64,000 bases of DNA, from contig CAWDRG010000009.1 of the NCBI GenBank assembly GCA_963804645.1, positions 480,001 through 544,000 of the forward strand, in the 5' to 3' direction. The position numbers and the translations under genes were made by a program. The notes beneath the pieces are model-generated. The model worked only from the letters and a program-made list of their open reading frames with translations, ran no database searches and had not been told where the DNA came from. Of the stretch, positions 1 to 64,000 are shown piece after piece. Within the stretch, counting starts at the first letter, position 1; each line of letters begins with the position of its first letter. This stretch comes from an uncultured Bacillota bacterium (GTDB taxonomy: Bacteria > Sysuimicrobiota > Sysuimicrobiia > Sysuimicrobiales > Segetimicrobiaceae).

Positions 1-1
1 C

Positions 2-142
2 CAGGCGCAGCAGGTCGCACGGTTCGCCGACGGGGTGATCGTCGGCAGCGTCCTGGTGCAGATGCTTGAGGACGACCCCGCCGATCTCAATCGGGTCGGC
101 GCATTTGTGCGCGACCTCAAGGCCGCGGTCTCGGACGTGTAG
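2..142 (+). CDS. trpA: Tryptophan synthase alpha subunit, C-terminal fragment (gene begins before the window)
   Basis: Hand translation QAQQVARFADGVIVGSVLVQMLE...AFVRDLKAAVSDV*; ADGVIVGS is the TrpA C-terminal motif. Confidence 0.85.
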   Translation, partial: QAQQVARFADGVIVGSVLVQMLEDDPADLNRVGAFVRDLKAAVSDV

Positions 143-158
143 CGGGCCGCCGGGCGCA

Positions 159-186
159 TTGACAGCGCCGCGCGGGGTGGTACGGT
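159..186 (+). promoter_or_regulatory. Sigma70-type promoter of citrate synthase
   Basis: TTGACA (159-164), 16-bp spacer ending in TGG, TACGGT (181-186); GAGGAGG RBS before ATG 230. Confidence 0.55.
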
Positions 187-229
187 CAGGGTAGGGCAAG
201 ATCCAGACTTGCCGAGGAGGCGAACACTC

Positions 230-1381
230 ATGCCGGCTCCAGAGAGCTCCGGCGCGTCGCCGCAGGTGGTCGAGGGCCTCGAAGGGATCGTCGCGGCGCA
301 CAGCCGCATCTGCTTCGTCGACGGCGTCGAGGGGCGGATGCTGTACGAAGGGTACGACATCCACGATCTGGCCGACCACGCGTCGTTCGAGGAAGTCGCG
401 TACCTGCTGTGGTACGGCGATCTGCCGACGCGCTCCCAACTCGATGCGCTGAACCGGGAGCTGCGCGGGGCGCGCCCGCTGCCGGAGCCGGTGATGGCGA
501 TCATCAAGGGCGTGCCGAAGGACGCCCTGCCGATGGACGTGCTGCGCACGGCGGTCTCGGCGCTCGGTGTCTACGACCCCGATGCCAGGGACAACGGCCA
601 GCCCGCCAATGTACGGAAATCGGTGCGGCTGACCGCGCAGATCGCGACGATCGTCGCGGCGATCGACCGGACGCGCAACGGCAAGCCCCCGGTCGCGCCG
701 GATCCGGGGCTCGGGCACGCCGCGAACTTTCTGTACATGCTGCGCGGCGAGCGGCCCGATGCGACCGCGACCCGGGCGGTCGACATCGCCCTCATCCTTC
801 ACGCCGATCACGAGCTCAACGCGAGCACGTTCTCCGCGCGGGTGACCGCGGCGACGCTCGCGGACATGCACTCGGCGATCACCTCGGCGATCGGCACGCT
901 CAAGGGGCCCCTGCATGGCGGCGCCAACGAGGCGGTGATGCGCCTGCTCCTGAAGATCGGCGACGTATCGAACGCCGTCCCCACGGTCAAGCAGATACTG
1001 GCCAACAAAGAGAAGATCATGGGGTTCGGACACCGCGTCTACAAGACGGAAGACCCGCGCGCGACGCACCTGCGCAAGATGTCCGAGGAGCTGTGCCGTC
1101 AAACGGGCCAGCTCAAATGGTACGAGATGTCGCGGGAGATCGAGAAGTACATGCTCGTCGAGAAACATCTGCACTGCAACGTGGATTTCTACTCGGCGAC
1201 GTGCTACTACGCGCTCGGCATTCCGATCGATCTGTTCACGCCGGTGTTCGCAGTGAGCCGGATCTCGGGGTGGAGCGCGCACGTGCTCGAGCAGTTCGCC
1301 GACAACCGGCTGATTCGGCCGCGGGCGGAGTACGTCGGTCCCCTGAACCGTACCTACGTGCCGATCGACCAGCGGAAGTAG
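230..1381 (+). CDS. gltA: Citrate synthase
   Basis: Motifs DHELNASTF, GPLHGGAN, GFGHRVYK..DPR, NVDFYS; ATG at 230 with RBS. Confidence 0.95.
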   Translation: MPAPESSGASPQVVEGLEGIVAAHSRICFVDGVEGRMLYEGYDIHDLADHASFEEVAYLLWYGDLPTRSQLDALNRELRGARPLPEPVMAIIKGVPKDALPMDVLRTAVSALGVYDPDARDNGQPANVRKSVRLTAQIATIVAAIDRTRNGKPPVAPDPGLGHAANFLYMLRGERPDATATRAVDIALILHADHELNASTFSARVTAATLADMHSAITSAIGTLKGPLHGGANEAVMRLLLKIGDVSNAVPTVKQILANKEKIMGFGHRVYKTEDPRATHLRKMSEELCRQTGQLKWYEMSREIEKYMLVEKHLHCNVDFYSATCYYALGIPIDLFTPVFAVSRISGWSAHVLEQFADNRLIRPRAEYVGPLNRTYVPIDQRK

Positions 1382-1453
1382 CGGATCGAGGCGGCCGCGG
1401 GCCGGCGATCGTGCGGCGTGCTTGCATCGACGCGGCGACCCGCGGCAGGACCA

Positions 1454-2245
1454 TTACCCTACGATATCTTCCCCGCCGTCGACGCCGATCACGTTGCCGG
1501 TGATCCATTCTGTTCCGGGGGCGCTGAGGGCGACCAGCGCCCGCGCGACGTCCTCGGTCGTCGTGAGGCGGCCGGAAGGATTTCTCAGCCGCGCGTGGTC
1601 GGAGATGAGTTCGTGTCCCGGGATCTTTCTCAAAGCCGGAGTGTCGGTTACCCCGGCTCGGATGGCGTTCACGGCGACCCCGCGCGGCGCGAGCTCCATG
1701 GCCAACTGGCGGACGTGGGCCTCGAGCGCCGCCTTCGCCGCCGAGACCGCGCCGTAGTTTGGCAGCACCCGGGTCCCGCCAGCGCTCGTCATGGCGAAGA
1801 CCTTGTCGCCGCGCCGCAGCAGCCCCGCGTACACAAGATCCTGGGCCCAGTAGACGAGGCTGTGGGCCATCACGGAGAGTGTCATATCCATCTGCGCGGG
1901 CGTGATGGCGTCCGCGGGGTCCTGCGCGATGAACGGACGGAGGTTGCCGAACGCCAGCGAATGCAGCAGAATGTGGACGCCCGGGAATTCTCCGAACGCG
2001 GCCTTGGCGCGCGCGAGCACCTCGACGCGCCGCTCCGGGTCGGCGGCGTTGACGTTGAAGAAGATCGCCTCCCGTCCGGCGGCCCGGACTCTGTTGATCA
2101 CCTCCTCGACGTGCGGCATTGACCCTTTGCGATCCAAGTGGACGCCGACGATGTCGAAGCCGGCGCGCGCCAGTTCCAGACTCGCCGCCTCGCCAAAACC
2201 GCTGCTTGCGCCGAGGATCACGGCGCACCGCCGGGCGACCGCCAT
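1454..2245 (-). CDS. SDR family oxidoreductase, enoyl-ACP reductase (FabL/FabI)-like
   Basis: GASSGFG Rossmann motif, YGAVSAAKAALE (Yx6K), WITGNVIGVDGG; GGAGG RBS before ATG 2245. Confidence 0.85.
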   Translation of the reverse strand: MAVARRCAVILGASSGFGEAASLELARAGFDIVGVHLDRKGSMPHVEEVINRVRAAGREAIFFNVNAADPERRVEVLARAKAAFGEFPGVHILLHSLAFGNLRPFIAQDPADAITPAQMDMTLSVMAHSLVYWAQDLVYAGLLRRGDKVFAMTSAGGTRVLPNYGAVSAAKAALEAHVRQLAMELAPRGVAVNAIRAGVTDTPALRKIPGHELISDHARLRNPSGRLTTTEDVARALVALSAPGTEWITGNVIGVDGGEDIVG

Positions 2246-2361
2246 GCGCTCCTCCGAGACCGGAAAGATTGGTGGGCAGGCCGAGGCAGGTGATGCCGGC
2301 GCCCGAGAGTGCATTCGGGTCCGCGGTGATGATCCCCTGGAGCAGGCGTTGCGCGCCGATT

Positions 2362-2390
2362 TTGCCAGCCTGACGGGCCTCTGCTAGAAT
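2362..2390 (+). promoter_or_regulatory. Sigma70 promoter of tRNA-Lys
   Basis: TTGCCA-17 bp-TAGAAT with extended TG, 7 nt upstream of the tRNA 5' end. Confidence 0.7.
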
Positions 2391-2397
2391 ACTGCTG

Positions 2398-2473
2398 GGG
2401 CCGTTAGCTCAGCGGGTAGAGCGCCGGGCTTTTAACCCGGGCGTCGGGGGTTCGATCCCCTCACGGCCCACCA
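2398..2473 (+). tRNA. tRNA-Lys (anticodon TTT), CCA encoded
   Basis: Full cloverleaf: GGGCCGT/ACGGCCC acceptor, GCTC/GAGC D-stem, CCGGG-CTTTTAA-CCCGG anticodon arm, TTCGATC T-loop, ACCA. Confidence 0.97.
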
Positions 2474-2501
2474 AATCAAGGTCCGCAAGGTCACTTTCAG
2501 G

Positions 2502-2520
2502 CTGCTAATCCACTGCTAAT
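2502..2520 (+). repeat. CTGCTAAT direct-repeat doublet (11-bp period), putative integrase arm sites of attL
   Basis: CTGCTAATccaCTGCTAAT about 29 bp downstream of the tRNA; resembles the TTGC(T/A)AAC doublets in the downstream att modules. Confidence 0.55.
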
Positions 2521-2784
2521 TCTTTGGGGATCATCCCCTTGGCGGGCGTCCGGCTTTGTGGTAGTGGAGCACTCCCGTGACCTGAGACCGTCTGCAGCGT
2601 CCCGCCAGACACACGACGTTGCCCTGGAGCCCCAACGCCGCGGCCGGTCTGGACGGTTGCGCCCCCTTTGCAACGCCCCGCAGACGGTGGCGGCACGGAC
2701 GCCGGGGCCTCCCACTACCTGCCGAACATGCGCGCCATGCCGTTTATGCGCGCCAAACGGTCAGCTGTCGTCTCCGTTCTGCGA

Positions 2785-3642
2785 TTAGGGAGAAGCATCC
2801 AATCCGTAGCGATCCAGCGCTGCTCGGATCTGGCTGAGCAACTCAGTGCCCAGTTGGCGCCCGTTCGGGAGTTGGTCGTCTCGATCCCAGCGCCACGTTG
2901 CGACCATCGCCAGCATGAGGACCCGGCACTCGCGAAGCAGGTCTTGATCAGCAGTTGAGATAGTGCTCGCCGACTTCTTCGGGGGCATGTGCGACGTCGA
3001 ATTCGACAGGTCCGCGGCAACACGTCTCGAGATCCACAAACAGCAGCCGTTTCTTCGTTCTGAGCAAGTTGCCCGGATGCGGCTCGCCATGGAGCAGCTG
3101 CTCGTGCGCGCCGCGATCGGCGATCGCGCGCCTCAACGCTTCGCAGCGTGTTGATGAGAAGGTCCCGGTCCGAGTCGGCAAGCTCCGGAGTCTGCGCGCG
3201 GTTGCCGACCAGCCGCTGCGCCTCCGCGACCCGATCCGTGAAGTGCGGCGCAGTCACATCGATCTGTCGCATGCCGGCATGCAGCTGCTCGAGCGCCTGC
3301 GCATAGTCGCGCGGCGCGACATCTCCTGGCGGCACAGGCTCGTAGTAGGTCCACAGCGTGACCACGAAGTCGTCACGCACGTAGACACGCGGCTCCACCC
3401 GAGGCTCAAGCTCGGCCACCGGGCTATCGGTTTCGGCAAGCCGTCGAGCGACCTCGACCTCGAACTCTGCGCCTGGCCTGATGCGCTACATGCGCGACCC
3501 GAGCAAGAACGTCACAAGGCAGCAGGCGCACCGCGAGCCGGTTCGAGTCCTGAAGAACAACCGCGTCATCGACCCTCAGGCCAAGCCCTGTGGCCGTGGA
3601 CATCCCTGCCGCCACCGCGCTTGGAATTTCTGATGCCTTCAT
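2785..3642 (-). pseudogene. Aminoglycoside phosphotransferase/kinase family pseudogene (about 3 frameshifts)
   Basis: Consecutive ORF pieces MKASEIP..SNRLAVRLLPCDVLARVA / VTLWTYYEP / LLHGEPHPGNLL..FVDLE / ..WRWDRDDQLPNG in different frames. Confidence 0.8.
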
Positions 3643-3877
3643 CGTCGCCTCGCTGTCATTGCCTCTCCGTCGCGTCGGCGCGCCGCCCGTATTCCTGCGC
3701 GCGCCACAGACATTCGAGCGTCCCACGCCAATCGTCCTCTGCCAGCGGAATCGCACGTTTTGCGGGGGGGGGGGCACAGGGGGCGGCGCTGGGGACCCGC
3801 TGGATCCGCCAGACTGGCTGATCGGTAGTTATCGGACAACCTGATCGGGTTGACCCCAGATTAGGTGATCGGTTTCA

Positions 3878-4486
3878 CTAGAATCCGCAGTCATACGCCA
3901 ACCGCGTGATCGCTTCCATCACGCGCGCGGTCAGCGCCGATTGCTCGTGTCTCGACGGCGCCTCCGGCGGGGCGATGGGCTCGCCAATGCGAACAGCGAT
4001 CCTCCCGCGGCGAGGCCAGGTCGTTCCCGACGGCCACACCTCATGTGTCCCCACGATCCCCACCGGGATGATCGCGGCATGGGCCCGGGCCGCCACGAAT
4101 GCCATGCCGTCTTGGGCGCGCTGAAGTCTTCCGTCGGCGCTGATATTGCCTTCCGGGAAGATTACAAGCGCCTCGCCGCGGTCGAGGCGTGCAAGGCAGT
4201 CCTCGATCGCGCGGCGGTCGAACCCTCCGCGTCTGATCGGCACGACGGGAAACAGGCGGATCAGCCTTCCGAGGACAGGCCTCGTGAGCAGTTCCGCCGC
4301 GGCGAGGAAGGTACAGCGGCGCGGCACAGCCGCCCCCAGCACCACCGCGTCGATGTCGCTTCTGTGGTTTGGGGCGAGGATGATCGGGCCTCTTCGGGGG
4401 ATGTGCCGCTCGCCCGTGACCGTCAGTCCGAACCCGAGTCTGAGAATCCTCCGGGAGAACCACCGGGCCGCTGCGTACCTGACCAT
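3878..4486 (-). CDS. 1-acyl-sn-glycerol-3-phosphate acyltransferase (PlsC/LPLAT family)
   Basis: NHRSDID (HX4D) and FPEG motifs; close paralog of 22443-23123. Confidence 0.9.
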   Translation of the reverse strand: MVRYAAARWFSRRILRLGFGLTVTGERHIPRRGPIILAPNHRSDIDAVVLGAAVPRRCTFLAAAELLTRPVLGRLIRLFPVVPIRRGGFDRRAIEDCLARLDRGEALVIFPEGNISADGRLQRAQDGMAFVAARAHAAIIPVGIVGTHEVWPSGTTWPRRGRIAVRIGEPIAPPEAPSRHEQSALTARVMEAITRLAYDCGF

Positions 4487-4625
4487 CACGCGCACGGGGG
4501 CGGTTTTGTTCGACGGCCTGCTATCAGACGTGGTGGAAGGCGAACGTGCAGGGCCGCATCGCAGCCGCGAGGGAAACGAAGCCGTGGCCCGGCTGCCTGG
4601 GTTTGGAAAGATCCCCTACCAGACG

Positions 4626-4862
4626 TTACAAGTCCGATGGTGCAATGGGGATCGGATCAGACCTGTGTCTTTGCCTAATTTCTTCAACTTTGCGCCTCTG
4701 GCCGAAATACGAAACGCTGGACAACAGCCCGCACAACACCGTAACTACTACTCCCAGCGCCAGGAACGTAACAACGGCACTGAAGTCCAGACTACTCATC
4801 AAAGCTATCAAAAAAGAGACTGCTGCACCAAGTCCAATTCCAAGAAATGTCAGAGTGATCAC
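4626..4862 (-). CDS. Small two-TM membrane protein, possibly a remnant
   Basis: Two hydrophobic stretches; low-GC; abuts att module 1; no clear RBS. Confidence 0.35.
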   Translation of the reverse strand: MITLTFLGIGLGAAVSFLIALMSSLDFSAVVTFLALGVVVTVLCGLLSSVSYFGQRRKVEEIRQRHRSDPIPIAPSDL

Positions 4863-4927
4863 CAGTTGATTTACGACCGTTGCGATTTGATACTGTTTTC
4901 GTTATGGATGGCGGCGATATTCAGCGG

Positions 4928-5110
4928 TTGCTAACGCTTTGCAAACGGACGGTGCGGAAAGGGATCGTACACGATGACACACAATAACACACCTCGCAGT
5001 GAGGACCCGCGCGGGACGACGCTCCCCGGTACAGGTTTGTACTGAGCGACAATTGGGGTGGTGAGCTTTTAACCCAGGCGTCGGGGGTTCGATCCCCTCA
5101 CGGCCCATCA
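4928..5110 (+). mobile_element. att-like module 1: arm repeats plus 46-bp tRNA-Lys 3' half (5065-5110)
   Basis: TTGCTAACgctTTGCAAAC, ACAC repeats, then GCTTTTAACCCAGGCGTCGGGGGTTCGATCCCCTCACGGCCCATCA (44/46 to the tRNA). Confidence 0.85.
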
Positions 5111-5288
5111 CATCAAGGGTTTTTTGCGCGCGGTGGCTTTCGCTTGCTGCTCTGTCGCTGTTCCCATCTCGAGGCAGGCGGATGCATTTTTGATGCCACG
5201 CGAGGGGGGCGTGCCCGAGAACCTGCGGTCTCGGTGGAAGAAAGGGCAAGCATCCCCGAACCTCAGCGGGTGAGGTAGGGTGATCGGA

Positions 5289-5672
5289 TCACAGGGTCCC
5301 GCTAAAATGTACTTCCCATGCTTTCGTGCAACCGATGGGTCCCCCTGTAGCATGTACGTCAAACCTGGCATTATTGTGGTCCTTTAGGGAAATCTGCTGC
5401 GAATTTCCGAGTGAACTTTTGTACCACACTAAGGTTTGCTCGGATACAAGAATGGGCTTTCCATAGATCTCCAACCACACGAAGCCGCCCCTGCGAATGC
5501 CCCAGGGTTGCCCGGAGTCATCGGTTGACCTTCGCACAAGAATACCAATGTCAGTCGGAGTCGTATTGAACACCAAGATGCATCCTTGTCGCGCCCCAGT
5601 TAGCGCCGCGCCCCTCCCGGCCACCGCTAAACACAGTCCCATCGCAAGCACCGCGATTGCCAGCCGCTTCAT
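5289..5672 (-). CDS. Secreted hypothetical protein
   Basis: Signal-peptide-like MKRLAIAVLAMGLCLAVAG; AAGGGG RBS. Confidence 0.6.
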   Translation of the reverse strand: MKRLAIAVLAMGLCLAVAGRGAALTGARQGCILVFNTTPTDIGILVRRSTDDSGQPWGIRRGGFVWLEIYGKPILVSEQTLVWYKSSLGNSQQISLKDHNNARFDVHATGGPIGCTKAWEVHFSGTL

Positions 5673-5922
5673 CGTCTTCCCCCTTGTCCCGTTCGGCCGA
5701 CGCTCCCATGCGGATCATTTGGTGGTTCGGCGGAAACCCGCTTCTCGCCTATACAGGGCACGGTGCGCATAAAGGAACTCCTTCTGCAACCCCTAAGATC
5801 GCGCACACGGTTTCCGGGCGCCGGGATCACCACCCTTTCGTGACAGGACACGCGAGACGGTACGTGAGGATCGTCTCTCGCCCCGCTCACCCCTATCCTG
5901 AGCCCGGTTGGGATTATCATTC

Positions 5923-6075
5923 TCACGACATGGGCATTGGCCGGTGGGAGAAACCAGCCAATCCCAACGCCAAGAGGAGGATTAGCGCCAGCAGTAGGAT
6001 CAGGACGTACCCGAGGCGATCCGCCCAAGCAAGCAACGGCTCCTGGTCGATGCGTGGCTTGTGCGTCTGTCGAAT
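5923..6075 (-). CDS. Putative 50-aa single-TM small protein with ATT start (or mutated ATG)
   Basis: GGAGGAGGGAG RBS, then ATT CGA CAG...; IRQTHKPRIDQEPLLAWADRLGYVLILLLALILLLALGLAGFSHRPMPMS*. Confidence 0.4.
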   Translation of the reverse strand: MRQTHKPRIDQEPLLAWADRLGYVLILLLALILLLALGLAGFSHRPMPMS

Positions 6076-6461
6076 TGTATCTCCCTCCTCCTGCCACGGC
6101 ACATTCTCCAGGCGTCCGAGTTTGGCGCTGGTGCCGTTGCGATACCAGATGAATCGCAGGGGCGATCCACGCGGGCGACCGTGCTTCTGACGATCACCCC
6201 GGCGCCGCGGCTGCGCAAGCGCTCGGCGAGCCGGTGTTCGCCCTCACCCTCCTCCGGGACCGCGCTCCCCGTTCGCTGCCGCTCGGGTCCGGCCTGCCGC
6301 GGCGAAACCCACAGCCGGCGTGCGAGGCAAATTACTCTGCAGACCGGATGGCCCTGGGAGGGGTCTTCCACTATGTTGGTGGAGGCGGCGCGGAATCGGA
6401 ACAACCCTGCGCACCTCGTGCGTCTCGGAATCCAAACGGTGGGGACGGGAGGAGACGGCAG

Positions 6462-7742
6462 ATGGCGGATCGGTCAGCGAAGGCGGCGGCGACGGCACCG
6501 CGTGCGGACCCCTGGCAGGCTGCGCGCCAGCAGTTCTCGGCCGCGGCTGACGTGCTTGAGCTGAAGCACGGGGTACGCGACCTGCTCCTGGAGCCCAAGC
6601 GGGAACTGACCGTGAACTTTCCCGTCGAATTCCAGGACGAATCCGTGCGCGTGTTCACGGGGTACCGCGTCCACCACAGCACCGTGCTGGGTCCCACCAA
6701 AGGCGGCATCCGCTACCATCCGGACGTGACCCTGGACGAGGTCCGGGCGCTCGCGATGTGGATGACGTGGAAGTGCGCCGTCGTGGGGCTGCCCTACGGC
6801 GGCGCAAAAGGCGGCGTCGTCTGTAACCCGAAGGAGCTCTCGCGGCGGGAGCTCGAGAGCCTCACGCGCCGCTACACGACCGAGATCATGCCGCTGATCG
6901 GGCCGGAGAGTGACATTCCGGCGCCCGACGTCGGCACGACCCCACAGGTGATGGCGTGGCTCATGGACACGTACAGCATGCACCGCGGCTACTCGGTCCC
7001 CGCGGTGGTGACCGGCAAACCGCTCGCGATCGGCGGCTCCGCCGGCCGGGTCGAGGCAACCGGACGCGGCGTGATGATCGCGGCCCGGGAAGCGGCGCGC
7101 CACCTCGGGATGCCGCTCGCCGGGGCGCGGGTCGTCGTGCAGGGGTACGGAAACGTCGGCAGCATCGCGGCGCAGCTCCTCGCCGAGCAGGGCTGCCGAA
7201 TCATCGCGGCCAGCGACAGCACCGGAGGCGTGTATAACGAGAAGGGCATCGACCCTAGCGCGCTGCTGCGGCACAAGGGGCGGACGGGCGGCGTCGTCAA
7301 TTACGGGGCGGCGGACGGGATCACCAACGACGACCTGCTCGAGCTGCCGTGCGAGCTCCTCGTCCCGAGCGCGCTCGAGGGTCAGATCGCGGCCGAGAAC
7401 GCGCCGCGGATCAAGACGCGCATGATCGTAGAGGGAGCGAACGGGCCGGTCACCCCGGAAGCGGACCGGATCCTCAACGCCGCCGGCGTCCTTGTCGTTC
7501 CGGATATCCTCGCCAACGCGGGCGGGGTCATCGTCTCCTACTTCGAGTGGGTCCAGGATCTCCAGTCGTTCTTCTGGTCCGAAGAGGAGATCAACAAACG
7601 GCTCGAGGGGATCATGGTGCGGAGCTTCCGCGAAGTGCTGGCGACCTCTCAGGAGAAGAGCGTGGAGATGCGGACAGGGGCGCTCGTCCGCGCGGTGGGA
7701 CGGGTGGCGGACGCCCTCCTGCTCCGCGGGATCTACCCGTAA
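6462..7742 (+). CDS. gdhA: Glu/Leu/Phe/Val dehydrogenase, glutamate dehydrogenase
   Basis: GPTKGGIRYHP, LPYGGAKGG, DIPAPDVGT, QGYGNVG, EGANGP, SYFEWVQ; GGAGG RBS. Confidence 0.93.
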   Translation: MADRSAKAAATAPRADPWQAARQQFSAAADVLELKHGVRDLLLEPKRELTVNFPVEFQDESVRVFTGYRVHHSTVLGPTKGGIRYHPDVTLDEVRALAMWMTWKCAVVGLPYGGAKGGVVCNPKELSRRELESLTRRYTTEIMPLIGPESDIPAPDVGTTPQVMAWLMDTYSMHRGYSVPAVVTGKPLAIGGSAGRVEATGRGVMIAAREAARHLGMPLAGARVVVQGYGNVGSIAAQLLAEQGCRIIAASDSTGGVYNEKGIDPSALLRHKGRTGGVVNYGAADGITNDDLLELPCELLVPSALEGQIAAENAPRIKTRMIVEGANGPVTPEADRILNAAGVLVVPDILANAGGVIVSYFEWVQDLQSFFWSEEEINKRLEGIMVRSFREVLATSQEKSVEMRTGALVRAVGRVADALLLRGIYP

Positions 7743-8319
7743 GCGCGGCGCACGCAGGTACCGCGATCGAGAGACCTCGGGGAAGGGTCCCACGACGCGT
7801 CCGCGCACGAATCGCACGCTCAGGCCGTCGAGGCGTTCCCGCTCGCCAGGCGTGTAGCAGGCTGCACTTCCGAGCGCACCCACGGCGAGCACCTGCACCG
7901 CTATGCCGCCGCCGTGCTGAATCCACCCCGGCTCGCTGTCCAAGCGCGACTGCACGGTTCGAATCGTACTATCGGACAGTAACTTTTGAGTTAAACATAA
8001 TCGATATTTGATACTGAACAACAAGAACGTAATCGAATAACGTTCGATGCTTTGCTCCAACGATCGCCTAGCAATAGCGCAGGCGCTGGGTGCACCGCTG
8101 GATAGGGAGCGTCTCGAGCAAAAGCGGGCTAAGCGGATTTCGGTTGCCGCGCCGTTTTCGGTGTCAATCGAGAGCCCACAGAATACCTTCAACGCTTGGA
8201 GGAGCGGGCGGTCGGCTGGATGGGTCGGTTCGTGGACGTGTTTCGAGCGAGAGTCGAAGCGCTCCCGTAGTCGCGGAATTGAGACCGCTGTGGTGTTGGT
8301 GCGGAGACGGGACCCTTTT

Positions 8320-8441
8320 TTGCTAACGCTTTGCAAACGGACGGTGCGGAACGGGATGGTACAGGGTGACGCAGCATGACACGGCGCGACGTCGGACCTA
8401 GCACAGGACGGCACGCGCAAGCGCAGGGTGACACTAGACGA
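8320..8441 (+). mobile_element. att-like module 2: arm only, tRNA core missing
   Basis: TTGCTAACGCTTTGCAAACGGACGGTGCGGAA nearly identical to module 1, colinear until about 8441. Confidence 0.8.
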
Positions 8442-8485
8442 GACGACGCAGGCGAGATAGCTAAGGGCAAAGGCGTGACGGTGAA

Positions 8486-8588
8486 GGGGTGGGTCAATTC
8501 TAGACAGGCGGCCGGTGATGCGCCGGTTCGGCGGGGTGGGTCAATTCGAAAGCGGCGGAGGTGGGTTACTTTCAATAAGGTGTTGGCA
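8486..8588 (+). mobile_element. IS21-family-like terminal repeat array (element end remnant)
   Basis: GGGGTGGGTCAATTC at 8486 and 8533, GGTGGGTTACTTTC at 8560, ending TGTTGGCA; multiple subterminal repeats ending in CA are typical of IS21. Confidence 0.6.
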
Positions 8589-8772
8589 ATAGCTCCGGCT
8601 TTCCATCGACGCTCGCGGTGAGGGTTGTATAGCCATCATTCAGCCTCCACCGTGTTCATCCAGGAATTTCAGGCAGATGCACGCCACACATTCGACAGCA
8701 GGTGCGGCGAATAGACCTGCGGAGGGCTTGGGTGGTCCTCGCAGGCGGGAAGGGTGTCGTGCCGAGGTCGCT

Positions 8773-10300
8773 TAGACAGGGAACAAGAGGAGTATCCCTT
8801 GCAGTCTACGAAGGGCATCTCCCAAATCTTTGTCCGATTGTATCAGGCCGTTGACATACTTAGATGCTGCCTCAGCAGCTTGTCTGTCGGTATAGTTAGT
8901 TGTCTCCCTGAGGGTCGTCACTATATCGATCTTCGCAGTAAGATAGCCAGTATGCCCTGTCGAATAAAATGCCGCGTAGATTCGGGCAAGAACAGAGAGA
9001 AGATCATCTATGATAAGCTTGACCTCGACATCGGTCTCATTCTTTTTGTTCTCTCGAGAAAAGCTTTCCAGGAAGGAAAATCACCTATGCTTAGTTGGCG
9101 CGCATAGAGATATTCGATTTGCTTGTACGTATCGTCTCGTTTGGCTTCGCCGTGGAAAGGGATGAAGAATCTGGAAATTCTCATCACGAAACGTTCGAAA
9201 ACGATTTTGAATTTCTTTAGCCGTTGCAAGAAGGCCTTCAAGTCGCACCTTCGCATCGCTTGTAGTTGGTTGCGCAAACGCTTTGACGTCGAAGGTTAAG
9301 ACGATCAGGTCTTTGGCCTCTTTCGAGAAGATTCACTTACTAGCTGTAAGACCGTGTCGCGACGCTATGACCGTCCATTTCTCTTGGTCTTTACGCAAGT
9401 CGATCCTAAAGAATACATCGTTGTCGGTTATTGTCGGTCGCAAGGCATTCCAGACAACGAATACGCTAGCTCCACTAGCAGGCTCTCCATTTGCGAAAAC
9501 CTTTCCAGCTGCGGTTATCATTTAGTGCCAGTTTCAGCGCCTCGTGTGAGAAGGTTCGTTGGTATAGCAGTAGCAATGGGCTACGTACGGATTGCCGCAA
9601 TGAGTGCAGCTGTGAGCGCCGAACTCGACACCCTAGGTAGAGTGCCGTATAAGGCTGTCCCAGCGGCACGAAGCCTACGATGACGAGGTAAAGCGCAGTT
9701 GGCTCCAGGATCCGAAGCTGGGCACGGACATTAGCAGAGAGATCGGGGATCTAAAGATTCCAAGATGGAGAGCTGAGAGAGAATGGGGCAGCCGCCGCTA
9801 TCAGACCAACCGTGAATAATATTGCAGTTACCTCTGTTGGGAAGCCAGAGAAGGGTGTATATGCTTTGCTTATCCACCGTCGACTCCGGCGACAGCGCCG
9901 CGGATATCATGCCGTGGTCTTTCCTATACCAGAGGGTCCTTCGATCACAAGCCCTCTGCCGGCGTGCGCAGCGCCACGAGTAGCGTATCGTATTCAGCCG
10001 GTTAAACAGAGGTGCAAGTCGGAACACCGATAGCGTGAAGACTCTTCTAGATTGGGTTTGGACACACGAGTTCCTCCCCAGACGAAGGTTTTGGCGAACT
10101 GTTCTGGGGTCTAGCCAGTCGATCCTTCCTAATCGAGCGATCTCATCAAGTTCCAAAGTGTGCCACGAGCATCACCGAGTCCACTATTAATAACTCAGCG
10201 CCTCCTGGTGGCGGCGATATAGTTGCTGAAGCATGGCTGGAGCTCGCTGTTCCGCCAGTCAACCATGCCCCCAAGAATGCGCCAAGCAGCGCCCATCATC
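8773..10300 (-). pseudogene. Low-GC decayed ORFs (secreted/membrane proteins of unknown function)
   Basis: Protein-like frames broken by stops and frameshifts (ITAAGKVFANGEPASGASVFVVW..., ...TDVEVKLIIDDLLSVLARIYAAFY...LLFPV*); visibly AT-richer than flanks. Confidence 0.45.
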
Positions 10301-10327
10301 GCACAGCCCGGGTCTCGAAGGCACCAC

Positions 10328-10924
10328 TCAGCGTGCGCGCACGACGATCCCGCTGCCCCGGACGAGCGTGCCGTGATAGAGAAACGCGATCTGCCGGAAC
10401 GTCGCGTGTTGGTCGAACTCCGTGAGCGCCGACACCGCGTCGACGGGCACGATCACGCGAAACCACCGGAGCGCCGCGCTCCCCGCCGTGTGGAGCACGC
10501 AGATGTTGCTCACGGTACCGACGATGATGAGCGTGTCGATCCGACGCCGGTGGAGTTCGTGTTCGAGCGGCGTCCCGTAAAATCCGTCGTAGCGCACCTT
10601 CCGCAGGACGAGGTCGCCCGCCCTGGGCGCGAGCTCAGGGACGATCTCGGCGCCCCACGTGCCCGCCTCGGCGTGCGGCCCCCACAGCGCCGCCTCGGGA
10701 TCGTCCGACTCGTGCCAGTCCTGCGTGTAGATGACCGGCATACCGGGGGCCCGCGCGGCGGCGAGGAGCCCCGCGATCACGGGGATGGTGTTCCCGGCGC
10801 CCGGCACGCAGAGGCGCCCTTCGGGATTGACGAAATCGTTCTGCATGTCCACGATCAACAGCGCCGTCGTCGCGGGGGCGACGTCGACGCGCGACTCGAC
10901 CGTGTACTCCGGAATCTGGATCAT
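10328..10924 (-). CDS. Isochorismatase/cysteine hydrolase family protein
   Basis: ALLIVDMQNDF, KVRYDGFYGTPL, GTVSNICVLHTA catalytic D-K-C triad motifs. Confidence 0.9.
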   Translation of the reverse strand: MIQIPEYTVESRVDVAPATTALLIVDMQNDFVNPEGRLCVPGAGNTIPVIAGLLAAARAPGMPVIYTQDWHESDDPEAALWGPHAEAGTWGAEIVPELAPRAGDLVLRKVRYDGFYGTPLEHELHRRRIDTLIIVGTVSNICVLHTAGSAALRWFRVIVPVDAVSALTEFDQHATFRQIAFLYHGTLVRGSGIVVRAR

Positions 10925-11345
10925 CGCGCTCCCCTTTCCCACCCAAGGATTCGTTGCGGCGAGTCGGATTCTGGAGAGCCCTGGGCTCCCTCGCGGAGAG
11001 TTGCATAGACTGTCTCTGCCGCCGGCTCGAGCCGTTGCCTTCCCGCCGCGAGCAGCGCCGCCTCGTTCGCCATCTTCATCAAATCCGCCGCTGAACCCTG
11101 GCGTCCGTCGCATCAGCGCGTCAGGTTCACGTCGTCGGCGATCGGCTCTCCAGTGCGTTGATGGACATCCGGCCAAAGGCAGCAGGGCGACAATCGGAGC
11201 TCGCAGCTCGGCTCGCCGTCCTGAAGATAGCAAGAATCCTCCGTGTTTGATGATCTCGACAGAGAATCTGGAGCAAGTTTCCAAACACATGATAGAGTAG
11301 GGTGGCGCAGTAACCAACGTGTCTACCCGATTGGGTCGCCAAGTC

Positions 11346-11534
11346 TTGCTAGCGCTGCGCGAAACGAACGGTGACGGAACAGGTTGGTGTCCGACGACGA
11401 GCACCGCGCGAACGTAACGAAGAGCCGAAGCCGACGGGGACGGCACGTGCGGGCGCAGCGTGATACGGGACGACAATATATGTTTGAAGCTCTTAACCCG
11501 GGCGTCGGGGGTTCGATCCCCCCACGGCCCGCCA
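11346..11534 (+). mobile_element. att-like module 3: degenerate arm plus tRNA-Lys(CTT)-type 3' half (11489-11534)
   Basis: TTGCTAGCGCT...GGGACGGCACG...CGACAAT, then GCTCTTAACCCGGGCGTCGGGGGTTCGATCCCCCCACGGCCCGCCA (43/46). Confidence 0.8.
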
Positions 11535-11598
11535 ATCACAAACTGCGTCCGGAGCGGCTTTGCGCTCTTCTCCACCCCCCCCGCCCGAAAGAGGGCGG

Positions 11599-11881
11599 AT
11601 GAGCCCATTTGTCGAACGCCATCATGAGCGTGCCGTGAAGGCCAGTGCGGTTCATCCTAACGCACATCTTCACATCTACGGGAGACTGGATGAAGCGGCT
11701 TTGGATAAGCCGTTGCGGGAATATGCAGTTCCCAACGCGGCGCATTCCTCTCGAAGCTGTCATTCTGTTGCTTGCTGACGAATTTGAGATTCCCTGCGCC
11801 ACGGAAGAGGTGGTTTGGCGTCCTGCATTGGCGGAGGCAGATCGACTGTTCCGAGAAATTGCCCATGATCCGCAGCCTTAG
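11599..11881 (+). pseudogene. Frameshifted fragment of a hypothetical protein
   Basis: HPNAHLHIYG in one frame continues as FPTRRIPLEAVILLLADEFEIP...W in another; directly after att module 3. Confidence 0.35.
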
Positions 11882-11991
11882 CCTACCGTGCGATAACTTA
11901 GAAGCCTGGATTTCCGTTTTATGACGGAGCGGAAACCGTGGAGATGCGTCGAACGCCTTGATCTGTGCGGGTTTGAGGGCGGTGGCGACAC

Positions 11992-12804
11992 ATGAGAGTC
12001 GTCGACAGCCACTGCCATGCCGCACTGGTTTGGTCCGAGCCCGTCGAGCTGTTGCTGCATCAGATGGACGCGAACAAGGTCGATCATGCGGTGTTGATCC
12101 AAATCAGCGGGATTACCGACAACCACTATCAGGATGACTGCGTGCGCCGCTTCCCCGGCCGCTTTGCCTCAGTGGTCGGCGTGGACGCAACGCGCTCCGA
12201 CGCATGCGACCAGCTACGGCGGCTGGCCGAACTGGGGGCGAGCGGGGTACGGCTCCGCGCCACGACTCGATCACCCGAGCCCGATCGGTGGGCGATCTGG
12301 CGGGCTGCGGCGGCTCTGGACCTCTCGGTCAGTTGCCTGGGGGCGCCGGGGGATTTCGTCGACGGGGAGTTCGTGCGCTTGGTGGAGGAGCGCTCAGATC
12401 TGCGTCTCGTGATCGAGCATCTCGGGGCGTCCAATCGTCCCGAGAACTACACGCTCGAGGAGCGGCGACGCGTCTTCGACCTCGCGCGCTTTCCGAACGT
12501 GTTTGTCAAGATTCATGGACTCGGGGAATTCTGCCCGCGACCTGTGCCGATGCGGGACCCTCCATTTCCGCCCACGATCCCGCCCCTGTTTGAGATGGCG
12601 TACGATGCGTTCGGGCCGGAGCGCATGATGTGGGGCAGCGACTTCCCGCCCGTCGCCGGCCGCGAAGGGTATCGCAACGCGCTCAAGTACGCGCTTGAGC
12701 GGTTCGCCTCCCGCAGCGAGCGCGATCGGGAGAGCATTTTCGGCGCGGTGGCGCTCCGGCTATTCCCGCTGCGGCCGGCTTCGCGGACGGGCACCGGCTC
12801 GTGA
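11992..12804 (+). CDS. Amidohydrolase_2 family (lactonase-like)
   Basis: VVDSHCH, IEHLG, FGPERMMWGSDFP. Confidence 0.88.
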   Translation: MRVVDSHCHAALVWSEPVELLLHQMDANKVDHAVLIQISGITDNHYQDDCVRRFPGRFASVVGVDATRSDACDQLRRLAELGASGVRLRATTRSPEPDRWAIWRAAAALDLSVSCLGAPGDFVDGEFVRLVEERSDLRLVIEHLGASNRPENYTLEERRRVFDLARFPNVFVKIHGLGEFCPRPVPMRDPPFPPTIPPLFEMAYDAFGPERMMWGSDFPPVAGREGYRNALKYALERFASRSERDRESIFGAVALRLFPLRPASRTGTGS

Positions 12805-12887
12805 CGCGGTGGGCCCCGGGACGTCGTGGCGTGTCGGTTGCCCAGGGCGGTACTCGGAGACAACCCCGGTCTAGATGCGAGGCGCGT

Positions 12888-13685
12888 CTAGCGCGTCAGG
12901 AACTCGGTGACCGGCACGAACGTGATCCCCGCGCGGCGGAACTCGGGCAGCATGCGCTGCACGACGTCGGGCGCGCCGGTCGAGATGTGGGCGCCTGCGA
13001 CCGCCCATCCCTGCCGCTCGGCAAGGGCGATGAGCCCGCGGACCTTGTCGGCGATGTGATCCGGCGGGATATCAAGGTACGTCGTGGTCGTCACGGTTGG
13101 CACGCCCAGACGGCGCGCCGTCTCGACATCGACCGACTCGGCCGTTTCCGGGTTTTCGAGGAACCACAGCCCGCGCGCCCTGAGGACTTCGAGGACGGCC
13201 GTCATGACGCGGCGATCGGCCGTCGCCAGCGACCCGGCATGATTGCTGACACCGACGACGCCGGGAACGCTGTCCAAGTCGCCCTCGACCACGCGCGCAA
13301 TCTCGGCGTCCGTCATCCGCACCCACACGGTGCCGGTCACCGGCCCGAGGTCCCCGGCGTGGACGGGCTCGAGCGGCAGGTGGAGGATCGGCGTCAGACC
13401 ATGCGCGGCAGCCGTGCGGGCGATCTCGGCCGAATCCCGCATGTGGGGAAAGATGCCGAGCCCGAACGGTTCGTGCATCGCGTAGATCGGCGCCAGCTCT
13501 GCGAGGCTCGCGCCAGCATGCTCGAAAACCAGCGCGACGCGGGGATGTTCGGTCCCGAACGCGTGCGGGGCCAGCAGCGCCAACCACACGCTGGCGATGA
13601 CTGCCGCGCGGCCCGCGGCGCGCGACAGAAGGCTTGGGCGGCGTCCCGCCACTCTCGTGCCGGTTCCTGAACACACGGCGCGCAT
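12888..13685 (-). CDS. Divergent polysaccharide deacetylase family (YibQ-like); start uncertain
   Basis: ILHLPLEP, GVSNHAGS, AVAGAH motifs; N-terminal hydrophobic segment. Confidence 0.8.
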   Translation of the reverse strand: MRAVCSGTGTRVAGRRPSLLSRAAGRAAVIASVWLALLAPHAFGTEHPRVALVFEHAGASLAELAPIYAMHEPFGLGIFPHMRDSAEIARTAAAHGLTPILHLPLEPVHAGDLGPVTGTVWVRMTDAEIARVVEGDLDSVPGVVGVSNHAGSLATADRRVMTAVLEVLRARGLWFLENPETAESVDVETARRLGVPTVTTTTYLDIPPDHIADKVRGLIALAERQGWAVAGAHISTGAPDVVQRMLPEFRRAGITFVPVTEFLTR

Positions 13686-13843
13686 GACCTGCACATTCCG
13701 TGTGCGCCATGCATGTTCCTCGGCGGCGGCCCGTACGCCGTCCGAATTAGTCGGAGGAGTTGAGGCGGCCGGGCCGTAGAGAAACCGGGGGCGCGCCACG
13801 GACGACGGGGCGCACCGCTGACTCGAGGAGAGAGGAGAACGGA

Positions 13844-15055
13844 GTGGGCGTCACAGCCAGGCCGTGGTGGTCGTGGATTCGCCGCGCGTCACGCCTCGTG
13901 ACCGCGATGGCGGTGCTCGTGTGCGCGCTGGGGTTGGGGGGCGCGGCCACCCGCGCCGCGAGCAGTCCGGGCACGGTGACGACGGTGCCGGGGATGCCGC
14001 CGGTCGTCGATCCGCGCAACATTTACAGCGAGACCGCTCCCGGGGACATCGCGCCCGAAGTTGCGAAGGATCTGCCGCGCGTGTACGTGCCAAACCTCCG
14101 ATCCAACGACGTCTACGTGATCGATCCGTCCACGTTCAAGGTGATCGACCGCTTCCCGGTGGGGGTCGAACCGCAGCACGTCGTCCCATCCTGGGACCTG
14201 CGCACGCTCTGGGTGACCAACAATGCGGAGGGCCTGCCCAACGGGAGCCTCACGCCGATCAACCCGCGCACCGGGAAGCCCGGTCCGGAGATCCCCGCGG
14301 ATGATCCCTACAACATGTATTTCACCCCGGACGGGGAGTACGCGATCGTCGTCGCGGAGGCGCGGAGGCGGCTGGACTTCCGCGACCCGCACACTATGGC
14401 CCTTCACGACTCCCTCAAGGTGCCGGGCTGCGACGGCATCAACCACGCCGACTACTCCATCGACGGGCGGTATGCGATCTTCACCTGCGAGTTTGGCCCG
14501 GGCCGCATCGCGAAGATCGATACCGTGCACCGCAGGATCCTGGGCTATCTGAGCCTCGGCTCGCACGACATGCCGCAGGACGTGCGCGCCGGGCCTGACG
14601 GGCGCACCTTCTTCGTGGCCGACATGCTGGCGGACGGGGTGTGGGTCATCGACGGCGACGCCTTCAAGAAGATCGGTTTTATCCCGACCGGCGTCGGCGC
14701 GCACGGCCTGTATCCGAGCCGCGACGCGACGAAGCTCTACGTCGCCGACCGCGGGTCGCACCTGATCCACGGCCCGCGCAACAGCCCGTACGGAAACGTG
14801 GCCGTGGTCGATTTCGCGACCCGCAAGGTCGTCGCGCGCTGGTCGGTTCCGGGCGGGGGCAGCCCGGACATGGGCAACGTCAGCGCCGACGGCCGCATCC
14901 TCTGGCTCTCCGGCCGGTTCGACGACGTCGCGTACGCCTTCGACACCACGACCGGAAAAGTCCGCAAGATCCCGGTCGGGCAGGAGCCGCACGGGATCGC
15001 GGTGTGGCCCCAGCCGGGGCGCTACTGCCTGGGCCACACGGGCATCATGCGCTGA
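13844..15055 (+). CDS. Secreted YVTN/YncE-type beta-propeller protein
   Basis: VYVPN, LWVTNN, LYVADRG repeats; IPVGQEPHG; signal peptide; GAGGAG RBS. Confidence 0.85.
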   Translation: MGVTARPWWSWIRRASRLVTAMAVLVCALGLGGAATRAASSPGTVTTVPGMPPVVDPRNIYSETAPGDIAPEVAKDLPRVYVPNLRSNDVYVIDPSTFKVIDRFPVGVEPQHVVPSWDLRTLWVTNNAEGLPNGSLTPINPRTGKPGPEIPADDPYNMYFTPDGEYAIVVAEARRRLDFRDPHTMALHDSLKVPGCDGINHADYSIDGRYAIFTCEFGPGRIAKIDTVHRRILGYLSLGSHDMPQDVRAGPDGRTFFVADMLADGVWVIDGDAFKKIGFIPTGVGAHGLYPSRDATKLYVADRGSHLIHGPRNSPYGNVAVVDFATRKVVARWSVPGGGSPDMGNVSADGRILWLSGRFDDVAYAFDTTTGKVRKIPVGQEPHGIAVWPQPGRYCLGHTGIMR

Positions 15056-15217
15056 CGCCTTCGTGACCGACCGGACGGCCGCCTCACGCGGCGGCGACAT
15101 CAGGGAGGGATGGACGTCAGCGTCATGCCGGGAGCGGCGAGACCGCCCGGAGGAATTCCCAGACGGAGCGCGTAGGTTACCGTGCGGAATTCGCACGCCC
15201 CGCTGGGAGGGACAGGC

Positions 15218-16819
15218 ATGGGGACTCCGTTCGGACGTGCACGGACATCGGTGGCTCTGGCGCTCGTCGCCGCGATGGTCGTCCTGGGCGTTGTCGTGGT
15301 GCCGGGCTCGATCACGGGATGGGCTGCGGGCCCGACGACCTTCGTCTGGGGGAAGTCCGGCGACGCGGACACGCTGGACAACAACGTCAGCTCAAACGGC
15401 GAAACCTCGGAGGTCACGACCCAGATCTTCAACCTGCTGGTTCGGGCGAAACCCGGCCGGACCGACATCGAGCCCGACCTGGCGACGAGCTGGTCGGTCT
15501 CGTCGGACGGCTTGATCTGGACGTTCCAGCTTCGCCACGGGGTAACGTTCCAGGACGGCACGCCATGGAACGCCGCGGCCGCAAAGTTCAACTTCGACCG
15601 CTGGTCCGACACGAACAACCCCTATCATGCCGTCAAGGGCACCGACTACTATTATTGGGACGACTTCATGGCCGCCACCTTCCAGGAGTCCAGGGTCGCC
15701 GGTCCCTACACCTTCCAGGTCATCCTCAAGAAGCCCAACGCACCGCTCCTCTACAATCTCTCGATCATCGCGTTCGAGTTCAATAGCCCGGCGTCCGTGC
15801 AGAAGTACGGCGGCGCCGGGGTCGGCCTGCACCCAGTGGGCACGGGCCCGTACAAGTTCGTCGAGTGGGTGCGGGACGACCACGTGACGCTAGACGCGAA
15901 TCCAGCGTTCTTCCGCAAGGGCCTGCCGAAGACACAGCGTGTGATCATGCGGGTCATCAAGGACAACTCGGCGCGGTTCCTCGCCCTTAAGTCAGGCGAG
16001 ATCCAGGCGATGGAGGCCCCCAACCCCGACGACGTCAAAGTCGCGCTGAACGACCCAAACCTGAAGGAGACCTTCCGGCCGGCGTTCAACATCGGCCTGC
16101 TGCGGTTCAACCTGAACTACGCCCTTTTCAAGGACAAGCGCATCCGCCAAGCGATGGTGTACGCGCTCAACCGCAAAGCGATCGTCGACGCGCTGTACGG
16201 CGGTTATGGCCACGTCGCCGAGCAGCACATGCCGCCACTGATGTGGGGACGCGTCTCGAACCCGCCGCAGTACGTGTACGACCCCGCCAAGGCAAAGCAG
16301 CTGATGGCCGAAGCCCAGTACCCAAACGGGTTCTCGTTCGACTTCTGGTACATCCCGGTCAGCCGGCCGTACTTCCCGAACGGCAAAGACATCGCGACCG
16401 CCGTCGCGAGCGACTGGGCCCAGGTCGGGATCCGCGCACACCTGCAGACCGAGGACTGGGCGACCTACCTCAAGGACGAGCTGACCAACCGCTTCCCGAT
16501 GTTCATGGGCGGATGGATTGGCGACAACGGCGATCCTGACGATTGGCTCGGGCACTTCTATCGGGCCTACGACCCCAACAACGCGTACCTCTCGTACAAC
16601 AACCCGGCCGTCGTGGACCTCGTGACGAAGGCCAAGGTGGTCACCGACCAGAATCAGCGGGCGCAGATGTACGCGCAGGCCGAGACGATGGTCCTCAACG
16701 ACATCCGGGACATCCCGCTGGCGCACGCCAGCGTCCCGCTCCTGCTGTGGAAGAACGTGCAGGGGCTGATCGGCCAGCCGGATGCGAACGAGTACATGGA
16801 ACTGGTCTGGCTGCAGTAG
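15218..16819 (+). CDS. ABC transporter peptide-binding protein (family 5, DppA-like), orphan
   Basis: IEPDLATSW, LRHGVTFQDGT, PVGTGPYKF, RPYFPNG; no permease genes adjacent. Confidence 0.92.
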   Translation: MGTPFGRARTSVALALVAAMVVLGVVVVPGSITGWAAGPTTFVWGKSGDADTLDNNVSSNGETSEVTTQIFNLLVRAKPGRTDIEPDLATSWSVSSDGLIWTFQLRHGVTFQDGTPWNAAAAKFNFDRWSDTNNPYHAVKGTDYYYWDDFMAATFQESRVAGPYTFQVILKKPNAPLLYNLSIIAFEFNSPASVQKYGGAGVGLHPVGTGPYKFVEWVRDDHVTLDANPAFFRKGLPKTQRVIMRVIKDNSARFLALKSGEIQAMEAPNPDDVKVALNDPNLKETFRPAFNIGLLRFNLNYALFKDKRIRQAMVYALNRKAIVDALYGGYGHVAEQHMPPLMWGRVSNPPQYVYDPAKAKQLMAEAQYPNGFSFDFWYIPVSRPYFPNGKDIATAVASDWAQVGIRAHLQTEDWATYLKDELTNRFPMFMGGWIGDNGDPDDWLGHFYRAYDPNNAYLSYNNPAVVDLVTKAKVVTDQNQRAQMYAQAETMVLNDIRDIPLAHASVPLLLWKNVQGLIGQPDANEYMELVWLQ

Positions 16820-16886
16820 CGGGCGGCACCGCGCTTTGCGCGGATCGTTCAAAGAAACACCCTGTTAGTCGCCCCACTTGGGATGC

Positions 16887-17701
16887 TTAGGACAGCCGGA
16901 GCGCCTTCGCGGGATCGATCTTCTCGAAGTCTTGTGCGAACGACACGAGGTAGTCGATCACGGCGGCCAATCGTTTTTTGCGCCCCGCTCCTTGAGCGCG
17001 GCGAGGGACGCCCAGTCTACCTCGGGCGCGCTCTCGAGGTCGACGTCCCAGCAGTCGACTGGAATGTGCACCTGTGCGCCTCGATACTCGAAAGCGCTGA
17101 ACCCGAGCGGTGTGATCGCGTCGCCGAATAGGTGCCGCAGCGGCGGGTTCACGCCCCACTCGCCCTTGAACACCCCTGGCCGCAGGTCGATCGTTTCCTC
17201 GCCCCCGACGGCCAGCGCGATGGCCAGGTCCCAGATGTGGGGGCCCTCTGGAAACGCGTCGGGGGACGTCACGTGGCGGACCTTCCACCACTCCACGATG
17301 GCAAGCAGCATCCCCAGCTCGCGCACGTTGCGGCCGGTCCGGATGAGCACCTCACGGTTGCCGCCGTGGCCGTTCAGGAAGATCACCTTGCGGATGCCGT
17401 TCTGATGGAGGCTCCGGCAGATGTCGGTGTACACCGCCTCGACGGTCTCCCGGTGGATGGTGATCGTTCCCGGATAGTGATCCATCTTGTCGTTCTCGCC
17501 GTACGGCAGCGCGGGCAGGGTGACGAGCCCCGTCCGCCTCCCGACCTGGTCGGCGATCCACGCGGTCGAGGTGGTGTCGAACCCGAGCGGGGTCGGACCG
17601 TGCGAATGCATCGTCCCCACGCCGATGAGCGCGGTGTCGGACCGCGCAAACGCCTCCTCCGCCTCCTTCCAAGACATTTCCTCCAGCCGGTGTTTGGTCA
17701 C
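16887..17701 (-). CDS. Creatininase family protein with a frameshift near the C-terminus
   Basis: LEEMSWKE, HGPTPLGFD, NGHGGN; C-terminal helix RLAAVIDYLVSF is out of frame after an A6 run at 16974-16979. Confidence 0.8.
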
Positions 17702-17907
17702 CCTGCCACCTCCGTTGTTCGGCCTTCCACCAACCCACTCGCAACCCAGTGCAACCCACTTGCTCCTACGCCCCAACGGCCGCGCCCTCCTTGAAACGAC
17801 GGTCAGAGTTTGCCGGCCAGACGCGGGACGAACATGGCGCGAAACCTCACTGAACAGGTGGGAGGTCGAACACCGGCACTGTGTCTTCTCAAAGCAAGTC
17901 CCACCGG

Positions 17908-18090
17908 TTGCAAACGCCTTGCAAACGAACGGCGCGGAACGGGATAGTACACATCGACACGGCATGACACAAGGTGAAGTCAGAACCCGCACGGGACGGT
18001 ACGCGCAGGCGCAGTTCGACGCTGGGCGACAATCGATGTGCCGAGCTTTTAGCCCGGGCGTCGGGGGTTCGATTCCCTCACGGCCCACCA
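17908..18090 (+). mobile_element. att-like module 4: arm repeats plus 46-bp tRNA-Lys 3' half (18045-18090)
   Basis: TTGCAAACgccTTGCAAAC, GACAC repeats, then GCTTTTAGCCCGGGCGTCGGGGGTTCGATTCCCTCACGGCCCACCA (44/46); ungapped alignment to module 1. Confidence 0.87.
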
Positions 18091-18525
18091 AAGTGGAAAG
18101 GGGGCGCGTCCCGAGCAAGCTTGGCGCCGTCCGACCACGCGGATGCCACCGCCGGAGGACGAACTGCGACCCCGTGCGCACCAGCGGCCTCAATCGTGCG
18201 ATCTGGTATGAGCAATGACGAGCGCACCACGCCACGGGAGGGCCTCCGCCGCAACGATTGTCAACCAAGCACAGTGGTGTGCTCGTCAGGCTCATACCAG
18301 ATCGGAGGCTATCTCTTCTCGCGCAGGTCGCGGGCGAACGACCGATGCGCTTCTGGGTGTCATTTTCGGGCTCGACCTTGATACGTCCGGGAAGGTCAAC
18401 GTTGGCGCTTCGATCTCGCGGCCTCAGCCTCCGTGCGCGTAACCGTCACCACGGGGGAGGTGGCGGCGAGCCCAAGACGGAATCCAATCGGGCTAGCCAG
18501 ATCAGTTGAGTCGGGAGGCGAGATC

Positions 18526-19443
18526 GTGCGTACGGGCTTTTTTCTCCCCCAAATCGGTCCGGCTGCGAGTCCCCGCGCGGTGGCGCAGGTTGCACAGCGC
18601 GCCGAAGCGCTGGGCTACGATAGCGTGTGGGTCACGGACCGGTTGCTGTATCCGCTTAGTCCCCAAACGCCGTACCCCGCGACCCCGGACGGTTCGCTGC
18701 CGGATGTGTACAAGCATGTCCTGGACCCTTTGCAGACCCTGACGTTCGTGGCCGCGGGCACCCAACGGATCGCGCTCGGGACGAGCGTGCTGGATATGCC
18801 GTTCTACAACCCCGTGCTGCTCGCGCGACAACTCACCACACTGGATGTCTTGTCAGGAGGCCGCTTGCGCGTCGGGTTCGGACAAGGGTGGTCCAAGGAT
18901 GAGTACGACGCCGTGGGTATCTCCCCACGGGGGCTGGGCCGGCGCGCGGACGAGTTTCTCCAGGTGCTCAAGACGATTTGGACCAGTGATCCTGTCGAGT
19001 TTCACGGTCGATACTTCCATATTCCCAGGTCCATCATCAAGCCCAAACCCGTCCAGAAACCTCATCCCCCAATCTACCTCGCGGCCTATTCTCCGGGTGC
19101 CCTGAAGCGGGCAGCGACCATGGCAAACGGGTGGCACCCCGTGGGGGTGCCGCTGGAAGGAATGCAACAGATGATCGCGGGCCTGCGGGAGATGGCGCGT
19201 GGGGCGGGACGAGACCCGGGGGCGCTCGAGATCGTCGTGCGCGCGAACCTTGCGATCACCCCTCGGCCGCTGGGCAAGGAGCGCTGGATTTTTGCCGGCG
19301 CCCGCGACGAGATTCAATCCGACATCCAGGCGGTCCGAGCTCTTGGTGCGCATGAGCTTGTGTTTGACGCCACGTTCTCGCCGGGAGTCGAGGCCGAGGG
19401 TGACTTCCTTAAGATCGCGGAGGAGATGCGCCGCATGGTCTGA
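18526..19443 (+). CDS. LLM-class (luciferase-like, probably F420-dependent) oxidoreductase
   Basis: AEALGYDSVWV, DPLQTL..VA, LGTSVL, TLDVLSGGRL, PKPVQKPHPPI. Confidence 0.9.
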   Translation: MRTGFFLPQIGPAASPRAVAQVAQRAEALGYDSVWVTDRLLYPLSPQTPYPATPDGSLPDVYKHVLDPLQTLTFVAAGTQRIALGTSVLDMPFYNPVLLARQLTTLDVLSGGRLRVGFGQGWSKDEYDAVGISPRGLGRRADEFLQVLKTIWTSDPVEFHGRYFHIPRSIIKPKPVQKPHPPIYLAAYSPGALKRAATMANGWHPVGVPLEGMQQMIAGLREMARGAGRDPGALEIVVRANLAITPRPLGKERWIFAGARDEIQSDIQAVRALGAHELVFDATFSPGVEAEGDFLKIAEEMRRMV

Positions 19444-19444
19444 C

Positions 19445-19807
19445 GTATGGGGGGTCGTGTCGAATCCGCACCTGGATTGGCCGATGTCCCCGGCGGCGTT
19501 GACTTCCGCGTAAGAGATAGCCGTGCCCCGGGGGGGCAATTGTCCTGAAGGTACCCACCGGCGGTGCGCAAAGAAGCATCGTAGTAGCCGCCAGCGTCTC
19601 TGAAATCGCCGACGATGTCCCCGGCGGCGTTGATCCCGTTGGGTTCGGTCCACGTCGCTCCCGGGACATCGAGTGTGACAAACGTAAGTGAAACTGCCGA
19701 GGCTGAGGGCGTGATACCGAGCGCGCAACAGACGATCAGTATACCTACCAAAGCCCAAGGTCGCCGCCTTCTCCATCCCACTCTGGCCGTTTCATAACCT
19801 CGTTCAT
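19445..19807 (-). pseudogene. Degraded secreted HAF-like repeat protein
   Basis: FVTLDVPGATWTEPNGINAAGDIVGDFRDAGG matches repeats of 34449-35354; frameshifted and truncated. Confidence 0.7.
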
Positions 19808-19865
19808 GGCCAATCCCCTCCACTGTCCCGCTTTCGATCGCGCCAGAGGACGTGTCCTTGTCCTG

Positions 19866-19910
19866 ACAACAGTGGCGCGCAGCGGTTTCGGTATCGGTCG
19901 AAGGGCCCAT
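19866..19910 (-). promoter_or_regulatory. Operator motif copy A plus degenerate -10
   Basis: ATGGGCCCTTCGACCGAT-21 bp-TGTTGT. Confidence 0.6.
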
Positions 19911-19962
19911 CGGATCACCTGAGATCCGTAGTGGACGCCGTGGTCGGGTAGTCCTTCCCAGC

Positions 19963-20736
19963 TCACTGGATCTTCATCGCGGGAGGACCCCACGCGTAGT
20001 TCACGATGGGCACGCAGGACTTGCCCGCCACGCTGAGGCTCGCCGTTCCCGATTGCTGCCCCACGACCGCCGGCGAGACGATTGTGGGGGGAAGTGTGCC
20101 GCCGTTGGAAATGACGTTCTCGCCCCTGATGATCTCGCTACCTGATGTGGATATGTAGGTGACGTGGTCGCTGGCATCAAATCCGTCCCCGTAGACAGCA
20201 AACGAGTTCCCATCTGTCGTTACAAGCTCCATCCAAAGATGACAGCTTCCATCACGTGCTTCGATCGGAAATGGGAATGCCTTTGCGAAGGCTTTCACCG
20301 TCTCATCAGTGGAAATGAGGCCGATGCGAAAGGGCTCGCCCTTGGCGTATCTCAAAGCGACGAAATTGACCGTGTCGAGGCGTAACCCGCCAAGAGTCAA
20401 GTTACCTGCCCCATCAGTGATTATTTGGGAGCGAGAGTCCACCCCAGGTGCCGCTCCAAATGGCCAGAACGATATGTGGTAGGTCTTGCCATCCGGGAAT
20501 CCCGACGTGATGAGGTGATAGGAGACTCGTGTTGTACCCTCCGCCACATCCCGGCGGTCCTCCTGAAGGGCCAGTTGGACTCCCGCTGTGTTCGAGTCGG
20601 GTCCCCATCCGAGCAGTGCCTTAACCTGGGGGGAAGCCTGAGTGGAATTCTGAGCCTGACTTAGAGGTAACCACACGCTCATCATGATGAGGCTGAGCAG
20701 AAGTAGTGTTGAAGAGACGAATCGTGTCTGTCTCAT
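19963..20736 (-). CDS. Secreted hypothetical protein
   Basis: 257-aa ORF with signal peptide and non-repetitive composition. Confidence 0.7.
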   Translation of the reverse strand: MRQTRFVSSTLLLLSLIMMSVWLPLSQAQNSTQASPQVKALLGWGPDSNTAGVQLALQEDRRDVAEGTTRVSYHLITSGFPDGKTYHISFWPFGAAPGVDSRSQIITDGAGNLTLGGLRLDTVNFVALRYAKGEPFRIGLISTDETVKAFAKAFPFPIEARDGSCHLWMELVTTDGNSFAVYGDGFDASDHVTYISTSGSEIIRGENVISNGGTLPPTIVSPAVVGQQSGTASLSVAGKSCVPIVNYAWGPPAMKIQ

Positions 20737-20828
20737 CGGTCCGCCGCCTTCAGTTCCTCGGCGTCACAAAAGGCCCCGCCTGAGCCGGCTTCATGACGAA
20801 CGATGAGGCGAACGCCGTGATCGAGGCC

Positions 20829-21137
20829 TCAGGGGGAGAGGCGGAAGTTGCTGTACACGACCTGCAGCGTGGCCGGATACCTTGCCGCCCAGGTCTCCAC
20901 CGCATCGGCGATCTCGACCGCGCCGGACGTATCTGTGGGACCATGCAGGTATGCGTACAACGCGTCGCCCGCATCCTTGAGGTCGCCAACGATTTGACCG
21001 GAGGCGTTGATCGGCCATCCGCCGCGTGGCATCCCGTCCTGGGAATCGACCGCGTGTGAGACCGCGACACCCGGGATAGTAAGATACAGGGCGCAAGCGA
21101 CGGCCATCGCACTTACGAAAACTCGATTTAGCCGCAT
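20829..21137 (-). CDS. Small secreted protein with a single HAF-like repeat unit
   Basis: Signal peptide, then INASGQIVGDLKDAGD; GAGGAGGG RBS. Confidence 0.6.
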   Translation of the reverse strand: MRLNRVFVSAMAVACALYLTIPGVAVSHAVDSQDGMPRGGWPINASGQIVGDLKDAGDALYAYLHGPTDTSGAVEIADAVETWAARYPATLQVVYSNFRLSP

Positions 21138-21203
21138 CGTTCGTCCCTCCTCTGGCCGTTCTTGCCTCGACCCGTCCAACGTGTCCCGATCTCTTCGGTC
21201 CAA

Positions 21204-21248
21204 AGCGTAGCAGCCTCAGGCAGTCCCGACATCGGCCGAAGGGCCCAT
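21204..21248 (-). promoter_or_regulatory. Operator motif copy B plus -10
   Basis: ATGGGCCCTTCGGCCGAT-21 bp-TACGCT. Confidence 0.7.
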
Positions 21249-21579
21249 CGATCCACGCGGGACCTCGGGAAGCGGACGAATCGGCGAGTCTGCGTACCGG
21301 CCGACGGTTGAACCGGAATTCTGACCACGACCGAACACCTGACCGGTTAGTGAGATCCATGCCCTCTTCGCGCGAGAGGCCGGGATACTCCACTGGGCAT
21401 CTCGCGCCGGCGTAAGGATCGGCGGGAGCGCTGGAGCCCGCGGCCGGGGTGGCGGCTCCATCCCGGCAGTCTTGGACGGCACGCCCACTCCCGCCCCGGC
21501 ACGCGGCGATGCGGTATTGTATTGCGAGGACCTGCACCCGACATCGGGCAACGAATCCCACGTCGTTCCGTTCCGCCGT

Positions 21580-22145
21580 TCAGAAGTGGATCTCCATCGT
21601 CAGTTCGAGCACAGCGTCCCCGAGATGGATGTTCGGCATCGTGAGCGTCGCGGCGGCGGTGAGTGGAGGCTGAGGGATCGGGTCCAGATCGCCTCGTCGA
21701 CGTGCTTCATGAGGGCTGCCTGGTGTGCTTGGTTCGTCGCGTAGCCAATGGACCCGAACCAGAACCACGACCAAAAAGATTGGCCGGGATTATAAATGAG
21801 ACTCTTGGCCTGCTGCGCCGTGAGCGCAGTGGTCTGATCGCCCTGATCGCTGAGTAGCGCAATCTGACCGGGATCGACGTGAAGCGTTCCGGCCGCATGG
21901 TTCTGGAGCGTCAGTTCCATTTCGAACAGCACCTGGGGGGCCAGCGGGGAAAGAGACGCGGTCACGGAACCCGACTGCCCCGAACACGCCGACGACGGCG
22001 GGTTCACAGGTTGCGCCGCGACGGGCGCTTGGAAGAGAAGGAGGACGGCCGCCGCGGCGATCCACGCGCGGTACCCGATGCGCCTCTGCGGTCCACACGA
22101 CGCCTTCCGGACTTCTGGTTCGGCGAACGGCACATCCGGTCTCAT
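21580..22145 (-). CDS. Secreted hypothetical protein, possible C-terminal frameshift
   Basis: Signal-like AWIAAAAVLLLFQAPVAA; GGAGGG RBS; protein-like C-terminus continues in another frame to 21580. Confidence 0.5.
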
Positions 22146-22205
22146 GGCTTGCCCTCCCCATCGGCGGCGAAGACGTCGAGCTCGCCGCATCCGGCGTTCG
22201 CGCAG

Positions 22206-22250
22206 AATCTACGCTCGCCCGCGGGCATCCGCATCGGGCGAAGGGCCTAG
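22206..22250 (-). promoter_or_regulatory. Operator motif copy C plus -10
   Basis: CTAGGCCCTTCGCCCGAT-21 bp-TAGATT. Confidence 0.65.
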
Positions 22251-22338
22251 CGAAACCGGCCGCTCCGGGCCGGCGGCGCCCGGGACGAGATGAAACGAAG
22301 TGCAAGACCGCGGAATGTCCCGCGCAAGGTGTGATCGG

Positions 22339-22383
22339 CTGGGCCCTTCGACCGATGCCGCAAGGTCGCACCGCCACTATCGT
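22339..22383 (+). promoter_or_regulatory. Operator motif copy D plus -10 (lipid operon promoter)
   Basis: CTGGGCCCTTCGACCGAT-21 bp-TATCGT. Confidence 0.7.
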
Positions 22384-22442
22384 CAGGACGGAGACGTTGT
22401 CTCGAACGACAATCGGACGCGAGAGATTGGAAGGGATGGACC

Positions 22443-23123
22443 GTGGACCGCTACGGAGCTACGCGATGGCTCTTCAGGGGGATCCTCCGGCTGGGTTTTG
22501 GGCTGCGGGTTACGGGCGACGAGCACGTCCCCACCCACGGTGCCGTGATTCTTGCCGCGAACCATGGCAGCCAGATCGACCCGATCGTCCTCGCGACAGC
22601 CATGCCGCGGCGCTGCACCTTCCTGGCCGCGGCCGAGTTGCTCACGATGCCCCTGCTGGGGACGCTCGTCCGCCCGTTCAATCTCGTCCCGATCAAACGC
22701 GGTGGGTTTGACCGCCGCGCCCTCAAGCACTGCCTGGACCGCCTCGGACGTGGAGAGGCGCTGGCGATCTTTCCAGAAGGGAAGATCAGCACCGACGGAC
22801 GGCTCCAACCCGCCCGCGACGGCCTCGGATTCATTGCCTACCACGCCCGTGTCCCGATCGTACCGGTGGGGATCACGGGGACCTACGAGGTGTGGCCGCT
22901 GGGAACACGAAGGCCTCGTCGGCGGAGGATCACCGTCCAGATCGGTGAAGCGATCGAACCCGAGGGGACACCGACCAGAGAGCACGAATCGGTCCTGACC
23001 GCACGCGTGATGGCCGCGATCGGCCGGCTCTCGGGCACGGCCGCAGGATCGTCCGTACCATTCTCGACCGGGGCATGCCCGGATGCACGCGAACGGATAT
23101 GCCTGCCGAGCGCGGCGGACTAA
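22443..23123 (+). CDS. 1-acyl-sn-glycerol-3-phosphate acyltransferase (PlsC family)
   Basis: NHGSQID, FPEG, PIVPVGI. Confidence 0.9.
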   Translation: MDRYGATRWLFRGILRLGFGLRVTGDEHVPTHGAVILAANHGSQIDPIVLATAMPRRCTFLAAAELLTMPLLGTLVRPFNLVPIKRGGFDRRALKHCLDRLGRGEALAIFPEGKISTDGRLQPARDGLGFIAYHARVPIVPVGITGTYEVWPLGTRRPRRRRITVQIGEAIEPEGTPTREHESVLTARVMAAIGRLSGTAAGSSVPFSTGACPDARERICLPSAAD

Positions 23124-23133
23124 CGCGGGGGTG

Positions 23134-24819
23134 ATGTCTGTGGAGCGGACCTGGTTGCGGCACTACGATCCCGGAACCCCTGCCACCCTGTCCTACCCTG
23201 AGGTGCCGCTCTTCGGGCTCCTCGAGGAGAGCGCCCGCCGATTTCCGGACCGTCCGGCGGTGATTCTGGCCGGACCGAGCGGCCCGTCTACCCTGACCTA
23301 CTGCCAGGTCGACGCCCTGGCCAACCGGTTCGCGAACGCCTTGATCGCGCTCGGCATCGGACCCGGCGACCGCATCGCGCTCCAACTCCCCAACGTTCCA
23401 CGGTTCGTCATCTGCTTCTATGGCGCGCTGAAGGCCGGAGCGGCGGTGGTCCCCATCAATCCGCTCTACACGGCCGGTGACCTATCGACCATTCTCAAGA
23501 ACGCCGACCCGAAAGCGATCGTGACGCTGCCGCGGCTTGCGCCGCACGTCGACGAAGTGCTCGCGCAGGACGGCCGGACCACCGTGATCGTCACCGAGCC
23601 GTACGACGACTGCGGCAAGGCGTCGTGGCGTCCGCTCTCCACGCTGCTCGAGCACGCCGCGTCCCACCCATCCAAGGTGACGGTCGACCCGGCGCAGCTC
23701 GCCATCCTACAGTACACGGGTGGCACGACTGGCGTCCCCAAGGGCGCCATGCTCACCCACCGGAATCTCGTGGCGAACTGCACGCAGATGCGCTACTGGC
23801 TGAACGATCTCCGGGAGGGCGATGAACGGTTCCTGGCGGTCGTGCCGTTCTTCCACGCCTACGGCCTTACCGTCGCGCTCAACACGCCCATCGCCGCCGG
23901 CGGAAGCGTGATCTGTCTCCCCATGGCCGAGTTTGACGCGCGACTGGTGGCGGAAGTGATCGCCCAGTACCGCCCGACCGTCTTTCCCGGCGCCCCCGCC
24001 GTGTACGACGCCATCAACCGGGTGAAGGATGTCCGGCGGTACAATCTCTCATCCATCAAGGTCTGCGTGAGCGGCTCCGAGAGCCTGCCGCGGGAAGTCC
24101 AAGCCGAGTTTGAGCGGCTCACCGGCGCCACCGTCGTCGAAGGGTACGGATTGACCGAGGCTTCGCCGGGAACTCACACCAACCCCGTCCACGGCCTGCG
24201 GAAGGTGGGCAGCATCGGCCTGCCGCTTCCCGATACCGACGCCATCATCGTGGATCAGGAGACAGGAGCGCACGAGGTTCCTTCAGGCGAGCCCGGGGAG
24301 CTGGTGATCCGCGGTCCGCAGGTGATGCAGGGCTATTGGCACGCCCCTGAAGAGACGGCGGCCGTGCTCCGAGACGGCTGGCTGCACACCGGAGACGTCG
24401 CCCGGGTGGACGAGGACGGCTTCTTCTATATCGTCGATCGCATGAAAGATCTCGTGATCGTCGGTGGACGGAAAGTCTACCCAAGCGAGATCGAGGCGTG
24501 CCTGCGCGAACATCAGACGATCGAGGCCGCCGCGGTGGTCGGCGTTCCGCGCCGCGTCGGCAAAGAACTGCTCGTGGCCCAGGTCGTGCTCAAAGACGGC
24601 GTGGACGCCGAACCGGAGCAGCTCAGCCGGGAATTGCTGAAGTTCCTTCGCGCGCGGCTGGCGTCATATAAGGTGCCCCGACGCCTGCACATCGTCGATG
24701 CGCTGCCCAGGTCCCCCGTGGGTAAGATCCTCCGGCGCGACGTTCGCGACGCGGAGACTGCCATACTCCAACGTGACATTCGCGACGCGCGGGCCGCCAG
24801 AACCGACCCGGATGGCTAG
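23134..24819 (+). CDS. Long-chain fatty acid--CoA ligase
   Basis: YTGGTTGVPKG, EGYGLTEASP, GWLHTGD, PRSPVGK. Confidence 0.93.
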   Translation: MSVERTWLRHYDPGTPATLSYPEVPLFGLLEESARRFPDRPAVILAGPSGPSTLTYCQVDALANRFANALIALGIGPGDRIALQLPNVPRFVICFYGALKAGAAVVPINPLYTAGDLSTILKNADPKAIVTLPRLAPHVDEVLAQDGRTTVIVTEPYDDCGKASWRPLSTLLEHAASHPSKVTVDPAQLAILQYTGGTTGVPKGAMLTHRNLVANCTQMRYWLNDLREGDERFLAVVPFFHAYGLTVALNTPIAAGGSVICLPMAEFDARLVAEVIAQYRPTVFPGAPAVYDAINRVKDVRRYNLSSIKVCVSGSESLPREVQAEFERLTGATVVEGYGLTEASPGTHTNPVHGLRKVGSIGLPLPDTDAIIVDQETGAHEVPSGEPGELVIRGPQVMQGYWHAPEETAAVLRDGWLHTGDVARVDEDGFFYIVDRMKDLVIVGGRKVYPSEIEACLREHQTIEAAAVVGVPRRVGKELLVAQVVLKDGVDAEPEQLSRELLKFLRARLASYKVPRRLHIVDALPRSPVGKILRRDVRDAETAILQRDIRDARAARTDPDG

Positions 24820-24820
24820 A

Positions 24821-26068
24821 ATGAGTGACCAGCCGACCCGGCCGCTCGCTCTCTCAGAGCTCGTGTGGCTCGGGGTCTTCTGGTTTGCGGTCAGCTTCAA
24901 CTGGGGCGCGCTCCTCACCGTGGTCGTCCCTGCGGAAGTGCTCCGGTTCGTCCCCGAGTCGCAAAAAGGGCTGTATCTCGGGCTCCTTTTCGCGGGCGGC
25001 GCGGTGATGGCGATGGTGGTGTCACCCGTCGTCGGGGCGCTGAGCGACCGCTCGACCCTTCCAATGGGCCGACGGCGGCCATTCGTCGTGGCCGGCGTGC
25101 TCCTCGCCGTACCCGGGCTGCTCGGCATGCGGTACGCACCGACCTACGCCACGTTTGCGGCGGCTCTACTCTGGGTTCAATTGGCGGTCAATATCGCGGC
25201 CAGCGCCTTCAACGGTCTGATTCCCGATAAGATTCCTCCCGCTCAGCGGGGGGCCATGTCCGGGGTCATGGGAGTCATGATGATGGGAGGAACGATTGCC
25301 GCCGCCCTGCTGTCAGGCCGCCTCGTTGGGCTCGGGATGACCGGCGCCGTGTACTGGGTCATCGCCGGAGTCCTCCTCGCCGCGACGGCGCTCGTCGTCT
25401 GGAAGGTCCCCGAGACACCGCTGCGGGAGCGCCCGCCGTTCGTGCTACCGGCGTTCGTGCGGGCGTTCTGGATCGACCCGCGCCGCTATCCCGATTTCGC
25501 CTGGCTGTTCGTCACGCGGGGACTGGTCATGCTGGGGTTCTACACGATCATGACCTTCCTCCAGTTTTTCATCCGAGACACCTTGCACCTGACCATTCCC
25601 GCGGCGGCGCAGGCCACCGGGACGCTCAGCGCCGTCGTGATCGCGGCCGGTGCGCTCGTCGCGGTGGTGGCGGGATCGGCCTCGGATCGGCTCGGACGGA
25701 AGGGGATCGTGTCTACCGCGGGGATGTTCCTGGCGTTCACCTGCGTCGGCCTGCTCTTTCAGCCCCCCTTCCCCGTCCTTCTCTGGATCGGCGTGCTCTT
25801 CGGCATCGGTTACGGGGCATATACGAGCGTGGACTGGGCGCTGGCGATCGACGTACTCCCGTCGAGGGACTCGGCGGCCAAGGACCTGGGGATCTGGGCG
25901 ATCTCGAACACGCTGCCACAAGTGCTGGCCCCTGCCATGGCCGGGCCGCTCCTCGACATCTTCAACCGGATGAGGCCAAATCTCGGGTACACGGTCGTGT
26001 TCTCGCTGGCCATCGTCGACGTGACGCTCGGCTCCGCGTTCGTCTGGAAGATCAAAGGAACCCGATAG
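24821..26068 (+). CDS. MFS transporter
   Basis: GALSDR..GRRRPF and SDRLGRK loops; about 12 hydrophobic segments. Confidence 0.9.
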   Translation: MSDQPTRPLALSELVWLGVFWFAVSFNWGALLTVVVPAEVLRFVPESQKGLYLGLLFAGGAVMAMVVSPVVGALSDRSTLPMGRRRPFVVAGVLLAVPGLLGMRYAPTYATFAAALLWVQLAVNIAASAFNGLIPDKIPPAQRGAMSGVMGVMMMGGTIAAALLSGRLVGLGMTGAVYWVIAGVLLAATALVVWKVPETPLRERPPFVLPAFVRAFWIDPRRYPDFAWLFVTRGLVMLGFYTIMTFLQFFIRDTLHLTIPAAAQATGTLSAVVIAAGALVAVVAGSASDRLGRKGIVSTAGMFLAFTCVGLLFQPPFPVLLWIGVLFGIGYGAYTSVDWALAIDVLPSRDSAAKDLGIWAISNTLPQVLAPAMAGPLLDIFNRMRPNLGYTVVFSLAIVDVTLGSAFVWKIKGTR

Positions 26069-26076
26069 GATCGCCC

Positions 26077-26889
26077 ATGCGATCTCTTCACGCGAACCGT
26101 TTTCGAGGCCGTCCAGGAATCGGAATCCCGGACCGGCGGCTCCGGGCGGTCGCCTTCCAGAGTGCCGGCAAAATCAGGCTGGCTGGTTGGCACGGCGAGG
26201 CGTCCAGGATGCCCGCGACGATCATCCTTTGCCACGGCCTGCCGGGGGACAAGCGCGACATGGGGGGCCTCGCCCGCGCACTCATGGACGCGGGCTTCGG
26301 CGTGCTGGCGTTCGACTTCCGCAGCTGGGGCGAGAGCGGCCGAGGTCCGGTCACGTTCGGCCGTCGGGAGACGCAGGATGTGCTGGGCGCCGTCAGGTTC
26401 GTGCAGCACCGGCGGGCCGAACCGATACCGCACATCGGCGTCGTTGGGCTCTCGATGGGAGCCGCGGCGGCCATCATGGCGGCCGCCGAGACCCCGGCGA
26501 TCGAAGCCGTGGTCGCCGACAGCAGCTATGCCAGGCTCGATCAGGCCGTCGACCGCGTCGTCGGGCGGTTCTGGGGGCCGCTTGCCGCGCTCACGCCGGC
26601 CTCCGCCTGGCGCCTCGGCGAGCGCCTCATCGGGGCGCCGCTCGCGACCGTCTCCCCCGTAGCAGCGATTGCCGGCATCAGCCCCCGCCCGGTCCTCATC
26701 ATTCACGGGGTGAAGGATCGGTTGATCGATGTCCGGGACGCCCACGCCCTTTACCGGGCGTGCGGCGATCCCAAAACCCTCTGGATCATCGAGGAGGCCG
26801 GGCACGCGAGGACGCGCCGAGTTGGGGTCGAGGAGTATGACCGGCGCATTATCAGGTTCTTCCGCCAGCACCTCACCGGGACGCGGTGA
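26077..26889 (+). CDS. Alpha/beta hydrolase
   Basis: HG..G, FDFRSWGES, GLSMG nucleophile, IIHGVKD, AGH. Confidence 0.9.
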   Translation: MRSLHANRFRGRPGIGIPDRRLRAVAFQSAGKIRLAGWHGEASRMPATIILCHGLPGDKRDMGGLARALMDAGFGVLAFDFRSWGESGRGPVTFGRRETQDVLGAVRFVQHRRAEPIPHIGVVGLSMGAAAAIMAAAETPAIEAVVADSSYARLDQAVDRVVGRFWGPLAALTPASAWRLGERLIGAPLATVSPVAAIAGISPRPVLIIHGVKDRLIDVRDAHALYRACGDPKTLWIIEEAGHARTRRVGVEEYDRRIIRFFRQHLTGTR

Positions 26890-26903
26890 AGGAGGGGTAC
26901 GCC

Positions 26904-28157
26904 ATGCGGCGCCCGAGGTCAATCACGGAGTTTCGGCCGGCCAAGCCCAATCGGGCCTTCATCAACCTCATGCGGCTGGTCAACAGGTTCTACGTGATGC
27001 CTCGGGCGCGCCTCGGCTGTCAGATCCGAGAGATCGAAAAGCTGAGGAACCTGCCCCCCGGGGTGATGATCATCCCGAACCACTCGGACTACGCGGACGC
27101 GCTGGTGGTGACGGAGCTCACGCGGCGGGCCCGCCGGTTCGTGACGTTCATGGCGACCCGCGAGACCTTCGACGTGCACCGCGGTCTGGACGGCTTGGTC
27201 CTGCAGTGGATGGGCGGATTCTCCGTCAACCGGGGCGGGGGAAACGCGAAGTGCCAGCAGTTTGCGAAGGAGATCGTCAAACGGAGAGAGTACGACCTGC
27301 TGATCTTTCCCGAGGGCGAGGTGTATCTCCTCAACGATCTCGTGATGCAATTCAAGCCGGGCGTCGCGATGCTGGCGCTGGAGGTAGCCAGCGAGAACCG
27401 CAAGGAGGGACGGCGCGAGCGTCTCGTCCGCATCGTCCCGGTGGCGATCAAGTACCATTATCTGGAAGACGTCACGCCCGCGTTGGACGAGGTCACGGCC
27501 GGGCTCGAGGTGACGCTCTTCGGCGAGCGCCGGTCGGGCCCGCTGTACGGCCGCATGTATGCGCTCGGGGTCGAACTGCTCAACGTGCGGGAGCAGGAAT
27601 GGGGCATCCATTCGGATCCCACATGGGATGTCTACGATCGCACCCGTCACGTCCAGAAGTTTCTGCTCGACAGCCTCGAGCGCCGGTATCTCGAGCGGGT
27701 GCGGGACGAGCTGCCGTTTGACCGGGCGCGCCGGCTGATCCTTCACCTACTCGAGGCGCTGGACACCCTGCGCGCGCGGCAGAATCTTCCCGAGGCCGAG
27801 CGCACGGCGCTCACCGCGGAGCTTCGGCGGGACCTGCGGCGGGCGCAGGCGGCGGCTCGATCCGTCTCGTTCGCCGACGATTACCTGATCAGCCGTCCAA
27901 CCGCTGAGCGCATGGCCGAGACGGTGACCAAACTCGCACGCGAGATCTACGGCCGCGAGGCGTTTCTGCCGAAGGTGAAGCGCACGGCAATGATCAGCGT
28001 CGGGGACCCCATTGATGTCCGCCCGTACCTGGCCGGGTACGACGACCGCGCGACCCGAAAGGAAACCATCCTGCGCCTCACCGGCGACCTCCAGGCGAGC
28101 ATCCAGACGATGATCGACGCGGCCAACTCGGAAATCGACGCGGAAGCGCGGGCGTGA
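26904..28157 (+). CDS. Glycerolipid acyltransferase (LPLAT) with C-terminal extension
   Basis: NHSDYAD, FSVNRG, IFPEGE motifs. Confidence 0.85.
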   Translation: MRRPRSITEFRPAKPNRAFINLMRLVNRFYVMPRARLGCQIREIEKLRNLPPGVMIIPNHSDYADALVVTELTRRARRFVTFMATRETFDVHRGLDGLVLQWMGGFSVNRGGGNAKCQQFAKEIVKRREYDLLIFPEGEVYLLNDLVMQFKPGVAMLALEVASENRKEGRRERLVRIVPVAIKYHYLEDVTPALDEVTAGLEVTLFGERRSGPLYGRMYALGVELLNVREQEWGIHSDPTWDVYDRTRHVQKFLLDSLERRYLERVRDELPFDRARRLILHLLEALDTLRARQNLPEAERTALTAELRRDLRRAQAAARSVSFADDYLISRPTAERMAETVTKLAREIYGREAFLPKVKRTAMISVGDPIDVRPYLAGYDDRATRKETILRLTGDLQASIQTMIDAANSEIDAEARA

Positions 28158-28996
28158 ACCTGGCCGAGGCGCGGTCCGTCCGATGGGCGACGCGCTTCCT
28201 CGGGCGCCTGGCGGAGCATCAGGTCGCCGAGCAGGCGACGATCATCGCGTTCAACATTATCTACGCGCTGTTTCCCCTGGCACTGTCTCTCACGGCGATC
28301 GGGGGATACGTCTACCGCGGCGGCGCCGCGCGGGCGCAGCTGCTGCACGCGGTGCGCGCCGCGTTCCCCGCACAGGTCGCGAAAGAGATGACCGACGTGA
28401 TCAACACCGCCGGCAGCCACTCCGGGCTCCTCGGCGTCATCGGGTTTCTCACACTCTTCTGGGCGGGGTCGAACCTCTTCGCCGCGATTGAGACGAGTTT
28501 TGCCCGAATCTTCAGCGCCCCGGCCCGCGGGATCGTCCACCAGCGCCTTGTCGCCTTCCTCGTGATCCTCGCGTTCTCCGCACTCCTCATACTGTCCATC
28601 GCGGCCGCAAACCTCGCAGTGTTCCTGGGAGGCCGCGGTGGGCCGGGGGCCGCGCTCGCGTGGACCGGCCGGCAGTCGCTGGGACTCTTGGGCGGCTGGG
28701 GGGTCGCGTCGCTCATGGTTCTCGTGCTTTACGCGGTGGTGCCGAACGTCCGGTTGCCCTTCCGCGCGCTGTGGCCCGGCGCCGTCCTCGCCGGAACGGC
28801 CCTCCAGATCGTCGCCCTGGTGTTTCCCTTGTATATCCGGTATCTTGCCGGGATCAACCGGTTTGGCGACGCCTTCAGCCTGACCTTTCTGCTGATGACG
28901 TGGTCCTACCTGGTCGCGTTCATCCTGCTGGCCGGGGCGGAGATCAACGCGCTCCGCCGCGTGTCCGTGAGCGGACCGTCCAGATCCAGCCAGTGA
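28154..28996 (+). CDS. YihY/virulence factor BrkB family membrane protein
   Basis: ALFPL, LYAVVPNVR...WPGA, ILLAGAEINA motifs. Confidence 0.88.
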   Translation: MNLAEARSVRWATRFLGRLAEHQVAEQATIIAFNIIYALFPLALSLTAIGGYVYRGGAARAQLLHAVRAAFPAQVAKEMTDVINTAGSHSGLLGVIGFLTLFWAGSNLFAAIETSFARIFSAPARGIVHQRLVAFLVILAFSALLILSIAAANLAVFLGGRGGPGAALAWTGRQSLGLLGGWGVASLMVLVLYAVVPNVRLPFRALWPGAVLAGTALQIVALVFPLYIRYLAGINRFGDAFSLTFLLMTWSYLVAFILLAGAEINALRRVSVSGPSRSSQ

Positions 28997-29250
28997 GCGC
29001 GGCTCCCATCATGACGGACCCGAACGCGAGTCGGGTCGCGAACGTCCCGCCGATCCGGCGGACGAAGAGAGCGGCCAGGGAGACGACCAGAGGTCAAACC
29101 ACCGCGGGAGCCAGCCCCGCGTACTGCTCCGGGGCGCGCGCTCACCCACGCAAGCACGCCGCGCGAGGATAACGCCCGGCGAATTCCGGTGCTGAGACGA
29201 GAAATGGGTGTTCCTTTACAGAAAGGTGCGATTGCCGTCGGCGACCGCGA

Positions 29251-29931
29251 TCAACGCGCCTCGTTGCGCCGGCCGAGACCCGAGCGGGACGCCAGCACCG
29301 CTGCCTCGGTCCGATGGTTCACTTGCAGCTTGGAGAGGATACTGCTGATGTGGTGCTTGACGGTCTTCTCCGCGATCGAGAGGCGATCGGCCATGTCCTG
29401 ATTGCGAAGCCCCTCGGCTAGTAGGGCGAGGACCTCGTGCTCCCGGGGCGTCAATTCCGAGAAGCGCTGCGCTTGGCGGTGGTCCGGCTCCGCGAGACGG
29501 CTGAACTCTCGAATGACCCGGCTCACCAATCCGGGGTGCAGGATCCCTTCGCCGTCGCGCACGGACCGGATGGCGCGCAGGATCTCCTCCGGGCTCGCGT
29601 CCTTCAGCAGGTAGCCGCGGGCGCCCGCCTGCAGCGCACGAAAGACACGGTCGTCATCGGAATAGATCGTCAGGATGATCACCTTGATGGCAGGTGCCCG
29701 CTCGGCGAGCGTGTGGGTCGCCGCGATGCCATCCAGCCGCGGCATCCCGATGTCCATCAGGACCACGTCGGCCTGACGCTCGACGGCAAGCCCCACCGCT
29801 TCCTGGCCGTCGCCGGCCTCACCCACGATCTCGACGTCCTCGGCCATCGCCAGCAGGTTCGTCAGGGCGTGGCGCAGGACACTCTCGTCATCGGCGACGA
29901 GCAGCCGGATCTTCTGGGCGGCCTGGCTCAC
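29251..29931 (-). CDS. NarL/LuxR family response regulator
   Basis: LLVADD, DVVLMDIGMP, GYLLKD, LTPREHEVL...EKTVKHHISSILSKL. Confidence 0.95.
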   Translation of the reverse strand: MSQAAQKIRLLVADDESVLRHALTNLLAMAEDVEIVGEAGDGQEAVGLAVERQADVVLMDIGMPRLDGIAATHTLAERAPAIKVIILTIYSDDDRVFRALQAGARGYLLKDASPEEILRAIRSVRDGEGILHPGLVSRVIREFSRLAEPDHRQAQRFSELTPREHEVLALLAEGLRNQDMADRLSIAEKTVKHHISSILSKLQVNHRTEAAVLASRSGLGRRNEAR

Positions 29932-31100
29932 GGTGCCCCCTCCCGCGGTCGCGGAGCGGCGCGCAGCGGGAGCGCGAACGTCACCGTGGTGCCGCCCGAG
30001 GGACGGGAGGAGATGTCCAGCGTCCCCCCGAGTTCCTCGGCCCGCTCGCGCATGTGCTCCACCCCGAATCCGCTTCGGTGTCCGCCGCGGCCGGCGTCGA
30101 AGCCGACGCCGTCGTCCGTCACGCTGCACCTCACGGCATCCGCGGACCGATCGAGGGTCACGATCACATGGCCCGCGCGGGCGTGCCGTGCAACGTTCGT
30201 CAGTGCCTCCTGCAGGATTCGCCGGAACGCAAACTCCGAGACAGGTGACAGCGGGACCTCCGGCGTCCGGCTTTGGACCTCGGTGGTGATCTCCGTGTGG
30301 GTGGACAGCGCGGCCAGGTACTGTCGCGCGGTGGCCACCGCTTCGCCCGCCGATGGTCCCGGAGAGCGGAAACCGAGGACCAGCAGGCGGATCTCATCCA
30401 GGCCCTGCCGGAGGAGCTGCTTGATCTCCGCGAGCAGCGCGCCGGCGCGTTGTGGGTCCGTGGACAGCAACCGTTCGGCCAGTTCCAACGACTGTGTTCC
30501 CGCGGCCAGGATATGACCCACGCCGTCGTGGATCTCACGAGCGAGCCGGCCCCGTTCCTCTTCGATGAGCAGTTGCTCGCCGAGGCGCGCGACCTCCCGT
30601 CCGTGCGCCGCCTCCCGCCACGCCGCCCAGGCGGCCCCCACTCCGGCGAGCAGCAGGAAGAAGAGGCGGTAGACCACGATCCACGTCGCTTCGAACGTGG
30701 CCGGCCGGACAGCGAGCACGTACCCGAGGGTGACCCAGACGCTTAGCAATACCACGAGCCAGAGGTCAAGCGTCAGGGCGCCTTCGCCGAGAACGAAGAA
30801 GTAGGCGAGGAAGAAGTCCGAGGTCAGGCCTCCGAGAAGCCGGACTCCCGCACTCACCACGGTCGCATCGATAAAGAGGAAACCGTACTCGGCCCAGACC
30901 GGGACCTTCCCCCTCAGAACGATCACGCTGCGGACAAGAAGGTACAGCACGGCCACAGCCGCTAGCCGATAGAGAGAGCCGGGCCACGGGCCCAGCACCA
31001 TCCGCCAGGCGGCCAGGCCTCCCATGAGCACCCACGCCAGGAAGGTGACCGCCCACTGTCGGTGCGTCCAGACTCCCATGGGCCGTGGTTGGGGCGACAT
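29928..31100 (-). CDS. HisKA_3 membrane sensor histidine kinase
   Basis: EERGRLAREIHDGVGH, QEALTNVARHA, DDGVGF, GFG..MRERA; multi-TM N-terminus. Confidence 0.93.
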   Translation of the reverse strand: MSPQPRPMGVWTHRQWAVTFLAWVLMGGLAAWRMVLGPWPGSLYRLAAVAVLYLLVRSVIVLRGKVPVWAEYGFLFIDATVVSAGVRLLGGLTSDFFLAYFFVLGEGALTLDLWLVVLLSVWVTLGYVLAVRPATFEATWIVVYRLFFLLLAGVGAAWAAWREAAHGREVARLGEQLLIEEERGRLAREIHDGVGHILAAGTQSLELAERLLSTDPQRAGALLAEIKQLLRQGLDEIRLLVLGFRSPGPSAGEAVATARQYLAALSTHTEITTEVQSRTPEVPLSPVSEFAFRRILQEALTNVARHARAGHVIVTLDRSADAVRCSVTDDGVGFDAGRGGHRSGFGVEHMRERAEELGGTLDISSRPSGGTTVTFALPLRAAPRPREGAP

Positions 31101-31264
31101 CGAAGCGCCATTCGACACCCGGACAGGCCCCTCCCCCAGTGCCCGCGCGTGGAAGCCCGGCGGAAGACCTTCCAATGGAAGATGGCCGATGTAGTGATGC
31201 GCTTCGGAGCGGGCGCGCAATTGTCTCCGGAGCTGCCTAGGTCACGGAACACTCGTCAATTTCG

Positions 31265-31369
31265 GGCAAGGATGCTCCCTCTCCCGGCTCTTGCGCATCG
31301 TCTGCCGCACCCACGCGGGCACGTACCTGTTGACGAGCCTGTAGGGCGGGCCACCAGCGGCCGGACGTC
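31265..31369 (+). repeat. 105-bp direct repeat, copy 1
   Basis: 95/105 identical, ungapped, to 34218-34322. Confidence 0.9.
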
Positions 31370-31472
31370 CGGGACGATCCACCGCTAATCCTTTGGCTAT
31401 TGTCCCATCGAGGGACGTAGGCCGACGCGCATCGTGGTTCCCTCCTAGCAGCGATATCGGTACAATATGTGT

Positions 31473-31522
31473 ATACGTGCTATCCCGTAACATTGTCAAT
31501 ACGTGCTAACTCGGGGTATACT
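31473..31522 (+). promoter_or_regulatory. Promoter with ATACGTGCTA direct repeats; leaderless transcript
   Basis: TTGTCA(31493)-18 bp-TATACT(31517), ATG 6 nt later; ATACGTGCTA at 31473 and 31499. Confidence 0.6.
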
Positions 31523-31528
31523 CAGAGC

Positions 31529-31738
31529 ATGCGGAAGCAGAGGACGCTCGACCCGAAAGAACACGGTCGGCGCGCAGGGAAAGCGCGACTGGAAGCGATG
31601 ACGTCCGAGGATCGCAAGCGGGTTGCCCGACTTGGTGCCGCGGCGCGTTGGAAGGGACTATCCAGGGCCGAGCGGTCCGAGGCCGCGCGCAAGGCCGTCC
31701 AGGTGCGGTGGGCGAAGACGAACCGGTCCAAGTCTTGA
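31529..31738 (+). CDS. Small basic protein with tandem RxxxARxxxxxRW motifs (MGE-associated type)
   Basis: MTSEDRKRVARLGAAARWKG LSRAERSEAARKAVQVRW. Confidence 0.7.
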   Translation: MRKQRTLDPKEHGRRAGKARLEAMTSEDRKRVARLGAAARWKGLSRAERSEAARKAVQVRWAKTNRSKS

Positions 31739-31775
31739 AGGCCCGAACGCGTCTGCGACGGACGAGGGGGTGGGT

Positions 31776-32036
31776 ATGGGGAGGCTCAGACCGGCGACGC
31801 GTACGCAGATCGAAGAAGCGATTCCACTCGCGCTGATCCCCACGGTGGAGAATGTGGTCGACAACACGCGGGGATTCCTGAAGCGCTACGGCTACACGGC
31901 GACGCCCGACGAGGTGAAGCGGGTCCTGCGGGTGTTGCGGCGCAAGGAGCACTCGAGAGTCCCGTCACCGTCCTACACCGTGCGCCAAATGGACGCCTTG
32001 GTGCGGTTCCAGCGGGAGCGGCGGGCGCCGCGGTGA
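31776..32036 (+). CDS. Hypothetical protein
   Basis: 86-aa ORF with GAGGGGG RBS, follows 31529-31738. Confidence 0.5.
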   Translation: MGRLRPATRTQIEEAIPLALIPTVENVVDNTRGFLKRYGYTATPDEVKRVLRVLRRKEHSRVPSPSYTVRQMDALVRFQRERRAPR

Positions 32037-32171
32037 AGGGAGAGCGGTCGTGACGAACCCACGCAACCGAAGGTCGTGCGAGCTCGGTGGGCAAGGGTCA
32101 GAGCAAAGAGGGAGTCGCGTGGACGAGCGGCAAGCGGCTCATACTCCACCTGGGGAAGGGAGCATGGGTTC

Positions 32172-32435
32172 GTGCCAACTTACAAAACCAAACTCGTTCC
32201 AGCGTCGGAAGCGGAAACGCGGGTCGTCCGAGGAGACTCACATCCCCCAGTATTGAAGGGGCATGGAGGCATTTCGTATCTCTGCGGATCGTGCGGGGCG
32301 CTTATCATCCAAGAGATTACCCTCCTCGACGTCCAACGATACATGGATCTGCGTGTCGTCTTCAAGTGTCCCGCCTGCACTTCTTATAGCGAGATTGACT
32401 GGCTCCCGGTCGTTATCGAAAACCAGGCTTACTGA
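32172..32435 (+). CDS. Small zinc-ribbon protein
   Basis: YLCGSCG...FKCPAC; GTG start after GGAAGGGAG. Confidence 0.6.
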   Translation: MPTYKTKLVPASEAETRVVRGDSHPPVLKGHGGISYLCGSCGALIIQEITLLDVQRYMDLRVVFKCPACTSYSEIDWLPVVIENQAY

Positions 32436-32776
32436 ATCTGGATTCATCGAGCAGGTACTGCAGCATGACCCTGCCTCACGAAGTTCGCGACCCCGTCGCT
32501 GCAGCTCGTGTACTTTTGAACGCCGCGACCATGTGGGGCCGCGCGCAGACCTTCAACAAAGCCGAGGGCTGACGCCGATTACGGCGTTTGATGCCCCGCG
32601 ATACCGGGACAGCTAGAGGAAATCGCGCCCGCGTCCTTATACTGGGTCATGCAGGCGGACAGGATGACCGGATTGGCTGCCGGGTGATCTCCCGCCACCC
32701 TCACGATAAACCCGTTGTCCCCTGCTTCCGGTCCCGCCGCCGGCCTGAGCGCCGGCCAACGCGCCGGACCGGCGGG

Positions 32777-33784
32777 TTACGGCGTCACGATGATCGTCCC
32801 GCGCATGCCCTGGGGGACGTGCACCACGCACCAGTACGTGAACGTGCCCGGCGTCGTGAACGTTAGGCTGTACTCGGTCGGTCCGGGAGGATTGACGGGA
32901 AACAGGATACTGGAGTTATAGTAGGTGTTGCCCGTGTGCGTCGCGCCGCCCGCGGGGGCGAGGATCTTTGGATTGTAGTAGAATGCCGGCAATCCCCTGG
33001 GTGTGGGCTGCGGCGTAAGGAACGCCGGGATGTCGCCCGTGCCGGCAAACGTCACCGTGTGGATCTCGTCTGGATCCTTCATGACCCAGCGGACTGTGTC
33101 CCCGACCTTGACCGTGAGGTTGTCCGTGCCGAACCGGTACAGCGCGATCCGCTGACTCGCATCGCCCACCAGCGGAGCCGTGTAGGTCGTCCCGCTGGGT
33201 CCCGTGGACGCTGTCGCACGCGTCGCGGCGCGGAGCTTCGCGCCCGCCGCGAGCCCGCTCGCCCTCGCCGTCGCCGCGAGCGCGTCATACTGGTTTTGCG
33301 TTCTAGGGTACGGCGTTCCGGCGGGCTGCACGATCACCGTGCCGACCTGCACGGGATGCAGCAGGCACTGGTAGGTGTACGTGCCCGGCTTGGTGAACGT
33401 CACGCTCCAACTCTTGTTGTTGGGCCCGAACAAGCCCGAGTTCACGTACGCCGATCCCCCGTACGTATGCCCGCCATTCGGATAGGCGACAGCCGAGGGA
33501 AACTCCACCCGTCCATCCTTCTGCGGCGCGGCAAGATCCGGCGGCTTCGCGCCTGACATGAACGTCACCGTGTGATCCGCCAGGGCCGTGAGCGTAAAGT
33601 CGATGGTATCGCCCACGTTGACCGTAATCGTCCGTGGATAGAAGTCCAAGAGCTGTACCGCGTGGTCGGCCGAGTCCGCGCCGACTCCCACGTGCCACGT
33701 CTTGCCCGGAGCCGCTGCGCCGGATCCCACATAGACGGCCACGCTGAGCGCCGCCGCGAACGCCACCGCCCACCAACGTCCCAT
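32777..33784 (-). CDS. Secreted two-domain cupredoxin (blue copper) protein
   Basis: HTVTF...YQCLLHPVQ and HTVTF...YWCVVHVPQGM; signal peptide. Confidence 0.85.
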   Translation of the reverse strand: MGRWWAVAFAAALSVAVYVGSGAAAPGKTWHVGVGADSADHAVQLLDFYPRTITVNVGDTIDFTLTALADHTVTFMSGAKPPDLAAPQKDGRVEFPSAVAYPNGGHTYGGSAYVNSGLFGPNNKSWSVTFTKPGTYTYQCLLHPVQVGTVIVQPAGTPYPRTQNQYDALAATARASGLAAGAKLRAATRATASTGPSGTTYTAPLVGDASQRIALYRFGTDNLTVKVGDTVRWVMKDPDEIHTVTFAGTGDIPAFLTPQPTPRGLPAFYYNPKILAPAGGATHTGNTYYNSSILFPVNPPGPTEYSLTFTTPGTFTYWCVVHVPQGMRGTIIVTP

Positions 33785-33917
33785 CAACAGCCCCCAATCC
33801 CGGATGCGGTCCCGTTGCCCTGCGATCGCTACCTCGTAACGGCTCGTTACATTCTCGCGCGGTGGCGAAACCCCTGTTCCAGAGTTCCCGCCGGATTCAT
33901 GGGGTTTAGGCAATGAC

Positions 33918-33947
33918 GAACGCCCCGGCTGAATCGTCAGGGCGTTC
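33918..33947 (-). terminator. Hairpin following the tRNA 3' fragment
   Basis: GAACGCCC...GGGCGTTC stem. Confidence 0.45.
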
Positions 33948-33954
33948 TCTTCCC

Positions 33955-33974
33955 TGGTGCGCCGAGAGGAACTC
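33955..33974 (-). mobile_element. 3' end fragment of a different tRNA (att remnant)
   Basis: Minus strand GAGT-TCCTC-TCGGCGC-ACCA: T-loop end, T-stem, acceptor strand and CCA. Confidence 0.5.
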
Positions 33975-34062
33975 CTTATGGCACGGCGATCAGGGCCGCT
34001 AAAACGGCGGAAATACTTTTGACTCGGCAGGCGGCTGTCTCCAAACTCAATCTCATCGCGTC

Positions 34063-34171
34063 CTAGTGTCCTGAGTCAGAGATTCGCTAACATAGTCCGG
34101 TGAGATTCGTCAAGATTGTCAGTACCTCGGGGCTCAGACTTATGGAAGCAACTTTCGACTCAGGACACTAG
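34063..34171. mobile_element. MITE / internally deleted IS (IS5-like ends)
   Basis: Perfect 15-bp inverted repeat CTAGTGTCCTGAGTC...GACTCAGGACACTAG, CTAG at both ends, no ORF. Confidence 0.75.
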
Positions 34172-34217
34172 TTGGACATCTCCGAATCGCTACCGCGCGT
34201 TGCGAAACGGACTGAAT

Positions 34218-34322
34218 GGCAAGGACGCTCCTCCTCCGGGCGCTTGCGCACCGTCTGCCGCACCGACGCGGGCCCGCACCTGTTGGCGAGCCTGTAGGGC
34301 GGGCCACCAGCGGCCGGACGTC
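34218..34322 (+). repeat. 105-bp direct repeat, copy 2
   Basis: 95/105 identical to 31265-31369. Confidence 0.9.
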
Positions 34323-34448
34323 GGGGGCGGCCGGAGGAGGTAATTTCCGTGCGTCGCGTGAATGCGCGTCCCAGTAACTCGGCTGTAGTAAGCCGAGCGC
34401 GAGCGCGTGGGGATGTTTCTGCGGGGGCGCGAGGGAGGAAGAGCGCGT

Positions 34449-35354
34449 ATGCGGCGATTTCGGGCGGCTCTGGTTGCGGCGTTGCTCGCGTGTACACTGA
34501 CAGGGATCACACTCCCTGCCCCCGCGTTGACGCCATTTCCGTTCACCATTATCGACGCTCCGAATGCTGGTCCGAAAGGGACCCAGGTGGAGAGCATCAA
34601 CGATGCCGGGCAAATGGTGGGCGCCTTTACCGATGCGGGCGACAAAATTCACGGGTTCTTGCGCACCAGTACCGGCGCATTTGTCACCATTGACGTCCCC
34701 GGCGCGGCTTCAACCTACGCTGCCGGGATCAGCGATGCTGGGCGAATTGTGGGGGGCTTTGATGACGCGGGCGGTAAGAGCCACGGCTTCTTGCGCACCA
34801 CGACCGGCGCGCTCACGACCTTCGACGCCCCCGGCGCGAGCGGCACCCAAGGCTCCGGTATCAACAGCGCCGGGCAAATCGTGGGAGGCTTTTTCGGGCG
34901 CGACGGCAATCAACACGGTTTCTTGCGCACGGCCAGCGGTGCCTTTACCGTCATTGACGTCCACGGGGCGAGCGGGACCACCGCTACCAGCATCAACGAT
35001 GCCGGGCAAATCGTGGGATGGTATGCAGTGGGTCCGATGGGAAACAACATGAACCACGGCTTCTTGCGCGTCGCGACCGGCGTCCTTACTACCATCAACG
35101 TTACCTTTCCGGGCTCGTACGGCACCGAGGCCAACAGCATCAACGGCACCGGACTGATCGTGGGAGATTTTTTCGGCGCGGACGGCAGGCAACACGGCTT
35201 CTTGCGCACCGCGACCGGTGCCTTTGCTACCATCGACGCTCCAGGCCGGACCGATGTCGAGGTCACAGCCTCCAGCATCAACCACGCACGGCAGATTGTG
35301 GGATGGTTCGTTGAATCGTACGATCAGTATCACGGCTTCGTGACAGCACGATAG
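34449..35354 (+). CDS. Secreted HAF-like repeat protein (six repeats, probable beta-propeller)
   Basis: Six copies of F.TID.PGA..T....IN.AGQIVG.F....HGFLRT.TG; signal peptide; GGAGG RBS. Confidence 0.85.
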   Translation: MRRFRAALVAALLACTLTGITLPAPALTPFPFTIIDAPNAGPKGTQVESINDAGQMVGAFTDAGDKIHGFLRTSTGAFVTIDVPGAASTYAAGISDAGRIVGGFDDAGGKSHGFLRTTTGALTTFDAPGASGTQGSGINSAGQIVGGFFGRDGNQHGFLRTASGAFTVIDVHGASGTTATSINDAGQIVGWYAVGPMGNNMNHGFLRVATGVLTTINVTFPGSYGTEANSINGTGLIVGDFFGADGRQHGFLRTATGAFATIDAPGRTDVEVTASSINHARQIVGWFVESYDQYHGFVTAR

Positions 35355-35552
35355 GTCGTTCCGGTTCCGCTCGTCGCCGCTCATCGCACGATGGTGCGCT
35401 CCGTCCAACCACCGCGCGCCATGGGCTTATCGTTCATTTTGAACGCACCGGCAACCCTGTGGCGTCACTCCGGTACCGATTTCGTCTGAGCTGGTCCGTG
35501 AGGCAAGTCCTGTCCCCCCGGAGGAACCCAGGTGGATCTCAACAGACGGTGC

Positions 35553-36818
35553 TCACCCGCAGCCCGGAGTGCCAGCCGGCCACCCGGCATTGGTGTTGAC
35601 CCTTTCTTCGTGCCACGTCGGAGTGCCCACCTGTTGCCACCAATAGTCGAGGTCGCCGCACGCGTCGGTCGTGGTGATCACGACCGAGCCGCCGGCCAGC
35701 GTGATCGACCGCGGATCGTTCCACCCACTGTAATTACCGTTCCCGCCGTCAGGGTGCTGCAGATTCCATGAACCACTGCTAGCACCCGACAGCCACCAGT
35801 AGTCCAAATACGTTGGCGAGGTCGCCGAGTCAGTGGTATCGTCCGTGGCAACGATGACGGGGTTGCCTTTGGCCCAGGCGATCGATGGGCCACTGAACTC
35901 CCGGGTGCCGTTAGTGTTCACCTGCTGTTTGTGCCACGTCGCCGTCCCCGCGGCTTGCCACCAGTAGACGATGTCGCCAGGGCCCTGCATTGCGGCGATG
36001 ACCACCGCGCTGCCGGTCCACGCGATGGAAGGATATGCGCCCCCACCGGAGTCCACGACCTGGCGGTGCCAGGGCGCCGTCCCGGCCTGCTGCCAATAGT
36101 AGCAGAGGCCCGCGTTGCATGAGTCGGCGATGACGACCGACGTCCCCGTCCACGCGATCGATGGCTGGCTTGGGTGGGCGTTCCCATCTTGGGACGAGAC
36201 CAGCTGATGGTACCAAGTCGTCTGGCCTTTCTCTTGAAACCAGTAGTGCAGCCCGTTCTTGTCGATCGCGGCGATGACGACCGATTTGCCGGTCCACGCG
36301 ATACTCGGCACGGAGTAGCCTACGAGGTACGTGAAGGGCGGCGTTCCGCCGCCGAAGGAACAGCAGCCCGGCGGACCCGTGGCCACTGTCTGCTGGTTCC
36401 AGGTGGTGCCGCCGCTCGGCTGGTACCAGTAGAAGATGCCGCCATTTCTTTGGTCTCTGGCGGCAATAATGACCGAACTGCCGGTCCACGCGATCGCGTT
36501 TGACTGATAGCCGGTTGGCGTCACGGGGGTCCACCCGCTCGCGCTATTCGGACAATCGTTGCCTGACGCGACCTGCTGCTTCTGCCAGGTTCCAGTGCCG
36601 ACTTTCTGCCAGTAATAGAACAGGTTGCCGCCATCGGAACGCATGGGCGACGCCACGATCACCACCGATGCGCCGGTGTATGCGATCCCGCTGTTGAAGA
36701 TGGCATCATTGCAGGTAAACGCGCGAGCGGCGGGGCCGGGGTAGACGGTGACGCCCAGCGCGAATGCGATCGAGAACGCGGCACTCAGCCCACGACGAGC
36801 CCACGACATCTTGCTCAT
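35553..36818 (-). CDS. Secreted Trp-rich seven-repeat protein (probable 7-bladed beta-propeller, lectin-like)
   Basis: Seven copies of SIAWTG.SVVIAA...L.YWWQ..GT.TW..Q.V; signal peptide; GGAGG RBS. Confidence 0.8.
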   Translation of the reverse strand: MSKMSWARRGLSAAFSIAFALGVTVYPGPAARAFTCNDAIFNSGIAYTGASVVIVASPMRSDGGNLFYYWQKVGTGTWQKQQVASGNDCPNSASGWTPVTPTGYQSNAIAWTGSSVIIAARDQRNGGIFYWYQPSGGTTWNQQTVATGPPGCCSFGGGTPPFTYLVGYSVPSIAWTGKSVVIAAIDKNGLHYWFQEKGQTTWYHQLVSSQDGNAHPSQPSIAWTGTSVVIADSCNAGLCYYWQQAGTAPWHRQVVDSGGGAYPSIAWTGSAVVIAAMQGPGDIVYWWQAAGTATWHKQQVNTNGTREFSGPSIAWAKGNPVIVATDDTTDSATSPTYLDYWWLSGASSGSWNLQHPDGGNGNYSGWNDPRSITLAGGSVVITTTDACGDLDYWWQQVGTPTWHEERVNTNAGWPAGTPGCG

Positions 36819-36929
36819 GCCAGGCCTCCCAGTTGAGCTGACATGGTCCAGCCGACCGCAGAATCACGCCCGACGTGTGCGAAGGGCGTTGTCCAACGAA
36901 AGGATTTTCTAGCTGTTTGAGCCGTCCCC

Positions 36930-37273
36930 TTTTCGTGTGCACATCGGGAGCCTGGCTTGACGGCCTGGGCACGCCTGCGCCTATTTTCCCCACTCGGCAT
37001 CTCTTGATCCGCGGGCCTTATCGATACGTCCGAAACCCGATCTATCTGGCAGGCGTTTCAATCATTCTGGGCCAGGCCGGGATCCTCGGGAACTTGAATC
37101 TCATAGCGTATGCACTGTTGGTATGGCTGGGGATACATGCGTTCGCGATTCTGTACGAAGAACCCACGCTTCGGGAGTCGTTCGGTGCTCAGTACGATGG
37201 GTATTGCGCGGCCGTTCCCCGGTGGGTGCCTCGGCGACCGGCGCTGAGGTTGGGCGCCGGAAGCGGTCGATGA
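36930..37273 (+). pseudogene. 5'-truncated isoprenylcysteine carboxyl methyltransferase/PEMT family gene
   Basis: GTPAP..P...L...GPYRYVRNPIY, YEEPTL..SFG..Y..Y...VPRW; N-terminal TM part absent. Confidence 0.75.
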
Positions 37274-37307
37274 AACCGCATCGGGTTCGGCGCGATCACC
37301 GGGTCGG

Positions 37308-38063
37308 TCAATCGACCCGGTAGTCCCACAGCTTCAACGGGAACTGGTTGGGCAGCACGACGATGTCATCGACCCGCACGCGGTCGGGGAGCGCGGCCAG
37401 GAACAGCACCGCATGCGCCACGTCCTCCGGCCGCATCATCGCGGCCCGCGTCTCCGCGGGGAGCGGCACCAGCTTCTTGTCCCAGATCGTCGTGTCGGTC
37501 GGGCCCGGGTTCACCATGCAGACCCGGATGCCGTACTGATGGTTTTCCGCCAGCAGCGCCTGGGTCAGGCCCACGACGCCGAACTTGCCGGCGCCGTAGG
37601 GCGCGACGAGCGGAGCCGCTTTCATCCCCGTGATGGATGCGACGTTGATGATCGTCCCTTTCCGCCGCGTCCGCATGCCCGGGAGGACCGCGCGGCAGCA
37701 CAGGAATGTGCCGCGCAGATTGACGTTCACAATGCGGTCCCACTCGGCGATGTCGTAGTCCGCCACCTCGCTCGGCGCCACCGTGCCCACCCCGGCGTTG
37801 TTCACCAGGATGTCGATGCGGCCGAACGTCTTGACCGTGTCCAGCACCGCCGCGTCCACTTGGGACGGATCGGCCACGTCGCAGCGCAGGGCCAGCGCCT
37901 CACCACCGGCCGCGCGGATCTGGTCCGCCATCCCGGACACGTCCGGAAGCGTACGGGAGCACGCGGCCACCCGCGCGCCCGCCCCGGCCAGCGCCAGTGC
38001 CACCGCCCGGCCGATTCCGCGGCCGCCGCCGGTGACGAGGGCGACATCCCCCGGCCGGATCAC
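37308..38063 (-). CDS. SDR family oxidoreductase
   Basis: TGGGRGIG, NNAG, YGAGK. Confidence 0.92.
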   Translation of the reverse strand: MIRPGDVALVTGGGRGIGRAVALALAGAGARVAACSRTLPDVSGMADQIRAAGGEALALRCDVADPSQVDAAVLDTVKTFGRIDILVNNAGVGTVAPSEVADYDIAEWDRIVNVNLRGTFLCCRAVLPGMRTRRKGTIINVASITGMKAAPLVAPYGAGKFGVVGLTQALLAENHQYGIRVCMVNPGPTDTTIWDKKLVPLPAETRAAMMRPEDVAHAVLFLAALPDRVRVDDIVVLPNQFPLKLWDYRVD

Positions 38064-38070
38064 GCGCGCG

Positions 38071-38970
38071 CTACCACCGGCCGCCGGGTTGTTCGTAGTG
38101 CACCCAGCGTCGAGCCAAGACGAAGTTCAGCAGTGTGAGCAGGAGAATCACAATGAAGAGACCCCACGCCAGCGCCGACGCATACCCCATGTTGAAGAAC
38201 TCGAATGCCTCGTTGAAGATGTACATGACGTAGAACAGCAGGGACCCCCCCGGATCGCCGGATCCGCCCGAGAGCACGTACGGCTGCGTAAACGCCTGGA
38301 AGGCGGCGATCATGCCGATGATCAGGTTGAAAAAAATCGTGGGGGTGATCATGGGCACGGTCACGTGGCGGAACTGGGCCAGCGTGCCGGCGCCGTCCAC
38401 CCGCGCCGCGTCGTAGAGGCCCTGAGGGACGTCCTGGAGCCCGGCGAGGAAGATGACCATGGGCTGTCCCATCATCCAGACGCTCAGAAACACGAGCGTG
38501 GTCTTGGTCCACGCCGGGTCGGTGAGCCAGTACGGCTGGGGCAGATGGACCAGGGCGAGCACGTGGTTCACGAGGCCGAAGTCGTGGTTGAAGATGAACA
38601 TCCAGACGACGGTCGCGGCCACCGTGGGCATTACGCTCGGGAGGTAGAACACGGTGCGGTAGACCTTCATGCCCCGCACCTTCTGGTTCAGCAGCAGTGC
38701 CACGAGCAGCGCCGCGGCCAGCTGCAGGGGCACCGACACCACGGTATAGAGCCCCGTGTTGTACAGTGCCTGGTAGAATGCCGGGTCCCGAAACATGTGC
38801 GTGAAGTTGGACGGCCCCACCCACATGGGGCGGGTGATCATGTCCCACTTGGTGAACGCGATGACCAGAGAGGCGATCATCGGGCCGCCGTAGAGGAAGA
38901 TGATCCCCAGCGCCCAGGGCACGAGGAACAGATAGGCCCAGAGCCAGTCGCGCTGGCGCTGACGCGTCAT
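38071..38970 (-). CDS. Carbohydrate ABC transporter permease
   Basis: LYDAARVDGA EAA motif; multiple TM segments. Confidence 0.93.
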   Translation of the reverse strand: MTRQRQRDWLWAYLFLVPWALGIIFLYGGPMIASLVIAFTKWDMITRPMWVGPSNFTHMFRDPAFYQALYNTGLYTVVSVPLQLAAALLVALLLNQKVRGMKVYRTVFYLPSVMPTVAATVVWMFIFNHDFGLVNHVLALVHLPQPYWLTDPAWTKTTLVFLSVWMMGQPMVIFLAGLQDVPQGLYDAARVDGAGTLAQFRHVTVPMITPTIFFNLIIGMIAAFQAFTQPYVLSGGSGDPGGSLLFYVMYIFNEAFEFFNMGYASALAWGLFIVILLLTLLNFVLARRWVHYEQPGGRW

Positions 38971-39060
38971 TCCGCCCGCGGCGTTCGCGTCCCGTGTCGG
39001 ATGAGGCACCCGGGTGCCACAGGCAGGGCGCTCACCGCTACTGCCCGCGGCACCATCCGT

Positions 39061-40377
39061 CTAACTGGCCTGCGGCAGCGCCCTGATCAGGTCATTCACG
39101 GTGCCGGCGACCGCATCGAGCGACGCCTTGGGGTCCATCTTCTGCGGGCCCCAGACGTTCGTCAGGGCCGAGATGAGGGTGCTGTGCACCCCGACCCAGT
39201 TGCCGGCCACAGGCTCAGGCCGGCCGTACCCGAAGGCGTCCCGAATGACTTGGACGTTCCTGGGTACCAGGACCTTGCCACTCAGCTTGGTCAAGACGTC
39301 ATTAAAGTTGTTCTTGCGCGTCGGCATGATGATGCCGTTGTCGACGTACGCGTTGAAGGCGTCAGGGCCGGCCAGGAACTTGAGCAGCTCCCAGGACTCG
39401 TCCGGATTTTTCGTGGCCTTCAACATTGCGTGTCCGGCGGAGGCGACCCGGGTTACCTTCTTGCCATCGGTCGGCATGGGCGCGACATCCCAGTCGAACT
39501 TGGCGTCCTTCAGAGCGATGAAGGCCGTGTAGAACGGCTCGAAGCCCGCCTTCCCCGCGGCCATGTAGTCGCCGAAGGTCTTGACGTTATCGAGGCTGGG
39601 ATGGATCTTGTCCGTCCAGATCACGTCCTGGATGAACTGCGCCGCGTCGACACCGGGCTTCGCGTTCGCCGTGTATTGCGTGCGATCCGCGTTCAGCAAA
39701 TCGCCGCCGTTCTGCCACGTCTTGACGGTGAACGCGAAGATGTCGGTGGTCATGCCGTACAGCCCGTAGACCTGGTCGGCGCCGGAGCCCTTGGTCATGG
39801 CCTTCGCCATCGTCACCAGGTCCTCCCACTTCCAGCCGGGTTTCGGATCGGGCAGGCCGGCGGCCTTCAGCAGGGTGCGGTTGAAGATCATGACAAACGC
39901 CGTCGTCTCCCGGGGCAGGCCGTAGACCTGGCCCTTGAGGGTAAAGTCCTGGACGGCGGGCGCCAGGTAGTCTCCCAGATCAAAGTTATCCTTCTTGATG
40001 AACGGACCCAGCTCCATGAAGGCGCCCCGCGCAACCAGGCCCGGGGTGATGTACGTGTGGTTCCACATCACGTCCGGCGGGATGCCGCCCGCCAGCATCG
40101 TCAGCACCTTCTGCTGCTGATCGACGGCGTTGCCGTTCGGGATCCACGTCACGGCGATGTCGATGTTGGGGTTTCTCGCCTTGAACATGGTGAAGAGTTG
40201 ATCGTACATCGCGCGTTCCGTGTCGCTGCCGCGGCCCAGGTAGTTGAGCGTGACCTTGCCGCTGGGCGCGGCGAAACTCTTGGAGCCACCCGCCAGCACG
40301 CCGCCGAGGGCCGTCATGCCGACCCCTGCCGCGACCGCGCCGCCGAGCAACGTTCGCCGGCTGACTCGCCGTCTCAC
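39061..40377 (-). CDS. Carbohydrate ABC transporter substrate-binding protein, Tat-type signal
   Basis: SRRTLL twin-arginine leader, PPDV, YGLP, FNRTLLKAAGL, WKWED. Confidence 0.9.
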   Translation of the reverse strand: MRRRVSRRTLLGGAVAAGVGMTALGGVLAGGSKSFAAPSGKVTLNYLGRGSDTERAMYDQLFTMFKARNPNIDIAVTWIPNGNAVDQQQKVLTMLAGGIPPDVMWNHTYITPGLVARGAFMELGPFIKKDNFDLGDYLAPAVQDFTLKGQVYGLPRETTAFVMIFNRTLLKAAGLPDPKPGWKWEDLVTMAKAMTKGSGADQVYGLYGMTTDIFAFTVKTWQNGGDLLNADRTQYTANAKPGVDAAQFIQDVIWTDKIHPSLDNVKTFGDYMAAGKAGFEPFYTAFIALKDAKFDWDVAPMPTDGKKVTRVASAGHAMLKATKNPDESWELLKFLAGPDAFNAYVDNGIIMPTRKNNFNDVLTKLSGKVLVPRNVQVIRDAFGYGRPEPVAGNWVGVHSTLISALTNVWGPQKMDPKASLDAVAGTVNDLIRALPQAS

Positions 40378-40577
40378 GGTGTGTCCCCCCTCTCTTGCTC
40401 GCAGAGACTTCCCTGCACCGAATCTCTGCACGAGCTTCACGCCACGCCTCTGGCGCCGAGCACGCCAGCCGCCCGATCCAGAAGGACGGCGGTCGTTTCC
40501 ACCAGGGCCGGCGGTCCTCGGACGGGGCGCGCCGGCTCGGCGCGGGGCAGATCTCGCGGCATCCCTGTGGGCACGAG

Positions 40578-41429
40578 TTACTTGCCTCCGAGGCCGCTGA
40601 ACTGCAGTCCTTCGATGAAGTAGCGTTGGGCGGCAAAAAAGACCACCAGCACCGGCACGAGCATCAGGAAGGACGCCGCGAGAAGCAGGTTCCAGCGGGT
40701 GGCGTACTGCCCGACGAAGTTGTAGAGCCCGAGGGCCAAGGTGTACTTCTTGGCATCCGTCAGGTAGATCAGGGGCGTCAGAAAGTCGTTCCAGTGCGTG
40801 ACGAAGGAGAACATCACGATCGTCGCCACGGCCGGTGCGCTCAAGGGCAGCAGGACGCGCGACAGGATCTGCAGATGGTTGGCCCCGTCGATGCGCGCCG
40901 CTTCATCCAGTTCGTAGGGGACGGACATGAAGAACTGCCGCAGCAGGAAGATGTTGAAGGCGCCGCCCCCAAGCCACGTGGGAATGATCAAGGGCAGGAA
41001 CGTGTTGATCCAGCCCATGTAGCGAAACTCGATGAATCGGGGGATCAGCGTCACTGCATCCGGAAGCATCACCGTGGAGATGACCAGCAGAAACAGAGCG
41101 TCGCGGCCGGGGAACCGTATCCGCGCGAACGCGTAGGCGGCCATCGGCGCGGTCAGCAGGGCGCCAGCGGCCGCGCCGACGAAAATCGTCAGGGTATTGA
41201 GGAGATAGCGGGCGAACGGAGCGGCAGTGACCGCCTCGACATAGTTCTCCCACCGGAACGTCCTCGGGATGATCTCCGGCGGAAACGCGAACTCCTGTCC
41301 CGCGGGCTTGAGGGACGCCGTCAGCAGCAGCAGCAGGGGAATCAGGTTGATGCACGCGCCCGCGAGCAGGGCCAGCCCCACGAGGGACCGGAGCCACATA
41401 CGGCGAGATAGTCCGGCGCGCAGCTTCAT
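40578..41429 (-). CDS. Carbohydrate ABC transporter permease
   Basis: AYAFARIRFPGR, ELDEAARIDGA, WNDF..PLIY. Confidence 0.93.
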   Translation of the reverse strand: MKLRAGLSRRMWLRSLVGLALLAGACINLIPLLLLLTASLKPAGQEFAFPPEIIPRTFRWENYVEAVTAAPFARYLLNTLTIFVGAAAGALLTAPMAAYAFARIRFPGRDALFLLVISTVMLPDAVTLIPRFIEFRYMGWINTFLPLIIPTWLGGGAFNIFLLRQFFMSVPYELDEAARIDGANHLQILSRVLLPLSAPAVATIVMFSFVTHWNDFLTPLIYLTDAKKYTLALGLYNFVGQYATRWNLLLAASFLMLVPVLVVFFAAQRYFIEGLQFSGLGGK

Positions 41430-41786
41430 ATCAGTCCCGCCCACGGCAACCGGTGCACGGGCCGCCGCGCTGGACGGCGGGCCGGAGTCGGCTCCACGAG
41501 GTGCCCTGCCAGACACTCGCGAACACCCGGCACACACTGTGCCAGCTCGCACCGCTCGCGCGGAGCACGACGGAGCCCGGACCAATTGCCCGGCACACTC
41601 ATTATACGCTCGCGCGCGCCGCGAATCCTGTGGACGCGGCCGCGTCTTCATGCGGCGCACACGGCTGCGCGCGACCGCACGCGCCCTGCGCGAGCCGAAC
41701 AGGGACCTGCGGATCGCGGGGCGAACCGTCCGAGCCGTCGCGTCAGCGAGCGTGTCAGGCGACGACCGTGCACTCCGGAGGAACCG

Positions 41787-42821
41787 ATGAGCAGGGCACC
41801 GGTTGGGATCGGCGTCGTCGGCATGGGACTGATGGGGCGGGCATTCGCGCAGATCTGCACCGAGATCGCCGAGACGCAGCTCGTGGGCGTCGCCGACACG
41901 AGCGAGCGCTCCGCCAGGGCCGCCGCGGAGCAGTTCGGCGTCCCCTCGTACCCGGCGGCCGGTGACTTGATTGACCGGGCCGAGGTGCAGGCGGTCATCG
42001 TCGCGACTCCCGAAGACGCCCACGTGGAGCCCTGCGTGCTGGCGCTCGAACGCGGCAAGGGCGTACTCGTGGAAAAGCCGATCGCCGACTCGGCGGCGCA
42101 TGGCCAGATCATCGCGGCCGCCGCCGAGCGGAGCGGCGCGGTGCTGCTCGTCGGGCACGTGCTGCGGTTTCACCCGCATTTCGTCTTGGCCAAACAGGCG
42201 GTCGACGAGGGTGCCGTGGGGAGGGTGCGCCATCTCCACCTGCGTCGGCTCGCCAGCATCCGGGCGCAGGAGCGGCTGCGGGGCCGGTGTTCGCTGCCCG
42301 TCTTTCTCGGCGTCCACGACTACGACGTCGCGCGCTGGTTTGCGGCGAGCGAGCCGGTCCGCATCTACGCGGAGTCCCAGCGCGGCGTGCTCCGCGCACT
42401 CGGGTACGACGTGGAAGACGTCACGTGGGCGCTGGTCACGTTCGAGAACGGCGTGCTCGCGGCGTGTGAGACGGGATGGATCCTGCCCGGCGGTCACCCG
42501 GGCGGGTCCGATGGGCGCATCGCAGTGCAGGGGACCGAGGGTCGGCTCGATGTCGAGGTGATGCACCAGGGCATCATGCTGTCCGGACCCGATCGATCCA
42601 GCTTCCTCGACACGCTCTTTCTGCCCCGTGTCCGGGGGGAGCTGCGGTCGATCTTCGTCGATGAACTGCGCCATTTCTCGCGGTGCCTCAACGGGGACGC
42701 CGCGCCGCTCGTCACGGCCCGGGATGCGATCGCGGCCGTGCGGATGGCGGAGGCCGTGATCGAGTCCGCCCGGACCCACCAGCCGGTCACGATGGGACCA
42801 CTGCGGGTTGAGGGATCGTGA
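41787..42821 (+). CDS. Gfo/Idh/MocA family oxidoreductase
   Basis: GMGLMG, ATPEDAH, VEKP, GVHDYD. Confidence 0.9.
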   Translation: MSRAPVGIGVVGMGLMGRAFAQICTEIAETQLVGVADTSERSARAAAEQFGVPSYPAAGDLIDRAEVQAVIVATPEDAHVEPCVLALERGKGVLVEKPIADSAAHGQIIAAAAERSGAVLLVGHVLRFHPHFVLAKQAVDEGAVGRVRHLHLRRLASIRAQERLRGRCSLPVFLGVHDYDVARWFAASEPVRIYAESQRGVLRALGYDVEDVTWALVTFENGVLAACETGWILPGGHPGGSDGRIAVQGTEGRLDVEVMHQGIMLSGPDRSSFLDTLFLPRVRGELRSIFVDELRHFSRCLNGDAAPLVTARDAIAAVRMAEAVIESARTHQPVTMGPLRVEGS

Positions 42822-42855
42822 TCGGCGCGGAGGTCGCGGGTGGGGGGGGCCCCGG

Positions 42856-44649
42856 ATGTCCGCGGTGACACCGCCCGATCCCGTCCAATTCGAGGTCGTG
42901 CGCAACGCGCTGGGTGAGGCCACCGAGGAGATGGCGCTCGCGCTCCGGCGCAGCGCGTACTCGACCAACATCAAGACGCGCCACGATTTCTCCTGCGCGT
43001 TCTTCGACCGGGATCTGCGGGTCGCGGCACAGGCGTTCTCGCAGCCCGTGCATCTGGGCTCGCTCGTCGAGCTGGTGCCGCGGGCCGTGCGGACGTACGG
43101 CCCGGCCCGGCTGCGCGCGGGCGACATGCTCGTCGCCAACGACCCGTACGACGGCGGCGTGCACCTGAACGACATCACGGTGATCGCCCCGGTGTTCTGT
43201 CAGGGGACACTGTTCGGTTATGTCGCAAACCTTGCGCACCACGTGGACGTCGGCGGCGGGGCGCCGGCGAGCGTCGGCGCGTTTCGCGAGGTGTTTCAGG
43301 AAGGCGTCATCATCCCCGCTGTCCGATTGGTCGAGGACGAGATCATCATCGACGACGTGTTCCGCCTGATCTTGGCGCAGATCCGGAGCAAGCGCGAGAC
43401 TGCCGGCGATCTCCGAGCCCAGGTGGCGGCAAACGTGACCGGTCGGCGGCGCCTCGCAGCGCTGGTCGATCGCGTCGGGCTCGGCGCCGTGGAGGCGATC
43501 ATCGACGCGCTGCTCGACTACACGGGGCGCCGGACTCGGCTCGACCTCGCCCGGCTGCCTCGCGGGGCGTTTTCGGCCGACGGGTACGTCGACAGCGACG
43601 GCTTCACCGATCAACGCGTCCGGCTGAGCGCGCGCGTGGAGATCGGCGAGGACGGCGTGACGTTTGACTTGACGGGATCGGATCCGCAGCGCCGGGCTCC
43701 GGTGAACTCGACGTTTGCGCAGACGTTCTCGGCGTGCGCGTACGCGCTGAAGTGTCTCGTGGACCAGGACATTCCCGTGAACCAGGGGTTCTACGACCTA
43801 GTGCGCGTGCACGCGCCCCTCGGCACCGTGGTCAACTGCCGGCCGCCCGCACCCGTCGTCGGCGGATGGGAGACCCAGACGCGGCTGGTGGACACGATCT
43901 TCAAGGCCCTCGCCCCCGCGCTGCCCGACCGGGTGCCGGCGGGCACAAAGGCGATGATGTGCCACGCCGGATTTGGCGGCGTGGATCCCGCGAGCGGCGA
44001 GTATCGCTGCTTCCTCGAGACGCTGGCGGGGGGATACGGCGCGCGGGCGTTCAGCGACGGTCCCGACGCGGTGCAAACGCACGGACAGAACACCGAGAAC
44101 GCGCCGGTCGAGGAGACGGAGGCCAACTATCCGGTCCGGATCGTCCGGTATGAGCTCGTGAACGATTCCGAGGGCGCGGGGCGTTTCCGCGGCGGGCTGG
44201 GGTTGCGCCGTGACTATCTGTTTGCGGAGTACCCGGTGACGTTTACCGTGCTGGCGGACCGCGATCGCGAGGGGCCGGGGGGCTTGTTCGGAGGCCGCGC
44301 GGCGCCGCCGGCCGAATACGTCCTCAATCCGGCCGTCGAGGCGAGGCGGCTGGGCTCGAAGACGACCGTCGAGCTCGAGCGTGGCGACGTCGTCAGCTAC
44401 CGCACCTGCGGCGGAGGCGGCTACGGCGCGCCGTTCGAGCGCGATCCGGAGAGGGTCCTCCGGGACGTCCGCGAGGGCAAGGTGAGCCTCGCCCGCGCGC
44501 GCGACGTGTACGGCGTGGCCATCGACGCCTCGGGCTGGCGCGTGGACGCCGAAGAGACCGAACCGGCTGCGGTCGCAACACACACCGGAGGGCTAGCGTG
44601 TCCGTCTACCGGCTGGGCGTCGACATCGGAGGCACGTTCACCGATGTGA
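42856..44649 (+). CDS. Hydantoinase B/oxoprolinase family protein, copy 1 (true stop probably 44596)
   Basis: RSAYSTNIK..HDFSCA, PVHLGS, NDPY.GGVHLND, HHVDVGG, GGGGYG. Confidence 0.92.
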   Translation: MSAVTPPDPVQFEVVRNALGEATEEMALALRRSAYSTNIKTRHDFSCAFFDRDLRVAAQAFSQPVHLGSLVELVPRAVRTYGPARLRAGDMLVANDPYDGGVHLNDITVIAPVFCQGTLFGYVANLAHHVDVGGGAPASVGAFREVFQEGVIIPAVRLVEDEIIIDDVFRLILAQIRSKRETAGDLRAQVAANVTGRRRLAALVDRVGLGAVEAIIDALLDYTGRRTRLDLARLPRGAFSADGYVDSDGFTDQRVRLSARVEIGEDGVTFDLTGSDPQRRAPVNSTFAQTFSACAYALKCLVDQDIPVNQGFYDLVRVHAPLGTVVNCRPPAPVVGGWETQTRLVDTIFKALAPALPDRVPAGTKAMMCHAGFGGVDPASGEYRCFLETLAGGYGARAFSDGPDAVQTHGQNTENAPVEETEANYPVRIVRYELVNDSEGAGRFRGGLGLRRDYLFAEYPVTFTVLADRDREGPGGLFGGRAAPPAEYVLNPAVEARRLGSKTTVELERGDVVSYRTCGGGGYGAPFERDPERVLRDVREGKVSLARARDVYGVAIDASGWRVDAEETEPAAVATHTGGLACPSTGWASTSEARSPM

Positions 44650-46712
44650 TTCTCGTCGATGAGGAGTCGGGCGCAGTCCACATCGACAAGGTGCTCACGA
44701 CCCCGCGGGATCCTTCGATCGCGTTTCTCGACGGGGTCGAGCGCGTGCTGCGTCGGGCCGGTGCCGCGCCCGCCCGCGTGCGCTACGTCGTGCACGCCAC
44801 CACGGTGGCGACCAACGCCATCATCGAGGGCAAGGCGGCGCGCACGGCGTTTGTGACCACCGACGGATTCCGCGACATGCTGGAAATCGCCCGCCAGGTG
44901 CGGCCGTCGCTGTACGATCTGCGCTTCGAAAAGCCCCGCCCGCTCGTGCCGAGGCAGTACTGCTACGGGGTGCCGGAGCGGCTCGACGCGCGCGGGCAGG
45001 TCCTCGTGCCGCTGGACGAAGCCGCCGTGCGCCGTGTCGCGGACGAGATCGCTCGCGAGCGGATGGAGGCCGTGGCGGTCTGCTTCCTCCACGCCTACGC
45101 GAACCCGGCGCACGAGCAGCTCGCCGGACGGATTCTGCGCGACGCGCTCCCCGGAACGGTCGTCTCGCTGTCGTCAGAGGTCGCCCCGGAGTTTCGCGAG
45201 TACTTCCGTGCGAGCACCACAGTCATCAACGCCTCGATCCAGCCGATCGTCTCGCGCTACCTCGCGCACATCGAGGCCCGGCTGCGTGCGATCGGCGCGT
45301 CGGCCGAGCTGCTGGTCATGCAGAGCAACGGCGGCGTGTTTTCGTTCGCCGCCGCGCGCGAGAAACCGGTCTTCATGGTGGAGTCGGGGCCGGCCGCCGG
45401 CGTGATCGCGGCCACGCACCTCGGTGCGACCCTCGGCTACCCGAACGCGATCTCGTTCGACATGGGAGGCACGACTACCAAGGCCGGACTGATCCTCGAC
45501 GGGACGCCCCGGGCGACCAAAGAGTACGAAGTGGGGACGGCCGCGCACGCCGGCGTTGGAGGCCAGCGCGGGAGCGGGTATCCGATCCGAACGCCGGTGA
45601 TCGACCTGGTCGAGATCGGCGCCGGGGGCGGGTCGATCGCCTGGATCGATTCGGGCGGCGGTCTGCGCGTGGGACCGACGAGCGCGGGCGCCGATCCCGG
45701 GCCCGCCTGCTACGGGCGGGGCGGAATCGAGCCGACCATCACCGACGCGAACCTCGTCCTGGGGCGTCTGAATCCGGACTACTTCCTCGGCGGCGAGCTA
45801 CGGCTCGACGTCGAGCGTGCGAGGGGGGCGATCGCGGAGCGGTGCGCGGCTCCGCTCGGCATCGACGTCGTCGCCGCCGCGCACGGCATCGTCGAGATCG
45901 CGAACGCGGCGATGGTCAACGCCCTGCGCCTCGTGTCGGTGCAGCGGGGGTACGATCCGAGGGAGTTTGCGCTGATCGCGTTCGGCGGCGCGGGGCCCGT
46001 GCACGCGAACCGGCTGATCGCCGAGACCCAGATTCGGACCGCGCTGATTCCGACGAGCCCGGGCACCGCCTCCGCGATGGGACTGCTCGTCAGCGATCTC
46101 CGGCACGAGTACTCGGTGACGATGATCGAGCGACTCGATCGCGCCGAGGTCGGGGTGCTGGAGCAGGCGTTTCAGACGTTGGAGGCGGAGGGACGGCGCG
46201 CCCTCGCGCGCGAGGGGAGCCGCCCCGACGACGTGTCGGTCGTGCGCCAGATGGATCTGCGGTACGTCGGGCAGGGCTACGAGCTCACCGTCGCGGTCCC
46301 CGCGGCGCCGCTGGATTCCGAGGCGCGGGCCGGTCTGATCGCGCGGTTTCATGACGAGCACGGCCGAGCCTACGGCTACAGCGCGCCGGTGGAGCCCGTC
46401 GAGCTCGTCAACGTGCGGGTGACCGTGATCGGCGCGATTGCGAAGCCGGCGCTCCGGCGAGGGACGGTGCGCGGGCGAGGCCCGGCCGGCGCGCCGGTTT
46501 CGCGTCCGGTGTACTTTCAGGAGTGCGGCGGCTACGTCGACTGCCCGGTGTACGACCGATATCATCTGGCCGCCGAGATGGTCGTCCGCGGTCCCGCCAT
46601 CATCGAAGAGTTCGACTCGAGTACGGTCGTGCATCCTGGCTATCACGCGCGCGCCGACGCGTTTGGGACCCTGCACCTGAGCGCCGCCGATGCGCCGGCG
46701 CAGACGCGATGA
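44598..46712 (+). CDS. Hydantoinase A/oxoprolinase family protein
   Basis: GVDIGGTFTD, HATTVATNA, SGPAAG, DMGGTT, GAGGGSIA, SAGADPGPACY. Confidence 0.95.
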   Translation: MSVYRLGVDIGGTFTDVILVDEESGAVHIDKVLTTPRDPSIAFLDGVERVLRRAGAAPARVRYVVHATTVATNAIIEGKAARTAFVTTDGFRDMLEIARQVRPSLYDLRFEKPRPLVPRQYCYGVPERLDARGQVLVPLDEAAVRRVADEIARERMEAVAVCFLHAYANPAHEQLAGRILRDALPGTVVSLSSEVAPEFREYFRASTTVINASIQPIVSRYLAHIEARLRAIGASAELLVMQSNGGVFSFAAAREKPVFMVESGPAAGVIAATHLGATLGYPNAISFDMGGTTTKAGLILDGTPRATKEYEVGTAAHAGVGGQRGSGYPIRTPVIDLVEIGAGGGSIAWIDSGGGLRVGPTSAGADPGPACYGRGGIEPTITDANLVLGRLNPDYFLGGELRLDVERARGAIAERCAAPLGIDVVAAAHGIVEIANAAMVNALRLVSVQRGYDPREFALIAFGGAGPVHANRLIAETQIRTALIPTSPGTASAMGLLVSDLRHEYSVTMIERLDRAEVGVLEQAFQTLEAEGRRALAREGSRPDDVSVVRQMDLRYVGQGYELTVAVPAAPLDSEARAGLIARFHDEHGRAYGYSAPVEPVELVNVRVTVIGAIAKPALRRGTVRGRGPAGAPVSRPVYFQECGGYVDCPVYDRYHLAAEMVVRGPAIIEEFDSSTVVHPGYHARADAFGTLHLSAADAPAQTR

Positions 46713-46782
46713 GACCGCGCGCGGGTCGCACGGCGTCCCGTCCTGATTGGGGAGCGTCGCGCACGTCCCCGCCGGGGGAGAC

Positions 46783-47928
46783 GTGAACATCGCCGTCGTC
46801 GGGGCTGGGATCTTTGGCGTCGCCGCGGCGCTCGAGCTGCGCGACCGCGCCCACGCGGTGACGCTGTTTGAACAAGGTCGCGCGCCCTACGCGCGGGCCA
46901 GTTCCACCGACACGTCCAAGACGATCAGGAGGCTATACGGGCACAACGCGACGTACGTCGACCTCGTCGAGCGCGCCGCGGTCAAGTGGCGGGACTGGGC
47001 GGCGCGTCTCGGCGAGCCGATCTATGTGCGGACGGGGCAGCTCCAGATCGAGCGGGATTTTCGCCCCGGATCCCGCATTCACGACAGCTGGGAGTTCATG
47101 AGCACGCGAGACACGACGGTGGAGATCCTCTCGATTTCAGATGCGCGGGTGCGCTTTCCCCAGTTCCTCTACCGTGATGGGGAGACGTGCCTCTACGACC
47201 CCTGGGGCGGGTACATCGCGAGCGGCGACGCGGTCGCCGGGCTGGTCCGATTGGCCCGCGAGAGCGGGGTGGCCGTCCGGGAGGACACGCCCGTCACGGA
47301 TGTCTCGGAAGACTCGACCGGAGCCCGGGTGCGCGCCGACGGCCGGGCGCTGCACTTCGACCGCGTGGTGGTGGCCGCCGGCGTGTGGATCGAGCGGTTG
47401 GTCCCGGAGGTCGGGCGGCACATTCGCCCCACCCGCCAAGAGATGGCGTTCTTCCAGCCGGACGACCCGGGCCTCCTGGCCTCGGGCGGGATGCCGGTGT
47501 GGGCCGTCAACCCCGAGACGGACGGGTGGTACGGGCACCCGCTGCGGCGGCAGGGCTGGGTCAAGGTCGCGAACGACCTCCGCGGCGACGTCGTCGATCC
47601 CGATGCTCCGCGGGTCGTCACGCCCGCGTTCCTCGACGCGGCGCGCGGCTTCCTGGCCGCGCGGATCCCGGCCCTCGCGCGCGCGACCCTCGTGGACAGC
47701 CGGATGTGCCTGTACGAGGAGACGCCCGACCGTCATTTCATCATCGACTGGGCGCCGGGCTCTCAGCGGATTCTTGTCGCCGGCGGCGGCAGCGGCCACG
47801 GCTTCAAGTTCGGCGGGTCGATCGGGGAGGTCATCGCCGACGCGCTGGAACACAAGGACGGGCGCGACGGAGCGCTCTTCCGCATCGGCCGACGGTTCGC
47901 CTCGGAGCCACATGACGGCGTGGGATGA
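46783..47928 (+). CDS. FAD-dependent oxidoreductase (sarcosine/fructosyl-amine oxidase-like)
   Basis: VVGAGIFG, SSTDTSK.IR, CLY..TPDRHFIID, GSGHGFKF. Confidence 0.88.
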   Translation: MNIAVVGAGIFGVAAALELRDRAHAVTLFEQGRAPYARASSTDTSKTIRRLYGHNATYVDLVERAAVKWRDWAARLGEPIYVRTGQLQIERDFRPGSRIHDSWEFMSTRDTTVEILSISDARVRFPQFLYRDGETCLYDPWGGYIASGDAVAGLVRLARESGVAVREDTPVTDVSEDSTGARVRADGRALHFDRVVVAAGVWIERLVPEVGRHIRPTRQEMAFFQPDDPGLLASGGMPVWAVNPETDGWYGHPLRRQGWVKVANDLRGDVVDPDAPRVVTPAFLDAARGFLAARIPALARATLVDSRMCLYEETPDRHFIIDWAPGSQRILVAGGGSGHGFKFGGSIGEVIADALEHKDGRDGALFRIGRRFASEPHDGVG

Positions 47929-47934
47929 GCGCGC

Positions 47935-49701
47935 GTGATCCGGGATCCTGAGCGGGTGCCCGACCCCGTCCGCTTCGAGGTCGTCCGCAACGCCCTCACG
48001 AGCGTGACCGAGGAGATGGCGACGGCGCTCAAGCGGAGCGCGTACTCGACCAACATCCGGACGCGCCACGACTTCTCGTGCGCGTTCTTCGACCGCGACC
48101 TGCGGGTCACCGCCCAGGCGTTTACACAGCCGGTGCACCTTGGATCCTTCGTGGAGCTCGTGCCCCGCGCGATCCGCGAGTACGGCGGCGCGCGTCTCCA
48201 GCCCGGCGACGTGATCGTGACGAACGATCCCTACTGCGGCGGCGTGCACCTGAACGACATCACGATGATCATGCCGGCGTTTTTCCAGGGCGAGCTCGTC
48301 GGCTATCTCGCCAATCTTGCGCACCATTCCGATGTGGGGGGCGGCGCGCCGGCGAGCATCGGGGCGTTTCGCGAGGTGTTTCAGGAAGGCGTGATCGTGC
48401 CTCCGGTGAAGGTGGTCTCCCGCGGGACGATCGTGGACGACGTGTTTCGCCTGATCCTGGCGCAGATCCGCAGCAAGCGGGAGACCGCGGGCGACCTGCG
48501 CGCGCAGGTCGCCGCGAACGTGACGGGAGAACGCCGGTTGGGCGACGTGTTCACCCGGTTCGGACTGCGCGAAGTTCGCGCCGACATCGATGCGCTGATC
48601 GAGTACACGCGCCGGCGGACCGGCGCGGCCCTGGCGCGGTTCCCCGCGGGAACCTATCGCGCCGAGGGCTTCGTCGACAACGACGGGTTTACCGACCGTC
48701 CGGTGCGGCTGTGCGCCGCCGTGACAATGGGGGACGCCGCCATCGAGTTTGATCTCTCTGGATCCGATCCGCAGCGGCGCGCGCCGGTGAACTCGACGCT
48801 GGCGCAGACGTTTTCGGCGTGCGCGTATGCTGCGAAGTGTCTGATCGACGACGACATCCCGGTCAATCAGGGGTTCTACGAGTGCATCCGAGTGCACGCG
48901 CCGCTCGGGACGGTGACGAACTGCGAGTCCCCGGCGCCGGTGGTCGGCGGATGGGAGACGCAGACGCGGCTGGTCGACGTGATCTTCAGGGCGCTGGCCC
49001 CGGTGATGGGCGATCGAGCGATCGCCGGGACCAAGGCGATGATGTGCCAGGCGGGCTTCGGCGGGATCGATCCGCGCAGCGGCGAGTACTATTGCGTGTA
49101 CGAGGCGCTCGCGGGCGGCTACGGTGCGCGGCGGGACAAAGACGGACCGGATGCGGTGCAGGCGCACGGGCAGAACACGGAAAACGCGCCGATCGAGGAG
49201 ATCGAGCTCAACTATCCCGTGCGGATCGCGCGGTACGAGTTAATCGAGGATTCCGAGGGTCCCGGGCGCCACCGGGGCGGTCTGGGGCTCCGCCGGGACT
49301 ACCTGTTTCCCGACCACGCGGCGTCGTTTACGGTTCTCGCCGATCGCGATCGCGCGGGTCCCTGGGGGCTTGAGGGAGGACTTCCCGGCCGCCCCGCGGA
49401 GTACTGGGTGTCTCGCCGGGGTACACTCCAAAGGCTTGGGTCCAAGATGACCCTCGAGGTCGGCGCGGGGGATGTGGTGAGCTTTCGAACGTGCGGCGGA
49501 GGCGGATTTGGCGTGCCCACCGAGCGCCATCCCGCCCTCGTTCTGGACGACGTCCGCCAGGGCAAGGTGAGCGTCGAACGCGCGTGCGAAATCTATCGTG
49601 TCGTGGTCGACAGGGCGACCTGGACGGTTGACGCGGCGTCCACGGCGCGGCTGCGAGCGGTCCGGGACGGAACCCGTTCGGGCGACGAGGGCGCCAGCTG
49701 A
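47935..49701 (+). CDS. Hydantoinase B/oxoprolinase family protein, copy 2
   Basis: Same motifs as copy 1 with long identical peptide blocks. Confidence 0.93.
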   Translation: MIRDPERVPDPVRFEVVRNALTSVTEEMATALKRSAYSTNIRTRHDFSCAFFDRDLRVTAQAFTQPVHLGSFVELVPRAIREYGGARLQPGDVIVTNDPYCGGVHLNDITMIMPAFFQGELVGYLANLAHHSDVGGGAPASIGAFREVFQEGVIVPPVKVVSRGTIVDDVFRLILAQIRSKRETAGDLRAQVAANVTGERRLGDVFTRFGLREVRADIDALIEYTRRRTGAALARFPAGTYRAEGFVDNDGFTDRPVRLCAAVTMGDAAIEFDLSGSDPQRRAPVNSTLAQTFSACAYAAKCLIDDDIPVNQGFYECIRVHAPLGTVTNCESPAPVVGGWETQTRLVDVIFRALAPVMGDRAIAGTKAMMCQAGFGGIDPRSGEYYCVYEALAGGYGARRDKDGPDAVQAHGQNTENAPIEEIELNYPVRIARYELIEDSEGPGRHRGGLGLRRDYLFPDHAASFTVLADRDRAGPWGLEGGLPGRPAEYWVSRRGTLQRLGSKMTLEVGAGDVVSFRTCGGGGFGVPTERHPALVLDDVRQGKVSVERACEIYRVVVDRATWTVDAASTARLRAVRDGTRSGDEGAS

Positions 49702-49869
49702 ACGCGCCGGCACGGCGGAGCCGCGCTCGTCGTCATCGAATGGTCAGGGGAAGCGCGCCCACCGTCGCCTCGCGGCCCCACCCAGGACCCCGGACGTGCG
49801 GAGGCGGCGGCGGGCCGCGCGGGAGCGGGCACGGCCCGTTCCCGGATGTGAGATGAACGGCGGAGGAGC

Positions 49870-51162
49870 GTGATACCGATGACGCAGGTGCCGGCGCGCT
49901 ACGCGTTGACGGGGGCGACGCTGATCGACGGCTCGGGAGCGCCACCGCGCTCCGCGACGACCGTCCTCGTCGACGGGCGGCAGATCGCCAAGGTCGGCCC
50001 GGCCGGCGCCGTCGAGCTGCCCTCCGACCTTCCGGTGTACGACCTCTCCGGGAAGACGTTGATGCCCGGCCTCATCGACGGCCACGTGCATCTCCTGTCG
50101 TATGCCGGAGAAGGGCACCGCGACGTTCATCTCTGGAACGTCTTGACGTTCATCGAGGAACAGGCGATTCACGCGGCGGCGAACGCGGTGAAGGCGCTGC
50201 GCGCGGGGGTGACCACCGTCCGCGACATGGCGGGCTCACGCCCGGAGATCTCCGCCAAGCATGCGACGCGCGATTTCGTCGTGCCCGGCGCCCGCATCGT
50301 CGCGTCGGGGTTTGTCGGCATGACCGCGGGGCACGGCGACATGTTCGTGCCGGCCTGCATCGACCGGCGGATGTGGCGCACGGCGGATGGCCCGGACGCA
50401 TGCCGGCAGCTCGTTCGGGAGTACGCGCGGGACGGAGTGGATCTGATCAAGATCTGCACGAGCGGGGGCGTCCTGTCGCTCGGCGACGAGATCGGCTGGA
50501 GGAACTACACGTCCGAGGAAGTGCGGGTGATCGTCGACGAGGCCCATGCGCTCGGCAAGCGGGTCGCGGTGCACGCGCACAGCCGCGCGGGGATTGCGCA
50601 GGCCCTCGACGCGGGCGTGGACACGCTCGAACACGGCTCCGAACTCGATCCCCCGCTGGTCGAGCAGATGGTCAACCAGGGGACGTGGCTCTGTCCCACG
50701 CTCGCGATCACGGAGTTCGTCGTCACGCGGGGAGCGGAGCGCGGCATCCCTGCGGCGGCGATCGAGAAGGCGGCGCCGGTGCGCCAGCGGCGCGTGCAGA
50801 GCATGGTGATGGCCTACCGCGCCGGCGTGAAGATGTTCATGGGGACGGACAGCTGCAATACGATGCCCTTCGGCTCCCACGCATGGGAACTCGAGTTGAT
50901 GCACCGGTACATCGGCATGAGCCCGATGGAAGTCATCGCGGCTGCGACCGGCGGGGCGGCCGATGCCCTGGGTCTCGGCGACAAGACGGGCACGATCGAG
51001 GCGGGCAAGTGGGCCGACCTGCTGGTCGTCGACGGAGACCCCCTGGCCGACCTGGCAATGTTGCAGAACGAGGCCCGCCTGCTCGGCGTGTTTCGCGACG
51101 GGCGCCTGCTCATCGATCGCGGGCTCACCCGGCAGCGCGCGATCGCGCTCGGCACGCCGTAG
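49870..51162 (+). CDS. Metal-dependent amidohydrolase (prolidase-like subgroup)
   Basis: PGLIDGHVH, IKICTSGG, VHAH, LEHG, GTD, ADLLVVDGDPL. Confidence 0.92.
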   Translation: MIPMTQVPARYALTGATLIDGSGAPPRSATTVLVDGRQIAKVGPAGAVELPSDLPVYDLSGKTLMPGLIDGHVHLLSYAGEGHRDVHLWNVLTFIEEQAIHAAANAVKALRAGVTTVRDMAGSRPEISAKHATRDFVVPGARIVASGFVGMTAGHGDMFVPACIDRRMWRTADGPDACRQLVREYARDGVDLIKICTSGGVLSLGDEIGWRNYTSEEVRVIVDEAHALGKRVAVHAHSRAGIAQALDAGVDTLEHGSELDPPLVEQMVNQGTWLCPTLAITEFVVTRGAERGIPAAAIEKAAPVRQRRVQSMVMAYRAGVKMFMGTDSCNTMPFGSHAWELELMHRYIGMSPMEVIAAATGGAADALGLGDKTGTIEAGKWADLLVVDGDPLADLAMLQNEARLLGVFRDGRLLIDRGLTRQRAIALGTP

Positions 51163-51270
51163 CCGCACCCGCCAGCATGTGAAGGCGACGGCGCGTGCCG
51201 CGCCGCGCGTGCGCGTGTTCGCCTCCCGTGTGGGAACCGCACCGCCTCATTTTCACGGTCCCATCAGTTC

Positions 51271-51313
51271 TTAACACGGTCTTCACGGCATATTCACGAC
51301 GGACCGCTACCGT
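51271..51313 (+). promoter_or_regulatory. Pho-box/OmpR-type direct repeats with -10
   Basis: TTAAC(51271), TTCAC(51282), TTCAC(51293) at 11-bp period; TACCGT at 51308. Confidence 0.55.
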
Positions 51314-51388
51314 GTGAGCGAGGCGGGGCGGATCGCCCCGTGGCGGCGCGGCGAGCGCCCATCGATCGCCTCCGAGGGAGGACGCGAC

Positions 51389-51601
51389 ATGCACATGACG
51401 GTGGATGCCCCCATTTCCGGCCGGCCCCTCCGTGAGGTGCCCATTTATCTGCACACCACGTGCGGGACGTGCGGCGCCGACGAGGGCGTGGCGGTGCGGT
51501 ACCGGGGTTCGGTGCTCTGCCTCGACTGCTACCGCAACGCGAAGCGCGCGGCGCGCGAGCGGCGGCGCAGGCTCACGGTGCTCGGCGGCAAGGGAGCGTA
51601 G
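51389..51601 (+). CDS. Small zinc-finger protein
   Basis: CGTC...CLDC, basic tail; GGAGG RBS. Confidence 0.65.
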   Translation: MHMTVDAPISGRPLREVPIYLHTTCGTCGADEGVAVRYRGSVLCLDCYRNAKRAARERRRRLTVLGGKGA

Positions 51602-51652
51602 CGGGCGCGGGCGGCGCTGGAAGCGCGCGCGCCCGCGGGGTACGATGGGGGC

Positions 51653-52474
51653 GTGAACGCGCAGAGGCGGCGAGGTGCTCCCCGGCTACTGCCCGCGCTC
51701 GGACTCGCGGCCGCGCTCGCGGTGGGCGTGTGGGTGCGGCCGGCCGTGGCGCAGTCGTTCGCGCGGCAGATCCCGCTGCACGGCGTGTTTGTGCTCGTCA
51801 CCATGGATCGGGTCACCTGGCAGCCCTACGAGTACGGAACGGGGTTCTTTTTCGACGCCGTCGGGGACGCGTACACCGCGTCCAACGTCGTCCGAGACGC
51901 CGTGAAGGATCCGTACCTCATGCTCGTCGCGCTGGTCGACGGCGCGGAGTACGCGGTGCACGTGGCGTGCTGGAATCCCGGCTCGACGGACCGGCCCCGG
52001 ACGCCCAACCGCGATGTCGCCGTCGTGCACGTCGGCCCGGACGTGCCCGACTTCCCGCTGTGGTCGTACCATCCCGCCACCGTACCTCTCTCCGTCGTCC
52101 CGCTGCCGATCGACGCCGGCGGGCCGCCGACCGACGGGCAGAGCGTCCGGGTCGTGGGATTCGGCGGCCGCCGCGGGGGCCGCATTCCGGAGCAAGACAC
52201 ACCGGGGAGCGTGCGCGACGTGCGGCGCGCCGCCGACGGGACGGAGATCCTGACGGTCGCGTTCCCGGGCGGCGGCCCCGTGAACGGCAACGCGGGGGCA
52301 CCGGTGGTGAATGGCGCGGGCAGCGTCATCGGGATCGCGGTGTGGCAGGTGGCGAGCGCGGGTTCCCAAGATGCGGTGGATGTCAGCGGCGTGGCGGCGG
52401 CGTCGCTCGGGTGCGTCGCCACGCTTCCGTCAGGCTCGTCCAGTCCCTTCCCGGCCCCGGTGCGGCCCCTCTAG
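51653..52474 (+). CDS. Secreted trypsin-like fold protein lacking catalytic His and Ser
   Basis: GTGFF...YTASNVV, RDVAVV, GNAGAPVVN..G.VIGI. Confidence 0.7.
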   Translation: MNAQRRRGAPRLLPALGLAAALAVGVWVRPAVAQSFARQIPLHGVFVLVTMDRVTWQPYEYGTGFFFDAVGDAYTASNVVRDAVKDPYLMLVALVDGAEYAVHVACWNPGSTDRPRTPNRDVAVVHVGPDVPDFPLWSYHPATVPLSVVPLPIDAGGPPTDGQSVRVVGFGGRRGGRIPEQDTPGSVRDVRRAADGTEILTVAFPGGGPVNGNAGAPVVNGAGSVIGIAVWQVASAGSQDAVDVSGVAAASLGCVATLPSGSSSPFPAPVRPL

Positions 52475-52511
52475 CGGCGGACACCCGACGCGCGCGGCCG
52501 GCCCTCTCAGG

Positions 52512-53501
52512 CTACGGCATCTCGACGACGGCCTTGCAGAAGCCGGGCGATTTCGTCTCGAGCGCGCCGAACGCCGCGTGAATCTCGTCCAGGCCGAACC
52601 GGTGCGTGATCAGCGAGGCCACGTCGATCTGCCCGGTCTCGAGCAGGCGGAGCCCGGTTCGCACGCACGCCGTTTTCACGTCGAGCCTGCGTTCGTGGGC
52701 GTTCTGCACATCGAGCGCTTTCCAGTTCCAGAGCTGCAGGTGCACGTGTCGCCAGCCGCCGCCCTCGTTGTGGTAGCCGAGGATGGAGATCTGCCCATGC
52801 TCGCGCGCGAGTTCGCCGGCGAGCGTCAATCCCGGCTGCGTGCCGGACGCTTCGACCGCCACGTCCACGCCCCACCCGGGTTCCATGACCCGCCGCTGAG
52901 GGACCCGCAGCCGCTCCGGGAGCCGGTCGGGCGTATAGGCGTCGTGCGCGCCCAGGCGCCTGGCCGCCTCCAGGGCGTCGGCGCGGATGTCGATCGCGAT
53001 GATGCGGCTCGCGCCCCGCAGGCGCACCGCCTGCAGCATCAGCAGCCCCATGAAGCCCACGCCGATGATCGCGACCGTGTCCCCGAGCTCGACGCGCGTC
53101 CGGGCCGCGGCGCCCACGATGCACGCCAGCGGCTCACCGAGCGCGTCGCGCACGGCGAGGCCGTCGGGGATCGGCACCACGCGGTCCTCGGTCGCAATGG
53201 CGTCCTCGGAGAAGCCCCCCCTGAACAGGCCGGTCACGGCCGCGCCCGGCTTCACGGCCGTCACGTCCGTCCCGACCTCGACCACCTCGCCGGCGACCTC
53301 ATGTCCGAGCTCGAGGGGCGCCCCCTGGGGACCGGTCTTCCACTCCGGCTGCTCCGACGCGCACACACCGCACATGCGCACGCGGACCCGGACCTCCCGC
53401 GGCGCGAGGGCGCGCGGCGGCCGCGCCTCGAACTCAAAGCGGCGCGGGCCGACCAGCAGCGCATGCCGCGGACGGCGATCTTCCCGGAGCATTCGATTCA
53501 C
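52512..53501 (-). CDS. Zinc-binding (MDR) alcohol/sugar dehydrogenase
   Basis: CGVCASE, LGHEVAG, EPLAC, GVGFMG. Confidence 0.9.
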   Translation of the reverse strand: MNRMLREDRRPRHALLVGPRRFEFEARPPRALAPREVRVRVRMCGVCASEQPEWKTGPQGAPLELGHEVAGEVVEVGTDVTAVKPGAAVTGLFRGGFSEDAIATEDRVVPIPDGLAVRDALGEPLACIVGAAARTRVELGDTVAIIGVGFMGLLMLQAVRLRGASRIIAIDIRADALEAARRLGAHDAYTPDRLPERLRVPQRRVMEPGWGVDVAVEASGTQPGLTLAGELAREHGQISILGYHNEGGGWRHVHLQLWNWKALDVQNAHERRLDVKTACVRTGLRLLETGQIDVASLITHRFGLDEIHAAFGALETKSPGFCKAVVEMP

Positions 53502-53510
53502 GGGGGCCTC

Positions 53511-54383
53511 CTACTGTTTGACCGATCCGGCGAGGGCGCCCTGCACCATGTAACGCTGCGCGAAGAGGACGAAGAGGAACGCGGGAATCAGGGCGAGCGT
53601 GCTCGCCGCGAACAGCGGCCCCCAGTTCGTCTGGTACTCGGCGACGAAGACGAACACGCCCACCGGGATCGTCTCCGCGTGGGGGTTGCGCAGGAACACG
53701 GACGCGATCAGGAACTCGTTCCACGACAAGAGGAACGAGAAGATCGAGATCGCGGCGACCCCCGGACCGGACAGCGGGAGCGCGATGCGCCAGAAGCTGC
53801 CGAAGTGCGAGCAGCCGTCCACCCAGGCCGCTTCTTCCATTTCCCGCGGCATGCCGTCGAAGAAGCCCTTCGCCATCCAGATGCCGTAGGGCAGCACGCC
53901 GGCGACGTACAGCGGCACCACGGAGAACCACGAGTTGATCAGCCGGAGATAGCCGAACAGGATGAACAGCGGGATTAGCTCCAGCATGATCGGAAACATC
54001 TGCAGGATCAGCACGGACCGCGCGTACCCCGCGGTGAACGCGTTCACGGTCCGCGAGAGGCTGTAGCCGGCCAGGATCGCGACGGTCACGCTGATGACGG
54101 TGGTCAGCACCGTGACCGAGACGCTCGTCCGTACGAAGCTCCAGAAGTCCGTCTGCGTCCCGAGGATGTGATAGTTCGACAGCGTCCAATGAAGCGGAAG
54201 GATGGAGTTCGTGATCAGGAACTCCTCGGTCGATTTCAGCGAGTTCACGAGAACCACCAGCACGGGGATGTTCGCCCCGATCGCCAGCACGACGAGGGCC
54301 CACACCCGCAGTCGGTGCCCGCGCCGGCGCGCGCCGGCCGCCCTGACCGCGAACGGCGCCGCGCCGGCGGCCGCCGCGCTCAT
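53511..54383 (-). CDS. Carbohydrate ABC transporter permease
   Basis: EMEEAAWVDG, SWNEF. Confidence 0.93.
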   Translation of the reverse strand: MSAAAAGAAPFAVRAAGARRRGHRLRVWALVVLAIGANIPVLVVLVNSLKSTEEFLITNSILPLHWTLSNYHILGTQTDFWSFVRTSVSVTVLTTVISVTVAILAGYSLSRTVNAFTAGYARSVLILQMFPIMLELIPLFILFGYLRLINSWFSVVPLYVAGVLPYGIWMAKGFFDGMPREMEEAAWVDGCSHFGSFWRIALPLSGPGVAAISIFSFLLSWNEFLIASVFLRNPHAETIPVGVFVFVAEYQTNWGPLFAASTLALIPAFLFVLFAQRYMVQGALAGSVKQ

Positions 54384-55333
54384 CGGGCCGCCTCCACGGG
54401 TGCGGCGGCGACGACTTCACGGCGGGACCGCAGCAGCAGGAGGGCCAGGGCCATCAGCACCAGCAGGCTGATGATCGCCACCGCCGCCCCGTACCCGACG
54501 TTGTCGCCGATGAACGTGTAGTTGTACGACAGGACCATCAGGTTCATGGTCGCGGTCCCCGGACCGCCCTGCGTGAGCAGCCAGATCGTCTCGAAATCGT
54601 GGATCGAGAAGATCGCCATCATGATCCACAGCACCACCGACAGGGTCGCGATGTGCGGCCACGCGATGTGCTTGAACCACGCGATCCGGCCGGCGCCGTC
54701 GGCCGCCGCGGCCTCGGTCAAGTTGGGATCGATCGTCTGCAGGGCCGCGAGGCAGGACACCATCATGAACGGGTACGAGCGCCAGACCTTGACGAGCGTC
54801 ACCGTAAACGCCGCCCACCCGGGGGTGGCGAAGAACGGGATCGATGACATGCCGAGCGCGTGGAGCATCACGTCGACCGGGCCGTTTTGGATCATCAGCC
54901 AGCGGAAGCTCTGGGTGCTCACGATCGACGGGATGATCCACGGGATCAGCAGGGCGCCCCGGTACAGGCCTCGACCGGCGAGCTCCGCGTTGAGCAGCAG
55001 CGCGAGGCCGAGGCCGATCAGGTAACTGCCGACGACGGTGCCGACCGTAAAGATCGCGGTGAAGACGACGGAGTGCTGGAAATCCGGGTCCTGAAGCAGC
55101 TGCGCGTAGTTATCGAGCCCGACGAATCCGCCGAGATCCAGCAGCGACCCGCCCCGAAGGCTGTACGAGAGGCCGACGATGAACGGGTACCCCATGATCA
55201 GGACGAAGATCAGGAGCGACGGTGCGAGGAAGGCGTACGGGAGCCAATCGATCGGCCGGCGCCGGGGGGCCTGTGTCAGGACCCCCCGGCGCGGCATGAG
55301 CGGAGCCGCTTCCGCCGATATTCGCCTGGCCAC
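54380..55333 (-). CDS. Carbohydrate ABC transporter permease
   Basis: FVGLDNY, LTEAAAADGA, LLTQGGPG. Confidence 0.93.
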   Translation of the reverse strand: MARRISAEAAPLMPRRGVLTQAPRRRPIDWLPYAFLAPSLLIFVLIMGYPFIVGLSYSLRGGSLLDLGGFVGLDNYAQLLQDPDFQHSVVFTAIFTVGTVVGSYLIGLGLALLLNAELAGRGLYRGALLIPWIIPSIVSTQSFRWLMIQNGPVDVMLHALGMSSIPFFATPGWAAFTVTLVKVWRSYPFMMVSCLAALQTIDPNLTEAAAADGAGRIAWFKHIAWPHIATLSVVLWIMMAIFSIHDFETIWLLTQGGPGTATMNLMVLSYNYTFIGDNVGYGAAVAIISLLVLMALALLLLRSRREVVAAAPVEAAR

Positions 55334-55357
55334 GATCTCTCGGGGCGCGCCCGCCTC

Positions 55358-56678
55358 TTACGCGGACCGCTTCATGATCGTCTCGATGCTCTTCTGCGCG
55401 GTCCCGAGCGCCTGCTTGGGATCCTTCCCGGACAGGAGGTCGTTGACGAGCACGGCCAGTTCGCCGATGCCCTCCACGGAGTTCAGCTGCGGGAACAGCG
55501 TCGGATAGTGCGTGCCCATCGTCCGTCCGACCGGGATCCACTCGGCTCTGGATCCGCTTGGCGATCGGGTTATTGAAGTACGGGTTCGCGGCCACGGACT
55601 TCCGCACCGGCACCTGCTGGGCGTGGCCTTCGTAGAACAGCGGTCCGTTGTTGACCGCCCACCACTTGATCCACGCCTTCCCGCCCTCGGGGTCCTTGCT
55701 CTTGCTGAACGCGAAGCAGTTGTTGACCCAGTACAGGGCGCCCTTGTCCCCGTGCGGTCCCGTGGGCGGGGTCAGCAGATCCATCTTGCCGGCCAGCGAC
55801 GGCAGGAGCGCCGGCAGGGCCGGCTGGTTGATGTAGATGGCCGCCTGGCCCTCGGCGAACGCCTTGGTGGCGTCGTCCTTGCTGTTGCCTGGGGCGTTGG
55901 GGCTGATGTAGCCGCGCTTGACCAGGTTGGACAGGAAGGTGGCCGATTCGACGTTGCGCTCGCTCACGACCGCGACGTTCCGCTGCGCGTCGAACAGGCC
56001 GCCGCCGTTCTCGAAGAAGAAGTTCATCATCTGCTGCCAGCCGAACTGGCCGGACGCGAACGACTGGAGGTAGATGTTCTTGGCCTTCAGCGCCGCGCCG
56101 ACCTTCATCATGTCGTCCCAGTTCTTCGGCTCTGTCAGCCCGTTCTGCTGCAGGATGTCCTTCCGGTAGTACGCGACGCGGATGTCCATGCCGCTCGGCA
56201 GGCCGACGTAGTGCCCCTGCCATCTCATGAGATCCAGGATGCCGGGGAAGAAGTCGTTGTACGTGCCTTCCGTCTTATACGCGGCGACGACGTCGTCGAG
56301 GATGGACGTCTGGCCGATCGCGTTGTACTGCCACGGCATGTAGGCGGTCCCCGCCACCGCGTCCGGCTGCGTCCCCGACGCGATCGCCGTCCCGAGCTTC
56401 TCGTACCAGGTGTTGCTGCCGCCGCTCGGGATCGCGTTCCACGTCACCGAGTAGGCGCTCTGCGAGCTGCTGAACTGGGCCGCGAGCTTCTTGTCGACGT
56501 CCGCGTACTCCGGCCCGCCGCGCACCGAGATCCACCACTCGACGTCCTTCGGGGCGGCGAACGCCGCCTGGCCGCGCGCCCCCGGGCCCGCCTCGAGGAG
56601 GCCCGAGAGACCTAGCCCCGCAAGACCCACTCCGGTTCTGGTCAAGAACTGCCGTCTCGTCACGCCTCGCCCTGCCAT
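55358..56678 (-). CDS. Carbohydrate ABC substrate-binding protein (Tat signal), frameshift near 55548
   Basis: TRRQFL leader, YYRKDIL, PKNWDD; C-terminus EWIPVGRTMG...IETIMKRSA* restored by deleting one base. Confidence 0.85.
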
Positions 56679-56762
56679 GTGGCTCTCCCTCCCTCTCTCC
56701 GTTTACTGCCTCCTGCCGGTCGTCGGTCCGCTCGCGGTGTCGCGAGACGCGCGCCCGCCGCG

Positions 56763-57956
56763 TCAGGCACCGCCCCTGGGATATCCGCACAGTGACTCGC
56801 TGCCTCTGGCCGTCACGATCAGGTTTTCCTCCATCCGCACGCCGCCCCACCCTTCGATGTAGACCGCCGGCTCGACGGCGAGCGCCATGCCCTCCTCGAG
56901 CACGTCGTCGCTCGCCGGATGGAGCGTCGGGATCGGGTCGTGAAACTGCAGCCCGACGCCGTGCCCGAGCTGGTGCGGAAACTTGTCGGCGAGGCCGTGC
57001 CCGGCCAGGGACTTGCGGGCGAGCGCGTCGAGGTCCCGCGCCTTCACGCCGGGCTTGACGGCGGCGATCACCGTGTCGATGGCGCCGCGGACCGCCCTGA
57101 AGAGCGTCTTCGTGCGGTCGTCGGGCTCGCCTCCCACCACGAACGTGCGCGTGAGGTCGCCGAAGTACCCATCGGCGAACGTGTTGAGTTCGACCAGCAC
57201 GGGCTCGCCCGCCGCGAGCTTCTTCGCGGTCGACATGCAGAACGGGCGCCACGAGTTGGCCGAGTTCGGCCCGGACATCGCGAAGCAGAACCCGCGGGCG
57301 CGCTCGGTCCCCCGGTGCCCCACGCCGGCGCCGTACGCGCGCGCCTCGACGGCGCCCGCGACCGCGGCCTCCGTCACGCCCGCCCGGATGGCCTCCGCGG
57401 CGGCCTCATATCCAAACGCCGCGATCTCGTTGGCGCGGCGGATCGCGTCGATCTCCGCCGCCGACTTGACCGCGCGGCTGCGCAGCAGGACAGGCGTCGC
57501 GTCGACCAGGGTCGCGCCCGGCGCGCTCTCACGCACCATGCGCAGGGTGGTCTCGGCGATGACGCGCGCTTCCCCCGCGACGTTGTTCGCCGCCACGAGT
57601 TCGAAGCTGCCCTCGTACCCGATCCGGGCCTTTCCCAATCCTTTGTCGGCGACCACGCGCTCGAGCACCGGCTTCGTGTCGCGGTTCGCGTTCGCCATCT
57701 TGTCCATGTTGACAAACCGGTACGGGCGCACGTCCGCGACCCAGCCCCGCTTCACGTAGTCGAGCTCCGAGAACGGCGGGATGAGGGTCACGTCGCCGTC
57801 CTTCGTGACGACCGCCGTCGACGCCCCGATCACCGGCCAGTACCCGGTGACGTACAGGACGTTCTCGGGCAGGCGGCAGACGAGCGCATCGAGGCCCGCC
57901 TGCTTCATGCCGTCCCGGAGCCGGGTCAGGCGCTCCGTGTCCACCGGGTTAGCCAT
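56763..57956 (-). CDS. M24 family (Xaa-Pro) peptidase
   Basis: RAVKSAAEI, GYFGDLTRTF, HQLGHGVG..FHD, VEPAVY, GVRMEE. Confidence 0.9.
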   Translation of the reverse strand: MANPVDTERLTRLRDGMKQAGLDALVCRLPENVLYVTGYWPVIGASTAVVTKDGDVTLIPPFSELDYVKRGWVADVRPYRFVNMDKMANANRDTKPVLERVVADKGLGKARIGYEGSFELVAANNVAGEARVIAETTLRMVRESAPGATLVDATPVLLRSRAVKSAAEIDAIRRANEIAAFGYEAAAEAIRAGVTEAAVAGAVEARAYGAGVGHRGTERARGFCFAMSGPNSANSWRPFCMSTAKKLAAGEPVLVELNTFADGYFGDLTRTFVVGGEPDDRTKTLFRAVRGAIDTVIAAVKPGVKARDLDALARKSLAGHGLADKFPHQLGHGVGLQFHDPIPTLHPASDDVLEEGMALAVEPAVYIEGWGGVRMEENLIVTARGSESLCGYPRGGA

Positions 57957-58920
57957 ACACGAAGTCGGGCTCGTCCGGCCCGCCCCACTCGATCTTGATG
58001 CCCTGGGCGGCGGCCAGTTTCCTGATGTAGTACACTGCGGCGAGCGTCTCCTTGATGAACGCGTCCGTCGCGGTGGGGTGCCGGTACACGCCCGGCGACG
58101 CCGCGCGTCCCCGAGAGACGCCCGGCACGTCTTCCAGCTCGATCGAGATGACGCCGTCGAACTTCACGTCGCGCAGCGCCACCAGGACCGCGGTCCAGTC
58201 GATCTTGCCCTTGCCCGGGCGCCAGTGCACGTTCGTGGTGCCGTCGTTGTCGGAGAAATGGCAGTGGAACAGACGGTCGCGCAGCTGGTAGATCACGGCG
58301 TGCGGGATCTCCCCGACCGGGAACAGGTGGCTCGGGTCGAAGTTGACGCCGAGCACCGGGGACTTCACGTGCTCCATCAGCCGCAGCATCGACGCGGTGT
58401 TGGCCATGTACCGGAACGGGTGGGGTTCCATCGAATACCGGAGGCCGGCGGCCTGCACGATGTCCGCGCACTGCCGGACGGAGTCGACGTAGATCTCCCA
58501 GTTCCGCTTCCAGTCCAGCCCGGCCGGGTAGTCGGCCTGAAACACCTGCATATGGGGCCGGTCGGTGATGCGCGGCACCTCAATGTTGAACGGATAGGCC
58601 GAGACGGAGTCGATGAGCTTGGCGCCGAGCTTGGCCGCGACGTCGACGCAGCGCTTGAACAGCTCGATCGACTGCTTCTTCTCCGCGGGGTCGTCGCTCG
58701 ACACGCCCTTCGGGTTGTTGACGAACTGCGAGATCTCGAGTCCCTCGGACGCCACGAGGTCGCGGAGCTCCCGGATCTTTTGGGGGGTGTAGTACTCGAG
58801 AAACTCCTCGTTCCAGACGATCAGTTCGACGGCCTTGAAGCCGAGCTTGGCGATTCTGCGCACTTCGTCGTCGTACGGCGGATCCCAGCGAAACGGCCAG
58901 ACCGATGCCCCGAACTTCAT
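57949..58920 (-). CDS. Sugar phosphate isomerase/epimerase (xylose isomerase-like TIM barrel)
   Basis: MEPHP, NFDPSH, HCHFSD, PGKGKIDW, ISIELE. Confidence 0.9.
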   Translation of the reverse strand: MKFGASVWPFRWDPPYDDEVRRIAKLGFKAVELIVWNEEFLEYYTPQKIRELRDLVASEGLEISQFVNNPKGVSSDDPAEKKQSIELFKRCVDVAAKLGAKLIDSVSAYPFNIEVPRITDRPHMQVFQADYPAGLDWKRNWEIYVDSVRQCADIVQAAGLRYSMEPHPFRYMANTASMLRLMEHVKSPVLGVNFDPSHLFPVGEIPHAVIYQLRDRLFHCHFSDNDGTTNVHWRPGKGKIDWTAVLVALRDVKFDGVISIELEDVPGVSRGRAASPGVYRHPTATDAFIKETLAAVYYIRKLAAAQGIKIEWGGPDEPDFVYG

Positions 58921-59090
58921 TCCATCCTCCTTTAGGTGCCGGACTGATGCGCTGATGCTGCCGTCGTGCCCGCTCCCGAATCAAGACCACCAGAGCCGCT
59001 CCCACCTGGGGGCGCGGCTCCGATACTCGGGTCTCTGGGCCAAGCGTTCCACGGCCGCTCCGCGAACCCCTGCGCAGCACGCCCCGGCCG

Positions 59091-59678
59091 TCAGCGGCGG
59101 TGGAACACGATCGCGTAGCTGTATGGCCCGAACGAAACGGGCGGATCCGGGTCGAGCCCCGCCGCCCGCAGCCACTCGGACGCACGGTCCTCAGGCACCC
59201 GGACGTCGAGGGGAGGCCCAGCCGGGCTCTCGCGGGGCGCCCAGTCGGCGGCGAGGCCGCGGCCTCCGGGCCGCAGCACCCGCCGGAGCTCGCGCAGGAA
59301 CGCGGCCGGGTCCTCGAGCTCGTGAAGGAGGAAGGTGGCGAGCACGCGCCCGCAGCTCTCGCCGTGGAGCGGCAGCAGCGATTCCTGCGAGAGCACCGGG
59401 CGCACGTGGGCGATCTCCTCGGCGGCCAGCCGCCCGCGCAGCAGCGCCAGCATCTCCGGCCGGATGTCGACGGCGAACACCCGGCCTCCCGGCTGCACGA
59501 GCCGGGCGATCGGAATCGTCAGAAACCCCGGACCGCATCCGACGTCGGCGACGACCTGCCCGGGATGGAGATCGAGCATCGCCAGCGCCTCGGCCGGCGG
59601 ATGCAGCTGCGCCCGGTCGTCCGAGAGCAACCGGGCGGCGTTGGCCGGATCGAACTTGTGAAACCTGTGGGGCTCCAT
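59091..59678 (-). CDS. Class I SAM-dependent methyltransferase
   Basis: ADVGCGPG, FAVDI, LHELED, RVLRPGG. Confidence 0.88.
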   Translation of the reverse strand: MEPHRFHKFDPANAARLLSDDRAQLHPPAEALAMLDLHPGQVVADVGCGPGFLTIPIARLVQPGGRVFAVDIRPEMLALLRGRLAAEEIAHVRPVLSQESLLPLHGESCGRVLATFLLHELEDPAAFLRELRRVLRPGGRGLAADWAPRESPAGPPLDVRVPEDRASEWLRAAGLDPDPPVSFGPYSYAIVFHRR

Positions 59679-59929
59679 CGCGATGCCTCCTTGCGCGGGC
59701 GACGCGCCGGCGCCGCGCGGTCCACGCCACATCCGGAGGATTCGACGGCGGATGGCCCCGATCTTCGTTACGCCGTGTGCACGAAAGCCGGGTACCGGGT
59801 TCGTACGTTGATAGTGTTACCTGTGTCCCAGGAACCATCCCGTCCTATCGTCACGCGACGCGGTGCTGCGCGGTCGTCGCGACGCCGTGGCTCGTGACCG
59901 CGCCGGTCCGGGGCACGACGTCGTGCCGC

Positions 59930-60160
59930 GGGCGAAGGCAATGAGTGTCGAGACCCAGGTGCGTGTGGTGGTCGCGTCCGCGGCGGCGCGCAGTGCGGGC
60001 AGGGGAGCGAGTTGCGGCGAGGAGCGAACGAAATGGCCGGGCACAGTAAGCACCGAATAGCCAAGTGCCTCGGCTTTGCGCGCGCGCTCTCCACCCAGGC
60101 CTTCCGAGTGGTCGCGCGAGCCATGCGTGCCCCGAATCGAAAAGGTCTGGACGGCGGATG
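59930..60160 (-). pseudogene. LLM-class F420-dependent oxidoreductase N-terminal fragment
   Basis: RPFRFG...W / RKAEALGYSVLTVPGH...APLPAL.AAADATT split across frames and truncated. Confidence 0.7.
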
Positions 60161-60171
60161 ACGATGCGCCG

Positions 60172-61062
60172 CTACGCCCATTCGGGAAACACCTGTTTCC
60201 AATTCTCGTGGATAATCCGGTCCTGGATGTCCTGCGGTATCTTGGGTAAATTGGTCCCTTCGACCGGCGCATTCACGTTGTGCAAGCCGTTGATGACGTT
60301 GGTGATCGTGCCTGAGGGGAAGTCAGACGCGAGGAGGATCTTGTGATCAACGCCGTACTCCATCGCCGTGACCATCGCCTGCCAATATCGCCAGGGACGG
60401 TAGTGGACCGCGCTGATGTCGGTGTAGACGTTCGGGCATTTGCGGATCAGGACAATCACATCCTCTTCCCAGGGGTGGCCCAGGTGGGCGATGATCATCC
60501 GCAGGTCGGGAAACTCCATGGCGATATCCTCTAACTGGAGCGGCTGCGCCCACTTGAGCCGCGCGCGGGTGGGAAACGTTGTGCCCTGGTGCCACATGAT
60601 CGGCAAATTCAGATCCTGGCATTTCTTGAAGAGCGGCCAATGCTTCTTGTCCTGGGGATCGAAATGCTGGTACGTGGGACCGAGTTTTAGACCACGAAGG
60701 CCCAACCGCGTGACGCAGTGCTCGAGCTGTTCGACACAGTCTGGCTCGTTTGGATCAACCGACGCCCATCCCACCAGTTTCTCAGGATGCTGCCGCACGT
60801 AGTCGGCAATCAACTCATTCGGAACCCAGATACCCGACGCCCGGGCCTGGAGGCCGAACACGACCACCTTGTCGGCCGGCTCGGAAACCTTCCAATGCAC
60901 CTCGGGCGTCGAATCGTACGAATGGAGGTCCAACTGTGCCGCGTGCGCCTGCCCGCCCGACCGCCGGAGTTTCACGAGTTTGCTGGCCAGAGCTTCCTCC
61001 GCGTATTGCTGTGCGAGGTGGTCCGGGTACCACATCAGGTGAGTATGGCAGTCGACGATCAC
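60172..61062 (-). CDS. Amidohydrolase_2 family protein
   Basis: IVDCHTH, GLRGLKL, WHQG, IAHLGHPW, LASDFP. Confidence 0.9.
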   Translation of the reverse strand: MIVDCHTHLMWYPDHLAQQYAEEALASKLVKLRRSGGQAHAAQLDLHSYDSTPEVHWKVSEPADKVVVFGLQARASGIWVPNELIADYVRQHPEKLVGWASVDPNEPDCVEQLEHCVTRLGLRGLKLGPTYQHFDPQDKKHWPLFKKCQDLNLPIMWHQGTTFPTRARLKWAQPLQLEDIAMEFPDLRMIIAHLGHPWEEDVIVLIRKCPNVYTDISAVHYRPWRYWQAMVTAMEYGVDHKILLASDFPSGTITNVINGLHNVNAPVEGTNLPKIPQDIQDRIIHENWKQVFPEWA

Positions 61063-61085
61063 GGTTGCCCCTCCTGCGTCCTATT

Positions 61086-61991
61086 TCATTCCGCGAGGAT
61101 TCCGAGGTCTGCCAGCGTCCGGGTGAGATCTTCACGGTCCTGGGGGGATAGCGGAACCATCGGTAACCGCATCGTCCCACCAGGCAGGCCAAGAAGGTTC
61201 ATCGCTTCCTTGACCACGGTGATCGCATGGCCGCGTTGCCGCTCACGCAGCCTTGTGAGTGGGCGGATCTTGTCGGCGACGAGCGTGTGCAGTTCGTCGA
61301 AGCGGCCAGCGATGCCCAGGGTCCACACCGCGAGCGTAAGGCCGGGGACGAAGTTCACCAAGCCCGACGTGAACGCCTGGGCGCCGGCCGCGAAGTACGG
61401 CGCCGCGAGGGCCTCGGCCATGCCGTTGATCCACATCATGCGTCGGCCGAGGTCCTGAACGCACTCGGAGAACAACCTGAGATCTCCGCACTCGTCCTTC
61501 AGCGCGATCACCGAGTCAATCTCCGCTAATCGCCGCAGCAGAGCGAGAGATACCACGGCCGTTCTGGTACTGTACACGACCATGCCCAGACCGCACGCCC
61601 GGGCCAGCGTTTGATAATGTCTGGCGATCCCCTCGTCAGACGGTTCGACGAAATACTGGGGGTGGACCAACAGTCCATCGACGCCCACCGATGACGCGTA
61701 CTCGGCAAGGTGAGAAGCCACACGAGTACCGTGGCCGATACCAGCCAGAACCGGTACGCGACCGTGTGCGGCCTCGGCCGCGGTACGGATCGCCCCTCGA
61801 TACTCGTCCAGATCAAGCGAAAAGAACTCACCCATCCCGCCGCACACGACGACCGCGTGCACACCAGCGTGCACGAGGTAATCCACATGCTTAGCCAGTC
61901 CGTCGACGTCCAACGTATCGCGGGACGTGAACGGCGTTGGGGTGAATGCCAGGACACCCCTGAGCCGGGCCTTCAGTGCGTCAGGCTTCAC
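61086..61991 (-). CDS. Dihydrodipicolinate synthase family (5-dehydro-4-deoxyglucarate dehydratase-like)
   Basis: FTPTPF, GGMGEFFSL, VPVLAG, ALKDECGD, VVKEAM. Confidence 0.85.
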   Translation of the reverse strand: MKPDALKARLRGVLAFTPTPFTSRDTLDVDGLAKHVDYLVHAGVHAVVVCGGMGEFFSLDLDEYRGAIRTAAEAAHGRVPVLAGIGHGTRVASHLAEYASSVGVDGLLVHPQYFVEPSDEGIARHYQTLARACGLGMVVYSTRTAVVSLALLRRLAEIDSVIALKDECGDLRLFSECVQDLGRRMMWINGMAEALAAPYFAAGAQAFTSGLVNFVPGLTLAVWTLGIAGRFDELHTLVADKIRPLTRLRERQRGHAITVVKEAMNLLGLPGGTMRLPMVPLSPQDREDLTRTLADLGILAE

Positions 61992-62562
61992 GGGTGCCCC
62001 CCTCTCGGCCCCCCCTGCGGCCCGTTGCTGGTCCGCAATGTTGAAGGGCGTCAGAAGCCCTATCGTCAGCGGAGGGTCTCAAGACGCCAGCCTTCGAACG
62101 CCCTTCGCCGATGCCAGGTTGTGGCACGTTCCACATGAACCCGACCTTGCCGAGCGTGAAGATTCGCGCATCACCGTCGCGCCAGAGGAGTCGACCGGTG
62201 GTCACGAGGTAGTCAAGTGCCGCGCGGTGGCTCGATACGGTGACCGCACGCTCAGCGGCGAAGCTCAGACATCTGTTGACGCCGTCGAAACCGAGCGGGT
62301 CGCGCAAGGGAAGGACATGTGTTTCGTGTTCCGTATCAAGCGCATGGAGCAGGCTGAGCGCTGCGTGAACTCCGGCAGCCTTGGGGGCGTGCGAACCCGC
62401 GGTGATGAAGATCGCCGGCTGCTTCGTACCGCCGGTCCGAGCCGCCAGCAGCGGCGTGCCGTCGATGGCCCGTCCCCATTCGTGCAGGGGCTTTCCGCTG
62501 TCACGCAGCGCCGCAAGAACGTCACTGGTCGTGAGGTGTTCGTCGAGAGCGGGACGACTCAT
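61981..62562 (-). pseudogene. M14 carboxypeptidase-like fragment, degenerate
   Basis: WGRAIDG...IFITAGSHAPK (HxxE lost)...VLPLRDPLG; C-terminus runs into low-complexity sequence. Confidence 0.45.
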
Positions 62563-63140
62563 CGTCGTGGCACCAACGTCTGCGGCGCAGGCGGATACGC
62601 ATACCGGATTGTTTCCTGTGGCATCAGACGTCAGCCCCCTGCAATATGCAGATCACCACCCGGGAGGGAAACGGTTGATGAGGTTCGTGGTCGCGACGGA
62701 GAACTCCCTCGAGGAACCGCGCACAACAGACGCTCCATGCCACGTTGCTTCGCCATCGTGGTGCGCAGCGGGCCGGGTCCGGAGTGCGACCCGCGGCATC
62801 GTGATGCCGAGCACTTCGGAGCGTATGGGTACGGCCGCGAGCGCGAGATCACTCGCTGCCGGTGGCACAGGGTTGTACGGGACTTGGTGACCGGGCGGTG
62901 TCTTGGCGATCCCGAGTGCATGCGCGTCCACACACAGACGTCGCGACACGCGACGGGACCGTCCTCGCGGCTCTGCCGCGCTGCGGTGGCGGCCGGCCGC
63001 CCGGCGCGGGAGGCGCTTGGAATGCAGGTGGGCGACGGTGCTGCGCGAACACATCGACCGGCGCATGACCGCGGGCGCGCGATGGCGCACCGTAGATCGA
63101 TGGCGAGCATTTTGGGCTCGTTTCGAGGAGGAAAACCGTC

Positions 63141-64000
63141 ATGCCGCACACGGAGAGCCTCCGCCGTCCGCTGATCGTCGGGACCCGGGGAGCCGTCAGC
63201 ACCTGTCATCCGCTCGCCACCTCGGCCGGTCTCGAGGTCTTGTGGAAGGGTGGCAACGCCTTCGATGCGGCGGTGGCGGTGGCTGCGGCGCTTGGGGTGG
63301 TCGAGCCTCTGTCGTGCGGGGCTGGCGGTGACGCGTTCGCCCTCTGCTACGACGCCCGGCGGAACGAGACGGCGGCGCTGAACGCCGCCGGTGCCGCGCC
63401 GCTTGGGGCGGATGCCCGCGAGTATGCCTCGGGCGGCATCCCGGTCCACGGCATCCGATCGGCGACCGTGCCCGCCGCGGTCGACGGCTGGCTTGCGGTG
63501 CTCGAGCGGTACGGCACGCTCCCGGCGGCGGACGTGTTTGCGCCGGCGATCGCGTACGCGGAGGAGGGCTATCCGGCCGGGCTGCACGACACGCACGCCA
63601 TCGACCACTACGAGCCGCTGCTGAAGGCCGACCCTGAGGCGGCGGCGGTGTTTCTTCCCGAGGGCCGGCCGCTCGCGTTGGGCGATCGCATCGTGCAACG
63701 TGATCTCGCGGCGACGCTGCGGGAGATCTCCCGCGGCGGCCGCGACGCGTTCTATGCGGGAACGTTCGCCGACAGCCTGCTGCGGCGATCGCGCGAGGCC
63801 GGCGGTTTGTTCACGAAGGCAGATCTCACGCCGGCGCACGCGTCATGGCACGAGCCGGTGGTCACCGACTACCGCGGATACACCGTCTATGCCCAGCCGC
63901 CCGTGTCTCACGGGTTTATTCTCCTCGAGGCGCTCAACATGCTCGAGGCGTTCGATCTTCCCGCGCTCGGCCGGAACACGGCGCGGCTGGCGCACTGCAT
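63141..64000 (+). CDS. ggt: Gamma-glutamyltransferase (partial, runs off the window)
   Basis: Hand translation MPHTESLRRPLIVGTRGAVSTCHPLATSAGLEVLWKGGNAFDAAVAVAAALGVVEP..CGAGGDAF; GAGGAGG RBS. Confidence 0.92.
   Translation, partial: MPHTESLRRPLIVGTRGAVSTCHPLATSAGLEVLWKGGNAFDAAVAVAAALGVVEPLSCGAGGDAFALCYDARRNETAALNAAGAAPLGADAREYASGGIPVHGIRSATVPAAVDGWLAVLERYGTLPAADVFAPAIAYAEEGYPAGLHDTHAIDHYEPLLKADPEAAAVFLPEGRPLALGDRIVQRDLAATLREISRGGRDAFYAGTFADSLLRRSREAGGLFTKADLTPAHASWHEPVVTDYRGYTVYAQPPVSHGFILLEALNMLEAFDLPALGRNTARLAHC

Follow-up and report, generated by a model that had tools for sequence, protein, structure and literature searches.

The question raised by this locus is why a single tRNA-Lys(TTT) gene of an uncultured peat or soil bacterium is followed by a series of partial copies of itself, and what kind of element the gene blocks between those copies represent. 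In a preliminary description, the series was taken to be either an integron-like array of small cassettes mobilised in trans by one integrase family or a pile-up of decayed islands, with a preference for a maintained family of sites. The window analysed here, 64,000 nt in length, lies within a 1.4-Mb contig of a 5.3-Mb metagenome-assembled genome (MAG) of 22 contigs.

Anatomy of the array

Only one tRNA gene was identified in the window by ARAGORN. Downstream of it are three 45-nt copies of the gene's 3' half, four homologous arms of approximately 140 bp and the relic of a fifth module (Table 1). A search of the window with the 45-nt half, which starts at the anticodon loop, returned four matches at three or fewer mismatches, including the tRNA gene itself (0 expected from 100 shuffles), with 2, 3 and 2 mismatches in the cores of m1, m3 and m4, respectively. 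The observation of the preliminary description was confirmed in all details checked. Thus, four arms in the same orientation, beginning at 4928, 8320, 11346 and 17908, aligned nearly without gaps, and its hand counts were exact, both for m1 against m4 (91/130 ungapped; mean 36 and maximum 59 for 20,000 pairs of random 130-mers from the window) and for the 46-nt cores of these modules against the tRNA (44/46 each; 43/46 for m3). For most of their length the arms share 70–79% of positions, rising to 87% between m1 and m2 in the first 63 bp, while the cores are 93–96% identical to the tRNA and differ from one another by 2–5 bases in 45.

Table 1. Positions of the tRNA gene, modules and cargo blocks in the window
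Feature	Position	Strand	Content and basis
Intact tRNA-Lys(TTT)	2398..2473	+	ARAGORN; Rfam tRNA 69.3 bits
P'-arm doublet	2503..2520	+	TGCTAATCCACTGCTAAT; 11-bp period, 30 bp past tRNA end
Block 1	2474..4927		APH-family kinase pseudogene 2772-3652 (-); acyltransferase 3878-4495 (-)
Module m1	4928..5110	+	P arm 4928-5065, core 5066-5110; nhmmer module profile E 3e-57
Block 2	5111..8319		ORFan left part of lower G+C; gdhA ORF 6234-7742 (+); Pfam, NCBIfam
Module m2	8320..8441	+	P arm alone; spacer and core lost in this genome
Block 3	8442..11345		50% G+C ORFan region; isochorismatase-family hydrolase ~10328-10900 (-); not in strain L062
Module m3	11346..11534	+	Arm with degenerate doublet; core 11490-11534
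Block 4a	11535..12843		Single-gene cassette, Amidohydro_2 11992-12804 (+); Pfam
m3b, relic of fifth module	12844..12872	+	~28 bp of the arm's right end remain
Block 4b	12873..17907		Polysacc_deac_2 (-), YncE-like propeller (+), orphan SBP_bac_5 (+), creatininase-family (-); Pfam; left end truncated
Module m4	17908..18090	+	P arm 17908-18045, core 18046-18090
P'-arm-like relic	31376..31417	+	31/42 identical to 2507-2548

A TTGC(T/A)AACG doublet with an 11-bp period is present in m1, m2 and m4 and degenerate in m3. The described ACAC boxes were also found, as was CGACAAT in m1, m3 and m4, though this box, reported to run directly into the tRNA half, is separated from the tRNA-identical part by 11–12 nt. 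The doublet pattern occurred four times in the 5.3-Mb genome, always within the array and never outside it (five shuffles gave 0, 2, 0, 0 and 0 occurrences). An alignment of 14 modules, from the window, a related genome (G012) and eight metagenome contigs, was nearly free of indels, with invariant columns clustered in the doublet. The modules are attR-type junctions, each composed of a P arm followed by a displaced tRNA 3' half, and the intact tRNA gene, the target of successive integrations, supplies the attL core of the array. The TTGCWAACG doublet probably serves as an arm-type integrase site and the ACAC boxes possibly bind an excision factor. Doublets occur on both arms in direct orientation, and the one just past the tRNA gene is likely an arm-type site of the newest cassette. 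Similar doublets follow cores in G001, L051, L053, L054 and L057; at internal junctions of the window no clear P' doublet was noted, only a degenerate one after m1.

The order of elements in a module recalls the P arm of phage lambda, in which arm sites are followed by a second set of short repeats and then by the core. Paired direct repeats of about 11 bp beside a tRNA core are likewise features of attP in the L5 and Cluster K types of mycobacteriophage, where such arm-type sites flank a tRNA-overlapping core and are bound by the integrase N-terminal domain (PMC3203893); binding in the array is predicted. In the attP sites described there one core is combined with different arms, whereas the arm motif of the array is combined with different tRNA cores.

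Pfam supported the cargo identities proposed earlier (acyltransferase, GdhA, isochorismatase family, Amidohydro_2, the peptide-binding protein SBP_bac_5 and creatininase family) and added the Polysacc_deac_2 protein and the YncE-like propeller. The blocks, 1 to 5 kb in size, are CIME-like units with genes on both strands, and nearly all cargo genes have a paralogue elsewhere in the genome at 57–80% protein identity. Thus, the acyltransferase of block 1 is 64% identical to a protein encoded at 22443-23123, and the gdhA ORF, in which homology begins only near residue 91–99, has paralogues on contigs C1 and C19 (79% and 66% protein identity). The APH segment, identified by Pfam, shares 86.5% identity across 881 bp with an APH gene that is intact (C9:6645-7513); in the window it is broken into four pieces in three frames and is therefore a pseudogene. 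In this genome, 3'-half copies were also noted downstream of 15 tRNA genes, most of these arrays being without an integrase.

The array may in fact extend rightwards as far as the P'-arm-like relic (Table 1), which reached a local alignment score of 20 against 2507-2548 (control maximum 15 among 698 chunks). A homologue of window 31452-32096 comes after the last module, its core and P' on contig L054; in the window itself, neither a P arm nor a core could be detected at the relic.

Turnover among strains and decay in this genome

The set of cassettes varies among metagenome contigs that are 97–100% identical to the window, as expected of blocks that behave as units. Contig L062 is identical to the window (142/142) up to 8441, the end of the m2 arm, and continues with GACAAT, a spacer and a core, matching the window again over the core and block 4a (1333/1358) and lacking 8442-11486. 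Because its spacer differs from that of m3, the joint is placed in the core, and a block of about 3 kb is thus present or absent between strains. The same joint at 8441 was found on a Logan contig of run X6, and read depth over block 3 was 0 in all four runs for bin 8712-9312 and, for 9313-9913, 0 in three of the four and 0.44 in X3. Contigs L063, L054 and L051 carry other cassettes at the same junctions. Block 4a is followed by a complete module in L062 and L054, and the m3b relic matches ...CAGGGCGGTACTCGGAGACGACCCGGG of this module; joints at the relic were seen in 4/4 runs. Block 4b starts 583 bp earlier in L051, behind a module, core and P' doublet, and the closest relative of m3 is an L051 module (82% identical) with an intact doublet. 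Around m4, contig L049 is collinear with the window over 3.2 kb and its coding parts are 0.6–0.9% diverged. Since close strains differ by whole blocks with joints at cores, the array has been remodelled recently in the population. Circular or excised junctions were not seen among assembled contigs of the runs, a data type unable to show rare forms, and hardly any independent reads covered the m1 junction.

The array of this genome is now inert, and deletions and point mutations are eroding it. Thus, the m2 core and most of the fifth module are gone, both of which are kept by close strains, and the cores of m3 and m4 contain anticodon-loop substitutions. Together with the degenerate m3 doublet and the lack of a cognate integrase, these losses leave the proposal of a site family maintained in this genome unsupported; the conserved spacing on which it relied indicates that the sites were functional when they were inserted, not that they are kept up in place. 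The array is both recently remodelled and now decaying here, and the two alternatives of the preliminary description are in this respect compatible.

Integrases linked to the modules

The reported absence of any recognisable integrase fragment held up. None of the 11 matches to PF00589 in the genome is on the contig that contains the window, a tblastn search with the candidate cognate integrase gave no integrase signal (best E 0.78) and the best score of the family HMM over all frames of 1-34000 was E 1.4. Thus, neither a cognate integrase nor a fragment of one was found in the 5.3-Mb assembly, and none was found in the five blocks by tblastn or the family HMM.

An integrase with the same arm repeats, a search for which had been proposed, was found outside this genome. 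At the syntenic SDR-tRNA-Lys site of G012, which belongs to another genus of the same family, a 32-kb island encodes a 376-aa integrase with matches to Phage_integrase (92 bits) and SAM_3 (36 bits) above cut-off and to Arm-DNA-bind_4 (21.8 bits) slightly below its cut-off of 22.3, and this island closes with the same type of module at the identical 138-bp spacing. On contig L038, a doublet approximately 70 bp past a tRNA-Ser gene is 5 bp from the stop codon of a full integrase that is 39% identical to that of G012 and conserved at its N-terminus. Doublets also adjoin C-terminal integrase fragments in L033, G014 and G002, the last from the same genus. In other contigs, the distance from a doublet to the end of an integrase gene was 4 to 62 bp. 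Two full integrases and five fragments were counted among seven matches, plus another fragment in G002. The linked integrase is an ordinary phage-type enzyme with 33–39% identity to Bacillus and Paenibacillus phage integrases. In actinobacterial MAGs the module was again found, there ahead of tRNA-Thr and tRNA-Tyr halves, and the same arm motif accompanies different tRNA cores (Lys, Thr, Tyr, Ser and others) across phyla. The modules can therefore be assigned, as had been proposed, to a single integrase family, whose members are tyrosine integrases of the phage type with an N-terminal region for arm binding, their spacing being conserved across 14 modules from several organisms.

Origin of the array and related systems

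These results point to an array that probably grew by tandem accretion, through repeated site-specific integration at one tRNA-Lys gene by members of this integrase family. The integrases of the incoming elements would bind both core and arm sites, and each integration would cross over in the anticodon loop, so that the copy brought by the element rebuilds the tRNA and the older 3' half is displaced downstream. Each block would then end in an attR-type junction, that is, a P arm (about 140 bp) bearing a pair of TTGCWAACG sites, an ACAC run and a CGACAAT box, followed by the displaced half, and blocks without an integrase would move only with a related enzyme from outside, for example that of a newly integrating family element. 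Several findings count against this reading. With no family integrase in the assembly, there is no sign of continued recombination at the sites here; three of the five inter-strain breakpoints (8441, 12843 and 12872) are not at cores; and the paucity of internal P' doublets is contrary to the prediction of canonical tandem integration. The block 3 polymorphism could alternatively result from RecA-dependent recombination between 45-bp cores, and simple decay does not readily explain why all of at least five blocks lost, or never had, an integrase.

An alternative is an active, selected gene-capture platform, in which cassettes made up of cargo and a complete att site never had an integrase, circulate as circles and are inserted and excised at the tRNA gene by a shared integrase in trans, as IntI does with integron cassettes. 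Consistent with such a platform are the small size of some cassettes (1.3 kb for single-gene block 4a, 1.2–1.6 kb for inserts in L054, L062 and L063, and 1.2–2.2 kb for inserts at tRNA-Thr and tRNA-Tyr in actinobacterial MAGs), P' doublets at several cassette left ends, the absence of integrase fragments from all five blocks, the different cassette sets of near-identical strains and the mostly integrase-free arrays at 15 tRNA genes. We nevertheless consider it unlikely, though worth keeping in view. The sites are not kept intact, the m4 core differs from that of L049 at 2/45 positions compared with about 0.7% in the flanks, the assembly offers no source of integrase, and the continuum beside the doublet from full integrase to C-terminal fragment is what decay predicts. 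Furthermore, the pseudogene and orphan binding protein resemble pieces of larger units, and genes on both strands share no common promoter.

The remaining explanations are much less probable. An array order that is partly a chimera of co-occurring strains, joined by assembly at near-identical cores, would be in keeping with a 22-contig MAG, with the coexistence of strain variants in metagenomes of this type, with contig ends at 7761 and 12843 and with the poor independent cover of the m1 region. It is nonetheless very improbable, given that independent contigs reproduce the m4 junction, the m2 arm and the stretch from the m3 core through block 4a, and that cores as different as these have few long assembly words in common. 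An origin without site-specific recombination, in which a tRNA-flanking module underwent segmental duplication and unequal homologous recombination and host DNA became interleaved, would agree with the paralogy of the cargo and the breakpoints away from cores. This explanation has even less to commend it and is close to refuted by the cross-phylum link between module and integrase: no arm precedes the intact tRNA, the anticodon loop is the precise starting point of the copies, the arm is found ahead of other tRNA halves in other phyla and also adjoins integrase genes, and the lower similarity of arms than of cores fits separate arrivals rather than duplication in place. Least credible of all is that the arm, conserved as it is in sequence and spacing, is a structured RNA or regulatory region and not a recombination site, since Rfam matches at E ≤1 in 1-22000 were confined to the tRNA gene with none in the arms, the arm (four sequences, both strands) folded no better than shuffles (z -0.08 to +1.1) and it is always fused to a tRNA half.

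Tandem accretion of this kind has known counterparts. Cis-mobilizable elements (CIMEs), reportedly defined for ICESt1/ICESt3 of Streptococcus thermophilus as accreting in tandem at att sites, are like the array att-flanked blocks without recombination or transfer genes of their own that stack at a target gene and need the integrase of a related element. The array differs in occupying a tRNA gene of a soil or peat bacterium instead of fda in a streptococcus, and in having at least five blocks, some with a single gene, and no resident helper; its mobilisation is putative. Integrons also comprise arrays of small cassettes, each with its own recombination site, that are added and removed by a tyrosine recombinase not encoded by the cassettes. 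In the strict sense, however, the integron comparison failed: no intI, attI or Pc is next to the array, which is anchored by a tRNA gene, its sites are double-stranded arm-plus-core att sites without an attC-type hairpin, and its genes are on both strands. The tandem islands at ssrA in Dehalococcoides reportedly have direct repeats of the 3' end of this gene between them and carry their own integrases; the target gene and host of the array are different. These ssrA-specific genomic islands are a related system (PMC3146451).

Tycheposons of Prochlorococcus are tyrosine-integrase elements that enter at tRNA genes, newer ones pushing older ones into the island, where elements are parted only by a partial tRNA copy, with additional partial tRNAs and degenerate remnants dispersed throughout (bioRxiv 10.1101/2020.12.28.424599). 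The array is similarly built at a tRNA gene and divided by partial copies but lacks their hallmark genes, a deep-branching recombinase of their own and a replication module, its linked integrase being of the ordinary phage type, and conserved arm modules on integrase-less cassettes are not described in the part of that account at hand. In the additive flexible genomic islands of Alteromonas, a conserved tRNA is the cassette insertion target, length varies with the presence or absence of cassettes and the island stops at a directly repeated tRNA 3' end (PMC4119200). The array shares the tRNA target, strain-dependent cassettes and 3'-end repeats; in contrast with those islands, which as portrayed there measure tens of kb and contain large cassettes, no att-arm anatomy being given, its unit, att architecture and candidate integrase family are defined.

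The array is therefore best read as a CIME-like product of tandem accretion, an arrangement of a known kind and not an integron, in which a known route of genomic-island growth can be followed in unusual detail.

Structure and genomic setting of the att modules

The modules of the array consist of an arm and a core, the core being a copy of the last 45 nt of the tRNA-Lys gene that begins in the anticodon loop (0 matches expected from 100 shuffles). Alignment placed an arm of about 140 bp before each core copy, while the arm of module 2 (m2) stands without one. The hand count of the preliminary description for modules 1 and 4 (m1 and m4; 91/130 ungapped identities) was exact; among 20000 pairs of random 130-mers, the mean was 36 and the highest value 59. 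The core identities to the tRNA were 44/46 for m1 and m4, as counted there, and 43/46 for m3. The names given there to cargo genes were borne out by Pfam and NCBIfam.

Features of the tRNA-Lys array (window, C9:480001-544000) and a related gene elsewhere on its contig (C9)
Feature	Position	Orientation	Remarks
tRNA-Lys(TTT)	2398-2473		single tRNA in window (ARAGORN)
Core copy, m1	5066-5110	same as tRNA	2 mismatches
Arm without core, m2	8320-8441		
Core copy, m3	11490-11534	same as tRNA	3 mismatches
Core copy, m4	18046-18090	same as tRNA	2 mismatches
Cargo block 3	8442-11345		
Cargo block 4a	11535-12843		
Cargo block 4b	12873-17907		
Single-gene cassette with intact APH-family kinase (L043)	C9:6376-7591		outside window; kinase of 281 aa, gene 86.5% identical over 881 bp to block 1 copy

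An alignment of 14 modules was nearly free of indels and had a mean column identity of 71%, with invariant columns concentrated in the doublet, a pair of TTGCWAACG repeats of 11-bp period that is a candidate arm-type integrase site. In P arms, 137-138 bp separate the start of the doublet from the tRNA-identical core and, on the other side, P' doublets lie 30-70 bp past the tRNA end. Identity to the tRNA starts at the anticodon loop in all copies; cut sites are not mappable from sequence. Each module is an attR-type junction composed of a P arm and a displaced tRNA half.

Within its own genome, the arm was matched by blastn at this locus only, and strong matches to an nhmmer profile of the 14 modules were confined to the tRNA and the four modules, with a tRNA-Ala fragment coming next (E 8e-4). 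Likewise, all four occurrences of the pattern TGC[AT]AA[CT]-N3-5-TGC[AT]AA[CT] in 5.3 Mb were within the array (2503, 4929, 8321 and 17909), as compared with 0, 2, 0, 0 and 0 occurrences in five shuffles.

Same-strand downstream copies of tRNA 3' parts were noted at 15 tRNA genes by blastn of all ARAGORN tRNAs, in arrays that include those of tRNA-Arg(CCT), Ala(TGC), Met, Ile and Ser(CGA, two repeat copies) as well as the largest, tRNA-Thr(TGT) at C6:87595 with 5 copies within 12 kb. The doublet was absent from all 37 other tRNA fragments of the genome, the arms of which were mostly unalike, even where fragments from separate places derive from one and the same tRNA. One insert of 1.1 kb on C9 (L043) holds a single gene and lies between tRNA-Arg(CCT) and a repeat of its 3' half: an intact APH-family gene begins 12 bp after the tRNA, an arm of about 210 bp comes next, and the 3' half recurs at C9:5494 and C9:1430 as well. 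In block 1 of the Lys array, the APH-family gene is broken and inverted, in 4 pieces in 3 frames; thus, two arrays that differ in their att sites have one cargo gene in common. For nearly all cargo genes of the Lys array, a paralogue exists elsewhere in the genome (57-80% protein identity), which fits import from related bacteria. A short-period repeat of the tRNA 3' end, unlike cassette arrays, was seen in another genome (G023:C12, locus L029, reverse strand 3209-4204), where three units of about 272-427 bp stand in tandem after tRNA-Lys, each ending in the last ~33 nt of the tRNA and identical in upstream sequence.

Three sets of other, short dispersed repeats were recorded in the window. 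A 107-bp unit with GGGTGGGTCAATTC at 8465-8571 shares 80% identity with C15:177739-177848, which adjoins the tRNA-Met array; the stretch at 19482-19907, a unit of about 400 bp, has several copies at C20:6390-7324; and an inverted pair (19802-19918 and 22331-22448, 72.5%) brackets 19.8-22.4 kb.

The integrase family associated with the module

A tyrosine integrase sharing the att module of the array, for which the preliminary description proposed to look elsewhere, was found in a genome from another genus of the same family (G012), in a 32-kb island located 3' of the same SDR gene and tRNA-Lys. This integrase (376 aa) matched Phage_integrase and SAM_3 above their cut-offs and Arm-DNA-bind_4 at 21.8 bits, just below the cut-off of 22.3; a small ORF that follows its gene is a candidate excision factor. 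At its far end, the island has a module of like build, i.e., TTGCTAACGTCTTGCAAACG, ACAC-type boxes, TGAGCGACAAT and a core, with the same distance of 138 bp between doublet and GGTTCGA as in modules of the window. As in CIME or tandem-accretion arrays, the blocks of the window are bounded by att sites of an integrative-element family, and their modules equal the attR of the integrase-bearing island. The G012 integrase is an ordinary phage-type enzyme, with 33-39% full-length identity to integrases from phages of Bacillus and Paenibacillus.

The doublet was also found beside integrase genes in other contexts. In viral contig L038, a tRNA-Ser ends about 70 bp before the doublet, and the gene of a full-length integrase has its stop codon 5 bp away from it; this integrase is 39% identical to that of G012 and strongly conserved at the N-terminus. 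C-terminal integrase fragments adjoin the doublet in L033, in G002:C27 (same genus as the host) and in G014. Overall, doublet-adjacent integrases were full-length in two cases (G012 and L038) and C-terminal fragments in 5/7 family matches and in one more case in G002, a series that fits erosion from within. Among viral contigs, a 27-nt tRNA-Lys core had no matches and the doublet occurred at 9 loci, L038 alone being informative; L034, L040 and L042 share one sequence around the doublet, and several other loci have A+T-rich contexts and look unrelated.

The G002:C27 fragment belongs to an element of about 29 kb (G002:C27:3330-32640; L064, L065) with a TTGCAAACG doublet adjoining the fragment at one end and, at the other, a triple TGCAAACGGAT repeat, followed after about 170 bp by a ...GGTTCAAG...CCACCA end resembling that of a tmRNA or tRNA. 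A site like that of this element is present in G017:C22.

Beyond the host lineage, the doublet followed after 128-148 nt by GGTTCGA was found at 3 loci of the species-genome collection, all in actinobacterial MAGs, where the arm precedes a tRNA-Thr or tRNA-Tyr 3' half, with the intact tRNA gene at a distance of 1.2-2.2 kb on the upstream side. The same pattern in metagenomes identified 16 contigs, 8 with cores matching the tRNA-Lys of the host lineage and the others with halves of other tRNAs or of more distant tRNA-Lys, as read from the loop. Doublets on the P' side, after the tRNA end, were noted in the window (2503), G012, G049, G001, L051, L053, L054 and L057, and the doublet was present in 7/94 genomes of the host's order, where a reversed control pattern gave 0. 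Mycobacteriophage arm-type integrase sites have been described as paired 11-bp repeats flanking the attP core (PMC3203893). The island of G012, the doublets beside integrase genes and the like build at other tRNAs thus tie the module to one tyrosine integrase family.

No member of that family was detected in the array itself. PF00589 had 11 matches in the genome, none of which was on C9 (1.4 Mb) or C6. The best match of the G012 integrase to the window by tblastn had an E of 0.78, and the best match of an HMM of 7 family integrases, run with filters off on all frames of 1-34000, had an E of 1.4, so that the earlier statement that the blocks are free of integrase fragments held. PHROGs matched 0/51 ORFs from ORFan stretches and Pfam showed only metabolic families among 55 ORFs; by these searches, recombination and transfer genes were absent from inside the blocks, as is the case for CIMEs. 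The nearest integrase relic of the genome, a 155-aa C-terminal fragment beside tRNA-Pro on C11, is 43% identical and has no nearby doublet. The SBP_bac_5 gene of block 4b is without transporter partners. Directly after m4 is an F420-type oxidoreductase (TIGR03619 above cut-off), which only hints at an F420-using lineage.

Strain variation and decay

A comparison of cargo between strains, as envisaged in the preliminary description, revealed differences in cassette content among five metagenome contigs (L062, L054, L051, L063 and L049) that were 97-100% identical to the window in shared parts. In L062, the match to 8300-8441 (142/142) is followed by GACAATTATGTTTGCAAG, a core and then window sequence 11535-12843, core plus block 4a matching at 1333/1358 positions including an 11-bp indel; 8442-11486, i.e., block 3 and the m3 arm, is absent. 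Since the L062 spacer differs from that of m3 by two indels while the flanks are about 99% identical, the joint was placed between spacer and block 4a, i.e., in the core. Core-to-core recombination, by which block 3 would have been inserted or excised, is expected to give such a product. The same joint was seen in run X6 of the Logan contigs.

In L062 and L054, the amidohydrolase gene is followed by a complete module, of which the window keeps about 28 bp (12844-12872); this fifth module was seen in all 4 runs (X1, X2, X3 and X6). Two candidate features at this site were rejected. GGTTGC at 12838-12843 is not the start of a deleted doublet, since in L054 a different sequence of 145 bp separates 12843 from the module, and an apparent return from 12843 to 8320 is not a circle but the complete fifth module of other strains aligned to the m2 arm. 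L054 continues with a 1-kb cassette not in the window, another module, a core and a P' doublet, followed by homologues of window 31452-32096 (83%), 20814-21094 (97%) and 32470-32995 (97%). In L051, the left end of block 4b is 583 bp further left than in the window, behind a module with an intact doublet that is 82% identical to m3, and in L063 the tRNA and 14 bp are the same as in the window and precede a different 1.27-kb cassette and module. L049 is collinear with 16313-19529; its genes diverge by 0.6-0.9%, the m4 arm at 1/138 positions and the core at 2/45. At 18052, an anticodon-loop position of the m4 core, the tRNA has A, the window G and L049, from a 99%-identical strain, C; two different changes are thus seen at this position between close strains, and the core divergence compares with about 0.7% in the flanks.

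Core-to-core circle junctions were absent from assembled Logan contigs of X1, X2, X3 and X6 on 1500-19500, contigs being unable to show rare forms. Their uncovered parts (4505-5706 and 8712-9913) are by themselves no evidence. Logan contigs also join 7760 to 11629 (X1, X2 and X6), with others ending at 7761, and join a tRNA-like 47 nt to 6255 (X1 and X3; 2473 / 6255); these joints, which have unknown letters between their parts, point to further strain variants.

Decay of the sites in this genome was evident from the loss of the m2 spacer and core and the near loss of the fifth module, both kept in close strains, from the degenerate doublet of m3 and from base changes of m3 and m4 in the anticodon loop, which is probably the overlap region. 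The broken APH-family gene of block 1 and the SBP_bac_5 gene without partners are further signs of decay.

Upstream of the array, citrate synthase and SDR genes are kept in G002 and G003, relatives of the host, and the SDR gene also in G012; beyond tRNA-Lys no sequence is shared, so that an empty site is not definable in relatives. At the right end, 31376-31417 is identical at 31/42 positions to the P' arm at 2507-2548 (local score 20 versus a maximum of 15 in 698 controls), and the array, on this similarity, may once have extended to about 31.4 kb; at ~31.3-31.4 kb neither P arm nor core was detectable by nhmmer and the P'-like similarity stands alone. A lipid-remodelling cluster at 22443-28157 encodes an acyltransferase, an acyl-ACP-synthetase-like AMP-binding enzyme, an MFS protein, an alpha/beta hydrolase and a second acyltransferase, the first gene having a 64% identical paralogue in block 1; the entire stretch is missing between array and cupredoxin region in L054.

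Origin of the array and relation to known systems

The array is probably best read as a CIME-like tandem array that arose by serial integrations of an arm-and-core integrase, was remodelled by recombination and is now eroding without a helper. Elements of one arm-and-core-binding integrase family would have entered tRNA-Lys at its anticodon loop one after another, each integration displacing the older 3' half and leaving tandem att-flanked blocks, now without integrases. Recent remodelling in the population would have been by core-to-core recombination, requiring an integrase in trans, or, less likely, by homologous recombination that used the 45-bp cores. This genome has no helper, and its sites are eroding. 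That the array is instead a selected, integron-like capture platform appears rather unlikely: its small single-gene cassettes, P' doublets and complete absence of integrase remnants would suit such a platform, whereas site decay and the integrase fragment series argue the other way. An origin by duplication, with no site-specific recombination, is very improbable. An assembly chimera is slightly less so, the host genome being a MAG and the m1 junction having little independent contig cover. Hardly any weight attaches to the arm as an RNA or regulatory element; Rfam matches fell on the tRNA gene alone, with none in an arm, and folding did not exceed that of shuffles, by which results an RNA or hairpin reading was rejected.

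In its workings and by definition, the locus is a tandem-accretion array of CIME-like elements, and the presence or absence of block 3 between strains, with the joint in the core, would correspond to CIME mobilisation by a related integrase. It is neither an integron nor a tycheposon, since the defining features of both were looked for and were lacking. Integrons have intI, attI and a promoter at the head, whereas the head here is a tRNA gene with no tyrosine recombinase within 1.4 Mb, and attC sites, as imperfect palindromes, fold as single strands, whereas the arms had folding z-scores of 0.72, -0.05, 1.10 and -0.08 versus shuffles; the integron-like designation of the preliminary description is therefore not tenable in the strict sense. 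Tycheposons similarly have partial tRNA copies between tandem elements at tRNA genes but carry a hallmark recombinase and a replication module, neither of which is in the window, and the integrase linked to the array is phage-like. As in att sites of the lambda/L5 type, arm-type direct repeats flank the core on both sides. The locus also matches the tandem ssrA islands reported for Dehalococcoides. Prochlorococcus tRNA islands match it in their successive integrations, partial tRNAs and degenerate remnants (preprint), and Alteromonas in its additive islands at tRNA genes (PMC4119200). In a limited search of the literature, the 190-bp module, the probable arm-site code across tRNA cores and phyla and the strain-level cassette differences were not found, and in these details the array appears to be new.

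The locus provides an unusually clean anatomy, i.e., a 190-bp att module, a candidate integrase family and a probable arm-site code. Genomic islands beside tRNA genes are well established, whereas their growth by small integrase-less pieces is, to our knowledge, poorly resolved. Together with natural strain variants that differ by whole cassettes, this anatomy offers a testable model for mobilisation in trans, and one arm motif across tRNA cores and phyla bears on integrase retargeting without change of arm recognition. More speculatively, the array might be the visible end of a widespread undescribed capture system, in which integrase-less cassettes, each of cargo and a complete arm-and-core att site, would pass among co-occurring strains and be inserted at tRNAs by a shared integrase in trans, the family holding to one arm code, TTGCWAACG, and adapting its core to many different tRNAs in several phyla. 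If the cassettes are mobile in their own right, this would help to explain the accumulation of paralogous metabolic genes by soil bacteria. The capture system, if it exists, would be functionally analogous to the integron, with a tRNA as its anchor, and would generally account for additive genomic islands.
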